Origin: Azolla caroliniana | Taxonomy: Eukaryota > Plantae > Polypodiophyta | Length of the DNA: 64,000 nt | Assembly: GCA_043228905.1 (NCBI GenBank) | Contig: JBHGNT010000008.1 | Location: forward strand, 16,864,001 to 16,928,000 | Direction of reading: 5' to 3' | Part shown: piece after piece, positions 1-64,000 of the stretch | Position numbering within the stretch: the first letter of the stretch is position 1 | How the letters are laid out: each line of letters opens with the position of its first letter | Program-made: the position numbers and the translations under genes | The notes under the pieces: model-generated | Database searches by the model: none | Seen by the model: the letters and a program-made list of their open reading frames with translations, nothing else | What the model was told of the DNA's origin: nothing

Positions 1-2601
1 CAAGAAAAAGGATGGATCACTTCCTCTTGTTATAGATTACCGTGGCTTGAATAAGGTCACCATCAGGAATACGTATGCACTCCCCCTTATCTCAAGTCTT
101 TTAGAACGGATCAATGGTGCAAGGTTCTTCACAAAGATAAACTTACAAGGAGCATATAACCTCATACGGATCCGACTAGGAGATGAATGGAAGACCGCAT
201 TTCACACTAGATATGGGCACTTTGAGTATACGGTCATGCCATTCGGTCTCACTAATGCACTAACAGTCTTCAAACACATGGCAAATGATATATTATGAGA
301 TCTCGTGGATGTTTGTTTGATCATCTATTTGGATGATCTACTGGTTTATTCGAAGACCCAAGAAGAGCATGATTCTCATGTACTGTTAGTACTAAAACAA
401 CTTTGAGAACATGGTCTTTATGCAAAACTGGAAAAATGTAGTTTCGAGTGCAACCAAGTGGAATTTCTAGGCTATGTCATCTCCTCGGAAGGCATCTCTA
501 TGGATCCAGCTAAGGTCAAAACTGTGGTAGAGTGGCAGACTCCACGTTCGTTGCGAGATGTGCAATGCTTTTTAGGCTTTGCCAATTTTTACCGCAAGTT
601 TATACATGATTATTCAAAGCTTATTCTGGCTCTCACACAACTTACCAAGAAGGGGCAATCATTTGTTTGGTCTAAAGAAGTGGACAAGGCTTTTGAGAGT
701 CTTACGAAGGCATTAACATCAGCTCCTATCCTAGTCCATGTTGATCCGAAAAAACCGTTCATCATTGAGGTAGACGCGTCGGATTTCGTCTTGGGTAGTA
801 TTCTATCACAACGAGGCGATGATGAAAAGCTACACCTTGTGGCTTTCCACTTGCACAAGTTTGACACCGCCGAAATCAACTATGAAATTCATGATAAAGA
901 GCTATTAGAAATAGTGGACTCTTTTACGCAATGGAGGCATTTTCTAGAGGGATCTTCTCATCAAGTCACCATATTCAGTAATCACAAAAATCTTGCCTAC
1001 TTCTAGAATGCTCGTGTATTAAATCGACATCAAGCTCGGTGGGCCCAATTCCTCACTTGTTTCGACTTCAAAATTACATATCGTCTTGGGAAACAACAAG
1101 GGAAGGCAGATGTGTTATCACAACGCTCGTATCTAACACCGCGTCCCGGTGAGCTAGCATTCGATAAAACAAGTAATCCTGGGACCGACATGACTGCAAG
1201 CAACACGTGTTTTCGATATGCCATTGGATTCCCACATTATTGATACCATACGTGAGGACTTGAAGACAGATGCTTTCGTGACAAGCCATTCTAGCACAAA
1301 TTGATCCCTCTCGGGCATCTTGTTCACAGTTGCAACAACCAAATTTGAATGTCATGATGGATTACTATTCTTTAAGAAACTCTTGATGTTCCTAATGGTT
1401 CAGGTTGCCTTTGAGTAATCCAAAACTTTCATGAAACATATACAGTTGGGCATTTCGGTAGTACTAAAACGTTGGATTTAGTACAACGATAATTTTGGTG
1501 GCCTCATATGCGATGATTTGTCGAAGACTATGTTCGGACATGTGATACATGTTGTAGGGCAAAGATGCCAAGACATCATCCATATGGTTTATTGGAACCA
1601 TTGCCAATTCCAGGTAAGACGTGACAATCCATTTCTCCAGATTTCATCACAGATCTTCCAGTTTCAAAGGGATTCGATACGATCTTAATAGTAGTAGATT
1701 GATATACGAAGATGGCACATTTTCTGCCTTGTACTAAGGAAATCACTAGTGAAGAAACCGCCGAAATTGTCATGCGAGAGGTATGTCAGCATCATGGTCT
1801 CCCCGATAGCATCATCACCGACCGTGGACCCCAATTCGTCTCAAAATTCTGGAAGCATCTCTTCAAAATGCTCAAGGTCACTTGTAATCTCTCCTTCGGC
1901 TATCACCCACAAACAGATGGACAAGCAGAACGAACGAATCAAATGCTGGAAAAGTATCTTCGATGTTTTCTAATCTATCAACAAGATGATTGGGTGGATA
2001 TTCTCCACTTTGCAGAATTTGTGTATAATAACTCTGTCCACTCATCGACTAGGGTTACACCATTTTATGCTTATGTGGGCTATCATCCCCGGTTGTGTGT
2101 ATTTGAAACTCCGGAGTTACCCATAAATCCTTCTGCAGAGGATCGTTTGGAGCGGCTACGCAAGATACCGGTAGACTTATCTACTCATTTACAACAAGCT
2201 CAACAAACACAGAAGGATTATGCGGATCGTCATCGGCTTCCATCCAGTTTTAACATTGGAGATCGGATATGGCTATTACGACAACACATCAAGACTACTT
2301 GACCATGCGATAAATTGGATTATCGGCAATTAGGTCCTTTCTATATTATCGAAAAAATTAATCATGTCGCTTTTTGTCTCGATCTACCTTCGCAACTACA
2401 GATACATTCGGTTTTTTTCATAGTTCTCTTCTCAAACCGTATCACGACAACACTATTCCGAATCGTATTATACCACCTCCACCCTCGATCGAGCTTGAAA
2501 CAAGACCAGAGTATGAAGTAGCTACCATCCTTGATTCCAAGATTGTTTGCAACAAGCTCTACTATTTGGTTGATTGGCTAGGCTATAGTCCAAGTGAGCG
2601 T
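1..2601 (+). pseudogene. pol: G1: Ty3/gypsy chromovirus (Tcn1-like) pol, degenerate: RT, RNase H, integrase, first half of chromodomain
   Basis: RT motifs ([29 protein letters not shown]), RNase H (EVDASD, NYEIHDKELL), integrase (ITDRGPQF, YHPQTDGQAER), chromodomain start EYEVATILDSKI..YLVDWLGYSPSE; several stops and frameshifts. Confidence 0.93.
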
Positions 2602-3232
2602 TGTCGTGTTGTTACACTTTCATGTGTGAAATAGGTGGGACCACGAGGGCACTGAACCGAGGAGTGAGAGAGACAAGAGGAGGTGAAAAGCACACAAGTG
2701 TAAGGCTTGCTAGACCTGTCAGCAACTGGCGGCACTTACCCGTTGATTGAACCACCAACGCGTATACCGATTGAATCAAGGAGCACACTCGGGAGAAGTG
2801 AAAGAAGACACTCCCGGAAACACAGATAACACAGATAACACAGAAACAAGAGATTCAATTACAATAACCGTGACAATTACAACGATGGCAACCCTGTAGA
2901 GAATGATGGTAGAGGAAGAGAGAGCTCGGTTCCCAGTCCGACATCACCTCCTTCTTTTCCCAAAACGTGATACCCCCTTCTTCTCCTCCCCTCCCTCTTA
3001 TATGTTACCGAGGAGGCCGTTACATCCCAAACACATTAATTTTATTCTCTGTCCCTTCGGACAGAGATACACATCGATTTTCCTAATTAACAAATATCTC
3101 ATACCTAGTATATTTACATCAGTTGTCCTATTCCTAGTTATATACAATGTATCAATTCACGCACACCCGTGAAAGGGTGGGTTCACGCCTTGAACTCCTT
3201 GATTCCTCTTAGGGCCGGTTTTCTTCACGACA
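2602..3232 (-). repeat. G2 3' LTR
   Basis: Direct repeat of 20440-21116; adjacent tccacccccacc (3233-) is the minus-strand PPT. Confidence 0.93.
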
Positions 3233-3299
3233 TCCACCCCCACCAAACAGCGCATCCACCGGTATGCGCCAGACACGAACAATTGCCGGAGAAGACTGG

Positions 3300-4672
3300 C
3301 CCGTAATCATCCGTCACCTCCCGAATCCTTGTTAGCTCCGAACCGGTCGTCGTCGTCGTCGGTCACGCTTCCCAGGTTTGGCTCGTCCTCATGCCGCTTC
3401 TTGAATGCCTTGATCCGCTTCCCGGCTACCGACGCTGTTAATCACGTCTCGTTGAGCTTTGCAAGATGGTATGTCCCGTTGTCATTTGCGCTCGTAACGA
3501 CGTAGGGCCCGAACCACCTCCTCGTGAATTTGCGCATTGCCTTGTGCTGGTTGTCGAGGCTGTTGTTGTACACTAGCACCCAGTCGCCTTCCTCGATCTT
3601 CTTTGGCCGCAATCGATGCTTTCGATCGAACCGGCCTTTATTCCTCTCCCTCGCCGCATGTAGCTTCACCTTTGCTCGTTCCACATCCTCCGGTCTTCAC
3701 TCGAGCTGTCAAATCCATGCCCCCAACATCTCCTCCCGGCTCATCTCATTTCTCTAATCTATCACTGCCCAAGAAGAAATCGTGCGGTCCACCGGCATGA
3801 TTGGCTTCTGCCCGTACATCAGCTCCGCTGGCATGAACCATGTTACCGAACTGTGCGTAGTCCGGTTCGCCCACAACGCGTAAGGAAGGAGCCGCGGCCA
3901 ATTCCCGACCTGTCTGTCGCACACACGTACCGACGCCTTCACGATCGGCCCGTGTCCGCGTTCTACCTTCTCGTTGGCCTCCGGATTGTATGCCGCGGTG
4001 AGAGAGAGACTGACCCCTAGCTGGTCGAACAACTCCTCAGCTTCTTGTGTGTCCAGCTCTCATCGGTCCGCTATGATCTTCCCCACGCACCCATACCAGC
4101 CTCTTCGATCAGAAACCGGCACACCGTTGCAGTCGTCTTATTCTGCAACGCGCGGCCGTCCACCTGGTTTGTCAAATCCTCTCGCGCAAGCACCAGGTAC
4201 CGCATCTGCCCTACCCCCATCGACATCGTTACTAAGTCTACCATCCATTTGAAATGGATGGTTGGCGGGTAGGTCGGGTGTAGCTCATCTAGATGTCGGA
4301 CTGTGGAGTGCAGTTGATAGCTTTCGCACGTCGTCATGAATTGGTACACATCCCGGTACAGCCCCGACCACCAATACTTCTCTTTTAGTTTCTCGAACGT
4401 AGTCCATGTCCTGCGGTACCCGGCCCAAGGACTCTTGTGGTACGCCGTTAACAACTTGTCCTGCTCGTCCTTTCTCACCATTACGCTGAGCGGAACGCCG
4501 CCTCGCTTCTTTGGGAGCTTCCATATACTTCCGTCCCGTAGGAAGAATCAATACGCTTTCTTTTGGATCCGGTTAGCCTCCTCTCTGGTCCATGCCGCGT
4601 CCGGCGTAATTGTCCTTAGGAACCTTCCAATCTGGAGCCACTCCTCGTCGTACTCGCTCTCGTTGAACCCGT
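3300..4672 (-). pseudogene. G2 integrase, frameshifted
   Basis: HHCC-like region (YHKSPWAGY..CESY), core (REDLTNQVDGRAL, AYNPEANEKVERGH), C-terminal WFGPYVV. Confidence 0.88.
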
Positions 4673-4808
4673 TGTCGCGTTATTACGCGCGTGCGTGTAG
4701 AAGGGCGGGACCATAGGGGTCTCGAACGAGGGAAGAAGGGAAGCCGAGAAGACGATTCCGGACGCGTTCCGGAAGCAATCGAACGGGAGAGAGAAAGAGA
4801 GAGAGCGC

Positions 4809-5967
4809 TGTCGTGAAGATTCGTCACTAGGCGCGGATCGCGAGGCGGAACCACCGGGGTTCTGGACCGGAAGGATTCGAAGTTGGCGCTAGCTTTAACG
4901 AGAAAGGATTTAAGATAGATTGAAAGAGAGAGAGATTGAGATAAGATAGAACGATTGATTTTAGATTTGAAGAACAAGATGGATAACAAATTTTCTTCTT
5001 AATATTAATTTTGGTATAAAGTACAAAGCTCTTGATAAGAATTTTTACATTCCAAAAATCCCCCATTGATCTTTTTCATTCCCTCTTTTATAGATGCCCT
5101 CATGCATTTGAGGGTTCAAGACATGCATTTTATGCATGTTTGCCATTTGGCGCTCATGTACTACATGTGGTGCATGATAACCATGTCACTCATTTTAGCT
5201 CTCATGTATGAGAATTTATATATGAAAGTACAGTAATAGAAATATAATGTCAACTAAATGTCTTGGCTTAGTGGTAATCCAATTGACTCTTAACTTGGAG
5301 GTGCAAGGTTCGAATCTTTACTTGCCCTCCTTGTATATATGTATATATATTTATATATTTATTTATCTAGTTGCAGGATGCCGGTTTCCGGATGCCTTCG
5401 GTCACCGGTGGCTACTGCCTCGTCGGCGCCGGATGCCTTCGGTCACCGGTGGCCGCAGGCTCAACGGTGCACCGCCGGATGTCGGTTTCGCCGGCTCCGT
5501 CAGATCACCAGTTGCCGGTGTGCCACCGTCGCTTTACCGGCTACCGCTGGAGCACCGGCTCCATCGCCGAACCGGTTTTGGTTGGGCAAAACCTTTACGA
5601 GTGCTAGGCCACCTCCACTCTTAGTTCAAGTTACCTTGAACTCTCTATGCTCCACACATAGACACAAAGATAAATAGCTTTTTGCTCTACCTTATATATG
5701 ATGAGAGCCGTATTTGTCGTGCCTATGTGGGATATCTCACAGTTTTCTCTTTTCCTTTCACAAACTTTATACCCTCATATCTTGACATCTAGTTGTTCGT
5801 TTCTCGTGTAATAACGTGCATTCGAAAGCTCTTGAAGGCCTCCATCATTTTGTACTTAGATATTAAACTTATTTAAAATGTTATCTTCACTATTGTTTTA
5901 TGTGATTCATACTCGATTTTGTACGTTTTATGTGTTTTTCACACCATTGCCAAAAATCTTCACGAAA
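4809..5967 (-). mobile_element. Solo LTR of the G4 family inserted in the G3 3' LTR
   Basis: Termini TGTCGTGAAGATT...AATCTTCACGA(A)A; TSD GCGC/ACGC; absent from the sister LTR; reverse complement resembles 25654-26878. Confidence 0.88.
5255..5330 (+). other. tRNA-derived (Lys-CUU-like) segment with Pol III A and B boxes inside the LTR; not a functional tRNA gene
   Basis: A box TGGCTTAGTGG 5264-5274, GACTCTTAA anticodon-like loop, B box GGTTCGAATC 5307-5316; acceptor stem not convincing. Confidence 0.55.
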
Positions 5968-7359
5968 ACGCGCGCTTGACACCGACTCACACCCACACAC
6001 ACACACCATGCCGACCCAACTCACGCCCTTATGTACAGAAACGGAGGTAAGAGAACACCAAAACACCCACACAAACACAGATACGCAGAACCCTCCAGGC
6101 ATATATTACACGACTAAGATACAATATTGGTATCGAGCCCGACCTAAGTAGCTTAGGTTGCAACAGTCGTCTACTACCAAGCCGCCGGTCGGGGAGCTCT
6201 CGGGCTTGTCGCGCCGAGCGGGGTCTTGCAAAGGGGACGGGGCAGCAAACATAAACACTAGAAGTCCTGGCTCAATACACAGAATGACGAAGAGGAAGAG
6301 GAAGAGATGATGTCTCTTAATCCAATGGTATACCCTACGAATGCAAAAATGGGCAACCCCTTCACAAGAGGCGCTCCCTTCCTTTTATAGAACAAGGAGG
6401 GAGATGCGTTACAATGTGGGATAAATCCCGACTTACATGGGATTCTCTGTCCCGACTTGACTACTCTTCGGTGCCATAAAGGCGCCCTCGTTATTCACAC
6501 TAAATGTACAAGGGTGATCGCACATGCTGCACCCTGTCGATGTAGCCAATATTTCCCGGTTTCCGCCTCTGGCTGAAATTCTTCACGACATCCGCCCCCA
6601 CCAAACCGCACGTCCACCGGTACATGCCAAATCCGGTGAAGGGTGAGAGATTTCGGCCGGTGAGAAACCGGTCTTCCGTAATCCGCATCCCGGCTCGTTG
6701 CTGGTTTGAACCGTCGGCTTCGGTTCTCCCCCGTAGGCTCGTTCGACCCGTCGATGGGTCCTTCGCCGCGATCTCCGTAGTACGCGTACTTCCATTGGCC
6801 CTTGTTCGGCCGTATGCATGCTCCGCTCTACGCCGTATGCCCGATGTCCTCCGCTTGAGGAACGCCCGTAGTGGCCTGCTTGGCCTCCGTCGACCATTCG
6901 TGTTGTCCTGATTGCGGTCCCATGTTGTTTCGCGCTGCCTTCGTCCCCTCGCCGCCACCTTCCTTCTCCTTGGTCTTACGTCGCCACGTCGGCTCGGACC
7001 GCCAAGGTCTTCGGAACGGTGTGGAGGATCCTTCTTCGGTTTTCTACGTGCGACCTCCGAACCGTGCAACCCATTCTTTGCGCTCACCTTTCTGCTTCAA
7101 CACCCCCGTGTGCCGCGTTCCACTTCCTTTGTTCGGCACCGCTCGTGCTGAACACCGTCTTGTAGTCACGCTTCGATCCGGCCCGCGATGGCCACTTGCG
7201 AGACTCTTGTTCCGTCCTAGGTGTGCCTTTCCTGCCTGACACACCTCCCTGTGTTTGCCCCTACCGGCTCCTTTTGAAACCGTAATCGGCCGGTAAGGGT
7301 TTCGCACTTCGTTCGCCCCCGTCTTACCGACTCCCGATCCGCTATCTCGTGTCGCCGGG

Positions 7360-8510
7360 TCCCGTTCCCTGTCGCCACCGTCCATCTCCCTAGGTCTCAC
7401 GTTGCCACGTTGGCCGAACTGCCGAAGTCTCCGGATCGGTGTGAGGGTCCCATAGGACTGGACTCCGTTTCTTTGCTTGCTGAAATTCAGGGTGTCTTTT
7501 GTCGGAGTCCTTCGCGACTCTCCTCGTGTCTTCCGCTTAGCCGGGTCCTGCCTTCGTGTTGCCGGGTCTCGTTTCCTGCTGCCACGGTCCTTCTCTCTAG
7601 GTCTCACGTTGCCACGTTGGCCGAACTGCTAGAGTCTTTGGATCGGTGTGGGGATCCCGTAGGACCGGACTTCCTTATGCCCACTGACCTTGCTGGAAGG
7701 TTCGATTCGGTTCGTAGCCACCTCGCCGGCCTGATACCTTCTTTCTTTGCTTTCGTCGTCCGATTACGTTCACCTGCCGCCACCGTCCTCTCCTATAGGA
7801 CTCACGCCGGCACTCAGGCCGATAGCCGGATCGGTGTGAGGATCTTCGTGGGACCTCGGTTTGCCCGCCTTGCCGCCGCCACCGCCCGTCACTCTAGGTC
7901 TCACGTCAGCACTCGGGCCAACCGCCAGAGCCTCTAGGGCTGGTGTGTGTAAGGTCGCCGCACCACCGCTTGTCTCGTTCGTCCTCCGCATCGGCCTCTT
8001 CGGCTGGTCGCGTTCACCTGCCGCCACCGTCCTTTCCTATAGGACTCACGCCGGCACTCGAGCCGACAGCTAGATCGGTGTGAGGATCTTCGCAAACCGC
8101 CCATCCGCAGCTCTTTGTCTTCGTCCCCTCGCCGCCACCGATCATCACTCTAGGCCTCACGCCGGCTCTCGGGCCGACCGCCGGAGTCTCTAGAACCGGT
8201 GTGAAGGATCCTCCTCGGGCTCGTCGTATCTCTGACCCTTATCCTGGGTCTTCCTTCTTTCGCAAGCCGAGAGGGTGGCTCGCTCCACACCCTCTCCCGT
8301 GGTACTGATGTACCGTGTCCCCGGCCTCTTCGTAGGCCTCCTCTTCCTGCCTCCCGGAATGGTTATCCGGCAGTCCGCTCCGCTCGGTTCTCGTCCGTCA
8401 TTCTCTGGATTGCCGGGTCCCGTTCTCCTGTTGCCACCGATCTCTCCTATAGGACTCACGCCGGCACTCGGGCCGACAACCGGATTGGTATGAGGATCTC
8501 CGTAGGACCG
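7360..8510. repeat. Dispersed degenerate GC-rich repeats in the G3 internal region
   Basis: About 6-7 copies of gccaccg..ctag/ataggNctcacg..ggatcggtgtgagg. Confidence 0.75.
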
Positions 8511-8873
8511 GTCTTCGTTCTCCTCTTTATCCTTTGTACTTCTCCTGAACTCGTCGTTGCTCTCCTTCTTGCGTACCCGCCTCCATCTCCCATCTCTCCA
8601 GGTCTCACGCCGACGCTCGTTGCCGGCTGCCTAAGTCTCTGGATAAGACGTGGTGTTTCCGTCCCGTAATGATTTGCGAATGCTCATTCAGGATACTACT
8701 CCCAAGCACGTTCGGTGAGAAGCATCTGGACTTCGATTGATCAAGTGCCGCCTGCACTTGATTCTCCAATGTCCGGAGTTTCGGGCAGCGGGGTTTGAAA
8801 CTTGCCGGTCTCTCTCCGCAACTTCGATCGCTTGCTTCCCGATTTGCGGCCTTCGCCTGGCCGGCTTGTGTCC

Positions 8874-9689
8874 TCATGTAAAAGAGAGCGATTTGTTTCG
8901 CACCCTCTTCCGCGCTGGCACTATCGTACCAAACCGAGCCCTACCGTCGTACCGGTCTTCTGCCATCGCGTGGGGCAAGTCCGTCTCCTCGGTCTCGGCT
9001 TGCGGCCTCGATCTTTCCTCTTCCTCGAGCATCGCCCTGAGAGCTGCGTACGCCTCCGCAATCCTAGCCCCAACGCCGACCCTTGCCGACTCTCTTTGCC
9101 GTTCGGCTTCTTCCCGCTGTGATGGCATGCTGTCGCGCGCCTTCCTCTTAACCTTCTCGGCTCGCTCGTCATCTAGCCATTGGCACACCCTTCCGACCTT
9201 TGACCAGTCCTCGGTGAGGCCATTCGCTCCGTCCTCGTCTTCGAGCTCAATCCCGATGGCCTCCCGTTCCGCTCGGTCGATCGACTTAACGAACAACAGG
9301 ACTTTGTCCGCCCCCACCAAACCTTCTTCTTGCTCCAAGAGCCGAGCAAGCCGCCGCTCGTACTCTTGGAACGCCTTCATTGCGCCCCGGTGGGTCTTCG
9401 CCAACGATATCCATTGGTCGAAGTCACGCCTTCCCCGGCCTTTCGGCCGCCCTCCGTATGCCTTCAGGAGCGCCTCTTCGAAGGCCTCCCACGAACTATG
9501 AGCCTCACGGAGCTCCTTTACTTCCGCATGCATCCGGACAGCTACGACCCGAAAGAAGAACTCCAGCCTCAACGCCTCGTCTACGCCACACACTTCCATT
9601 TCTGTGTTGTAGGCTTCCAAGTAAAATGGGACCTTGTCCCCATTGAAACGGCCGACTCGATTGACCACCCACTCAATCACTTGCTGCAC
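8874..9689 (-). CDS. gag: G3 Gag (capsid-like) ORF, 271 aa
   Basis: GRFNGDKVPFYLEAY...LLFVKSID..R..IGIELED..GLTEDW aligns with the G2 and G4 Gag; lies just downstream of the PBS. Confidence 0.8.
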   Translation of the reverse strand: MQQVIEWVVNRVGRFNGDKVPFYLEAYNTEMEVCGVDEALRLEFFFRVVAVRMHAEVKELREAHSSWEAFEEALLKAYGGRPKGRGRRDFDQWISLAKTHRGAMKAFQEYERRLARLLEQEEGLVGADKVLLFVKSIDRAEREAIGIELEDEDGANGLTEDWSKVGRVCQWLDDERAEKVKRKARDSMPSQREEAERQRESARVGVGARIAEAYAALRAMLEEEERSRPQAETEETDLPHAMAEDRYDGRARFGTIVPARKRVRNKSLSFT

Positions 9690-9792
9690 TGCGCTGACTC
9701 TCGTCTTGCTGTAGCCCGTCCAACTCCCTCACCGCTTCGACAAAAAGTTGTGAGAAGTCGTCTTCTTCCAACTCCATTCTCCCTTGCCGCCC

Positions 9793-9810
9793 TTCACGTC
9801 GGGTTCACCA
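9793..9810 (-). promoter_or_regulatory. Primer-binding site for tRNA-Trp (G3)
   Basis: + strand ttcacgtcgggttcacca equals the 3' end of plant cytosolic tRNA-Trp including CCA. Confidence 0.85.
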
Positions 9811-9814
9811 AATA

Positions 9815-10569
9815 TGTCGCGTTATTACGCGAATGTGTGTAGAAGGGCGGGACCACGGGGGTCTCGGACGAGGGAAGAAGGGAAGCCGAGAAGACGATTC
9901 CGGACGCGTTCTAGAAGCAACCGAACGGGAGAGAGAAAGAGAGAGAGCGCGCGCTTGACACCGACTCACGCCCACACACACACACCATGCCGACCCAACA
10001 CACGCCCTTATGTATAGAAACGGATGTAAGAGAACACCAAAACACCCACACAAACACAGATACGCAGAACCCTCCAGGCATATATTACACGACTAAGATA
10101 CAATATTGGTATCGAGCCCGACCTAAGTAGCTTAGGTTGCAACAATCGTCTACTACCAAGCCGCCGGTCGGGGAGCTCTCGGGCTTGTCGCGCCGAGCGG
10201 GGTCTTGCAAAGGGGACGGGGCAGCAAACATAAACACTAGAAGTTCTGGCTCAATACACAGAATGACGAAGAGGAAGAGGAAGAGATGATGTCTCTTAAT
10301 CCAATGGTATACCCTACGAATGCAAAAATGGGCAACCCCTTCACAAGAGGCGCTCCCTTCCTTTTATAGAACAAGGAGGGAGATGCGTTACAATGTGGGA
10401 TAAATCCCGACTTACATGGGATTCTCTGTCCCGACTTGACTACTCTTTGGCGCCATAAAGGCGCCCTCGTTATTCACACTAAATGTACAAGGGTGATCGC
10501 ACATGTTGCACCCCGTCGATGTAGCCAATATTTCCCGGTTTCCGCCTCTGGCCGAAATTCTTCACGACA
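9815..10569 (-). repeat. G3 5' LTR (755 bp)
   Basis: Direct repeat of 4673-4808 plus 5972-6590. Confidence 0.93.
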
Positions 10570-10573
10570 CCGT

Positions 10574-12610
10574 TAAGCGCTGGAGTGCTCCCTGTCCTTG
10601 TCGCTATGCGAGCCAACTCGAAGAAGTCTATGCCCACTTCTTCGTCCTCCGAAACCATGCCATTCTCGTCGTCGAACCGCACTCTAGAAAGCATGTTGGC
10701 CATGGTGTTGTCCTTTCCGGAGATGTGTCGTATCTCCGGATCCAGGGACTTAATGTACGCGATCCACCTGAGCATCGCTAGGTCCGAAGTCGCGCACCCG
10801 GAGACCATTCCGAGGATCAGTAGGCAATCCGTCTTGACTACTGAAACGATACCCCACAGTTCGCGCTTAGCTTGGGCGTATCCTCGTTGTCGCTCACTGA
10901 GAACCTTCGCCTCGAACCGGATCGGGAACCGCGTGCCACTCTCGTCCTCCTGACTGATCACCCATCCTATCCCGGTTGGGCTCATATCTACGGTTAGGTA
11001 GATTGGGACCTCCTTGCCATAAACCGCTTTCAGGAGAGCTGGTGCCGCAATAAGCGCCCCCTTCCGTCTCCGGATCGACTCCGTATGCTCCTTGCCCCAT
11101 TCAAACTTACGCCCCTTTTTCAGCAGCCCGTAGAGTGATTCCGCGATGTGTGCGTAGTGCAGAAACCAGATGTGATAGAATGCACACGCCCCCAAGAACC
11201 TTCAAACCTTCGTAACCGACCCGCATTTGTCCTTCATCGTGGAGATGGACTCCACCTTCGCCGGAGACAATTTCCGGCCATAAGGCCCGCACAAGTGCCC
11301 GACTACTAGGATCTCCAACTGCCCGAAAGGTGACTTCTCTCCGGAGAAGGTGAGCCGCGCACTCTCAAGCCTTTGTAGCACCTTCTCGCAGTCTTTGATG
11401 TGGTTTGCAACAAACCTCCTGCAACCGTCCGGTGCAACTGACTCATCCTTATCTTCCATTGGACATCCCTTTATCGGTATGTCGTCCAAAAATGGCATGG
11501 TGATGTCTGGGATGCAGCCCCTTAGCACTTTGTTCATAGCATTCACCATGTGCGCCACCGAGTTGGTTCCTCCTTGCGGCAAGGTACACATCCGCACTAG
11601 GCTGAGAGGAGTCCACATCGTTGTAATATCCCTGCTCTCCATGGCCAGTTGGAACTGGTCGTACCCCGAGTATAGATCCCCGATCGAGTAGATCGACCTT
11701 TCGGTGAAGGCCTCTGCAAACTCGTTAATGGTCGGCCCGATCCCTGCGTTCCAAATGGTCACCTTGTTGACAGGCTATAGGTCTTGAATAAAGCGCAACG
11801 TGCCGTTCTTCTTAGGCACGATAAACCACCGATTCGAGTATGGGGCACTTGACGGTTCGAGGATGCCCATCTCCACCTTCTGCTTTAACAGCTCCACCAA
11901 CTTTGGGATGTGAGCTTTGGGTACTGGAATCGGTTTGAGATTCCACGGCACATGCATTACCGTAAAGATAACCATCGGCTCAACAACCGTCGGGTGAGAA
12001 TGCGAAGGCCTTCCCGTTCCTCCTGAGCATTCCCCGAAACCGTTCATCCTCCGCCGGCAGTAGAAAGCCACCCCCACCAACCTTGAGCTCCTGTAGCGTT
12101 ATATTGGTGAACCGGTGTCCTATGCTGGCCGGATCCTGTAAACTTGGGTCCCACGTGACCCCCTTTATTCGTTCCTTGCTACCCTCTGGCAAGGGTGCCG
12201 CGACTGGCCTCACCTTCCGGTCCACAGTCTTGTACCTTGTATCCACGCAGGCCGTTCGGTCCGACGCGACCCTTTCCCCAAAGTCAGCGATGACTTCGTA
12301 CATCTCCACAGAACTAACCGGGATCGTCTGGTCCTCACTGAGGCCTTCTACAAACACCTTTCGCAGTGTTCCCAAGGTGTTGTCAAAAGAGACCGCCTCC
12401 ATGGTGCCACCAATTTCTTCATTGGTGTCGAGGACTCCGCACGTCCTGAGTCGTTCCTCTGCCCGCTTCTTTTCCTGGCCGCTGATGCTGGTTATAGTAC
12501 AACCTCCGTTATCGGAGAACCAAAACTTCCTACCTATGGTACATGTGTGGGGTTCCTCCGGGGTGCCCGGACTATCGTGGCCCCACACCTTGATAGCCCT
12601 CTCTAAAATC
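10574..12610 (-). pseudogene. pol: G2 pol: RT and RNase H, disrupted
   Basis: DLYSGYDQF, MCTLPQGGTNSVAHM, PFLDDI, TVDMSPTGIG, YAQAKRELWG. Confidence 0.9.
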
Positions 12611-14646
12611 CCCTCAGCTATCGTCGCCGAGGGTCTCGCGGTTCCTCTCATGGTTCGGCCTTACTATCAGGAATTGGACGGAGTGTCGTCCATCTTGGCT
12701 TCTTACGCGCGCGTATGCCGACCCATTATCAAGCACCTTTGTTTCCATGTGTGCCACCGTAATGTACGTCTCCTGCACGAAGAAATGTTGATCTACCTCG
12801 ACATCCCCAATCCTCACGCGTACATTCGGTCACGCCCCATGCAACTCCTCTGTAGCGCGTGTTGCCGCGCGTATCTTCCAACCGTGCCTGGTGTTGATTG
12901 GCCACTTCCCTTTCCTGTAGAAGTCCATGGACATAAGGTTTATCTCCGAACCAAGGTCTATCAATGCAACCACTGACTCCTGCACGTCCCTGATCCGGAC
13001 AGGGGTTTCCGTGCTGGCCATGGCCCAATGTGACCTTGAGTAGTGGCTATCTGCCAACTCGTCTTCTAGGGCCGCATCCTCCAAGTGCACCGTCCGCACC
13101 TCCACCTGCTTCTCCGGTTCTGGCTCTGTAGAGAGCTGCTTGCGCTTCACTAATTCTACAATGGAATCGTGGAATTCCTTCTTCGCGATCCCAAGCACTT
13201 CCCGCAAAGATAGCTTGACCTTGCTGTTGAGGATCTGTTCTTCTAAACCTTCCGCAGGTCCGTTGTCCTTTCAATCTTGGTGCTTAGCCGATAACCGGCC
13301 CGCTTCGTTTTGTTCGGTGCGCCGGGGTTATCGGCATCGTTTTGCTTTTGCCCGAATCGGGTCTCGTACCGCTGTGAGGGCTCGGCACCTCCGGCCATTC
13401 CCGCGCGCTTGTCTTCTACCAGAACCTCATAGTTCTGGCACACGGCTTCCACGAGACTGGTCTTCTCCTCAACCGGATCGTCCCATCCGGTGACCTCCCG
13501 GACCCGTTGCTCTGCGCGACTCACTTCCTCCCACTTCAATCGTGCGCCGAAGAGGCCTTCTAGCACCGAGGGCCAAAAGCTAGCGTCCTTCGTTTTCCAG
13601 TCTTCATCACCTCCCACCCAATTTTCGACCGATGCTGAATAATGGACGGCCTCCACATGGCGCGCCTCCGCTTCTTCCATTAGCCGCTTCATCCCGCCAC
13701 GCCCGAAATTCGTCTCCACCTCTCTTTGAGTATCACCAACGTGCACCCATCCGTTCCATAAGTACACCACATTACCCTTGAGGGCTTTGGCAAACTCCAC
13801 GCAGTCACGCCGGCTGTGTACGACCACGTCGCACCACATACACCGTTGTCTAGCCAGTGGCCTTCGGTTGCGTGGCTTCCCTCCACCGTCTCTCCGGGCC
13901 TGCGTGATCTGTAGGTCGCGCACCATTTGTGTCAGCTCCTCAAGAGCCGCTCCCTTGGATGGGCCCTTGACCGCTCCGATCGATGCTGAGCCAGTTTCAA
14001 GCCAATCCCGGGTTTCCTCCTTCCGCGTCGGCGAAGGCTCGTCGAACTTCCTTGCCGGGGTGGGTCCCATCGCCGACAACTTCTCGTCGCTCCACTCTTG
14101 CTGTTTGTCGAAGCGGCTGTTGACCCCCTTAACCATGGCCCAATCGGTCGTTAGCCCATCATCTGTCTCCAGCAGGAGACCCACTTGCCCCCTATCCTGC
14201 ACGTCCACTGATTTGACAAACAACAGGACATGACTTGTGTCTAGCACGGTCTTGTCCAGCGTTGACAGCCGGGCGAAGCGTTCTTCGAACTCTTGTAGGA
14301 GCGCCGACACATTCCTCCCCTTTCCGGGGGTTTCCACCCACTCCATGAAGTCCCGCTTCGATAACCGAAGTGCGTCATCAAGCCCGTTCCTTTCGAGGAG
14401 CCGTGCTTCGAATTCTCCCCAGGTCCGGCATCCAACCTGTACCTCAAGTACCTCTGTGTGGATGCCCTATATCGCCACTCGAGGGAACCCGACTAGACGC
14501 CTATCCTCCGCAATGTCTCTCATCACCATCTCGGCTCGTTGGGCCACCAAATAGCTCGTGGCGTCCTTCCCACCGAATCGGCCTATCATGCCGACAATTG
14601 CTTCAATGGCCCTGTTGAGGGCACTCGCGCCCTCGCGAGCACTTAC
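12611..14646 (-). pseudogene. gag: G2 Gag-protease ORF1, disrupted; N-terminus at 20340-20395 beyond the C1 insertion
   Basis: Zn-knuckle-like CMWCDVVVHSRRDC, protease ALIDLGSEINLM; reading joins across TSD CTTAC (..DRIVS|AREGASAL..). Confidence 0.87.
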
Positions 14647-15130
14647 TGACGAGAACTGCACGCTCCCTATACACAACGCTCGGCCACAACCGAGCTTAGA
14701 ATCATACACAGAAAACGGGAAATAAAGCACGACACGAAGAAGAGAAGAGTACACAGGATGTTTATGTGGAAAACCCAAACTAAGGGAAAAAACCATGGCA
14801 GCCCACAGGCTGCAAACTATCACTATGTTAGAATGTACAACAGTGAGTTCACGGAGGCAACGACCTTGTGGTCATGATCTTCGCCACAGGCGGCGGTTAC
14901 AACAGAGGCAACGACCTCTTTCTCTCTATCTCTCTCTCTGTACACAGTTACACGCTCTCTCTCTCCTTGCACCAACAAGAATAACAACTACAACAACATA
15001 AGAACATCACACTATAAGTTTGCCCTAAGTCATATTTATACTAATATGACTTTTTGGCTATTTACAAATATAGCCTTGATGGACTCTCAGAAACATATTT
15101 ACGAATATGTCTCTTCATCCGGTGAGCACT

Positions 15131-15400
15131 CCTCACCGGGTCTGCACCATCCGGCTCTCCGTAGCTGGGTACTCCTCATCCGGTTCTCACCGGGTCTGCA
15201 CCATCCGGCTCTCTGTAGCCGGGTACTCCTCATCCGGTTTTCACCGGGTCTGCACCATCCGGCTCTCCGAAACCGGGTACTCCTCATCCGGTTTTCACCG
15301 GGTCTGCACCATCCGGCTCTCCGTAGCCGGGTACTCCTCATCCGGTTCTCACCGGGTCTACACCATCCGGCTCTCCGTAGCTGGGTACTCGTCATACGGT
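15131..15400. repeat. 54-bp tandem repeat x5 in C1 LTR U3 (also about 20021-20290)
   Basis: Unit ctcaccgggtctgcaccatccggctctccgtagccgggtactcctcatccggtt. Confidence 0.92.
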
Positions 15401-15460
15401 TTCGGCACTGTTCTTCTCCCTTCCCATCCGGAGGGACCTGTCTCCCAACAAACTCCCCCT

Positions 15461-18400
15461 TCACTCCGGCATGGGGTGTCTTACTAGTCCGATCCTCTTC
15501 CGGCATGCATCCAGCTTGTCGGGTATCAGCACTTTGGTCAGCGTATCTGACCCGTTCTCGGCCGTGTGGATCTTCATCAGTGCGAACTCCTGGTAATCTA
15601 CTCTTTCCTGGATCCAGTGATATCTTCGCTGGATATGCTTCGTCCGGGAATGGTAGGCCGCATTCTTAGCAAGATGGATGGCACTTTGACTGTCGCAATA
15701 GAGTCAGTATTCATCTTGCCGGATACTGAGCTCTCCGATGAAGTCCTTCATCCATAATATTTCCTTGCCGGCTTCCACAACCGCCATGTACTCCGCCTCT
15801 GTGGTTGACAATGCAACCGTCTTCTGCAGCCTCGATTGCCACGAAACAGCTCCCCCTGCATATGTCATTACATACCCGGATGTCGACCGGCTGGTATCCA
15901 CATCAGCCGACATGTCCGAATCGGTGAAACCGTCAAGTTGAGGTTTTCCGGAGCCGAATCAGAGACACATATTTGAAGTGCCCTTCAAGTACCAAAGTAT
16001 CCATTTGACCGCGTTCCAGTGCTCCTTGCCGAGATTGCTCATAAACCGGCTCACCACTCCGACTGCGTATCCTATATCCGGTCGGGTACACACCATTGCG
16101 TACATCAAGATCCCGACGGCAGAGGCATATGGAATCTTCATCATATCCGCCTTCTCTGCTTTCGTCTTCGGGCTTTGCTTACCGGATAGCCTGCAGTTTG
16201 CCGGAAGTGTCGATCCGACCGGTTTCGCATCTGACATGTTGAACCGGTGAAGCACCTTTGTTACGTACTTCTCTTGTGACATCCACAATTGCTTCACTGA
16301 CCGGTTCCAGATAATATGCATCCCCAACATCTGTCTTGCCGGACCCAAGTCTTTCATTGAGAAGGTCCGGTTGAGAGCCTTCTTCAGCATCCGTATTTTG
16401 ACTTGGTCCCATCCGACGATCAACATGTCATCCATGTACAGAATGAGTATCAGGAAGTTGTCTCCTTCGAACTTCTTCATAAACACGCAGTGATCGGCCT
16501 GCGTCTTGTGGTACCCTTGATCGGTCATGAAGGAGTCGAACTTCCGGTACCATTGCCGGGGGGCCTGCTTCAACCCGTAGAGGTTCTTCTTCAACCGGCA
16601 TACAAGGTGCTCCTTCCCTTTCTCCACGAATCCTTCCGGTTGCTGCATGTAGATCTCCTCTTCGAGGTCGTCATGAAGGAATGCCGTCTTCATGTCCAGC
16701 TGCTCTACCTCGAGGTCCATGCTCGCCGCTATACTCAACACCGTCCGGATGGAGGTCATCTTTACTACCAGGGCAAATATCTCGTCGAAGTCCACGCCCT
16801 TCTTCTGCTGGAACCCCTTCACCACGATCCTGGCTTTGTATCTCGGGGGGTTGCCGGCATCTCCCGGTTTCAACTTGTACACCCACTTGTTTCGGAGTGC
16901 CCGCTTTCCTTTCGGAAACTCCACCAATTCGTACGTATGGTTCTCATGCAGGGAATCCATCTCATCCTGCATGGCACTTAACCATTTGCGGCTGTGGGTG
17001 TCATCCTTCGCTTCTTCGAAGATTTCCGGCTCCCCCTCATCGGTCAGCAGAACATCCTCTGCATCCGGAAATCTCAGGGGCGCCCTTCTCTCTCTGAGAG
17101 GATATCTCCGTCTTCGGGCTTCGGTAACCGGCTCCTCCATTTGCTCTTCATCCGAATCCGATTCGGGGTCTTGGCCGGTTCCGGTTTCAGCTTCCTCTAC
17201 TTCTTCTTCTGCCTGTTCGGTATCCTCACCGTAACCGGCTGGTCCCTTGAGTGCTAACCGGTCTCTTGCCGGTTGGGTCTGCTCATCGTAGAGTCGATCC
17301 TTACCGGTCGACTCGGAGTTCATTATCTTCTTCTCCGACTCTCAGTCGGCGAGCGTCTTGTCCTCCATGAAGATAATATCTCGACTCCGGAATACCTTCT
17401 TGTCGACCAGGTCCCACACTCGGTATCCGAACTCATCGTCACCGTAACCGAGGAATATGCATGGCCGGGTCTTTGGATCTAACTTTCCTCTCCGGTCCTT
17501 AGCTACATGCACGTACGCGAGACACCCGAACACCTTCAGATGCCGGTAGGATACTTCCTTACCGGTCCACACTCTCTGTGGCGTGTCTCCGTCCAAGGGT
17601 ACTGAGGGTGATCTATTTATCACATATGTCGTTGTCGACAATGCCTCAGCCCAAAACTTCTTGGGTAGTTTTGCATGCGCTAGCATACTCCGGACCCTCT
17701 CCATTATGGTCCGGTTCATCCTCTCGGCTAGTCCGTTTAGTTCCGGCGTCTTCGGCACGGTAAATTCGAGCCGGATTCCCTTCGAGCGGTAGTACTCCTC
17801 GAACTGCCCCCGGTATTCTCCTCCATTATCTGCTCAAACCGCCTTCAGCTTCCGGCCGGTTTCTCTTTCCACTCTCGAGTAGAGCTCTTTGAAGACGGAT
17901 AGCACCTGATTCTTCGTCTTCAACGGTGTGGCCCACAACTTCCGGCTGTGGTCATCTATGAATGTCACGAAGTACTGCGCTCCGGCATGTGACTTCGTGT
18001 CTACTTGACACACATCCGTATGTACCAACTCCAGTGGTGCATTACGTCTCATCGGTGGCCTTGGTTGGAAGGAGGTCCGGTTTTGCTTACCGGCCAGACA
18101 ATCAGTGCACTTCTCCAAGTGCACGTTCTTCACTGGAATGAGGTTGTCGTCTGCAAGCCTCTTCATCCCCTTCTCGCTCATATGACACAGCCTCTTGTGC
18201 CACAGCTTACCGGCAGTGTCGGATGCCACGTTCACTTCTTCTGGACATAACCGGGCATTCATCAGGTACAATGTGTTGACCTTCCGGGCCCGAGCCACAA
18301 TCAGGCTCCCTTTGCTGAACTTCATGACACCGTTCCGGATGCTACCCGTGTAGCCTTCATCATCTAGCCGACCGGCTGATATCAGGTTCAGACGAACCTC

Positions 18401-19508
18401 CGGAACGTGTCGGACATCCTTCAGCAGCAACTTGCATCCGGTTGGTGTTGTCAACCACACGTCTCCTATGCCGACAATTTGGCATGTACCTTCATTCCCC
18501 ATCCGGACACAGCTGTGATCACCGACTGAGTAGAATGAGAAGCATTTCTGGTCCGGGGTAAGGTGGAACGATGCTCCGGAGTCTACCACCCAGGTCATCT
18601 CGTCGCCGGCAAGGTTTATCTCACTCTCTTCGGTGATGAGCATCAACTCTTCTTCACTTGCCGCGATTGCCGTCGTTCCCTTCTGGTCCCCGCCCCCTCC
18701 GGTCTTTACCGTTCTGGTCCGGGGTCCGCTTCGAATCGGTACCGTCGGTTTCCTTGTCTTTTTGGAAATGCCGATAGTTCTTTTGGAAGTGTCCCGGCTT
18801 GCCGCAATAGAAGCAAGCAGGCCTTCCCCTTGACTTTGACCGTGTCCCCGACTTCTCCCGGTTCTGGGGACTACGGTTTCTATGTCTTCCGTGTTCCGAT
18901 TCGGTAAGGAGCGCTTTGGAGTTGGAGCTCGTATCTTTATCTTTCCGACGCGCTTCCTCATCTAGCAAGCTTGACTTTACTCTTGCTAGGGATAATCGTT
19001 TTCCTTCCGGCCCGGCGTTGCCCAAGGTGACAACCAACGTCTCCCACCTATCCGGGAGGGAACCGAGCAAGAGTAGCGCTAGTACCTCATCGGCGAGAGG
19101 TACTTCCAATGAAGTTGCCTGGTGGATCAGCCCCTGGAAGGCATTCATGTGCTCCGCCATGCTGGAGCCATCTTGGTACCAGAGTCTTACTAGCTTCCGG
19201 GATACCGAAACCTGATTAACAACATTTTTGTTTTGAAACATAATGCCGATCTTCTCCCAGAGCTCATGAGCCTTGCTCTCTTCATTGAAGTTGTTGTATA
19301 GGCTCATGTTGATGAAGCACCGTATGTACGCCGTTGTCTTCATGTGCATCACCTCCCATATCGTGGCATCGATTTTGTCCGGTCTCTTGTCCCCAAACTG
19401 AACCGACAACCAAAGATCTTTAACCACGAGTATATCCCTCATCTTCGACTTCCACACTGAATAGTTGGAGCTGGTGAGCTTGAACATGCCACCCAACGAT
19501 TCGTCCAT
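15461..19508 (-). pseudogene. C1 gag-pol with stops and frameshifts
   Basis: CFYCGKPGH, VDSGAS, HTDVC..FIDD, YMDDML, RNase H TDSD/STTEAEY. Confidence 0.93.
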
Positions 19509-20417
19509 TTTCTGTGTCGTTTTGCCTTGATACCACTTGACGGGAACTGCACGCTCCCTATACGCAACGCTCGGCCACAACCGAGCTTAGAATCATACAC
19601 AGAAAATGGGAAATAAAGCACGACACGAAGAAGAGAAGAGTACATAGGATATTTATGTGGAAAACCCAAATTAAGGGAAAAAACCACAGCAGCCCACGGG
19701 CTGCAAACTATCACTATGTTAGAATGTACAACAGTGAGTTCACGGAGGCAACGACCTCATGGTCACGATCTTCGCCATAGGCGGCGGTTACAACAGAGGC
19801 AACGACCTCTTTCTATCTCTCTCTCTCTGTACACAGTTACACGCTCTCTCTCTCCTTGCACCAACAAGAATAACAACTACAACAACATAAGAACATCACA
19901 CTATAAGTTTGCCCTAAGTCATATTTATACTAATATGACTTTTCGGCTATTTACAAATATAGCCTTGATGGACTCTCAGAAACATATTTACGAATATGTC
20001 TCTTCATCCGGTGAGCACTCCTCACCGGGTCTGCACCATCCGGCTCTCCGTAGCTGGGTATTCCTCATCCGGTTCTCACCGGGTCTGCACCATCCGGCTC
20101 TCCGTAGCCCGGTACTCCTCATCCGGTTTTCACCGGGTCTGCACCATCCGGCTCTCCGAAACCGGGTACTCCTCATCCGGTTCTCACCGGGTCTGCACCA
20201 TCCGGCTCTCCGTAGCCGGGTACTCCTCATCCGGTTCTCACCGGGTCTGCACCATCCGGCTCTCCGTAGCCGGGTACTCGTCATACGGTTTCGGCACTGT
20301 TCTTCTCCCTTCCCATCCGGAGGGACCTGTCTCCCAACACTTACTATCCGATCGACCGCCGCTGCCATGGCTTCAGCGAGCTCTGATCCCCTCATCTTCG
20401 ACTCCTCTGCCGCCCGT

Positions 20418-20435
20418 TTCACGTCGGGTTCACCA
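20418..20435 (-). promoter_or_regulatory. Primer-binding site for tRNA-Trp (G2)
   Basis: ttcacgtcgggttcacca directly inside the 5' LTR. Confidence 0.85.
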
Positions 20436-20439
20436 AATA

Positions 20440-21116
20440 TGTCGTGTTGTTACGCTTTAACGTGTGAAATAGGCGGGACCACGGGGGCCCTGAACTGAGG
20501 AGCGAGAGAGACAAGAGGGGGTGAGAAGCATGCAAGTGTAAGGCTTGCTAGACTTGTCAACAACTGGCGACACTTACCCGTTGATTGAACCACCAATGTG
20601 TATACCGACTGAATCAAGGAGCACACTCGGGAGAAGTGAAAGAGGACACTCTCGGAAACACAGATAACACAGATAACACAGATAACATAGATAACACAGA
20701 TAACACTGACAACACAGATAACACAGATAACACAGAAACAAGAGATTCAATTACAATAACCGTGACAATTACAACGATGGCAACCCTGCAGAGAATGATG
20801 GTAGAGGAAGAGAGAGCTTGGTTCCCAGTCCGACGACACCTCCTTCTTTTCCCAAAACGTGATACCCACTTCTTCTTCTCCCCTCCCTCTTATATGTCAC
20901 TGAGGAGGCCGTTACATCCCAAACACATTAACTTTATTCTCTGTCCCTTCGGACAGAGATACACATCGATTTTCCTAATTAACAAATATCTCATACCTAG
21001 TATATTTACATCAGCCGTCCTATTCCTAGTTATATACAATGTATCAATTCATGCACACCCGTGGGTTCATGCCTTTAACTCCTTGATTCCTGTTAGGGCC
21101 AGTTTTCTTCACGACA
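20440..21116 (-). repeat. G2 5' LTR with expanded 9-bp ACACAGATA array
   Basis: Direct repeat of 2602-3232; about 7 copies of the 9-mer against about 2-3 in the other LTR. Confidence 0.92.
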
Positions 21117-21238
21117 GCGTACTTAGGAAGCAGTTGAGAATGTGGTAAATGCTTGAGCTCTTGTTGAGGACTTTCATCGACGATATCCCGACAAACCAGG
21201 TCCTCCATCTAAGACGACTCGTAACACTCATCGTCTTA
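21117..21238 (+). pseudogene. G1 chromodomain, second half
   Basis: Continues after the TSD: (E)RT*EAVENVVNA*ALVEDFHRRYPDKP. Confidence 0.85.
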
Positions 21239-21592
21239 AGGGGAGGGGGGGGCGGGGGGGGGGGGGGGGGGGGGCAAGTGTCATGATATAGCATGGTATG
21301 GCTTCAAAAGGATTTGAACCCATGACCTTGTGGCACATGGGTGGAAGCCGTAATTAAGCTATAAGTTGTAATACGAAAAATGTTATTTCCATTTATTATT
21401 TCACTTAGGAAATCCATGTATATTCTAGATTTCTCTAGAACATTCTAAAAATGTCAAGTGAATTCCTAAAGCCACTATAAAAAGAGGCACATGGCATTAT
21501 CAAGAACCAAATCGGTTCAACGCCAGTCTTAAGCCTCCTAGTTGTTCTTGTATCTTTCTTCTTATAATATAATATACTTCTTGTTGTCATCA
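21239..21592 (+). repeat. G1 poly-G PPT (21239-21274) and 3' LTR from 21279; right end uncertain
   Basis: G-run followed by TGTCATG; no partner LTR in the window. Confidence 0.6.
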
Positions 21593-21634
21593 TTATTTGT
21601 CTTTGTCTCTGTCTTTGTCTTTGTCTTTGTCTCT

Positions 21635-24500
21635 GTATTTCCGTTTGGAGGCAAAATTGAAGGATCCTACATCTTTTCAAGCTCTTATCCAAGTTTGTGA
21701 AGGTTATGATCGGCAAGTGAAGATGATGAGTTCGATGGGGGACCCCGAAATGATGGTTTTGGGTGCAAACTTGATGCCTCATGCCAAATTTCAGGCCTCA
21801 TCTTCAATTGTGCATAGTGGACAAGTGTTTCCAAATGTGTATACTACCACAACAATAAACCCAACAAGTGTATCTCAAGAAGTGGAGAAAGTAAAGAGTG
21901 AACAAGGTACAATGGCCTTGGTGAATTAGCGCTTTGATGAAGTGATGGCCCACTTGTGACAATCCCAAGAAATTCACAACACCATTCCTGATGGTGGTGG
22001 CTATAAAGGGCATCAAGGTTTAATTTGTTATTTTTGTCAAGATGAGGGACACATCTCAACAAGATGTCCTAATTGTCTACAAAGAGGTTTGGGAAGAGGC
22101 ATGTACTAAGTGCAAAGGAATGGGCAACGACCTATCAACAATGGAGTTGACGAAGGCGAAGCCATAACACTTCCTATGGCTCAGGTTCCCACAATTCCTC
22201 ATAATGTGAATCTTCTTAATTTTATTGATGATAGTGATAATGCTTGTGAAGTAGTTCCTGTGAAAAGGACAAGAGCCTCACAAAAGGAGAAAGAAGTAGA
22301 AGGAGAATCTAGTGCATCAAGACAAAAGAAGAAGTCTAAGGAGAATGAGAAAGAGGAGAAATTGAGAAGGAGACACTCTAGAAGGAAGATAAAGATGGAG
22401 GATATTCCTACGGGAGAAGGTGTAGAAGCTTTCAATATGAAGCATGAATTGATATCAAGTGGACCAAGGATAACATGGCCGCAACTTCTCCAATTATCTC
22501 CCACATTACGAAAGGAGTGGGGACGGCTTGTAAGTATCCGCCAAAGTCGGAAGACCATGCATTACATGGGGATTGTGCAAGTAGAATATCGAAAGGACAT
22601 ATGTCTAACCATCCCCGTCTTCATCAAGGGGTTTCACATCAAAGATACCTTGATAGATAGTGGTGCAAGGGTAAGCTTGATTTCTGAATTGGTGGTAAAC
22701 AAAGTAGGAATTCCTATTAGTAGGTCATCTTCAGCAAGGGTGGTTGTAGCCGATGATGGAGTGTTTCATTGCATTGACATAATGGAGGATGTGGTCATCA
22801 AGTGTTTTGGAGTAAGCATTTCGATTGATCTTCACATAATAATCCTTAAAGGGCCATCTTATTCCTTAGTATTAGTAAGGCCTTGGATGTGAAAATTACA
22901 AGTAATATCAGATTGGAGTACTATGAACTTATCACCATCGAAGGGGGTTAACATCTTCTACAACTTGTATCTACAACTAGTAATCAAATGTATAAAGCAG
23001 AAGGAATCATCTATCGACAATAGCAAACAAGAGGAAAACATAGCAAGTGATGAATTTTCCTAGGATAGGGAAAAGAAATTGTACGTGGTGTTTAAGGATG
23101 AAGGAGAAGTCATTGAAGAAGGTATTATCACCTTAACGGGGAAAAAGAAGATGATTTCAAACAACATCCAAGGCGAAGAGGATCTAAGGTTTATTTCTCT
23201 TCTTTCTATTAAGTTTCCAAAGTTATTCATAGATGATTATTCACGGATAAGAGGAGAAGGCATCGAGCACCACATCAAGTTGAAGGGAAGTGTACCAATT
23301 GCTCAAAAGCTTTGGCAATTGGGTGTTACACAAAAGGAAGATCTTATACAAAATTTCAAAACATTGTTGGAAGAAAGTTTGAATTATAAAATGGAGGATT
23401 TGAAGTGTGTGTCACCTATGGTTTTGGTTCCAAAGAAGAATGAGTTCGATTTTAAACACTTGAATGGTTCAGCCAAATGAGATCAATTTTCACTTCCTTT
23501 CCGAGATGAGATTTTAGATGAGATAGTTGTTTATACAAGACAAGGTAGTGTGGAGAATGTTGTGTGCCATGAAGGAATTCATGTGGATGAATCAAAGATC
23601 AAAGTAATTCAAAATCTGACAATTCCAACAAGTCTCAAAGCTTTGAAGGTATTTGTGCAAAAGGTTCGCTCGTTTGAAGGGTTTATTCATATGTTGAGAT
23701 GCTTACTTCTCTCAAGAGTTATGTATCACATGGCCTTGTGTTTGGAGAGTTGACGAATGCATAATAATTGTGGTAACCTCTTTCTTTGTGTTGACAAAGA
23801 GAAAGATGGTGATGACAATTGTCAATGTGTGTGTGTGTCTAGAAGTGTGAGATTTTTTTCCTACTGCGTAATGGGGGTTTTTTCTCACACAATAATTTGA
23901 TATATTACTAGTATAAATTTATACTCCTTTGTCTATAACCTACCATAAGGCGAAGGAGTTTTTTTATCTTTTTTTTTATCTTAGGCTCACCATAAATGGA
24001 TTGCTCAACAAACATGGGGGAGGGCTAAATGTGAAAGTGTTTTTAGAATTCAAGATATTGAACACTAGAAGAATATAAGTTATGGAGCATTCACATTTGG
24101 AAGGCAAGAACACAAACCAAGATCTTAAGGAGAAGTCAAACTAAAAGCAGGAGACATGAAGAAAAGTAAAAGGATAAAAAGCGGGCAACCTAAAAATAGT
24201 ATAAAAATAACGGTCATAACTCATTCTTTTGAAACCCAAATATCATGTTTAAATATGTGTTGGAAAGCTCGTGAAGAGAGCTATCTTTAGAATTTTACAT
24301 CTCTAAATTTGGAGCTATGATGAGGGAGATATGACGTTGAGAAGGTCATTATGTTATAACTAAAAATAAGAGATAAAAAACTTCTAAAAACAACGTGAAA
24401 AAGAGAGGAAGGAGGAAGAATAAGAAGGTGATAAGAAGTGACAAGAGGCTTGATTGAAGAAGGAAGGAGAGAAAGTTGGAAGAGGTGAGAACAAGAATAG
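21635..24500 (+). mobile_element. G5: highly degenerate, internally deleted Ty3/gypsy relic (gag, protease, RT scraps, PPT, partial LTR from 24030)
   Basis: CYFCQDEGHISTRC knuckle, LIDSGA, VSPMVLVPKKN, EGIHVDESKI; PPT gggggagggc before TGTG. Confidence 0.7.
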
Positions 24501-25653
24501 TTCAGTAAAAGCTGGAAATCCAATGATGACTCCTTTCGACTGCATTCCTTTGAGCTTTTGGAGATTGATGTGGCCGATTCGGCGGTGTCGGCTTTACGGC
24601 CCTTGGCATACATTGTCGATTTCATCTCATAAGAGTCAAGGATGAATATTCGACCTTCTCTTCGATCACGAATGATAATTCGGCCTTCCTTTTCGATGAA
24701 GTATCCTCCATCGTTGAACTGGACTTGCATGCCTTGTTTCATGATTTGGCCGACCGAGATCAGATTCTTCGTTATTGTTGGAACATGCAAGAAATTTTTG
24801 ATGTAGGTCTGATTGCCCTGTTCGTTGAATGGGACATTGTTGACATGCTGAATGGGGCATTGCCAACATAGTCAGGTTGATTGGGTTTTCGGAGTTCTCG
24901 AAACCAATCTACATGAGACGTCATGTGATTTGACGCACCCGAATTGACAAACCATACATCTTCGGAAGTGGAGGTGTTGGTCGAACACGATTCCTTCATC
25001 GAATTTGCTCTATGCCACATCATGAACATTCCTCCATGATCGTCGAAGTCAAAATTTGAGGCGTAATTTGTGAGTTGTTAGCTCGTGAATGTTGTCTCAC
25101 TTTTCTTTTTCCGACACTCTGCCTTGTAGTGGTCAAATTTGCCACAATATTCACAATGGACAGAGTTATTCTGTTGGCTGGGTCTATCATGATTGGTCCC
25201 CCTTCTACCCGAGGATCCTCCTCACATGTTCGTGACATCTTGTCGATAATAGAAGTTGTGCTCATGGGACTACCCTTGGTTGTGTCGGCCTTGCTCGAAT
25301 CGGCCTCTTCTGCCACCACCTTGTCCTCTTCCTCCATCCGAGTTCGAATAGAGCATGTGGGCCTCGTGCACATTGATCCTTGTTCGGACGTGGTTTTCTT
25401 TGACCAGTAACATTGATTGGAGATCAAAGGAGGGAGGTTTCTCTCTTGCGAGAACAATCGACCTTATTGTGCCAAACCAAGGTGCCAAGCCTACGAGACA
25501 TACCTGCACCATTTCATTGTCGTCAATGCTGACATTGGTCGACCCAAGGGCATCACACAACTCCTTGATCGTCAAGGTGTAAATGCTAATTGACATGTCC
25601 CTTCGTTGAATACTGTTCAACTCCTGACGGAGTTGAAGCTTGTGAGTTGCCAT
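24500..25653 (-). pseudogene. Ty1/copia fragment (gag, protease, pre-integrase region)
   Basis: KLQLRQELNSIQ, WFVNSGASNHMT, HVPTITKNLISVGQ, RIGHINLQKL; cut by the G4 LTR. Confidence 0.85.
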
Positions 25654-26878
25654 TGTCGTGAAGATTTTCGGCAACGGTGTGAAAATTGCATGGAATGTAC
25701 AAAATCGAGTGTGGTTCTTCACACACAATATGAAACAATCATAATGAAGATATTATTTTATATCTTGGTACAAAAAGATGGATGTCTTCAAGAGCTTCCG
25801 AATCCATTTTACTACATGTGAAATGGAAAACTTAGTGTCAAGTTATGTGAGTGTAAAGTTTGAGAAGAAGAAGAGAAAAACAAAAACTGTGAGATATCCC
25901 ACATAGATAGGACAAATCATGATCCCACGATATATAGCCAGAGCCAAAACTTATTACTTTTTGTCTATGAGTGGAACACATAATGTTCTTGGCTATACTG
26001 TGGCTTAACTACTTGTAATGGTTTTGGCGGAACTGAAATTGGAACTAGACGACCACACCGATGGAACCGACACCGGCACGGGATGGCAACGAAACCGGAA
26101 TCGGAACGAACGGATGGCGATGGAACCAAAACCGACATCGAAACCGGAACCGAAATGGATAGACCAGATCACCGGGTCGGAAGCGGACCGGATAGACAGA
26201 TCGATCGGATAGGTTGATCGCGACGATTTCGGTGTGAAACGAACAAAATCATCCAGACTAAAAAACCTATTAGAAATTTGTAATCAAAGGGATGCAAGCA
26301 AGGCTTGAAACTTGCACCTCCAAGATAGGAGGCAATGAACTTACCGCTAAGCCAAGTTATGTCTTTATAAATGTTTTTTACTATCATTATATGTTCACAT
26401 GTAAAATTTCATGTTAGAGCTCGATTGAGTGACATGGTTATCATGCATCACATGTAATACATGAGCGCCAAGTGGCAAACATGCATCTCATGCATGTCTT
26501 GCACCCTCACAAGCATCATATGCATGGGGGCATCTATAAAAGAGTGGATGGAGAGGGAAAACGGGCTAGGTATTAATCAAGCAAGCTTTGTACTTGATAT
26601 CAAAATTAATATTAGGAAGAAAATTCGTTATCCTTTTGATGATATACCTTGTTCTTCAAATCTAAAGACAAGAGTTCAATCTTAATCTCTCTTTCTATTT
26701 CAATCGTTTTGAATCTATTTCAAAATTGGAATCTTAATCTTAATCTCTCTCTCTCTCTCTCTCTCAATCTATCTTAAATCCTTTCTCGCTAAAGCTAGTG
26801 CGTACTTTGAGTCCTTCCGGTCTAGAAGCCCGACGGTTCCGCCTCACGATCTGCACATAGTGATGGATCTTCACGACA
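25654..26878 (+). repeat. G4 5' LTR (1225 bp)
   Basis: Terminal inverted repeat TGTCGTGAAGAT/ATCTTCACGACA, followed by PBS tggtgaacccgacgtgaa. Confidence 0.9.
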
Positions 26879-26949
26879 TCTTAAGTGGTGAACCCGACGT
26901 GAAAGAGGCGGTAGGAAGGATCAAGTCGAGAATCAACCAATACTTGGAG

Positions 26950-29058
26950 ATGGCGTCCTCAAGCAATCAAGCGGGAGAGTTCGTAAGGATGATGCTGATC
27001 GTCGAACAAATGATGAGATCTCGAGACAACGATGCGAGCGTGGAGAAGGTTGTCGATCGTGTCGTGGAGCTCGAGGGTCAATTTGATGAAAGGAACATTA
27101 GGAAGTTCCTTGATGCATACAAAAGGGAGATGAATAAGAGGGATGTGTCTGAAGCGCGTCAAATCACAAGTTTCAAGAGAGTGGTCACCAACAACATCCA
27201 AAGGCACGTCATTGAGCTTCAAGAAGGGAAGACAATGTGGTCGGAGTTCGAGAAAGCGATATTAGCGGAGTTCGCAACGGAAGATTTGTCGAGGACGACT
27301 CGACATGTCTTGATGAAGTGGATAGAGAAGAAGAATAAGAAGATGAGCGCTTTCAGGGTGTACGACGAGTTCGACCAGATGTATGGTCGCCTCTTGGCCA
27401 CAAACCATGTGCTACTTGAGGAGGACAAAACTTTGTACTTCCTAAAGGCTGTGGATATGAAGGATAGATGAGAACTGGGTACTCTCCTTGAAGATGATAC
27501 CCAAGTGAACGGGCTTGAGGTGGATTGGGTTGCGGTGAAGCGAGCATGCAATAGGCTTGACAAGCGTCCTTAGTGGGTTGATGACACCGACTTGGCGGGA
27601 TCGATTGTCGTGGAGAAAACAAGACAATCGAAAGTAGTTGAGCCATCCAAACAAAGAATCCCGGAAGAAAAGAAGATTGATGATGACATCATCAAAGAAT
27701 TGGCGAAGAAGTTCGAGACGGTTACACTAGCGAACATGAATCATCGGGTCCCGAAAGGAAAAGAACCCTTTAGATGTGTGTGGTGCGACAACTTGGACCA
27801 CATGAGAAGGGAGTGTGCGAGCCTTCGGGAGGCCATCCAACAAAATATCGTATACATGGATGACAACATGATCTGCTCGACTGAAACCCGAAGACCCCTG
27901 TGGGTGAATTTCGGAAGAGGGGGAATGAAGAAATCTATGGAAGATGCTGAGGCGACTCATGTGGATGCGATGCACTATGCTACATCGGCTGGAATTAGAG
28001 TCGGAAAAGATAAAAATGAAACTGCTTGAACGGGAACAAAGTTCTGGTCTACCGTTCTCGAGTATGAGAAGAAGGGAAAAGTCACTTCGAACGAGGTAGA
28101 GCTTGCGGACCGAAGTGTACAAAGTATCACTAGATGGTTGGATCCGATGGATGACAACACCATACTTGCAGAAGTGATGTTCGACAACCACGAGGTGTTC
28201 GTCGAAGAAAAGAGAAAAAGAATAGAAGAGCAAGGCCCATCAAAAAGACATGAAACAAGGAATGCGAAAAACAAAGAAGATGCAAAAACGAGTCGAGCGT
28301 TACAAATGGAGGAAGGAGACTCGAGCCGAAAAGGGGAGTTGAGCAAACGAGTCGAAGAAACGGTTCGACCCATGAAGGTTGGTGTCAAAGACCCCACTTG
28401 GAAGGCAAGAACCTATAAACTAAAGTCGGACATAGAACAAACGACAGACTTGAAGAAGATTCTCGAGGAACGTGTTCTTGATAGCCATGTGAACTTGTCC
28501 TTGAGGGAATTGCTCGGCATTACGAAGAAGGAGTTCCATGATACGATTGTGGACCTCGTAAAGAGGAAAAGGCAACAGTCGGTCAGCCACTATACTTGGC
28601 CTCATTGGGAGTGAGCAACAACGGAGACGCTAGTAAAGTTGGGGGAAAGAAAAGAGATAGTCGTAGCGTTAATAGACCATGGGTCCGAAATCAACCTTAT
28701 GTCAACTGAGGTCTACAAGAAGGGAAGATGGCCCATAAATACGAATCATGGGTTGAAGATCCGTGCTGCTACGAAAGCTACCGAAGACTTGTATGGGGCA
28801 TGTCCTTACATCCCCATCACGATTGGCAATGTCGAGATAGATCAACATTTTTTTGTTCAAGACTCGGCGTCCCATCCCATCATTCTTGGGCAACCGTACA
28901 TAACATCATCACGGATGGAAACCAAAGTGTTCGACAATGGTGCGGCATTTGCTCGAGTTAGGTGTCTTGATGGGAAGAAGGACATACAATTCTTGACTGT
29001 ACATGCCAACCATGAAAGGAATCGGGATTGTCTCGGAGAAGCTGCTTCGGATTTTTAG
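26950..29058 (+). pseudogene. gag: G4 ORF1 Gag-protease (one frame, in-frame stops)
   Basis: ORF pieces at 26860, 27592, 28138 and 28639 share one frame; CVWCDNLDHMRREC; ALIDHGSEINLM. Confidence 0.88.
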
Positions 29059-31656
29059 AGCAGACTATTGAAGCATGGGGCACAAATAGTCCGAGCAATC
29101 ACGTCCCCACAAGAAAATAGAGCGCGTGGATTGCAAGGAGAAGCAACATGTGTCACACCTAGTGGTGCATGTAAACTAGTACTACCCAACAAAAAGGACA
29201 AGCGTCGGATACAAGACTTCAAGAAGATGCTGAAAAAAGAAAACATAATAGAAGAAGAAGAGTTCGTGACTCATATTATGGAAGAAGCCTCATTTAACGA
29301 CACCATCGGTGAAATCGAGGAAGTCGTGGACTTGAGCTATCTTCACGACCAACACGTAATTTCGGTTAACTCTGTCAACATGTACGCTATCATCGAAGCA
29401 TCTTGATGAAGGAAGCTGACATCAACACAAAATGTAAAACGGTGGATAGGAAGATCAAGCCAGTTGCGGTTCCGCTACCGGAAGATAGTTGGCAAAAGAT
29501 GAAGGAAGTCGCTAACGATCCAAGCTTAAGAGATCCAAAGACAATAGGTCATGTCTTCACCGAAGAGACGAAAGGAAAGCTACGAGTTGGAAGGGAGGAT
29601 TTCCTCCTCCCTGAAGAGGAGCGAATGTTTCGCGACATGCTTGAGAGACATGGGAAGACTTTCACATTTTTCCCACAAGAAATCGGATGTGTTGATCCAA
29701 GGACAATAGAGTTGATGGTAATCTTCACGGTGCTGCATGTGCCTTGGAATTTGAAACCGATATTGGTTCTGAGAGCACACCTACCGAAGCTGATCGAGCT
29801 CTTAAAGGAGAAGGTGAATATGGGAATTCTGGAACCGTCGAATGCTCCTTATTCTAATAGGTGGTTCAAGGTGCTGAAGAAGAATGGATCATTGTGATTC
29901 ATCCAAGATCTTCAACCCGTCAACAAGGTGACAATTCGAAATGTTGGAATCGGTCTGAGTGTGGACGAATTTGCTGAAGCATTTGCGGGGCGGTCCATCT
30001 ACTCCATTGGCGATCTCTACTCTGGATACGACCAATTCCAGTTGGCGATTGACAATCATGACATTACAACCATGAGGACTCCGATCGGGCTCGTGCGGAT
30101 GTGTACCTTACCTCAAGGTGCAACGAACTTGGTGGCTCATATGGTGAATGCCATGAACAAGGTCTTGAAGGATTGCATCCTGGACATCATGATGCCATTC
30201 TTCGATAAAAGGATGTTCGGATGAGGAGAAAGATGCATCGAAAGATAAGGAAGGGTGTAGAAAGTTTGTCGCGGATCATATAAAAGATTGTGAGAAGGTG
30301 CTCCAAAGGCTCGAAGATGCGAATTTGACATTTTCGGGAGAAAAATTCGCATTCGGGCAACTAGAGATCTTGGTGGTAGGTCACTTGTGCAGAGCATACG
30401 GCCGGAAGCCTACGCCATCCAAGATGAATGCGATCCAGGATATGAAAGAAGAATGCGTAAACCAAATGGAGGTTTGAAGGTTCCTTGGAGCATGCACATT
30501 TTATCATATCTGGATTCCGCACTATGCTCACGTCGCCGAGCCTTTATATGGATTGCTAATGTAAAGAATGAAGTTCGAATGGCGATACAAGCACACAAAT
30601 GTGATGGGAAGATTGAAGAAACTACTTCTTGAAGCTCCAGCACTAAGAAAGGCCGACTATACCGAAGGGAAGCCAATTTATGTGACTGTAGATACGAGCC
30701 CAACCGGAATCGGGTGGGTCATTAACCAAGAAGGAGAAGATAATGCGCGGTATGTCATCAGGTTCGGAGCAAAGGTTCTCAACGAACGACAACAAAGATA
30801 CGCCCAAGTCAAACGGGAACTTTGGGGTATTGTGTCGGTAGTGAAGATAGACAAAGACTACCTGATCGGGTCGGAAGTAATAATTGAGATAGATTGTCTT
30901 CCAATCCTCGGGATGATCTCAGGATGTGCGACACCAGATCTAGCTATGCAAAGGTGGATCGCCTATATCAAGTTTTTAAACCAAGAGATCCACCATATTG
31001 CAGGGAAGAAGAACGCCATGGCTGACATGCTGTCGAGGGCAAGATTTGAGAATGAAAGTGACATGGTTTCGGAAGATGAAGACGTCACCCTTGACTTCTT
31101 CAAGATGACCTGACTATCAACAGAAGACAAGGACACGCTAACCCTCCACGCCTTCAACGAGGACGAGTACAAAGGAGAGTGGTTACTGATCGGCAGATTC
31201 TTAAGAACAATCATGACGGATGCTTCATTGACGAAGGAGGAGGCTCTACGAATTCGGAAGAAAGCCTACCAATACTTCTTGAGGGGAGGATTCCTTTGGC
31301 GAAACCCAAAAAGAAGGACAGGAATGCCACGTCGAGTGGTGGTAAAGAAATCAGAGCAAGTGACGTTGATGACCAAATTCCACGAGATTCCTTGGGCAGG
31401 TCATAGAGGAACATGGGTGACATTCGAAAAGTTGAAGGAGAAGTACTGGTGGCCAAGCATGTACAAAGATGTACTCCATTTTGTGTCCACATGCGAAACT
31501 TGCCAAAGACATTCGAATATACGTCATCGTGATGAGCTACGATCGACACACCCGCTCACCATACACTTCAAATGGATGGTGGATCTGGTCTCGATGCTAA
31601 TGGGAGTGGGACAAATGAAGTACTTAGCTCTAGCAAGAGAAGACTTGACAAATCAA
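29049..31656 (+). pseudogene. pol: G4 pol (RT, RNase H, integrase N-terminal part), disrupted; continues at 37109-37184
   Basis: DLYSGYDQF, LPQGATN, TVDTSPTGIG, HEIPWAGH..CETCQ; REDLTNQ|VEGWAL across the C2 insertion. Confidence 0.9.
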
Positions 31657-32145
31657 TGTTAGGAAATGGACGCTTTCAAAACCTTCACCTCTCGGCCACA
31701 ACCGAGGAAACACGAATCAATGCAGAAGTAAATCAAAACACAGAGAGAGACTGGAATGCACAGGGTTTAGCGTGGAAAACCCTAGACGGGAAAAACCACG
31801 GGAGTGCAAGACTCCAACTATCACTATACGCAGGGAATGTACAATGGCGAGCTGCAAGGCGACGACCTTGAGCTCGCTGTCCTCGCCACAGGCGGCAGTA
31901 TTACACAGAGGCGTCGACCTCTTCCTTTCTCTCTCTCTCTCACTCTCTCTCTCTCTCGGCTGCTCTCACTTCGCTCCCTCTAAGTGGAAAACAGAAAAAT
32001 AATGAGCAACAACTACAAAACTGTTTGCCCTAAGTCATGTTTATACACATATGACTTTCGGGCTATCTACAAATATAGCCTCGAGGGCCCTTGGCAAACA
32101 TATTCACAAATATGTCCCCGCATCCGGATCTCTCTCCGGGTACAT

Positions 32146-32290
32146 TTGTCATCCGGCTCCGTAGCCGGGGTCTTCATCATCCGGCTCCGTAGCCGGGGTC
32201 TTCATCATCCGGATCCGAAACCGGGTCTTCATCATCCGGTTCCGAAACCGGGTCTTCATCATCCGGTTCCGATACCGGGTACTCCTCATT
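32146..32290. repeat. 27-28-bp palindromic tandem repeat in C2 LTR (5 units; 3 units at about 36957-37040)
   Basis: Units catccggctccgtagccggggtcttcat and catccggttccgaaaccgggtcttcat. Confidence 0.9.
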
Positions 32291-32364
32291 CGGGTCTTCA
32301 TTCCCGATTCCCGGACATCTGACCATCCCATCCGGAGGGACCGTAATCCCAACAAACTCCCCCT

Positions 32365-35300
32365 TCACTTCGGCATGGGATGTCTTTCCAGTTCGACCCT
32401 CTTCCGGCACGCTTCCAGCTTGTCGGGTGTGAGCACTTTGGTCAGCATATCTGACCCGTTCTCGTCCGTGTGGATCTTCGTCTGCACGAACTCCTGGTCT
32501 TCTATCCTTTCCCGGATCCAGTGATATCTTCGCTGGATGTGCTTCGTCCGGGAGTGATAGGCCGCATTCTTCGCAAGGTGGATGGCACTCTGACTGTCGC
32601 AGTAGAGTCGGTACTCCTCCTGCCGGATACCGAGCTCTAGAATGAAGTCCTTCATCCATATTATTTCCTTGCCGGCTTCAACAACCGCCATGTACTCCGC
32701 CTCCGTGGTTGACAACGCAACCGTCTTCTGCAACCTCGACTGCCACGAAATAGCTCCCCCTGCATACGTCATCACATACCCTGATGTGGACCGGCTGGTA
32801 TCTGCATCAGCCGACATATCCGAATCGGTAAAGCCGTCGAGTTCGGGCTTACCGGAGCCGAATCGGAGGCACACGTTTGCCGTGCCCTTCAGGTATCGGA
32901 GTATCCACTTGGCCGCGTTCCAGTGCTCTTTGCCGGGATTGCTCATGTACCGGCTCACCACTCCGACTGCATATCCTATGTCCGGTCTTGTACACACCAT
33001 TGCGTACATCAAGCTTCCGACGGCAGAGGCATATGGTACTTTCATCATGTCCTCCTTCTCAGCCTTTGTCTTGGGACTTTGCTTGCTGGACAGCTTGCAG
33101 TTTGCCGGGAGGGTTGACCCGACCGGTCTTGCGTCCGACATGTTGAACCGGTGAAGCACCTTTGTCACGTACTTCTCCTGTGACAACCACAACTGCTTCT
33201 TCTTCCGGTCCCGGATGATGTGCATCCCTAGTATTTGCCTCGCCGGACCCAGGTCCTTCATTGAGAAGGTTCGGTGAAGCGCTTTCTTCAGCATCCGTAT
33301 CTTGACCTGGTCCCGTCCGACGATCAACATGTCGTCCACGTACAGGAGGAGTATTAGAAAGTCTCCTCCTTCGAACTTCTTCACAAACACGCAGTGATCG
33401 GACTGTGTTTTGTGGTACCCTTCGTCGGTCATGAACGAGTCGAACTTCCGGTACCATTGCCGGGGAGCCTGCTTCAGTCCGTAAAGGCTCTTCTTCAACC
33501 GGCATACCAGGTGCTCCTTCCCTTTCTTCTCGAATCCTTCCGGTTGCTGCATGTAGATCTCTTCTTCGAGGTCACCGTGAAGGAATGCCGTCTTCACGTC
33601 CATCTGTTCTACCTCGAGGTCCATGCTTGCCGCTATGCTCAGCACCGTCCGGATGGAGGTCATCTTCACTACCGGGGCAAATATCTCGTCGAAGTCGACG
33701 CCCTTCTTCTGCTGGAACCCCTTCACCACGATCCTGGCTTTGTATCTCGGGGGGTTTCCGGCATCTCCCGGTTTCAGCTTGAACACCCACTTGTTTCGAA
33801 GTGCCCGCTTTCCTTTCGGCAACTCCACAAGTTCATATGTGTGGTTCTCATGCAGGGAATCCATCTCCTCCTGCATGGCACTTAACCACTTGCGGCTATG
33901 GGTGTCAAGCTTTGCTTCTTCAAAACTCTCCGGCTCCCCCTCGTCGGTTAGCAGCACGTGCTCTGGTTCCGGAAATCTCCGGGGGCCCCTTCTGTCTCTT
34001 AGAGGATATCTCCGTTCCGGAGCTTCGGTAACCGGCTCCTCCGTTTCCTCTTCATCCGAATCCATTTCGGGATCGGGGCCGGTTCCGGTATCAGTTTCTT
34101 CTTCCTCGGCCGGTTCTGTTTCTTCACCGTCTTCGGCCGGATCCTCGAGTGCTAACCGGTCCCTTGCCGGTCGGGACTGCTCCTCGTAGAGTTGATCCTC
34201 ACCGGTCGACTTGGAGCTCTTCATCTTCTTCTCCGACTCCCAGTCGGCGAGTGTCTTGTCCTCCATGAAGATGATATCACGACTCCGGAATATCTTTTTG
34301 TCGACCGGGTCCCATACTCGGTAGCCGAACTCGTCATCGCCGTAACCGAGGAATATGCATGGCCGGGTCTTTGGATCTAGCTTTCCTCTCCGGTCCTTTG
34401 CGACATGCACATATGCGAGACACCCAAACACCTTCAGATGCCGGTAGGATACTTCCCTACCGGTCCACACTCTCTGCGGCGTGTCTCCGTCCAAAGGTAT
34501 TGAGGGTGATCTGTTTATCACGTATGTCGCCGTCGACATTGCCTCAGCCCAAAACCCCTTGGGTAATTTCGCATGCGCCAGCATACTCCGGACCCTCTCC
34601 ATTATGGTCCGGTTCATCCTCTCGGCCAGCCCGTTCTGTTCCGGCGTCTTCGGCACAATAAACTCGAGCCGGATTCCCTTCGAGCGACAGTACTCCTTGA
34701 ACTGCCCCCGGTATTCCCCTCCGTTATCCGCTCGTATCGCTTTCAGCTTCTTGCCGGATTCCCTTTCCACTCTCGCGTGGAGTTCTTTGAAGACGCACAA
34801 CACTTGGTCCTTTGTCTTCAACGGTGCCGTCCACAGCTTCCGGCTGTGGTCATCAATGAATGTCACGAAGTACTGGGCTCCGCCATGTGACTTCGTTTCT
34901 ACTTGACACACGTCAGTGTGCACCAACTCCAATGGTGCGCTACGTCTCGTCGGTGGCCTTGAGTGGAAGGAGGTTCGGTTCTGCTTACCAGCCAGGCAAT
35001 CGGTGCACTTCTCCAGGTGCACATGCTTCACTGGAATAAGGTTGTCTTCTGCAAGCCTCTTCATCCCCTTCTCACTCATGTGGCACAGTCTCTTGTGCCA
35101 CAGCTCACTGGCAGTGTCGGCTGCCACGTTCAACTCCTCCGGACACAACCAGGCATTCATAAGGTACAGTGTGTTGACTTTCCGGGCCCGAGCCACTATC
35201 AGGCTCCCCTTGCTGAACTTCATTACGCAGTTCCGGATGCTACCTGTGTAGCCTTCATCGTCTAGCCTCCCGGCCGAAATCAGGTTCAATCGAACCTCCG

Positions 35301-36447
35301 GAACGTGTCGAACATCCTTCAGCAACATTTTGCATCCTGTCGAGGGTGTCAACCACACGTCTCCTATGCCGGCAATCCGGCACGTACCTTCATTTCCCAT
35401 CCGAACACAGCCATGCTCACCGGCTGTGTAGGATGAGAAGTATCTTCTTTCCGGGGTCAGGTGGAACGACGCTCCGGAATCGACCACCCAGGTAGTCTCA
35501 TCGCCGGCAATGTTTAGTTCACCTTCTTCGGTGATGAGCATGATCTCCTCTTCACTTGCCGCGAGTGCCGTCGTTCCTTTCCGGTCCTGCCCTCGCCGAT
35601 CCGAACCATTCCGGTCCGTGGCTCCCCGGTAAGCACCGTTCCGTTCCGAAGACTTCTTCGAATCGGTGTCGTCGGCTCCGTTGTCTTTTCGGTAATGCCG
35701 ACAATTCTTTCGGAAGTGCCCCGGCTTCCCACAGTGGAAGCATGTGGGCCTTCCTCTTGACCGCGACCGGGTCCCCGACTTCTCCCGTCTTTGCGGACTC
35801 CGGTTCCGTTGTCTTCCCCGATCCGATTCGGTAAGCAGCATCTTCGGATCGGAGGCCGGTTCTTTATCTCTCCGACGTGCTTCTTCGTTCAAAATGCTTG
35901 TCTTTACCGTTTGTAGGGACAAGTTATCTTCGGTGCAGGAGGTGCTGAGAGTCACCACCAAGTTCTCCCAGCTTTCCGGCAATGTACACATCAGCATGAT
36001 GGCTTGCATTGCATCCTCCAACGGGAACTTGATCGCCGCAAGCTGGTTCACGAATCCCATGAACGTGCTTACGTGTTCCACGATACTCTCGCCGTCCCGG
36101 TACTTGAGGTTCACTATCTTCCTTATCAGGGAGGTCCGGTTCAACGCATTCTTCCTCTCGTAGAGGCCCGACAGCTTCTGCCACATCTCATATGCGTTGG
36201 TGTCGTTCGCCACATGTTGTAGAACGCTCACGTCGACGTATTGCCGAATGGTTGCAACGGCTTTCCGGTTCAGAAGCCTCCATTCCGTCTCAAGTACCCC
36301 CTTGGGTATTTCCGACCTGTCGATCGGTTCATACAGGTCCCGAACAATGAGCAGATCCTCCATCTTTATCTTCCAGTCGGCGTAGTTCTGCGCATTCAGC
36401 ACCATCATCCCCGGCTGCCTGCTGCTGCCGCCTTCCATTTTCTGCAC
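32365..36447 (-). CDS. gag-pol: C2 Gag-Pol polyprotein, 1360 aa, uninterrupted (start may be the ATG at 36438)
   Basis: Gag, CCHC knuckle, DSGA protease, HHCC and DDE integrase, YVDD RT, RNase H in a single ORF. Confidence 0.97.
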   Translation of the reverse strand: MQKMEGGSSRQPGMMVLNAQNYADWKIKMEDLLIVRDLYEPIDRSEIPKGVLETEWRLLNRKAVATIRQYVDVSVLQHVANDTNAYEMWQKLSGLYERKNALNRTSLIRKIVNLKYRDGESIVEHVSTFMGFVNQLAAIKFPLEDAMQAIMLMCTLPESWENLVVTLSTSCTEDNLSLQTVKTSILNEEARRRDKEPASDPKMLLTESDRGRQRNRSPQRREKSGTRSRSRGRPTCFHCGKPGHFRKNCRHYRKDNGADDTDSKKSSERNGAYRGATDRNGSDRRGQDRKGTTALAASEEEIMLITEEGELNIAGDETTWVVDSGASFHLTPERRYFSSYTAGEHGCVRMGNEGTCRIAGIGDVWLTPSTGCKMLLKDVRHVPEVRLNLISAGRLDDEGYTGSIRNCVMKFSKGSLIVARARKVNTLYLMNAWLCPEELNVAADTASELWHKRLCHMSEKGMKRLAEDNLIPVKHVHLEKCTDCLAGKQNRTSFHSRPPTRRSAPLELVHTDVCQVETKSHGGAQYFVTFIDDHSRKLWTAPLKTKDQVLCVFKELHARVERESGKKLKAIRADNGGEYRGQFKEYCRSKGIRLEFIVPKTPEQNGLAERMNRTIMERVRSMLAHAKLPKGFWAEAMSTATYVINRSPSIPLDGDTPQRVWTGREVSYRHLKVFGCLAYVHVAKDRRGKLDPKTRPCIFLGYGDDEFGYRVWDPVDKKIFRSRDIIFMEDKTLADWESEKKMKSSKSTGEDQLYEEQSRPARDRLALEDPAEDGEETEPAEEEETDTGTGPDPEMDSDEEETEEPVTEAPERRYPLRDRRGPRRFPEPEHVLLTDEGEPESFEEAKLDTHSRKWLSAMQEEMDSLHENHTYELVELPKGKRALRNKWVFKLKPGDAGNPPRYKARIVVKGFQQKKGVDFDEIFAPVVKMTSIRTVLSIAASMDLEVEQMDVKTAFLHGDLEEEIYMQQPEGFEKKGKEHLVCRLKKSLYGLKQAPRQWYRKFDSFMTDEGYHKTQSDHCVFVKKFEGGDFLILLLYVDDMLIVGRDQVKIRMLKKALHRTFSMKDLGPARQILGMHIIRDRKKKQLWLSQEKYVTKVLHRFNMSDARPVGSTLPANCKLSSKQSPKTKAEKEDMMKVPYASAVGSLMYAMVCTRPDIGYAVGVVSRYMSNPGKEHWNAAKWILRYLKGTANVCLRFGSGKPELDGFTDSDMSADADTSRSTSGYVMTYAGGAISWQSRLQKTVALSTTEAEYMAVVEAGKEIIWMKDFILELGIRQEEYRLYCDSQSAIHLAKNAAYHSRTKHIQRRYHWIRERIEDQEFVQTKIHTDENGSDMLTKVLTPDKLEACRKRVELERHPMPK

Positions 36448-37184
36448 TGCAGTCGCTCTGATACCAGATTGTTAGGAAATGGACGCTTTCAAAACCTTCA
36501 CCTCTCGGCCACAACCGAGGAAACACGAATCAATGCAGAAGTAAATCAAAACACAGAGAGAGACTCGAATGCACAGGGTTTAGCGTGGAAAACCCTAGAC
36601 GGGAAAAACCACGGGAGTGCAAGACTCCAACTATCACTATACGCAGGGAATGTACAATGGCGAGCTGCAAGGCGACGACCTTGAGCTCGCTGTCCTCGCC
36701 ACAAGCGGCGGTATTACACAGAGGCGTCGACCTCTTCCTTTCTCTCTCTCTCTCACTCTCTCTCTCGGCTGCTCTCACTTCGCTCCCTCTAAGTGGAAAA
36801 CAGAAAAATAATGAGCAACAACTACAAAACTATTTGCCCTAAGTCATGTTTATACACATATGACTTTCGGGCTATCTACAAATATAGCCTCGAGGGCCCT
36901 TGGCAAACATATTCACAAATATGTCCCCGCATCCGGATCTCTCTCCGGGTACATTCGTCATCCGGCTCCGTAGCCGGGGTCTTCATCGTCCGGATCCGAA
37001 ACCGGGTCTTCATCATCCGGTTCCGATACCGGGTACTCCTCATTCGGGTCTTCATTCCCGATTCCCGGACATCTGACCATCCCATCCGGAGGGACCGTAA
37101 TCCCAACAATCAAGTAGAAGGATGGGCCTTGACAAATAAGACAACGTCAGCAGTTTGCAAATTTCTACTCGAAGAGGTTGTCTG

Positions 37185-38765
37185 GCCCAAGCTCCGGTCA
37201 ACATCAAAACAATCCAAGTAACACAAAATTGGCCAACATATCTTAATTCTCATTTGAGAAAGTGTTGAATGCCTAATTTCTTTAGAAATAGAGCCAACTA
37301 AGAAGAGGAATGCTGCAAGAATGTTGTATGGAAAGGGCAAGAAAGGCAAAGTTGAATGCAATGGTGAGTCATATATGTTCTCACCTGTCCTGAGAGTTGT
37401 CAACCTAATGCATTGTCTAATACCATGTACTTGTGTTACTAGCTAATGACGAAATGATCTTTGGTGAGGGAGATATGAGTCCAAAACCTGATCGTGAAGA
37501 CGAATTTATCCCACTCCCAGGTACATGTCAAAAGCCGGTTTTTGAAAACAATGATTTAGATCATAACAACCCTATGATAGTGTTGCTTTTGGTGCATTCT
37601 ATAGATCATAACAACCCTGTTGAGCACTTAGATGTTGTGGAGAAGATGACCGAGCCTACCACTTGCAATGGGGTATCTACGGCTGTACAATATGACGATG
37701 TAACAATAGGTAAAAATGTGGCTCTTAACCCTATGTTCATTGCTGTTGGTATGTTTGCAAACTTTTAAGTATATGAGTTGATACTAATATTCTTTAGAAT
37801 CCCATTATTTAGGTTTACAAGAGCAGCCCGATTCCTAATTGCAATCAAATGAATCGGGAACTATATGGAGCACAAGTGCAGAGTCAGATTCTGGGATTAA
37901 CCTTTGCACGGAGGCAGACTCTGGAAGCACATCTTCCACACATGAGGACTGTGAGAAAAACGAAGCATTCATATTTGAAGAGCAGCTGGCATGTACAAAC
38001 AACAATTTTTCTAAAGAAGCCCATGAGGAGTGTGGAAAGAATATGGCAAGTACTGAAGAGAAGACTGATTGTACTGAGAATGTATCTGTAGTTTCTAAAG
38101 ATTCCAATGAGAATGAGGAGTGTGGAAAGAACATCGCTAGTACTGAAGAGGAGCCTAATTGTACTGAGAATGTGCTAGTAGTGTCTAAAGAATCCCATGA
38201 GGATTGTGGAAAGAACATCGTTACTAATGAAGGGGAGCCTACTAGCATCACCCATGAGGACCAGGCAATAAAGACCACCCAAGAAGGGGAGCACGATTCT
38301 CTTAAGAATGAGGTGACAACCACCGTACAAGAGGAGTTGACCCAAGAAGGAGAGCACAATGGTCTTAAGAATGAGGTGACTATCACCAGCCAAGAGTTCG
38401 CCAGGAGTATTGCTGTAGCCCACATACAGGAGCCTAATTGTACTGAGACTGAGCATACTAGCAACAACATGAGTACTAAAACAGCCCACATTCAGGAGAT
38501 GAGTGATAATTTTTCTATCGACAGTACCTTTGTGGATGTGTGTACAAGCATTGCAGTTGCAGAAAACACAGTTGCTCTCTCAAGCTTGCCACTTGTACAA
38601 GGTGCCTGTGCATCCACGCCTGTCTCTGATGCCTCTGATGATGAAGTGCCACTTAGTCAGTTGATACCTAAAGGCTTTAAGATAAAGAAGAATGTAAAAT
38701 CAGAAAAAACTGGCACCAACAACAAGCGCATTACAAGATCAGCCAAATTGCCCTCTAGTGCCTGA
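37185..38765 (+). pseudogene. Cargo gene, 3' exons (37185-37362, one or more exons near 37440-37750, about 37813-38765): acidic repetitive C-terminus
   Basis: Donors atg|gtgagt and ttg|gtatgt, acceptor tttag|gttt; 308-aa ORF with 28-aa repeat x3 (EECGKNIASTEEEPNCTENV..), SDDEVPLSQL and basic tail; TAA/TAG stops at likely Gln codons. Confidence 0.6.
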
Positions 38766-39906
38766 TAGTCTTTCAATTGTACTTGAACTTTAGCTGAACT
38801 GTTAGTGATGTCTGAAATTGAACTATTTGGTATACCAAAATACTGTCTCATTTATCTGAAATAGTTATACCAGTGTCTTTCGATTGTCTTTCGATTGTAC
38901 TTGAACTTTAGCTGAACTGTTAGTGATGTTTGAAATTGAACTATTTGGTATACCAAAATCCAGTAGTTATACCAGTGTGAAATTCTATATTGCCAATTGT
39001 AGAGAATGAAAATGTATTCTATTGTTAACTCTAAAATGTTGTGAAGATCAAATCACTCATCTAGTGTTGTAGTGTAATCTGAATTTCTATATTGCTAATT
39101 CTGAAATGATCTTTGGTGAGGGAGGTACAAATTTATCACACTCCCAGGTACACTCCCATGCAGCCATGATTGTGTTGATTACAAATAAAAATCTATATTG
39201 TTAACTGAGATGTTATATACAGTTCGTTATACCAGATGAAGATTTAGAAGACTGGTATATATTGTTAAGCAACCAAACTTTACATTAGATGTATGTATCC
39301 ATCTAACTGAGATACTTTGGGAGACTACTATGTATTACTTAATACTTGCAATTGACATTCGGAGACTGCTATGTATTACTTAATACTTGCAATTGACATA
39401 CTTGCAATTGACATTAGTACTAAACTAATATGTATATTGGTACGTGTGTTAGTACTAATATGTATATTGATACTTGCGAAGTATGGTCTCCTTGAGTGCA
39501 CATGATTAGAGTTGAATAATGACTTGAGTGTACACAATAGAGACTTGATAGTTGAATAAGTTTGGGCCATATTTAGGCTACTAAGTATTCAAGACTTCAC
39601 ACCTTAAACCATAGAAACAATCAACTCTATAATTACCATAAACACTGACAATACAAAAGTATTGAAGACTTCACACCTTAAACCATGGAAACAAGCAATT
39701 CTATAATTACCATAAACACTTAAAATACAAGCTCAAAAAATAGTCTCAATACATCAAATATATCGATTCATAATACATAATAGAAGAAAGACGAAATATA
39801 TCGATTCATTTGTGAATCATCAAAATTAATATATCAATACATCAAATAGTGAACTACAAGTGGATGTTTTTCAGTTTTCTGCTACAATGTATTGATAGGG
39901 TGACTT

Positions 39907-42900
39907 TCAAGCATTAAATAGAGAGACCTCCCCTAATATGTGCTCATGAACCTCTCGGGGGACCTTGTAAACAGTGTTGTATCCCTTAACCTTGTGCTTT
40001 GCTTGAGTCATATTGAATTTGATCGCAAGAATGGCATCAACGTAGATTATTGCGATCAGTGCTTCTTTTAGTAATGCATATGTGTTCTTGCACTGTGGCA
40101 ACTTTGCATAATAGTTTCCATACACGACAAACTCACCAAGGTTGAAATTGTTGCCCCAGCCATCCCTCACCACTTCTTTCAATAATGTCTTGCCTTGCTT
40201 GCACACCACAATGTAGTAGTCTTCTAAATCTTCATTCTGAGGAGATTTGAGCACTGCAAAATGATCTCCAACTTCCAATAAAACTACCAAGTCTTGATGT
40301 TGGTTGTAGTATACAATATCGTTTGAATGTGCATCCTCTTCAATATCATCATGTCGTTCAGGCTCAAGCTTCTACAACTTCTAGGGCTCGACGATTGATA
40401 GGTTGATGCATTTATCCCAAGCTTCATCTATACACATGGAACAAAAGCATGATAAAGTACGGAGTAACAGTTGTGTTGGGTCCTTGCGGCTAAACCCTAA
40501 TACACAATGGGTGTTGCGTGTGCCTTTCATGGTTTTACAACCATATGATTTAGTTCTATCAACCTCATCAGCGCGAACTTCAACAAACAATCTGTTCTTA
40601 CCATCATTTGACATCTTCCATGTTAGCCACTGCACAACATCATGTGCATTTTGTAACTTAGCACCATTATTATCCAACTGCTCACTTGTAAGGGCACATT
40701 TGATCACAGCGCCCGCGCCATCATGCTCTCCTTTTCCATGTCCAGACCCGAAGTAGTTCCATTGCATACGAATATTGAATAAGGAGAAATACTTGGTTTT
40801 GTATCTCAGGTTTCCAACAAAATTAGTACTATGTTGTCAATCGAGAGTACTACACATCCATTAATATTGATTTAGTACAAATACAAAACAAAGCATAACA
40901 CAACGTATCCATTGAGAACACTCTACACTTATTAAAAGATAAATAGTACTATGTTGTCAACCATGTGAACTTGGCATCCATTAATACTAATTTAGTATGG
41001 ATACAACACAAAGCATAGTACAATGAATTCATGGAAAGCACTCTACATGAATTAACAGATAAATAGTACAAACTCTTCAATATCGGATAGTACTATGTTG
41101 TTGACGATGAGTACTTTACATTCATTAATACTGATTTAGTATAGATACAATACACAATACAGTACAATGTGTCCACGGAGAACACAACCCTCCTTAGAAG
41201 ATAATTAGTACTACAACACATGTACTTTACATCCCCCAATAAACATTGATTTAGTATAGATACAACACATAGTACAATACAATGTGTTCATGGAGAAAAC
41301 TCAGCATGGATTAATAGATAATTAGTACAAACTCTTCAATATAAGACAGTACTATGAGTACAAGACATGTACTTTACATCTTCCGATAATTACTGATTTA
41401 GTATAGATACAACACCAAGTACAATACAATGTGTTCATGGAGAACATTCAACATTGATTAATATATAATTAGTACAAACTCTTCAATCTAGGACAGTACT
41501 ATGAGTAAAAGACATGTACTTTACATCCTTCGATAATTACTGATTTAGTATAGATACAACACACAATACAATACAATGTCCATGGAAAACCCTCAACATG
41601 GATTAAAAGATAATTAGTACAATTCTCTTAAGGACGGACAATACTATGAGTACAAGACGAGTACTTTACATCCCAACATAAATACTGATTTAGTACAGAT
41701 ACAACATACAACATAGTACAATGTGTCTATGGAGAACACTTCACATGGATTAAAAGATAATTAGTACAATTCTCTTAAGGACGGACAATACTATGAGTAC
41801 AAGACTAGTACTTTACATCCTTCTGTAAATACTGATTTAGTAAAGATACAACACACAACATAGTACAATGTGTCTATGGAGAACACTTCACATGGATTAA
41901 AAGATAATTAGTACAATTCTCTTAAGGACGGACAATACTATGAGTACAAGACGAGTACTTTACATCCTTCTGTAAATACTGATTTAGTATAGATGCAACA
42001 CACAACATAGTACAATGTGTCTATGGAGAAAACTTCACATGGATTAAAGATAATTAGTACAATTCTCTTAAGGACGAACAATACTATAGAGTACAATACG
42101 AGTACTTTACATCCTTCAGTATTTATACTGATTTAGTAAAGATACAACACACAACATAGTACACTTTGTCTATGGAGAACACTTCACTTGGATTAAAAGA
42201 TAATAAACACAGATTCACGTGACAGGATAGTACTATTTGATCAATCAAGAACAATTAACTTAGTTACAAACAAAATTAGTATGCATGCATCCATGTGAAT
42301 AGTGTTGTGTTCGAATAGTTACAAACATAATTAGTATGCATCCATGTGAATAGTACTGTGTGTGAATAATTACAAACATAATTAGTATGCATGCACTAAC
42401 ACAAGAATTACTTCCTTACACATTGCATGATAAGTACTAAACATATGGATTAAAAATTACCTGGCGATAAAGTAGAACGATCGTGCCGCCTTAAACTGCG
42501 AGGCAACACCATCAGACCAAACCCAATGACGGTTAAAGGTTAACCCTAGAGACAATAAATCTACATGGTGAAGCTTAAAACAATGTTGAACAAATAGTGT
42601 ATCATGCTTTTAATCATCTGAAATGTAAAATATTGATTTCTTATGTAACTCACCGTCTTGCCTCCAATAGCAAATATGTACAAGTATTGTACATTGATCA
42701 TTGTACCAATGCATCGATTGAACCTCATTTTGAACTTTAAATGTATAGTTTTCTGCAAAGTCAATAACGGATACGATGACACCCGTTGGTAAGTTATTAA
42801 TACATTCCTTGAACTGTGAATTTTGCCAATAATTCCGGAAGTTATGTGGAATGAACTCCCCAAGTTGCTTCTTAAATTCTGAGACAAGGGTAGCAACACA

Positions 42901-44205
42901 TGTCTCCTTATATACTTCCTTGATACGCTTAGTTACAAGTCCCTTGCCAATATTTTCAGTCACATACTCTAAATATTTCCATTTCATGATATGACTGTTT
43001 CCCAAATCAAGCTCTTGCCTACAAAATAATGGTAGTGGACAAACCTTACATGTTCTTAATAGACATGTACGACGATGCCACTCACATGATGGTTCTTTTT
43101 CACAAACACATGACCTCCATAGCTTAGAAACGAATGCATAAGTCATGTTTCGTGCATTACACCTATTATCCTCCCCATTTGGTCTACGAACCTCACAAGT
43201 GTAGACACATAATTCCCCATGTATACCCTTAGAATCAGTACGCATTGCATTCACTCCTAGCCTTAACATGTCCATCTTCACGTGGTACACACAACAACAT
43301 GTATTCCTCTCATTTACTTTTCTAACATAAAATGGTTTCAAACCTTGGAACTTGCAGAATCCAACAGTCAAGCTTGGATGTTAGTCTTTAAAGTTCATGT
43401 ACAATTCAACCTACATCAACCAATATATATAGCAAACATTAATATACACTTGGTCAAAACACAAATTTATGGAATGTGAATTGATATAAAAAAATGGAAT
43501 ACTTCTGTCATCTCCAAGAAGTGTCTAGGGTGAATCTAGTACTTACCCTGACTTATTCATTGTCTACACACATCCTTCTTATTTGGTGAGACACGCGTAT
43601 TTTTGGCCCAAAATGAATCCACTTTCTCAATAATCTCTTGAGATAAGGCATCGCATCGTCGTCTACGTCCCAACCCCAGCCACTTGAATTGGCTTGAGTG
43701 TATATTTCGACGATGTTTCCTCAAGTTCCTTCTTTGAATACCCAGGGCTAAGGCAACTTTAGTATTACTATTTTTTTTCTCTCGCACCATTCACAACCAT
43801 GTGTAGGGCTGCCCTCTTTGCAACAAGTTTGTCTATGCTCTCTACACCTTTCACTAAGTCTAGGCATGACTTCATAGACTCTACAATCTCTTCTGAAACA
43901 CATTGGTTCCTAAATTTTATTCTCTCAATGTCTTCATTCAAACGTTGATGGTATAACACTAAATATAATATCCCTACGATCCTCTTCACTAAATCTCTTC
44001 GTTATTTCTACCAAATAACGGACTATGTGAAGAACCACTTATTTCTTGGTCCTTTCAGATATACATGAGTTACTTGACAATTCACTCTCATTGGGGACCC
44101 CCATTTGGTCACTAGATTTATCCAAAAAAATTAACTGTCCAACGAGAGTAGTTAATGTTATATAGACTACACTAAGAAAACACAGTTAAATGTTTTTAAA
44201 TGTGG
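39907..44205 (-). pseudogene. Spliced Sola2-like DDE/D transposase (exons about 44205-43503, 43410-42461, 40792-39907)
   Basis: RNTCCCVYH Cys-rich region, DFAENY..QNEVQSMHW, YISDD, WVWSDGVASQFK, YFGSGHGKGEHDG; GT-AG introns; several nonsense changes. Confidence 0.8.
40820..42205. repeat. About 147-bp tandem repeat (about 7 clear plus 2-3 degenerate units) in a transposase intron
   Basis: gtactttacatc recurs at about 41222, 41369, 41516, 41661, 41808, 41955, 42102. Confidence 0.88.
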
Positions 44206-44254
44206 CCTGCAAAGTGAGAAATAATTCGTTTCGAACATTAGAATTACGGATCAA

Positions 44255-44810
44255 ATATGACAATTGTAAAATCTAAAAATTTAGTACTTAAAAATGAAGA
44301 AATGAAAAAATTTAGTCCTGAAAGTAAAAAAATGGATGGAAGGAACCTCCAATGGTGGCGGGAGCGTTGATTCTGTGTGATATGCCGCCTTGATTTGCTA
44401 GAAGGAACCTCCAATGGTGGAAGCACGATTTACAAATTTGACAATTGTAAAATCTAAAAATTTAGTACTGAAAAATGAAGAAATGAAAAATTTTAGTCCT
44501 GAAAATAAAAAAATGGATGGAAGGAACCTCCAATGGTGGCGGGAGCGTTGATTTTGTGTGATATGCCGCCTCGATTTGTTGGAAGGAACCTCCAATGGTG
44601 GAAGCACGATTTACAAATTTGACAATTGTAAAATCTAAAAATTTAGTACTAAAAAATGAAGAAATGAAAAATTTTAGTCCTGAAAATAAAAAAATGGATG
44701 GAAGGAACCTCCAATGGTGGCGGGAGCGTTGATTTTGTGTGATATGCCAACTCGATTTGCTGGAAGGAACCTCCAATGGTGGAGGGCGCCTTGAATCTTT
44801 GTGATATGCC
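44255..44810. repeat. 181-bp tandem repeat x3 upstream of the transposase exons
   Basis: tgacaattgtaaaatc at 44258, 44439, 44620; internal subrepeat gaaggaacctccaatggtgg. Confidence 0.92.
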
Positions 44811-45141
44811 GCCTGGATTCGGTGAAAGGATCCTCGCCTCGATGGAAAAAGCCCCAAATCACCACGACATAAACTGCAATCGGTGGAAGTAAGAAAGTCG
44901 TTGTCGAAGAAGTCACTATTGGTTGTTATAAGAGGCCTCAAAACAGTCTCTATTCCTGAACCTAAACCCTAACAAAAACAGAAACCCTAAAAAAACCAGA
45001 AATCCTCAACTCAAAAGCTCCAACCTGACATGGATGTTTGAGATTTGCTCCCTAAACCCTAACAAAACTCTTAGATTGGAGGAAAAGCAGAAACGTGACA
45101 TGGATGTCTAAGATGAAGAGCTCAGAGGGATAGAGGAAGAG

Positions 45142-45324
45142 TGTCGAATACAAGTGTATAATGGACGTATTCACACTATCCTTCTGTATAGCTCAAGTTT
45201 GGGCCATTTGTGTAATTAGCATAAAGGGTAGTTGCCCTAAGTTTGTCACTATATAAAGTGACCTTGTAACCTTTTTGTAAGGTTGGTTGTATTATTGTTT
45301 CTATGGAATAGAAAGTCTTTTGTG

Positions 45325-45374
<50 letters not shown>

Positions 45375-48300
45375 CACGATCGTGCAAACTGTCATACGCA
45401 GGTACTCAACCCTAATCGAATGCTTCTTGATCTTCCGCATCGACACGACCTTGTCTTCAACATCTGGTATCAGAGCCTGCACAGTATTCGGTCCTTCAAT
45501 CCGCTGTCGGCCGTCGTCTCAGCCTGCACAGCATTCGGTTTCCTGCGTCATTCGAAGAAGAGAGAAGAAGAAGAAAAAACGAGGCTTGCATCTCATCGCG
45601 TTAGATCATCTTCGCTTGGAGTAAGCCAGCCGGTTGTACTCTGTTTCTTGTGATCGTAACCGCTCGAGGTGAAATCCCCTTGTGCAACATTGACACGATC
45701 GTGCTCCACTCGGTTAAACGGCATCCGAAGAGGTCATCAAACGCTGCTCGCCGCTCATTGTAACCACTCGGTGCAGATCGTTCTCAAGACAACAACCCCA
45801 ATTCGTGCTTCATCCGGCTGATCGACATTCGGGAGGATCAGTTGGATCCATCTCTCTCGTCGCTGCAGTCACCCGAAGCAGAATCGGTCCAGACAATCGG
45901 TTTCAATAATCAGTATTTGGCATATATATTCGGAAGCAAACCGGGCTCACTCCGACTCGGCAACATTCGGGAAGACCAGTCGGTTCTGTCCCTCAAGTTA
46001 CCGGAGTCAATTCGAGCAAGTTCAACAATACAAATATCCGAAGCCGAACCGACTCGGGTTCAAATCCGACTAGAACGATATCGGGTGAGCCAACCGGCTG
46101 CACTCCAACAAGGTTCGTAGTCAACTCCGAACCGAGCTTCGTCAACCGAAACCAAATTTGATGGCATCAACATCCGGCTCGTCAGAAATGAGTCTACGAA
46201 AGTTCGATGGATCGAACTTCAACTTCTGGAAGGAGCAAATGCAAGACTATCTCATAGTCAAGGGGCAAATCGATCCCATCGAAAATGAAGAACCTCCAGA
46301 AGGATACAAACCAATTGAGTGGCAGAAGCTGGACAGAATCGTCCGCGCCACGATTCGGATGCACCTATCGGAATCGGTATACTTTACGGTGCAATCGTGT
46401 ACGACAGCATTCGAACTGTGGAAAACACTGTCGGACACCTACGAAAAGAAGGTCGCTGCAACGAAGATGTTTCTGATCCGGCGCCTCTACAACTTGCGAA
46501 TGAAAGAATCAGATTCGGTTCAAGCACATCTCAATGAGTACGAAAGCATAAGCTCCCAAATCTCATCTCAGGGGACGGCAATCGAGGATGAACTCAGAGC
46601 AATGATACTCATGAGTAGCCTTCCCTCATCATGGGAAACTTTCGTCACAACCGTGTGCAACGCGTCAACCACAGCTGTTAAATACTCCGAAGTCACGAGC
46701 GCAATCCTGACCGAAGCAGCTCGGAGAAAGTCTTTCGCCAAAGACTCAACAGACGACGCTTATGTAGTACAAGGTTCGACAGACCGATTGAACATACGAG
46801 GAAGAGATTCCTCACGGCAGCCGAACAATCAGCGAAGACGGAGCCAATCACGGGATAATCGAATCTGCAACTATTGCAAGAAACCCGGACACATCAAAGC
46901 CGACTGCCGCGCACTCAAGAACAAGAAAGACAAGTCTCAGAAATCAGACAAGAAGAGTGGCCGGCATGAGGAGATCAATTACATCAGCTTCTCATCTGAT
47001 GTGCTACCAAACGACCCGAATATACTGTCAATCGAAAATCCAGTCGGATCAGAAGTTCTGCTCACGACTGAAGAATCGAGCACATGGCTCTTAGATTCGG
47101 GCGCGTCATTTCACGTGACTCCTCATAGATCCCAATTTCGGCAATATACGATCCGTCACTCCGACTCAGTTCGAGTCGGCAACTCGCAACACTGTGACAT
47201 CATTGGAATCGGCACAGTAGAGCTCAACCTTGCAGGTGGCTCTACACTTGTACTTCACAATGTCTGACATGTACCCGAGCTCTCAAGGCCATTGATCTCA
47301 GTCGGACAACTAGATGAAGACGGCATTCGTGCCGGTTTTTCTTCGGGAGGGTGGACACTCCACAGGGGGAACCTCCTGCTTGCTAGAGGACCCAAGATAC
47401 ACTCACTGTATCCATTACATGTTACGCTCAGAGAGGGTAACCTGTTTTTGGTGGATATTCCTGTGTCATCACTATGGCACAGAAGATTAGGACACCTCAG
47501 CAAGGCCGGCATTACGCATCTATCTAGAGCCGGATACATCCCTAAACTCTCCTTCTCCGACCATCAATTCTGCGAGCATTGCCAGTATGGCAAACAAGCA
47601 GCCGCATCACACCCGACATCAGCGCCAAGAGAAACGAGACCTCTCGATTTAGTCCACTCGGACGTCTGTGGCCCAATGCCGCATCAGTCTCTCGGCGGTG
47701 CCTCTTACTTCGTCAGTTTTATTGACGATTCGACTCGAAAGGTGTGGGCTTATCCAATTCGCACCAAAGATCGTGTCTTCTCGATCTTCTCCGATTGGCT
47801 CGCTATGGTAGAAAATCAAACCGACCGAAAACTGAAATGCTTTCGGACCGACAATGGGGGAGAGTTCAAATCAGAAGAATTCGTCAAATTCTGCCGACAA
47901 CGCGGCATCCGACGTGAATTTACGGCACCACACAGTCCGGAGCAAAACGGGATTGCCGAACGCATGAATCGGACAATCCAAGAACGGATAGTTTCCATGC
48001 TCCAACACTCCGGACTGTCGGATGGCTTCTGGGCAGAGGCTCTACTCACGGCAGTACACATAATCAATATGTCGCCAAGCAGACCTCTAGGACTTCAAAT
48101 TCCTCAGGAACTATGGATCGGCAGTAAGCCGAATTATGACAAGCTGAGGATCTTCGGATGCGAGGCATACGCCCTTATTCCGAAAGATGATCGCCGAAAA
48201 CTTGCACCTCGGTCCAGGAAATGCATTTTCCTTGGATATGGATCAGACGGCGAAATGGGATACCGACTCTGGGACCCCGAACGCAGACAAATCGTTCGAA

Positions 48301-50568
48301 GTTCGGACGTTGTGTTCAACGAGTCGGCTATGAATCCATCAGTCGAAAAACCGATCGAAGTCCGAAGGGTAACATTTTCCGATGTGCCGACCCTTCAAGA
48401 AGGCCCCGCTCTTAACACACGGTCAGCTTCACGGGTAGCTGAACCTTACACTACCGACTCGGACAACTCCGACTCGGCACAGCAGAATAATTCGCTTTCG
48501 GACCATCCGACCTCGATACCCGATGCGACCAGTCCAATCATACCTCGACGATCCGAGAGACTGTCGCAACCTCCGGAGAGGTATTCTCCTGAAATTTTCT
48601 TCACCGACGCCGGCGAACCGACGTCTTACGAAGAAGCATCGACATCTGTCGATTCAGCCACATGGCATCTGGCGATGGAGTCGGAAATGCACTCCATTCG
48701 GGCAAACAAGACTTGGGATCTGGTCGAATTACCTAAGAATCGACGTGCTCTTCCTTGCAAGTGGGTTTATCGACAAAAAGAGACGTCTGATTCGACCACC
48801 CCAAAGTACAAGGCCAGATTAGTCGCGAAGGGCTTCTGACAAGAATATGGCGTCGACTTCGACGAGATTTTTTCACCAGTGGTGAAAATGACAACCCTTC
48901 GTTTTCTACTCGGCGTAGTGGCAGCCGACAACTTGGAGCTGATTCAGCTAGATGTCAAAACAGCCTTCCTCCATGGTGATCTTGAAGAGGAAATTTATAT
49001 GGAGCAGCCAAAAGGCTTCGTGGCAACTGGCCAAGAACATCTAGTCTGCCGACTCAGGAAGAGTCTATACGGCCTCAAACAGGCACCGCGACAATGGTAC
49101 AAGAAGTTCGACGACTTCATCCAATCGATCGGCTTCTCAAAAAGCGATGAGGACCATTGCCTTTTTACCAACACAGCTCAAGATGGATCACCCATCTTCC
49201 TCATCATTTACGTGGACGACATGCTAATTTCTGGACGCCACGCGGGCGAACTTGCCGATCTCATTCGGCAACTGCGGTTGAAGTTTGCCATGAAGGACCT
49301 CGGTCCGGCACGACACATACTCGGCATGAAGATTAGTCGGCATCGCGACAAACGACATCTTTTTTTGTCTCAGACCGACTATATCGGACGTGTCTTGGAA
49401 CGCTTCAACATGCAATCAGCCAAATCTGCTTCAACCCCGCTCCCCATGAATCTTCGGCTCTCTCAGCGAGACTGCCCGACATCCGGTCCGGAGGGGGAAG
49501 ATATGAAGTCGGTACCGTATGCACCGGCAGTCGGCTCCCTTATGTACCTGATGGTCGCGACACGGCCTGATATCTCTCATGCCGTAGGAGTCGTTAGCAA
49601 ATTTATGCACAATCCTGGCCGATCGCATTGGAACGCAGTCAAGCATGTGTTCAAATATCTGGCTGGCACAAAAGACCACGGCATTCTTTTCGGACCGAAC
49701 TCAACCTCAGGCGTAGTCGGTTACACCGACTCGGACTTCGCCGGCTGTATAGACAGTCGGAAATCAACAACCGGATACTGCTTCAAATTCGGCAATGGAG
49801 CAATTTCGTGGAAGTCGAAACTTCAGGAGTGCACAGCGACCTCAACGACCGAAGCAGAATATGTAGCTGCGTCCGACGCTGCAAAAGAAGCTTTGTGGCT
49901 CGGCCGGCTGGCGCACACGTTTCGACAAGTCGACCATGACTCGGCTCCAGTTGTCTATAGCGACAGTCAAGGTGCTGTTGCCTTGTCGAGAAATCCGGTT
50001 CACCACAACGCCTCCAAACATATCGACGTTCGATATCACTTCGTTCGGGACTGCGTCATTTCAGGGAAAATCGGTCTAGAGAAAATATCCACAACCGACA
50101 ATGTCGCAGATGGAATGACCAAGTGTCTTTCGGCAGACCGCTTTCGGTCTCTTCGGCATCAGATGGGCGTCACGACAAACCAGTTCGGTTAGAGCCGGAC
50201 ACAGCGCAGGATGGTTTCGGACAACCGACATCAGTTCCTTAATGATCGGCTTCAACTCTCCCGACCCGACCAGTCCGGTCTTCTGCCTTCGGACACTGCC
50301 GACTCGAACAAAACTGATATGTCCGAGAACCTAGGTTTATACCTGTAATCTTAGATAACCCATGTATACGCCCATTACGGGGGAGTGTCGAATACAAGTG
50401 TATAATGGACGTATTCACACTATCCTTCTGTATAGCTCAAGTTTGGGCCATTTGTGTAATTAGCATAAAGGGTAGTTGCCCTAAGTTTGTCACTATATAA
50501 AGTGACCTTGTAACCTTTTTGTAAGGTTGGTTGTATTATTGTTTCTATGGAATAGAAAGTCTTTTGTG

Positions 50569-50627
<59 letters not shown>

Positions 50628-50714
50628 ACGATCGTGCAAACTGTCATACGCAGGTACTCAACCCTAATCGAATGCTTCTTGATCTTCCGCATCGACACGA
50701 CCTTGTCTTCAACA
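45142..50714 (+). mobile_element. C3: young Ty1/copia element with short LTRs and long 5' leader
   Basis: LTRs 45142-45462 and 50386-50714, identical by eye apart from the (CT)n(GT)n tract; TSD AAGAG; iMet PBS 45465-45476; PPT gggggag. Confidence 0.96.
46161..50192 (+). pseudogene. C3 gag-pol, single frame with two in-frame TGA stops (47265, 48837)
   Basis: Three ORF pieces share one frame; CNYCKKPGH, LDSGAS, HSDVCGP, YVDDML, KHIDVRYH. Confidence 0.93.
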
Positions 50715-50906
50715 AAGAGGACTATGAGGGGAACCGCCAAAAACGACGTGAGGGGAAAATAGCCCCCAAAATGGAAAGAACATCTCCTCACGTGTTCCCC
50801 CCACTCCTTGTAGTAAATGACACTTGTACTACAGTCACCCCACTCTCCAAAATCGATTTTTTTTTTCTCTGATTTTTTTTCAAGGTCTCAGTGTGGGTGG
50901 AAGCAC

Positions 50907-52562
50907 GTACCACAAGTCGCAGGCCGATCACTCCGTGTTTGTGAAGAAATTTTATGTAGGAGACTTCTTGATATTGCTCCTGTACATGGACAACATGTTG
51001 ATCATCGGACGAGACCAAGTCAAGATACGGATGCTGAAGAAGGCCCTTAACCGGACTTTCTCAATGAAAGACTTGGGTCCGGCAAGACAAATACTGGGGA
51101 TGCACATCATTCGGGACTGGTCGAAGAAGCAATTGTGACTATCACAGGAAAAGTACGTGACAAAGGTGCTTTAGCGGTTTAACATGTCAGAAGCAAAACC
51201 GGTCGGATCGACACTCTCAGCAAATTGCAAATTATCCAGTAAGCAAAGCCCGAAGACAAAGGCAGAGAAGGTGGATATGATGAAGATTCCATATGCCTTT
51301 GCGGTCGGGATGTACGCAATGGTGTGTACTCGACCAGATATTGGATACGCAGTCAGAGTGGTGAGTCAGTTCATGATCAGCCCCGGAAAACAACAATGGA
51401 ACGCAGTAAAATGGATACTCTGGTACTTGAAAGGCACCTCAAGTATGTGCCTCTGATTCAGCTCCGGTAAACCCCAACTCAACGGTTTCACCGATTCAGA
51501 TATGTCGGCTGATGCGGATACCTCCGATCCACATCTGGATATGTCATGACATACGCGGGGGGAGTTGTTTCGTGGCAGTCGAGGTTGTAGAAGATAGTTG
51601 CGCTGTCAACCACGAAAGTTGAGTACATGGCAGTTGTGGAAGCCGGCAAGGAAATACTATGGATGAAGGACTTCATCGGAGAGCTAGGGATCCGGCAAAA
51701 GGAATACCAGCTCTATTGCGACAGTCAAAGTGTCATCCACCTTGCGAAGAACGCGGCGTATCATTCCAAGACGAAGCACATCCAGCGTAGGTACCACTAG
51801 ATCCGGGAGTGAGTTGAAGATCAAGAGTATGTGCTGACGAAGATCTCCGACAAGCTGGACGCATGTCAGAAGAGGATCGAATTGACCAGGCATCCCATGC
51901 CGGAGTGAAGGGGGAGTTTGTTAGGATTTTGGTCCCTCCGGATGGGATATGAGTACCTGGCAACGGAAGACCCGGTGAGAACCGGATGATGCAAGCCCGG
52001 TGTCACCGGATGAAGGGTCATATATGTAAATATGTTCCAGAGAGCCCACTCGGGCTATATTTGTAAATAGCCTGAAAGTCATATTAGTATAAATATGACC
52101 TAGGGCAAACTCTTGAGGGTGTTGACACTATTTGTTGTATAGAGTTATTGAGTGTAACTGCTGTATAGTGTGTGTGTGTGTGAGAGAGAGAGGGAGAGAG
52201 AGATACAGATCGATTCTCTATTGTAACTGCCGCCAGGCAAAGATTGTGAGCAAGAGGTTGTTACCTCTGTGTTCACCTGTTGTATTCCTCTAGACATAGT
52301 GATAGTTGGAGTTTGTGGACTCCCGTGGTTTTTCCCATTTAGGGTTTTCCACGTAAACATACTGTGTACTGTCGAATACGAGTGTATAATGGCCGTATTC
52401 ACACTGTCCCTTTGGACAGCCCAGGTTTGGGCTATTTCTGTAAATAGCATAAAGGGCAGTTGCCCTACGATAGTCACTATATAAAGTGACTTTGTAACCT
52501 TTAGTGAAGGTTGGTTGTCATTTGTAACTATTACTATTAAGAAATAAAACGTTTCTTTGTGC

Positions 52563-52618
<56 letters not shown>

Positions 52619-55600
52619 GTATCTTGTTCATTCTCATACACAGGTCCTTCAACATCACAGATGTTGTTTGTTCTTCTGAATTGACGACCTTGTCCCCAAC
52701 ATTTGGTATCAGAGCGTTGGAGGTTCTTCAACCCGCTACCGACCGTCATAGTATACCACACAATACTCTGTTTAGGTTTTTCTTAAAGAACAGAGAAGAG
52801 AGAAAAAAAACAAGAAGTCTGCATCTCACTGTGTTAAATCACTAATTGGAGTAAGCTAGTCGGCTATACTCTGTTACTGTGATTGTAACCACCTGAGATT
52901 GGTCTCCAGGCAACAACCAAATTCGTGTTTCATTCGGTTGATCGACATTCGAGAGGATCAGGTGGATCCGTCCCTCTCATCGCTGCAGTCATCTGAAGCA
53001 GAATCGGCCTAAACAATCGGTTTCTTGTGATCGATATTCGGCATACAATCGGAAGCTAACCGTAGTCACTCCAAGACGGTTCAGCAAACAAGTATCCGAA
53101 ACCAAACCGACTCGGGTTCAAGACCGACTAGAACGATATTGGGTGAGCCGACCGACTACACCCAACTAAGGTTCCTAGTCAACTCCGAACAAAGTCTTAC
53201 CAACCGAAACCGAATCAGATGGCATCAGCATCCGGCTCATCGGAGATGAGTCTAAGGAGGTTCGACGGTTCGAACTTCAACTTCTGGAAGGAACAAATGC
53301 AGGACTATCTCATAGTCAAGGGTTAGATAGACCCGATTGAGAATGAAAATCCTTTAGAAGCATACAAGGCAAACGAGTGGCTAAACCTAGACAGAATCGT
53401 CCGTGCCATGATTCGGATGCACTTGTCGGAGTCAGTGTACTTCATAGTGCAATCATGCTCTGACAGTTTTTGAACTTTGGAAAACACCGTCGGAAACTTA
53501 TGAAAAGAAGGTCGCTGCAACGAAGATGTATCTGATCCGGCGCCTCTACAACTTGCAGATGAAAGAATCTGATTCGGTTCAGGCACACCTCAACGAGTAC
53601 GAAAGCCTGAACCGAATCAGAGCAATGATACTCATGAGTAGTCTCCCCTCTTCTTGGGAAACTTTCGTCACAACTGTGTGCAATGCTTCAACAACAGCCA
53701 TTAAGTACTTCGAAATCACGAGCGCAATCTTGACTGAAGTAGCTCGGAGAAAGTCTTTCGCCAAAGACTCGGAAGATGAAGCTTACGTAGTACAAGGTTC
53801 GACCGACCGATTGAACAACTGGGGAAGAAGCTCTTCCCGACCGCTGAATAATCAGCGAAGCCGGAGCAAGTCCCGGAACAACCGAATCTGCAACTACTGC
53901 AAGAAACCGGGACACATCAAAGCCGATTGCCGGGCACTTAAAGCAAAAACCGACAAAGCTCAGAGAGTGGATCAGAAGAGTAGCCGGCATGAGGAGGTCA
54001 AGGTCAACTACGTCAGCTCTTCAGCCAAAATTTTGATGACCGACCCGAACATACTGTCCATAGAGAACCCAATCGAATCAGAAGTTCTGCTTACGACTAA
54101 GGAATCAAGCACATGCCTCCTGGACTCGGGCGCATCATATCATGTGACACCTCACTGATCTCAGTTTCGGCAATGCTTGGACCGGCACTCCGACTCAGTT
54201 CGAGTCAGGAACTCAGAACACTGTGCCATAATCGGAATCGGCACCGTAGAGCTCAACCTTCTGGGTGGCTCTACCTCATACTACACAACGTCCGACACGT
54301 TCCTGAGCTTTCAAGACCCTTGATCTCAGTCAGACAACTTGACGAAGCCTGCATCCGTGCCGAGTTCTCATCAGGAGGGTGGACATTCCATAAAGCGAAC
54401 CTCCTGCTTGCTTGAGGACCAAAGGTACACTCTTTCTACCCTTTATATGTTACACTCAAAGAGGGTGACTTATTTTTTGTTGATATCCCCATGTCATCGT
54501 TATGGCACGGATGACTTGGACACCTCAGCAAGGCCGGCATAACGCACCTATCTAGAGCCGGTTACATCCCCAAGCTCTCCTTCTCGGATCACCAATTCTG
54601 CAAGCATTGCCAGTACCGCAAACAGGTAGCCGCATCACACCTGACATCAGCACCAAGAGAATCGAGTCCCCTTGATTTGGTCCACTCACATCAATCTCTT
54701 GGTAGTGCTTCGTACTTCGTCAGTTTTATTGACACCTGAACTCGGAAGTTGTGGGCTTACCCCATTAGAACCAAAGATCGGGTGTTCTCGATCTTCTCCG
54801 AATGGCTTGCAATGGTCGAAAACTAGACCGGTCGGATACTAAAATGTCTCCGAACCGATAATGGAGGAGAATTCAAGTCTGACGAATTCGTCAAATTTTG
54901 CCGGGAACGCGGCATGCGACGTGAATATACGACACCCTATAGTCCAAAGCAAAACGGAATTGCTAAACGCATGAATCAGACGATTCAAGAACGCATAGTA
55001 TCCATGCTCCGACACTTCAGACTGTCGGATGGCTTCTAGGCGGAGGCTCTACTTATGGCAGTACACATAATAAATATGTCTCCAAGTAGACCTCTAGGAC
55101 TTAAAATACCTCAGGAAACATGGACCGACAGTAAGCCAAATTATGACAAGTTGAGGATCTTCGGCTGCGAGGCGTATGCCCTCATACCAAAAAAAGACTG
55201 CCGGAAACTTGAACCAAGATCAACGAAATGCATTTTCCTTGGATATGGACCTGACGGTGAGATTGGATACCAACTCCGAGCACAGACAAATCGTCCGAAG
55301 TTCGAACGTCGTGTTCAACGAGTCGGCTATGCATAAAACGGCCGAAAGGCTTATTGAAGTCAGAAGGTTAATATTTTCCGAAGTGCCAACCCTTCATGAA
55401 GGCCCAACCCACAACACGAGATCGGTTTCACGGGTAATCGACACCTCTCGTCCGGAATCCACCGATTCAGCACAGACAACCGAATGGCTCGGCTTCCGAC
55501 CATCCAACACCTATACTCGATGCGACTAGTCCAGTCATACCTCGAAGATCCGAGAGACTGTCGCAACCTCCGGAAAGGTACTCTCCCAGAATTTTCTTTA

Positions 55601-57755
55601 GCAACGCCGGGGAACCGACGTCTTACGAAGAAGCATCGGCATCTGCCGACTCAGCCACCTGGCATCTGGTGATGGAGTCAGAAATGCACTCCATTTGCGC
55701 AAACAAGACTTGGGACTTGGTCGAATTACCGAAGAATCGACGTGCTCTTCCGTGTAAGTGGGTCTATCGACTTAAAAGAGACGTCTGACTCGACTAACCC
55801 AAAGTACAAGGCCAGATTAGTTGCGAAGGGATTTCAACAAGAATATGGCGTCGACTTCGACGAAATCTTTTCACCAGTGGTGAAAATGACAACCCTTCCT
55901 TTCATGCTCGGCGTTGTGGTCGCCGACAACTTGGAGTTAATTCAGCTAGATGTAAAAACGGCATTCCTCCATGGTGACCTACAGGAGGAAATCTATATGG
56001 AGTAGCTGAAAGGCTTTGTGGCATCCGGCCAAGAACATCTAGTCTGCCGACTCAGGAAGAGTTTATACGGCCTAAAACAGGCACCCTGACAGTGGTACAA
56101 GAAGTTCAACGACTTCATTCAGTCGGTCGGCTTCTCCAAGACTGATGAGGACCATTGTCTCTTCACCAAAACAGCTCAAGACGGGTCTCCCGTCTTCCTC
56201 ATCATTTACGTGGACGACATGCTACTCTCCGGCCGACATGCCGGAGAGCTCACCGAACTCGTTCAGAAATTGCGGTTGAAGTTTTCCATGAAGGGCCTCG
56301 GTCCGGTAAGACACATACGTAGTATGAAGATTAGTCAGCATCGTGATAAACGACAACTTTTCTTGTCTCAAACCGACTACATCGGATTTGTCTTGGAACG
56401 CTTCAACATGCACTCGGCCAAGTCTGCTTCAACCCCACTCCATATGAAATTGGTACCGTATGCACCGGCAGTCGGCTCCCTTATGTACGCGATGGTCGCA
56501 ACACGGCCTGATATTTCTCACGCCGTAGGAGTCGTCAGCAGATTCATGCACAACCCAGGCCGATCGCACTGGAATGTAGTCAAGCATGTGTTTAGATATC
56601 TAGCTGGCACAGAAGACCATGACATTCTTTTTGGCCTGAACTCAACCTCAGGCGTAGTCGGTTACACCGACTCGGACTTTGCCGGCTGTGTGGACAGCCA
56701 GAAATCAACAACCGGATATTGTTTCAAATTCGGCAATGGAGCAATCTCGTGGAAGTCGAAACTTCAGGAGTGCACAACCACCTCAACGACCGAAGCGGAA
56801 TATGTAGCTGTGTCCGACGCGGCAAAAGAAGCTTTATGGCTCGGTCGGTTGGCGCACACGTTTCGACAAGTCGACCTCGACTCGGCTCCAGTTGTCTACA
56901 ACGACTGTCGGGGTGTTGTTGCTTTGTCAAAAAATCCAGTTCACCACAATGCCTCCGAGCATATCGATGTTCGATATCACTTTGTTCAAGACTACGTCGT
57001 TTCAGGGAAAATCGGTCTCGAGAAGATATCCACAACTGATAATGTCGCAGATGGAATGAACAAGTGTCTTTCGGCGGATCGCCTCCGGTCCCTTCGGCAC
57101 CAGATGGGCGTAACGAAAAATCGGTCCGATTAAAAAGTCGAACACACAACACAGGATGGTTTCGGACAACTGACATCGGTTCTTTGAGGATCGGCTTCAG
57201 CATTTCCGACCCGACCGGTTCGGTCTTCTATCTTCAGATCTTGCCGACTCGAACAAAACCGATCTGTCCGATAAACCTTGTATATAGTTGTAATTTAAGA
57301 TAACCCATTTATACGCCCATTACGGGGGAGTGTCGAATACGAGTGTATAATGGCCGTATTCACACTATCCCTTTGGACAGCCCAATTTTGGGCTATTTCT
57401 GTAAATAGCATAAAGAGCAGTTGCCCTAGGATAGTCCCTATATAAATTGACTTTGTAACCTTTAGTGAAGGTTGGTTGTCATTTGTAACTGTTGCTATTA
57501 AGAAATAAAATGTTTCTTTGTGCCTCTCTCTCTCTCTCTCTTGGTGTGTATCTTGTTCATTCTCATACACAGGTCCTTCAACATCATAGATGTTGTTTGT
57601 TCTTCCGCACTAACGACCTTGTCCCCAACATTACCCTCTCATATTGTCTGTGTGTACGTGTATTCACCTCTATTCCCATTCTCGGTGTTTCGATTCGAAA
57701 CGACACGATCTAAGACTCAGTTGTGGCCGAGTAATATTCCGCATATTTCCCGTCA
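50907..57755 (+). mobile_element. C5: 3' part of a C1/C2-related copia (RT-RH 50907-51907; LTR 51919-52369 plus 57631-57755)
   Basis: YHKSQADH..YMDNML; PPT agggggagtt; LTR halves join across C4 and end ...TTCCCGTCA against the G4 integrase. Confidence 0.85.
52370..57630 (+). mobile_element. C4: degenerate copia of the C3 family inserted in the C5 LTR
   Basis: LTRs 52370-52701 and 57331-57630; iMet PBS 52704-52715; broken gag-pol 53219-57133; TSD imperfect (TGTAC / TTACC). Confidence 0.92.
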
Positions 57756-58353
57756 CTTATCACTACATATGGTTTGAACCATCTTCTTGCGAACTTTCTT
57801 GTTGTACTGTGTTGATTGTCAAGGTTGTTGTCGTAGACCAATACCCAATCTCCTTCGATCTTCTTGGGACGCAATCGATGTGTCCTATCAAACCGAATCT
57901 TGTTCTTCACTCATGCTGCCTCCATCATCTTTCGCACTTTTTCTAAATGTTCAGGCCTTCTTTCAAGTTGTCTTATCTGTGCCGCTAATAATTCTTCTTG
58001 GCTCATCTCGTTCTCCCATGGTATCGTTACCCATGAGGCGATCGTCCTTTCGATAGGCATTATTGGTTTTTGTCCATACATAAGCTCTGTCGGCATATAC
58101 CCTGTCACTGAACTGTGTGTAGTTTTGTCGGCCCACAAGGCATAGGAAAATAGTTGTGGCCAGTTCCCAACTCGACCGTTGCATGCTCGTACGATGGCTT
58201 TGACGATTGGTCCATGCCCTCGCTCGATCTTACCATTCACTTCTGGATTGTAGGCAGTCGTGAGGGAGATCTTCACGCCTAGTCGATCAAAGAGCTCCGT
58301 TTGCTTCGCGTGCATCCAACTCCCCTCGATCCGCCACTATCTTTCCCACACAT
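57756..58353 (-). pseudogene. G4 integrase C-terminal part, inverted
   Basis: CVGKIVADRGELDA..AYNPEVNGKIERGH..RRWFKPYVV; begins where the + strand integrase stops at 37184. Confidence 0.88.
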
Positions 58354-58449
58354 CTACATTCATTGCAAGAAACCAAAAAACCTTCAAGGTTAGTACCGTG
58401 ATATAAAATATACAATGTAGGCCACAAGAGTTGCATTACTAATTCATTA

Positions 58450-59030
58450 AGCTACACCTAGTTCCCATATTACACAACTAGTACTAATCGTGAACAATGT
58501 ACTGCTCACTTAGTTCCCAATTTACACAAGTAGTACTAATCATGAACAATGTACTACTAACTTAGTCAAATTACACAAGGAGTACTAATCCTGAACAATG
58601 TACCACTCACTTAGTTGCCAAATTACTGAACTAGTACTAATAAGGAACAAAAGTAGTATAATGAACAATGTACTGCTCACTTAGTTCCCAATTTACACAA
58701 GTAGTACTAATCATGCAGAATGCACTACTCACTTAGTTCCTAAATTACACAAGGAGTACTAATCCTGAACAATGTACTACTCACTTAGTTCCCAAATTAC
58801 AAAACTAGTAATAATCATGAGCAATGTACTACTCACTTAGTTCCCAAATTACAAAACTAGTACTAATCATGAGCAATGTACTACTCACTTAGTTCCCAAT
58901 TTACAAAACTAGTACTAATCATGAGCAATGTACTAGTTACATAGTTCCCAATTTACAGAACTAGTACCAATCATGAACAATGTACTACTCGCTAAGTACT
59001 AATCGTCAACAATGTACTACAAGTATAGTG
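58450..59030. repeat. About 51-52-bp tandem repeat, about 10 units, in a cargo-gene intron
   Basis: Unit gaacaatgtactactcacttagttcccaaattacacaagtagtactaatcat. Confidence 0.9.
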
Positions 59031-59035
59031 TGTAC

Positions 59036-59631
59036 TGTCGGGAGACAGGTCCCTCCGAATGGGAAGGGAGAAGAATAGTGTTGATGAACAAACTCGGCCG
59101 AGGCCGAAACCGGATGAGGAGTGCCCGGCCACGGAGAGCCGGATGGTGCAGACCCGATGAGGAGTGCTAACTGGATGAAGAGACATATTCGTAAATATGT
59201 TTCTGAGAATCCATCATGGCTATATTTGTAAATAGCCGAAAAGTCATATTAGTATAGATATGACTTAGGGCAAACTTTTAAAAATGGTTGTTGTCATTCT
59301 TGTTGGTGCAAGGAGAGAGAGAGCGCGTAACTGTGTACAGACAGAGAGAGAGAGAGAAAGAGGTTGTTGCCTCTGTTGTAACCGCCGCCTATGGCGAGGA
59401 TCGTGAGCATGAGGTCGTTGCCTCCGTGAACTCACTGTTGTACATTCTAACATAGTGATAGTTTGCAGCCTGTGGGCTGCCATGGTTTTTTCCCTTAGTT
59501 TGGGTTTTCCACGTAAACATCCTGCGTACTCGTCTCTTCTTCGTGTCGTTCATTACTTCCCGTTTTTATGTGTATGATTCTAAGCTCAGTTGTGGTCGAG
59601 TGTTGCGTATAGGGAGCGTGCAGTTCCATCA
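59036..59631 (+). mobile_element. Solo LTR of the C1 copia family
   Basis: TG...CA ends, TSD TGTAC on both sides, reverse complement of the C1 LTR with fewer 54-bp units. Confidence 0.93.
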
Positions 59632-60039
59632 TGTACTAACACTAGTACTAGGCACGTTGTAATATAGATTGGACTAACATCTAATCCAACAAATGTAGAT
59701 TGGATTTTAGTACTAACGTGGTATTTTGCACACAAGTAATACTAAACGTGATATGTGTTCTACACACCTAATTACACAACTTGTACTAATTACACCAATA
59801 GTATTAATCTTGAACAGTATTAGTACTAAACGTGATATGTGTTTGACACACCTCATTTCCAAATTACACAAACTGTACTAATATTCAACAATTTACTATA
59901 CACCTTGTTCCCAAATTACATAACTAGTACTAATTCCCAAGTTACACAAACAATACTAACAGTCAACAGTGTACTACAAGTATAGTGTCTACTAAACTAG
60001 TACTAGGCAAGTTGCAATATAGATTGGACGATGTTGTAC

Positions 60040-61597
60040 CTGGTTCCCTTTTAGTAGTAATTCTGGAAAATATCCCTTCAACTACACATACCAATTATAT
60101 ATTAAGAGTACTACCAATACTAACCCACATAATTAGGGTTCGACATATTAGTTGTTAGAGATACACTAATACTAAACCATTGTTCTCCTAAATTTGAAGT
60201 ATGAATTGTGGCGTACACTAGTTCTAATCCAAATGTAAATTGACATCATATAATACAAACAATAGAATAGTAGAGCCACATACCGTACGGCTGTACTTTT
60301 AAACCCCAAGCATAGTACCACTCAACCGCAATTGTAGTTTTACAGTCCATACATGTATTCTCTTTCTCAAAATGATACTTAGCACATAGCACATGATATG
60401 TGTGCAAGCACGGTGTAATCACAACATCCATAGCCTCCAACTTGAATCCGAGGCCACAAAATATACACCTGGCAGATTGCAAACACAAGTTATAATATAT
60501 TAGCTAATATGATATTTATACCACATAAGTAGAGATAAATAACTTTTAAAGCCAATACCATGATATAGCTATACTAGTAATGGTACTTTCCATACCACTT
60601 GGGTGCTCAATTACAGATGGACACAAAGTTTCAAAACCTTTTTGTTTTAAATCCTGCATCAAGCACGCAAGGTTCTCGGAATGCAACTTTAAAGCTGACA
60701 ACTTATTATCTATTTTGGACAAGGCTCTCATCTGTGAACCTAATTGAGTGCCCATATTGTTTAGCTCTTTCTTCAACTCCTCTTTCAACACCTCACTTTC
60801 TGAATTTTGGATTGTCGATGCAATCCATTCATATGTAGTCTTTAATGAAGAGAATTTCTTTTCTGCCTGTATCTCAACTGATTTCACTGCTTCCAAATCA
60901 ACAAGTAGTGCTTGTATTCTTGAGCTCATAGAAGCTATGCAACTGGCCATCATCTGTTCATGCTTTTCAGTCATTGTGGCCCGTACCTTTGCAGATTGAA
61001 CTTGGTGGACAAGTGTTGTAGCCGGAATATCCACATGAGAGGTTCCTGATGACTTCAAGCTAGTGTTGGTACTGGAGGACCCTTTATAATGTTCTGACTG
61101 GTGCCAATTAAAATCTTCCCAATCTACGTCGATGCCACCCTGAACTTCACATGCAAATGCACGTGCAAAAATAGTACCCACCTCATTGTTACAGATTTGA
61201 TTTGTATCATAAACATGTTCATATCTCGTCTTCAATAAGTTCACATATTTCCTCTTCAATCCACTTATGTGGAATCCTCGCCTTGTATCGACATGTGTTG
61301 ACCCCTAGGTTTTTATCAACCACTCTCTCAGCTCAAGATAAACTTTAGGTCGTGCTCGAAGGAAATAACTCCATCCGAGAGGTGTGTCGAATGATGGAGT
61401 GGTACATCTTCTTTCTCTGTGTTGATGAATTCATCACCCTTTCTCTTGTGGGTGTCTTCTTGCTTTCTTTGATAGGTGTCCTTTTTCCTTCCTTCACTGG
61501 TGTCTTCACTTTCTCTTTCATCAATGTCTTCTTTATGGGTGTCCTTCTCGTCATTGTCCTAGTCATCACTATTCTCGTTGAATGAATATGCATGTAC
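60040..61597 (-). pseudogene. Cargo gene, 5' exons: basic TP-repeat region, coiled coil, RING-H2 finger, 42-nt exon (60081-60040)
   Basis: CIFC-x15-CLHTYHVLC-x10-CMDC fits C3H2C3; donor tacg|gtatgt near 60283; micro-exon tgtag|ttgaag...aaccag|gtacaa. Confidence 0.7.
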
Positions 61598-62160
61598 TAG
61601 AATAAAACTCATCAAATTACCATCAACACATAGCAAATCATCACATTGCATGTACAAGCCATGTCAAACACACAAAAACCCTAAATAGTCAGAAGAAAAC
61701 TCATCCATGTCTAACACATACAAATTAAAAACAAATTGACAGGAAACACAGAGAAAACGAAAACATACCAACAAAACGAAAACATAGCAACTCATCATAG
61801 CCAAATCCATCTAAGTTGCATGTACAAACCATGTCAAACACACAACCACCCTAAACAGTAGGAAGAAAACTCATCCATGTCAAACACATACAAATTAAAA
61901 ACAGACAGACAGGAAACATAGAGAAAATGAAAACATACCAGTTGGGCATGCAACACATAGACTATGAATAATCAAAACCTAAAAATGACCATACACATAC
62001 AAATTAAAAACAGACGGACAAGAAACACAGAGAAAATGAAAACATACCAGTTGGGCATGCAGCACAGAGAATACCTGGAGGTCGTACAAGCTGCACATGG
62101 ATTGATGGGTCAAAGGCAGATGGAGCCAAGGTCAAGGCAGAGGTACCACACCTTGGGAGC

Positions 62161-64000
62161 TGTTGGGATTTCGGTCCCTCCGGATGGGATGTCCGGAGAT
62201 GAATGACGGAAAGCCCGGTTGCGGTTACGGAGCCGGATGACGAAGACCCTGGCTACGGAGCCGGATGATGAAGACCCCGGTTACGGAGCCGGATGACGAA
62301 GACCCCGGCTACGGAGCCGGATGATGAATACCCCGGCTACGGAGCCGGATGCTGAAGACCCCGGTTACGGAGCCGGATGACGAATGTACCCGGAGGGAGA
62401 TCCGGATGCGGGGACATATTTGTGAATATGTTTGCCAAGAGCCCTTGAGGCTATATTTGTAAATAGCCCGAAAGTCATATGTGTATAAATATGACTTAGG
62501 GCAAACAGTTTATGTTGTTGCTCATTTTTCTGTTAGAGGGAGCGAAGCAAGAGCAGCCGCTTGAGAGAGAAACGAAGAGGTCGACGCCTCTGTGTAATAC
62601 CGCCGCCTGTGGCGAGGACAGCGAGCTCAAGGTCGTCGCCTTGCAGCTCGCCATTGTATATTCCAGTGTATAGTGATAGTTGGAGTCGTGCACTCCCGTG
62701 GTTTTTCCCGTTTAGGGTTTTCCACGTTATACCCTGTGTATTCGTCTCTCTGTGTCTTTTTCCCATTTTCTGCTGCATTGATCCGTGTTGTCTCGGCTGT
62801 GGCCGAGAGGCGAAAGATTTGATAGCGTCAAATCCTCACAAAGTGGTATCAAAGCACGGTAACACAGAAAATGGAAGGCGGCGGTAGTGGGCCTCCGGGC
62901 ATGATGGTGTTGAACTCTCAGAACTACGCCGACTGGAAGATAAAGATGGAAGACCTCCTCATCGTCCGAGACCTGTACGAACCGATCGACAATGCCGAGA
63001 TACCCAAGGGGGTAATAGAGTCGGAGTGGAAGCTCCTGAACCGGAAAGCCGTAGCGACGATCCGGCAATATGTAGATGTAAGTGTTCTGCAACATGTGGC
63101 GAACGACACCAACGCATATGAGATGTGGAAGAAGCTGTCGGGCCTCTACGAGAGGAAGAATGCGTTGAACCGGACCTCCCTGATGAGGAAGATAGTGAAC
63201 CTCAAGTACCGGGACGGCGAGAGTATGGTGGAACACGTAAGCACGTTCATGGGATTCGTGAACCAGCTTGTGGCGATCAAGTTCCCGTTGGAGGATGCAA
63301 TGCAAGCCATCATCCTGATGTGTACATTGCCGGACAGCTGGGAGAACTTGGTGGTGACTCTCAGCACCTCCTGCACCGAAGATAACTTGTCCCTACAAAC
63401 GGTAAAGACAAGTATTTTGAACGAAGAAGCGCGTCGGAGAGATAAGGAACCGGTTTCTGATCAGAAGATGCTGCTTACCGAATCGGATCAGGGAAGACAA
63501 TGGAACCGTAGTCCGCAAAGACGGGAGAAGTCGGGGACCCGGTCGCAGTCAAGAGGAAGGCCAACATGCTTCCACTGTGGGAAGCCGGGGCACTTCCGGA
63601 AGAATTGTCGGCATTACCGAAAGGACAACGGAGCCGACGACACCGATTCGAAGAAGTCACCGGAGAGAAACGGTGCATACCGGGGAGCCACGGACCGGAG
63701 AGGTCCGGATCGGCGAGGGCAGGACCGGAAAGGAACGACGGCACTCGCGGCAAGTGAAGAAGAGATAATGCTTATTACCGAAGAGAGGGAGCTGAACCTT
63801 GCCGGTGTAGAGATGACCTGGGTGGTCGATTCCGGAGCGTCGTTCCACCTGACCCCGGAGAAGAAATACTTCTCATCCTACACAGCCGGTGAGCATGGCT
63901 GTGTCCGGATGGGAAATGAAGGCACATGCCGGATTGCCGGCATAGGAGACGTGTGGCTGTTGACATCAACCGGATGCAAGATGCTGTTGAAGGATGTGCG
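62161..64000 (+). mobile_element. C6: 5' part of a C2-family copia element (runs off the window)
   Basis: LTR 62161-62840 with about 6 copies of the 28-bp palindromic repeat; PBS tggtatcaaagc 62844-62855. Confidence 0.93.
62871..64000 (+). CDS. gag-pol: C6 Gag-protease, open to the window edge
   Basis: MEGGGSGPPGMMVLNSQNYADWKIKMEDLL.. closely matches C2; CFHCGKPGH and VDSGAS present. Confidence 0.88.
   Translation, partial: MEGGGSGPPGMMVLNSQNYADWKIKMEDLLIVRDLYEPIDNAEIPKGVIESEWKLLNRKAVATIRQYVDVSVLQHVANDTNAYEMWKKLSGLYERKNALNRTSLMRKIVNLKYRDGESMVEHVSTFMGFVNQLVAIKFPLEDAMQAIILMCTLPDSWENLVVTLSTSCTEDNLSLQTVKTSILNEEARRRDKEPVSDQKMLLTESDQGRQWNRSPQRREKSGTRSQSRGRPTCFHCGKPGHFRKNCRHYRKDNGADDTDSKKSPERNGAYRGATDRRGPDRRGQDRKGTTALAASEEEIMLITEERELNLAGVEMTWVVDSGASFHLTPEKKYFSSYTAGEHGCVRMGNEGTCRIAGIGDVWLLTSTGCKMLLKDV

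What the first reader, a model, noticed from the sequence alone, without database searches (positions are those of the whole stretch)
37185..62160. Large Sola2-like DNA transposon carrying a convergent spliced RING-H2/coiled-coil cargo gene
Seen: after removing copia insertions and undoing the inversion, one continuous unit of more than 11 kb starts at a sharp terminus (5'-GTGCTTCCACCCACACTGAG at 50906, inserted in the C5 RT). It encodes a transposase of at least 3 exons (DFAENY / WSDG / HGKGEHDG). Tail-to-tail with it is a second multi-exon gene: basic TP repeats, a coiled coil, a C3H2C3 RING-H2 finger, and an acidic repetitive tail ending DDEVPLSQL..KRITRS. Known: these transposase motifs resemble Sola2-type DDE/D enzymes, usually described as single-gene elements mostly outside land plants; RING-H2 domains are E3 ubiquitin ligase modules. 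Inference: this is a two-gene plant transposon whose accessory E3-like protein could counter silencing or regulate the transposase, by analogy with VANC of VANDAL elements. It is the best candidate here for an undescribed system; this copy is a pseudogene.
Basis: partly seen in the sequence, partly recalled or inferred. Interest (0 to 1): 0.8.

Follow-up and report, generated by a model that had tools for sequence, protein, structure and literature searches.

The report
Two-gene Sola2 transposon with RING partner
This is a dead, rearranged copy of a many-copy cut-and-paste transposon family, likely from a fern, whose relatives repeatedly carry a second, facing gene (an uncharacterised domain, a coiled coil and a RING-H2 zinc finger) that has diverged in step with the transposase and would likely act as the element's own ubiquitin-ligase helper.

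Summary
- **Transposase:** Sola2 type, matching published Sola2 profiles at its motifs. A relative's model has an RNase H core and a BAH-like tip.
- **Partner gene:** spliced and convergent, with a novel ~95-aa domain, a coiled coil, a RING-H2 finger and an acidic/basic tail. It is high-copy like the transposase.
- **Pairing elsewhere:** 7 of 10 eukaryotic transposase loci with at least 8.9 kb downstream carry the RING gene, always convergent; 0 of 12 carry it upstream. RING and transposase distances correlate (rho 0.86, n=10), so this is an old partner rather than recent cargo.
- **Ends:** true ends read GGGT[GC][AG]A[AT]GCA. Here the left end is deleted, and 50895-50907 is a TIR fragment facing the wrong way. 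No target-site duplication was read in any locus.
- **Function:** E3 or anti-silencing activity is untested.
- **Novelty:** large plant Sola elements and Sola2 cargo (Fanzor) are published; nine literature searches found no RING partner. The scan earlier noted moss Sola2 elements with a facing gene on other DNA.

Verdict: new variant of a known kind.

The parts
50720..50880 (-). Remnant of the left subterminal arm; the outer ~90 bp, including the true left TIR, are missing in this copy
   Evidence: 94% identical to L023:2164-2321; L023 continues to a TIR at 2072
50881..50907 (+). 14-bp unassigned segment plus a 13-bp TIR-like fragment (outer end at 50895) facing the copia RT; not this element's terminus
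   Evidence: Only match to the TIR motif in the window; chance expectation 0.12 per window; copia RT continues from 50907 (loose ends)
45139..50714 (+). Copia insertion (LTRs 97% identical) inside the left arm; not part of the element
   Evidence: AAGAG duplication; skipped in other copies
44252..44835 (.). 181-bp tandem repeats upstream of the transposase with six copies of one 14-mer
43503..44066 (-). Transposase exon A (start codon uncertain; stops and one frameshift)
42461..43410 (-). Transposase exon B: Cys-rich region, first and second catalytic Asp
   Evidence: 95-96% aa to L021-L023; dN/dS 0.14-0.17 against sister subfamily L020/L024/L025
40805..42460 (-). Transposase intron 2 with 147-bp tandem repeats
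   Evidence: GT-AG; repeats
39907..40804 (-). Transposase exon C: third Asp (HGKGEHDG), CxCxxC, predicted BAH-like C-terminal domain
   Evidence: fold of relative L018
37813..38765 (+). Partner gene last exon: acidic repetitive tail ending in DDxPL, a basic run and TRS
   Evidence: the same ending faces the transposase in L020
37443..37748 (+). Partner gene internal exon
   Evidence: GT-AG flanks keep frame
37186..37363 (+). Partner gene exon remnant at the left inversion breakpoint (37185/37186)
   Evidence: RNAARMLY-like motif shared with Adiantum protein P0066, which also holds the coiled coil (score 49; 0 of 300 shuffles reached it)
58351..60283 (-). Partner gene intron (52-bp repeats; solo LTR 59036-59627) running to the right inversion breakpoint near 58351
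60284..60468 (-). RING-H2 exon (C-x2-C-x15-C-x-H-x2-H-x2-C-x10-C-x2-C, then W-x3-W-G)
60559..61593 (-). Partner gene main exon: basic TP repeats, novel ~95-aa N-domain, coiled coil; frameshift near 61386 and a stop near 61305 in this copy
   Evidence: Open reading frames 79-91% identical exist (P0115 cluster, 31 members)
61594..62160 (-). Upstream non-coding part of the partner gene, cut by a copia LTR at 62161; the right end of the element lies outside the window
   Evidence: Depth similar to the coding parts; LTR boundary

Best explanation
This is a broken copy of a multi-copy Sola2-type cut-and-paste transposon of fern-like and moss-like plants that carries a second, convergent gene as a long-standing partner, whose product is predicted to be a nuclear N-domain/coiled-coil/RING-H2 protein that likely ubiquitylates chromatin or silencing proteins at the element to keep it active. 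Shown: Sola2 DDD motifs, both gene structures, high copy number of both genes, conserved convergent linkage, co-divergence, purifying selection, TIR motif outside the gene pair (confidence about 0.9). Predicted: RNase H core and BAH-like tip on the transposase; the basic C-terminal run as a nuclear or chromatin-binding signal. Inferred (about 0.35): the N-domain docks the partner on element DNA or on the transposition complex, the coiled coil oligomerises it, and the RING recruits a host E2 enzyme, while the transposase's BAH-like domain reads histone marks.
For: SOLA2 MATCH. Published Sola2 profile consensus around both aspartates matches the window motifs by eye (PMC5751038 supplement; PMC3627910 alignment). 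FOLD. Model of relative L018 (pLDDT 81): integrase/mariner core Z up to 9.8, rmsd 3.4, 155 aligned; residues 508-630 match BAH domains at Z about 6. COPY NUMBER. Summed contig depth in run X1 is 14-16k over the tail exons, 7-24k over the 5' partner region and 22-38k over the transposase exons (depth is not a copy number). LINKAGE. 7 of 10 distinct eukaryotic loci with at least 8.9 kb downstream have the RING, plus L013 and L017 with shorter flanks. All 9 are on the opposite strand, 2.4-6.6 kb after the transposase. 0 of 12 loci with at least 5 kb upstream have it there. The window-seeded N-domain profile found L018 and L026 in the same position (E 0.001 and 0.011). CO-DIVERGENCE. Mantel rho 0.86, p 1e-4, for 10 pairs whose transposases are 30-69% identical. 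SELECTION. L018 vs L026 dN/dS: transposase 0.105, partner N-domain 0.26, coiled coil 0.34. ENDS. An inward-facing TIR motif lies just beyond the partner's 5' end in L013 and L040, and upstream of the transposase in L005, L008, L023, L024, L025 and L077/78. Near-identical L024 and L025 have different flanks. DISPERSAL. Four Adiantum homologues lie on four scaffolds.
Against: No locus showed both TIRs with a target duplication. 3 of 10 long loci lack the RING: two have retrotransposon ORFs just downstream and L072 is unexplained. In L018 and L026 the N-domain and coiled coil are present but no RING was found. In L002 the facing ORFs include an NIF/FCP1-like domain instead, so partner content varies. 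The RING scores just under Pfam's cut-off and lacks the Trp and Pro usually seen at the E2-binding face (rule recalled, alignment). Many RINGs in the long loci are decayed. The Mantel pairs share host ancestry and are not independent. The TIR motif was partly derived from the loci it was counted in. BAH Z of about 6 is within the range the tool calls common. No biochemical evidence exists.
Confidence: 0.6

Rival explanations
1. Same two-gene element, but the partner is a structural cofactor of transposition, like the second protein of Harbinger or MURB. The N-domain binds DNA or the transposase, and the RING is a dispensable zinc or dimer module.
For: The N-domain is the most conserved segment of the main exon: 53-68 of 95 identical across four families, against 34-79 of 120 in the coiled coil. 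It persists where no RING is found (L018, L026). MURA-MURB binding is a published precedent (PMC12973397 passages).
Against: The RING is kept in 9 divergent loci plus the window, with ligand spacing conserved where intact.
Confidence: 0.25
2. The RING protein is a self-limiting regulator that ubiquitylates the transposase for turnover or for disassembly after strand transfer.
For: Co-divergence with the transposase. The RAG1 RING is described as an E3 on a transposase-derived recombinase (PMC1131882 passages).
Against: The partner evolves 2.5-4 times faster than the transposase in dN/dS. This fits a host-facing role at least as well as a transposase-facing one.
Confidence: 0.2
3. The RING gene is a captured host gene or gene fragment (Pack-type cargo), or an unrelated repeat that happens to lie beside the transposase.
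For: RING domains occur as rare accessory domains in MULE, CACTA and hAT clusters (PMC12973397 Table S6). Not every locus has it.
Against: Fixed position and orientation in 9 divergent loci, co-divergence, purifying selection and location inside the TIR motif. No named host gene appeared among the homologues looked up.
Confidence: 0.07

Closest known systems
Sola2 group of the Sola superfamily (Bao et al. 2009, not held; profiles seen in PMC5751038 and PMC3627910 supplements)
   Same: DFAENY..Q.EVQS.HW, SDG.A.Q[FY]K and HGKG..D motifs; short TIRs; AT-rich 4-mers next to the TIR motif
   Different: About 11-12 kb or more, introns, a BAH-like tip and a conserved convergent N-domain/coiled-coil/RING-H2 gene not mentioned in the sources read
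Plant Sola clusters 4006-4009 of PMC12973397 Table S2 (Ceratodon, Rhytidiadelphus, Cibotium)
   Same: 9.9-11.2 kb, 26-32 bp TIRs, sequences starting GGGTG, 4-bp TSD, moss and fern hosts; likely the same lineage
   Different: Only Sola1/Sola2 domains are listed; no RING row for Sola in Table S6. Sequence cells are cut at 400 characters, so their interior could not be checked
Sola2-Fanzor1 elements DFa-1/2/3 and PPa-1/4/5 (PMC3627910)
   Same: Sola2 transposase with a second gene in a ~12-13 kb element; AT-rich 4-bp TSD
   Different: The passenger is a TnpB-like protein that is exchanged between families; here the partner co-diverges with the transposase
VANDAL/VANC of Arabidopsis (PMC5735166, abstract read)
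   Same: Accessory gene plus non-coding tandem repeats that differ between related elements
   Different: MULE transposase (recalled); no sequence or domain link to VANC found; no DNA binding or demethylation shown here
RAG-like (RAGL/ProtoRAG) transposons (PMC7204232 start of abstract; PMC1131882 passages)
   Same: Two convergent genes; a RING finger in the system
   Different: Transib-type transposase; the RING is on RAG1 itself; the partner is unrelated to RAG2

Membership tests
Sola2 | DDD transposase with the Sola2 motif set | tested here: met
   By-eye match to profile positions 32-58 and 110-123 and to Repbase Sola2 alignment rows. No profile score was computed; Sola1 and Sola3 profiles were not read.
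Sola2 | RNase H-like catalytic fold | tested here: met
   Model of relative L018: Z 9.8, rmsd 3.4, 155 aligned to RSV integrase; Mos1 Z 8.6. Foldseek gave no E <= 0.001.
Sola2 | Terminal inverted repeats | tested here: inconclusive
   Motif found at left ends (6 loci) and right ends (2 loci), never both in one locus. Missing at the window's left end.
Sola2 | 4-bp target-site duplication | tested here: inconclusive
   No locus with both flanks; single flanks are AT-rich. The proposed GTAC is not supported.
RING-H2 E3 ligases | C3H2C3 ligand spacing | tested here: met
   Pfam zf-RING_2 E 9e-6, 1 bit under the cut-off; homologue P0063 passes the zf-RING_11 cut-off.
RING-H2 E3 ligases | E2-dependent ubiquitin transfer | not testable with these tools
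   Needs an in vitro assay.
VANDAL/VANC anti-silencing system | MULE-type transposase | tested here: not met
   No Pfam family on the transposase exons; Sola2 motifs instead.
VANDAL/VANC anti-silencing system | Accessory protein binds tandem-repeat motifs and causes hypomethylation | not testable with these tools
   Repeats are present; binding is untested.
Captured host-gene cargo (Pack-type) | Recent copy of a host gene, not conserved across element lineages | tested here: not met
   Conserved position and co-divergence across transposases 30-69% identical.
RAG-like transposons | Transib/RAG1-type transposase with a RAG2-like partner | tested here: not met
   Sola2 motifs; the partner has no kelch or PHD match above noise.

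The most novel reading that the evidence does not exclude
A lineage of Sola2 transposons, as old as the fern-moss split, runs a two-protein chromatin module: a transposase with a BAH-like histone reader, and a dedicated ubiquitin ligase built on a previously undescribed domain that marks nucleosomes or silencing factors at its own element. This would be a transposon-encoded E3 anti-silencing or targeting system in seed-free plants.
Probability: 0.3. Interest if true: 0.8.

Novelty: new variant of a known kind. Interest (0 to 1): 0.56.

Why it matters
Documented transposon counter-silencing in plants rests on few cases (VANC, a rice CACTA microRNA; PMC12973397 passages). A partner gene kept in one position across transposases only 30-69% identical implies a function under selection. 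It supplies a new conserved domain and a testable candidate E3. Near-intact relatives exist (L013, the P0115 cluster, and catalogued Sola clusters in the moss Ceratodon), so the question can be tested. It also shows that many 'hypothetical' RING genes in fern and moss annotations (four in Adiantum here) are likely transposon-borne.

Tried and rejected
- No whole genome is held, so the genome-wide terminus search could not be run.
- Viral contigs gave no transposase relative. Prokaryote genomes gave one partial hit on a MAG contig, L081, flanked by bacterial genes. It was left out of the 7-of-10 count; with it the count is 7 of 11 at 7.5 kb or more.
- A generic inverted-repeat search in loci with enough flank found only chance-level pairs. 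The motif-guided pair search found none with 16 of 26 matches or more.
- One plus-strand RING hit (L051, E 7e-4) is weak and looks like a different RING; it was not counted.
- N-domain identity is unresolved: no Pfam family; no solved-structure sequence hit under E 0.18; model pLDDT 72 with no Foldseek match and best Z 3.4; no usable Atlas hit (one search returned only generic RING clusters under 0.9). This does not show the fold is new.
- A search of longer proteins with the N-domain/coiled-coil piece found nothing.
- The complex prediction of transposase with N-domain gave no answer.
- No RNA holder was listed. The guessed-RNA run X20 has contigs covering introns, so it says nothing on expression or splicing.
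- An acidic-patch role for the terminal TRS motif was considered from recall; one search gave no support. The D[DGN]xPL-plus-basic ending is seen in L002, L005, L006 and L020, but not in most of the 34 loci screened.
- The tail-to-tail protein link with P0066 is not significant for the tail (37 of 300 shuffles reached the score) and only marginal for P0058 (78 against a shuffle maximum of 76).
- The tree used a wrong frame for window exon C and was redone.
Full report
**Setting.** The window is a nest of copia and gypsy retrotransposons. No genome is held. The nearest named homologues are from the fern Adiantum nelumboides for the partner gene, and from the moss Ceratodon and the alga Klebsormidium for the transposase. 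The host is therefore likely a fern-like plant; this is an inference.

**Anatomy.** The transposase lies on the minus strand in three exons: about 44066-43503, 43410-42461 and 40804-39907. Both introns are GT-AG and keep frame. It has six internal stops in the 712 codons read from 43790, plus a frameshift near 43775. The partner gene has its main exon at 61593-60559 (-) and a RING exon at 60468-60284 (-). After an inversion it continues at 37186-37363, 37443-37748 and 37813-38765 (+). Its stop codon lies 1.14 kb from the transposase's, so the genes are convergent. The inversion is inferred from a gypsy integrase that ends at 37185 (+) and resumes near 58350 (-). The copia at 45139-50714 and the solo LTR at 59036-59627 are later insertions, skipped in other copies. 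Element DNA in the window totals 11.3 kb.

**The terminus is misread.** Locus L023 is the same family (91-94% nt). Its similarity to the window ends at 50880, and L023 runs about 90 bp further to an end beginning GGGTCGAAGCAC. Sister loci L024 and L025 share that end but have different flanks. Four catalogued moss and fern Sola clusters also begin GGGTG (PMC12973397 Table S2 rows). In the window the only match to this motif starts at 50895 on the + strand and runs 13 bp into the copia RT. It therefore faces away from this element. It is likely the remnant of another end, fused to the copia by a deletion. No TSD can be read here.

**The transposase is Sola2.** It has no Pfam match, as expected: PMC5751038 states that Sola domains lack Pfam similarity. 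The published Sola2 profile consensus matches the window around the first and second aspartate, and Repbase Sola2 rows show the same three motifs. This was compared by eye, and the Sola1 and Sola3 profiles were not read. Twenty-eight homologues were found among 198 candidates. A model of relative L018 (pLDDT 81) matches integrase and mariner cores (Z up to 9.8) and, at residues 508-630, BAH domains of MTA1, DNMT1, EBS, ZMET2 and ORC1 at Z about 6, which is suggestive only. dN/dS is 0.11-0.18 between subfamilies and 0.34-0.53 between this dead copy and its nearest relatives.

**Both genes are repeats.** Contigs from public runs cover the partner gene and the transposase at similar summed depth, far below the copia elements (5 of the 23 listed runs were laid). 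Depth is not a copy number. Other copies differ at this copy's lesions, for example 2 extra bases at 61386 and about 30 extra near 60720. An open version of the main exon forms a 31-member cluster; the 16 proteins compared are distinct and 75-91% identical to the window.

**The pairing is conserved.** The metagenome scan kept the best 80 of 293 transposase loci. With one MAG hit these collapse to 59 distinct loci. A RING profile seeded from window-derived protein hits found a convergent RING in 7 of the 10 eukaryotic loci with at least 8.9 kb downstream, and in two shorter ones. All nine are on the opposite strand, and none of 12 loci with at least 5 kb upstream has it there. Of the three misses, two have retrotransposon ORFs downstream and one is unexplained. 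The N-domain profile independently found L018 and L026, where no RING was found; later profiles added L013, L040, L043 and L053/64. Seven more loci with 2.3-5.8 kb downstream had neither domain, though two of them (L002, L006) show a facing acidic/basic ORF end. Pairwise identities of RING and transposase correlate (rho 0.86, p 1e-4, 10 pairs, not independent of host ancestry). The partner is under purifying selection in the one pair testable at DNA level (0.26-0.46 against 0.105). The TIR motif occurs 7 times in the 59 representatives against a simulated mean of 0.9 (maximum 4). The motif was partly built from these loci. Nine of its ten hits over all loci sit where an end should be, two of them just beyond the partner's 5' end. 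No locus gave both ends.

**Mechanism.** Shown: architecture, linkage and selection. Predicted: a BAH-like reader on the transposase and a basic nuclear-type ending on the partner. Inferred: the partner is tethered to its element by the N-domain and uses the RING as an E3 on chromatin or silencing proteins. In favour are retention of the RING in nine divergent loci, faster evolution than the transposase, and non-coding tandem repeats that differ between subfamilies, as VANC targets do (PMC5735166 abstract). Against are loss of the RING in one clade and missing canonical E2-face residues (rule recalled). I put the two-gene element at about 0.9 and this mechanism at about 0.35, ahead of a scaffold role (0.25) and transposase turnover (0.2).

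**What is known.** Sola is recorded in moss (PMC10741241 passages) and ferns (PMC6786969 passage). Giant Sola-1 elements occur in Ectocarpus (PMC12477816 passages), and Sola2 elements carry Fanzor1 in amoebozoa (PMC3627910 section passage). PMC12973397 lists four plant Sola clusters without a second gene, and its Table S6 has RING rows only for MULE, CACTA and hAT. 10.1101/2021.09.26.461848 (passages) lists Sola1-3 without detail. Nine searches found no description of a Sola element with a RING partner. The founding Sola paper and Repbase are not held, and the Table S2 sequences are cut at 400 characters, so prior annotation cannot be excluded. Earlier notes of this scan mention moss Sola2 with a facing second gene in another genome, and a Sola family with a ParB-methyltransferase in this genome. 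Sequence look-ups with the transposase exon and with P0115 returned nothing.

**Verdict.** A real, conserved two-gene Sola2 variant with an uncharacterised RING-H2 partner. This copy is dead and lacks its left end. New variant of a known kind; interest 0.56.

Noticed in passing
L018:9300-9593 and L018/L026 overall: The RING-less partner in L018 lies just downstream of what looks by eye like a host exon (VPS13-like, recalled), and no right TIR was found. L018, L026 and P0106-P0113 are close relatives with open frames; possibly a domesticated gene pair.
   Followed up: partly
L002:2770-4729 (-): In another transposase clade the facing ORFs include an NIF/FCP1-like phosphatase domain (Pfam E 8e-15), so Sola2 partners vary.
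   Followed up: partly
window 50881-50894: The 14-bp segment before the TIR fragment starts with the same 5 bases that precede the copia breakpoint in intact copia copies (loose ends); the origin of this junction is unexplained.
   Followed up: partly
window 52370-57632: Copia whose LTRs are only about 86% identical and whose flanks show no matching target duplication; likely a recombinant or deletion junction inside the inverted block.
   Followed up: no
window 31657-37109: Copia with an uninterrupted 1368-aa reading frame, near-identical LTRs and an ATCAA duplication, inserted in a gypsy integrase; a recent insertion.
   Followed up: partly
P0015 (Klebsormidium KFL_005820050): A transposase of this family is annotated fused to an N-terminal LRR region; fusion or mis-annotation.
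   Followed up: no
L081:737-1518: Partial Sola2 transposase at the start of a Bacteroidales MAG contig with bacterial genes behind it; chimera or transfer not resolved.
   Followed up: no
window 38740-38765 and L002, L005, L006, L020, P0058, P0066: Facing genes often end in an acidic stretch, a D[DGN]xPL-like motif, a basic run and (except L005) TRS.
   Followed up: partly
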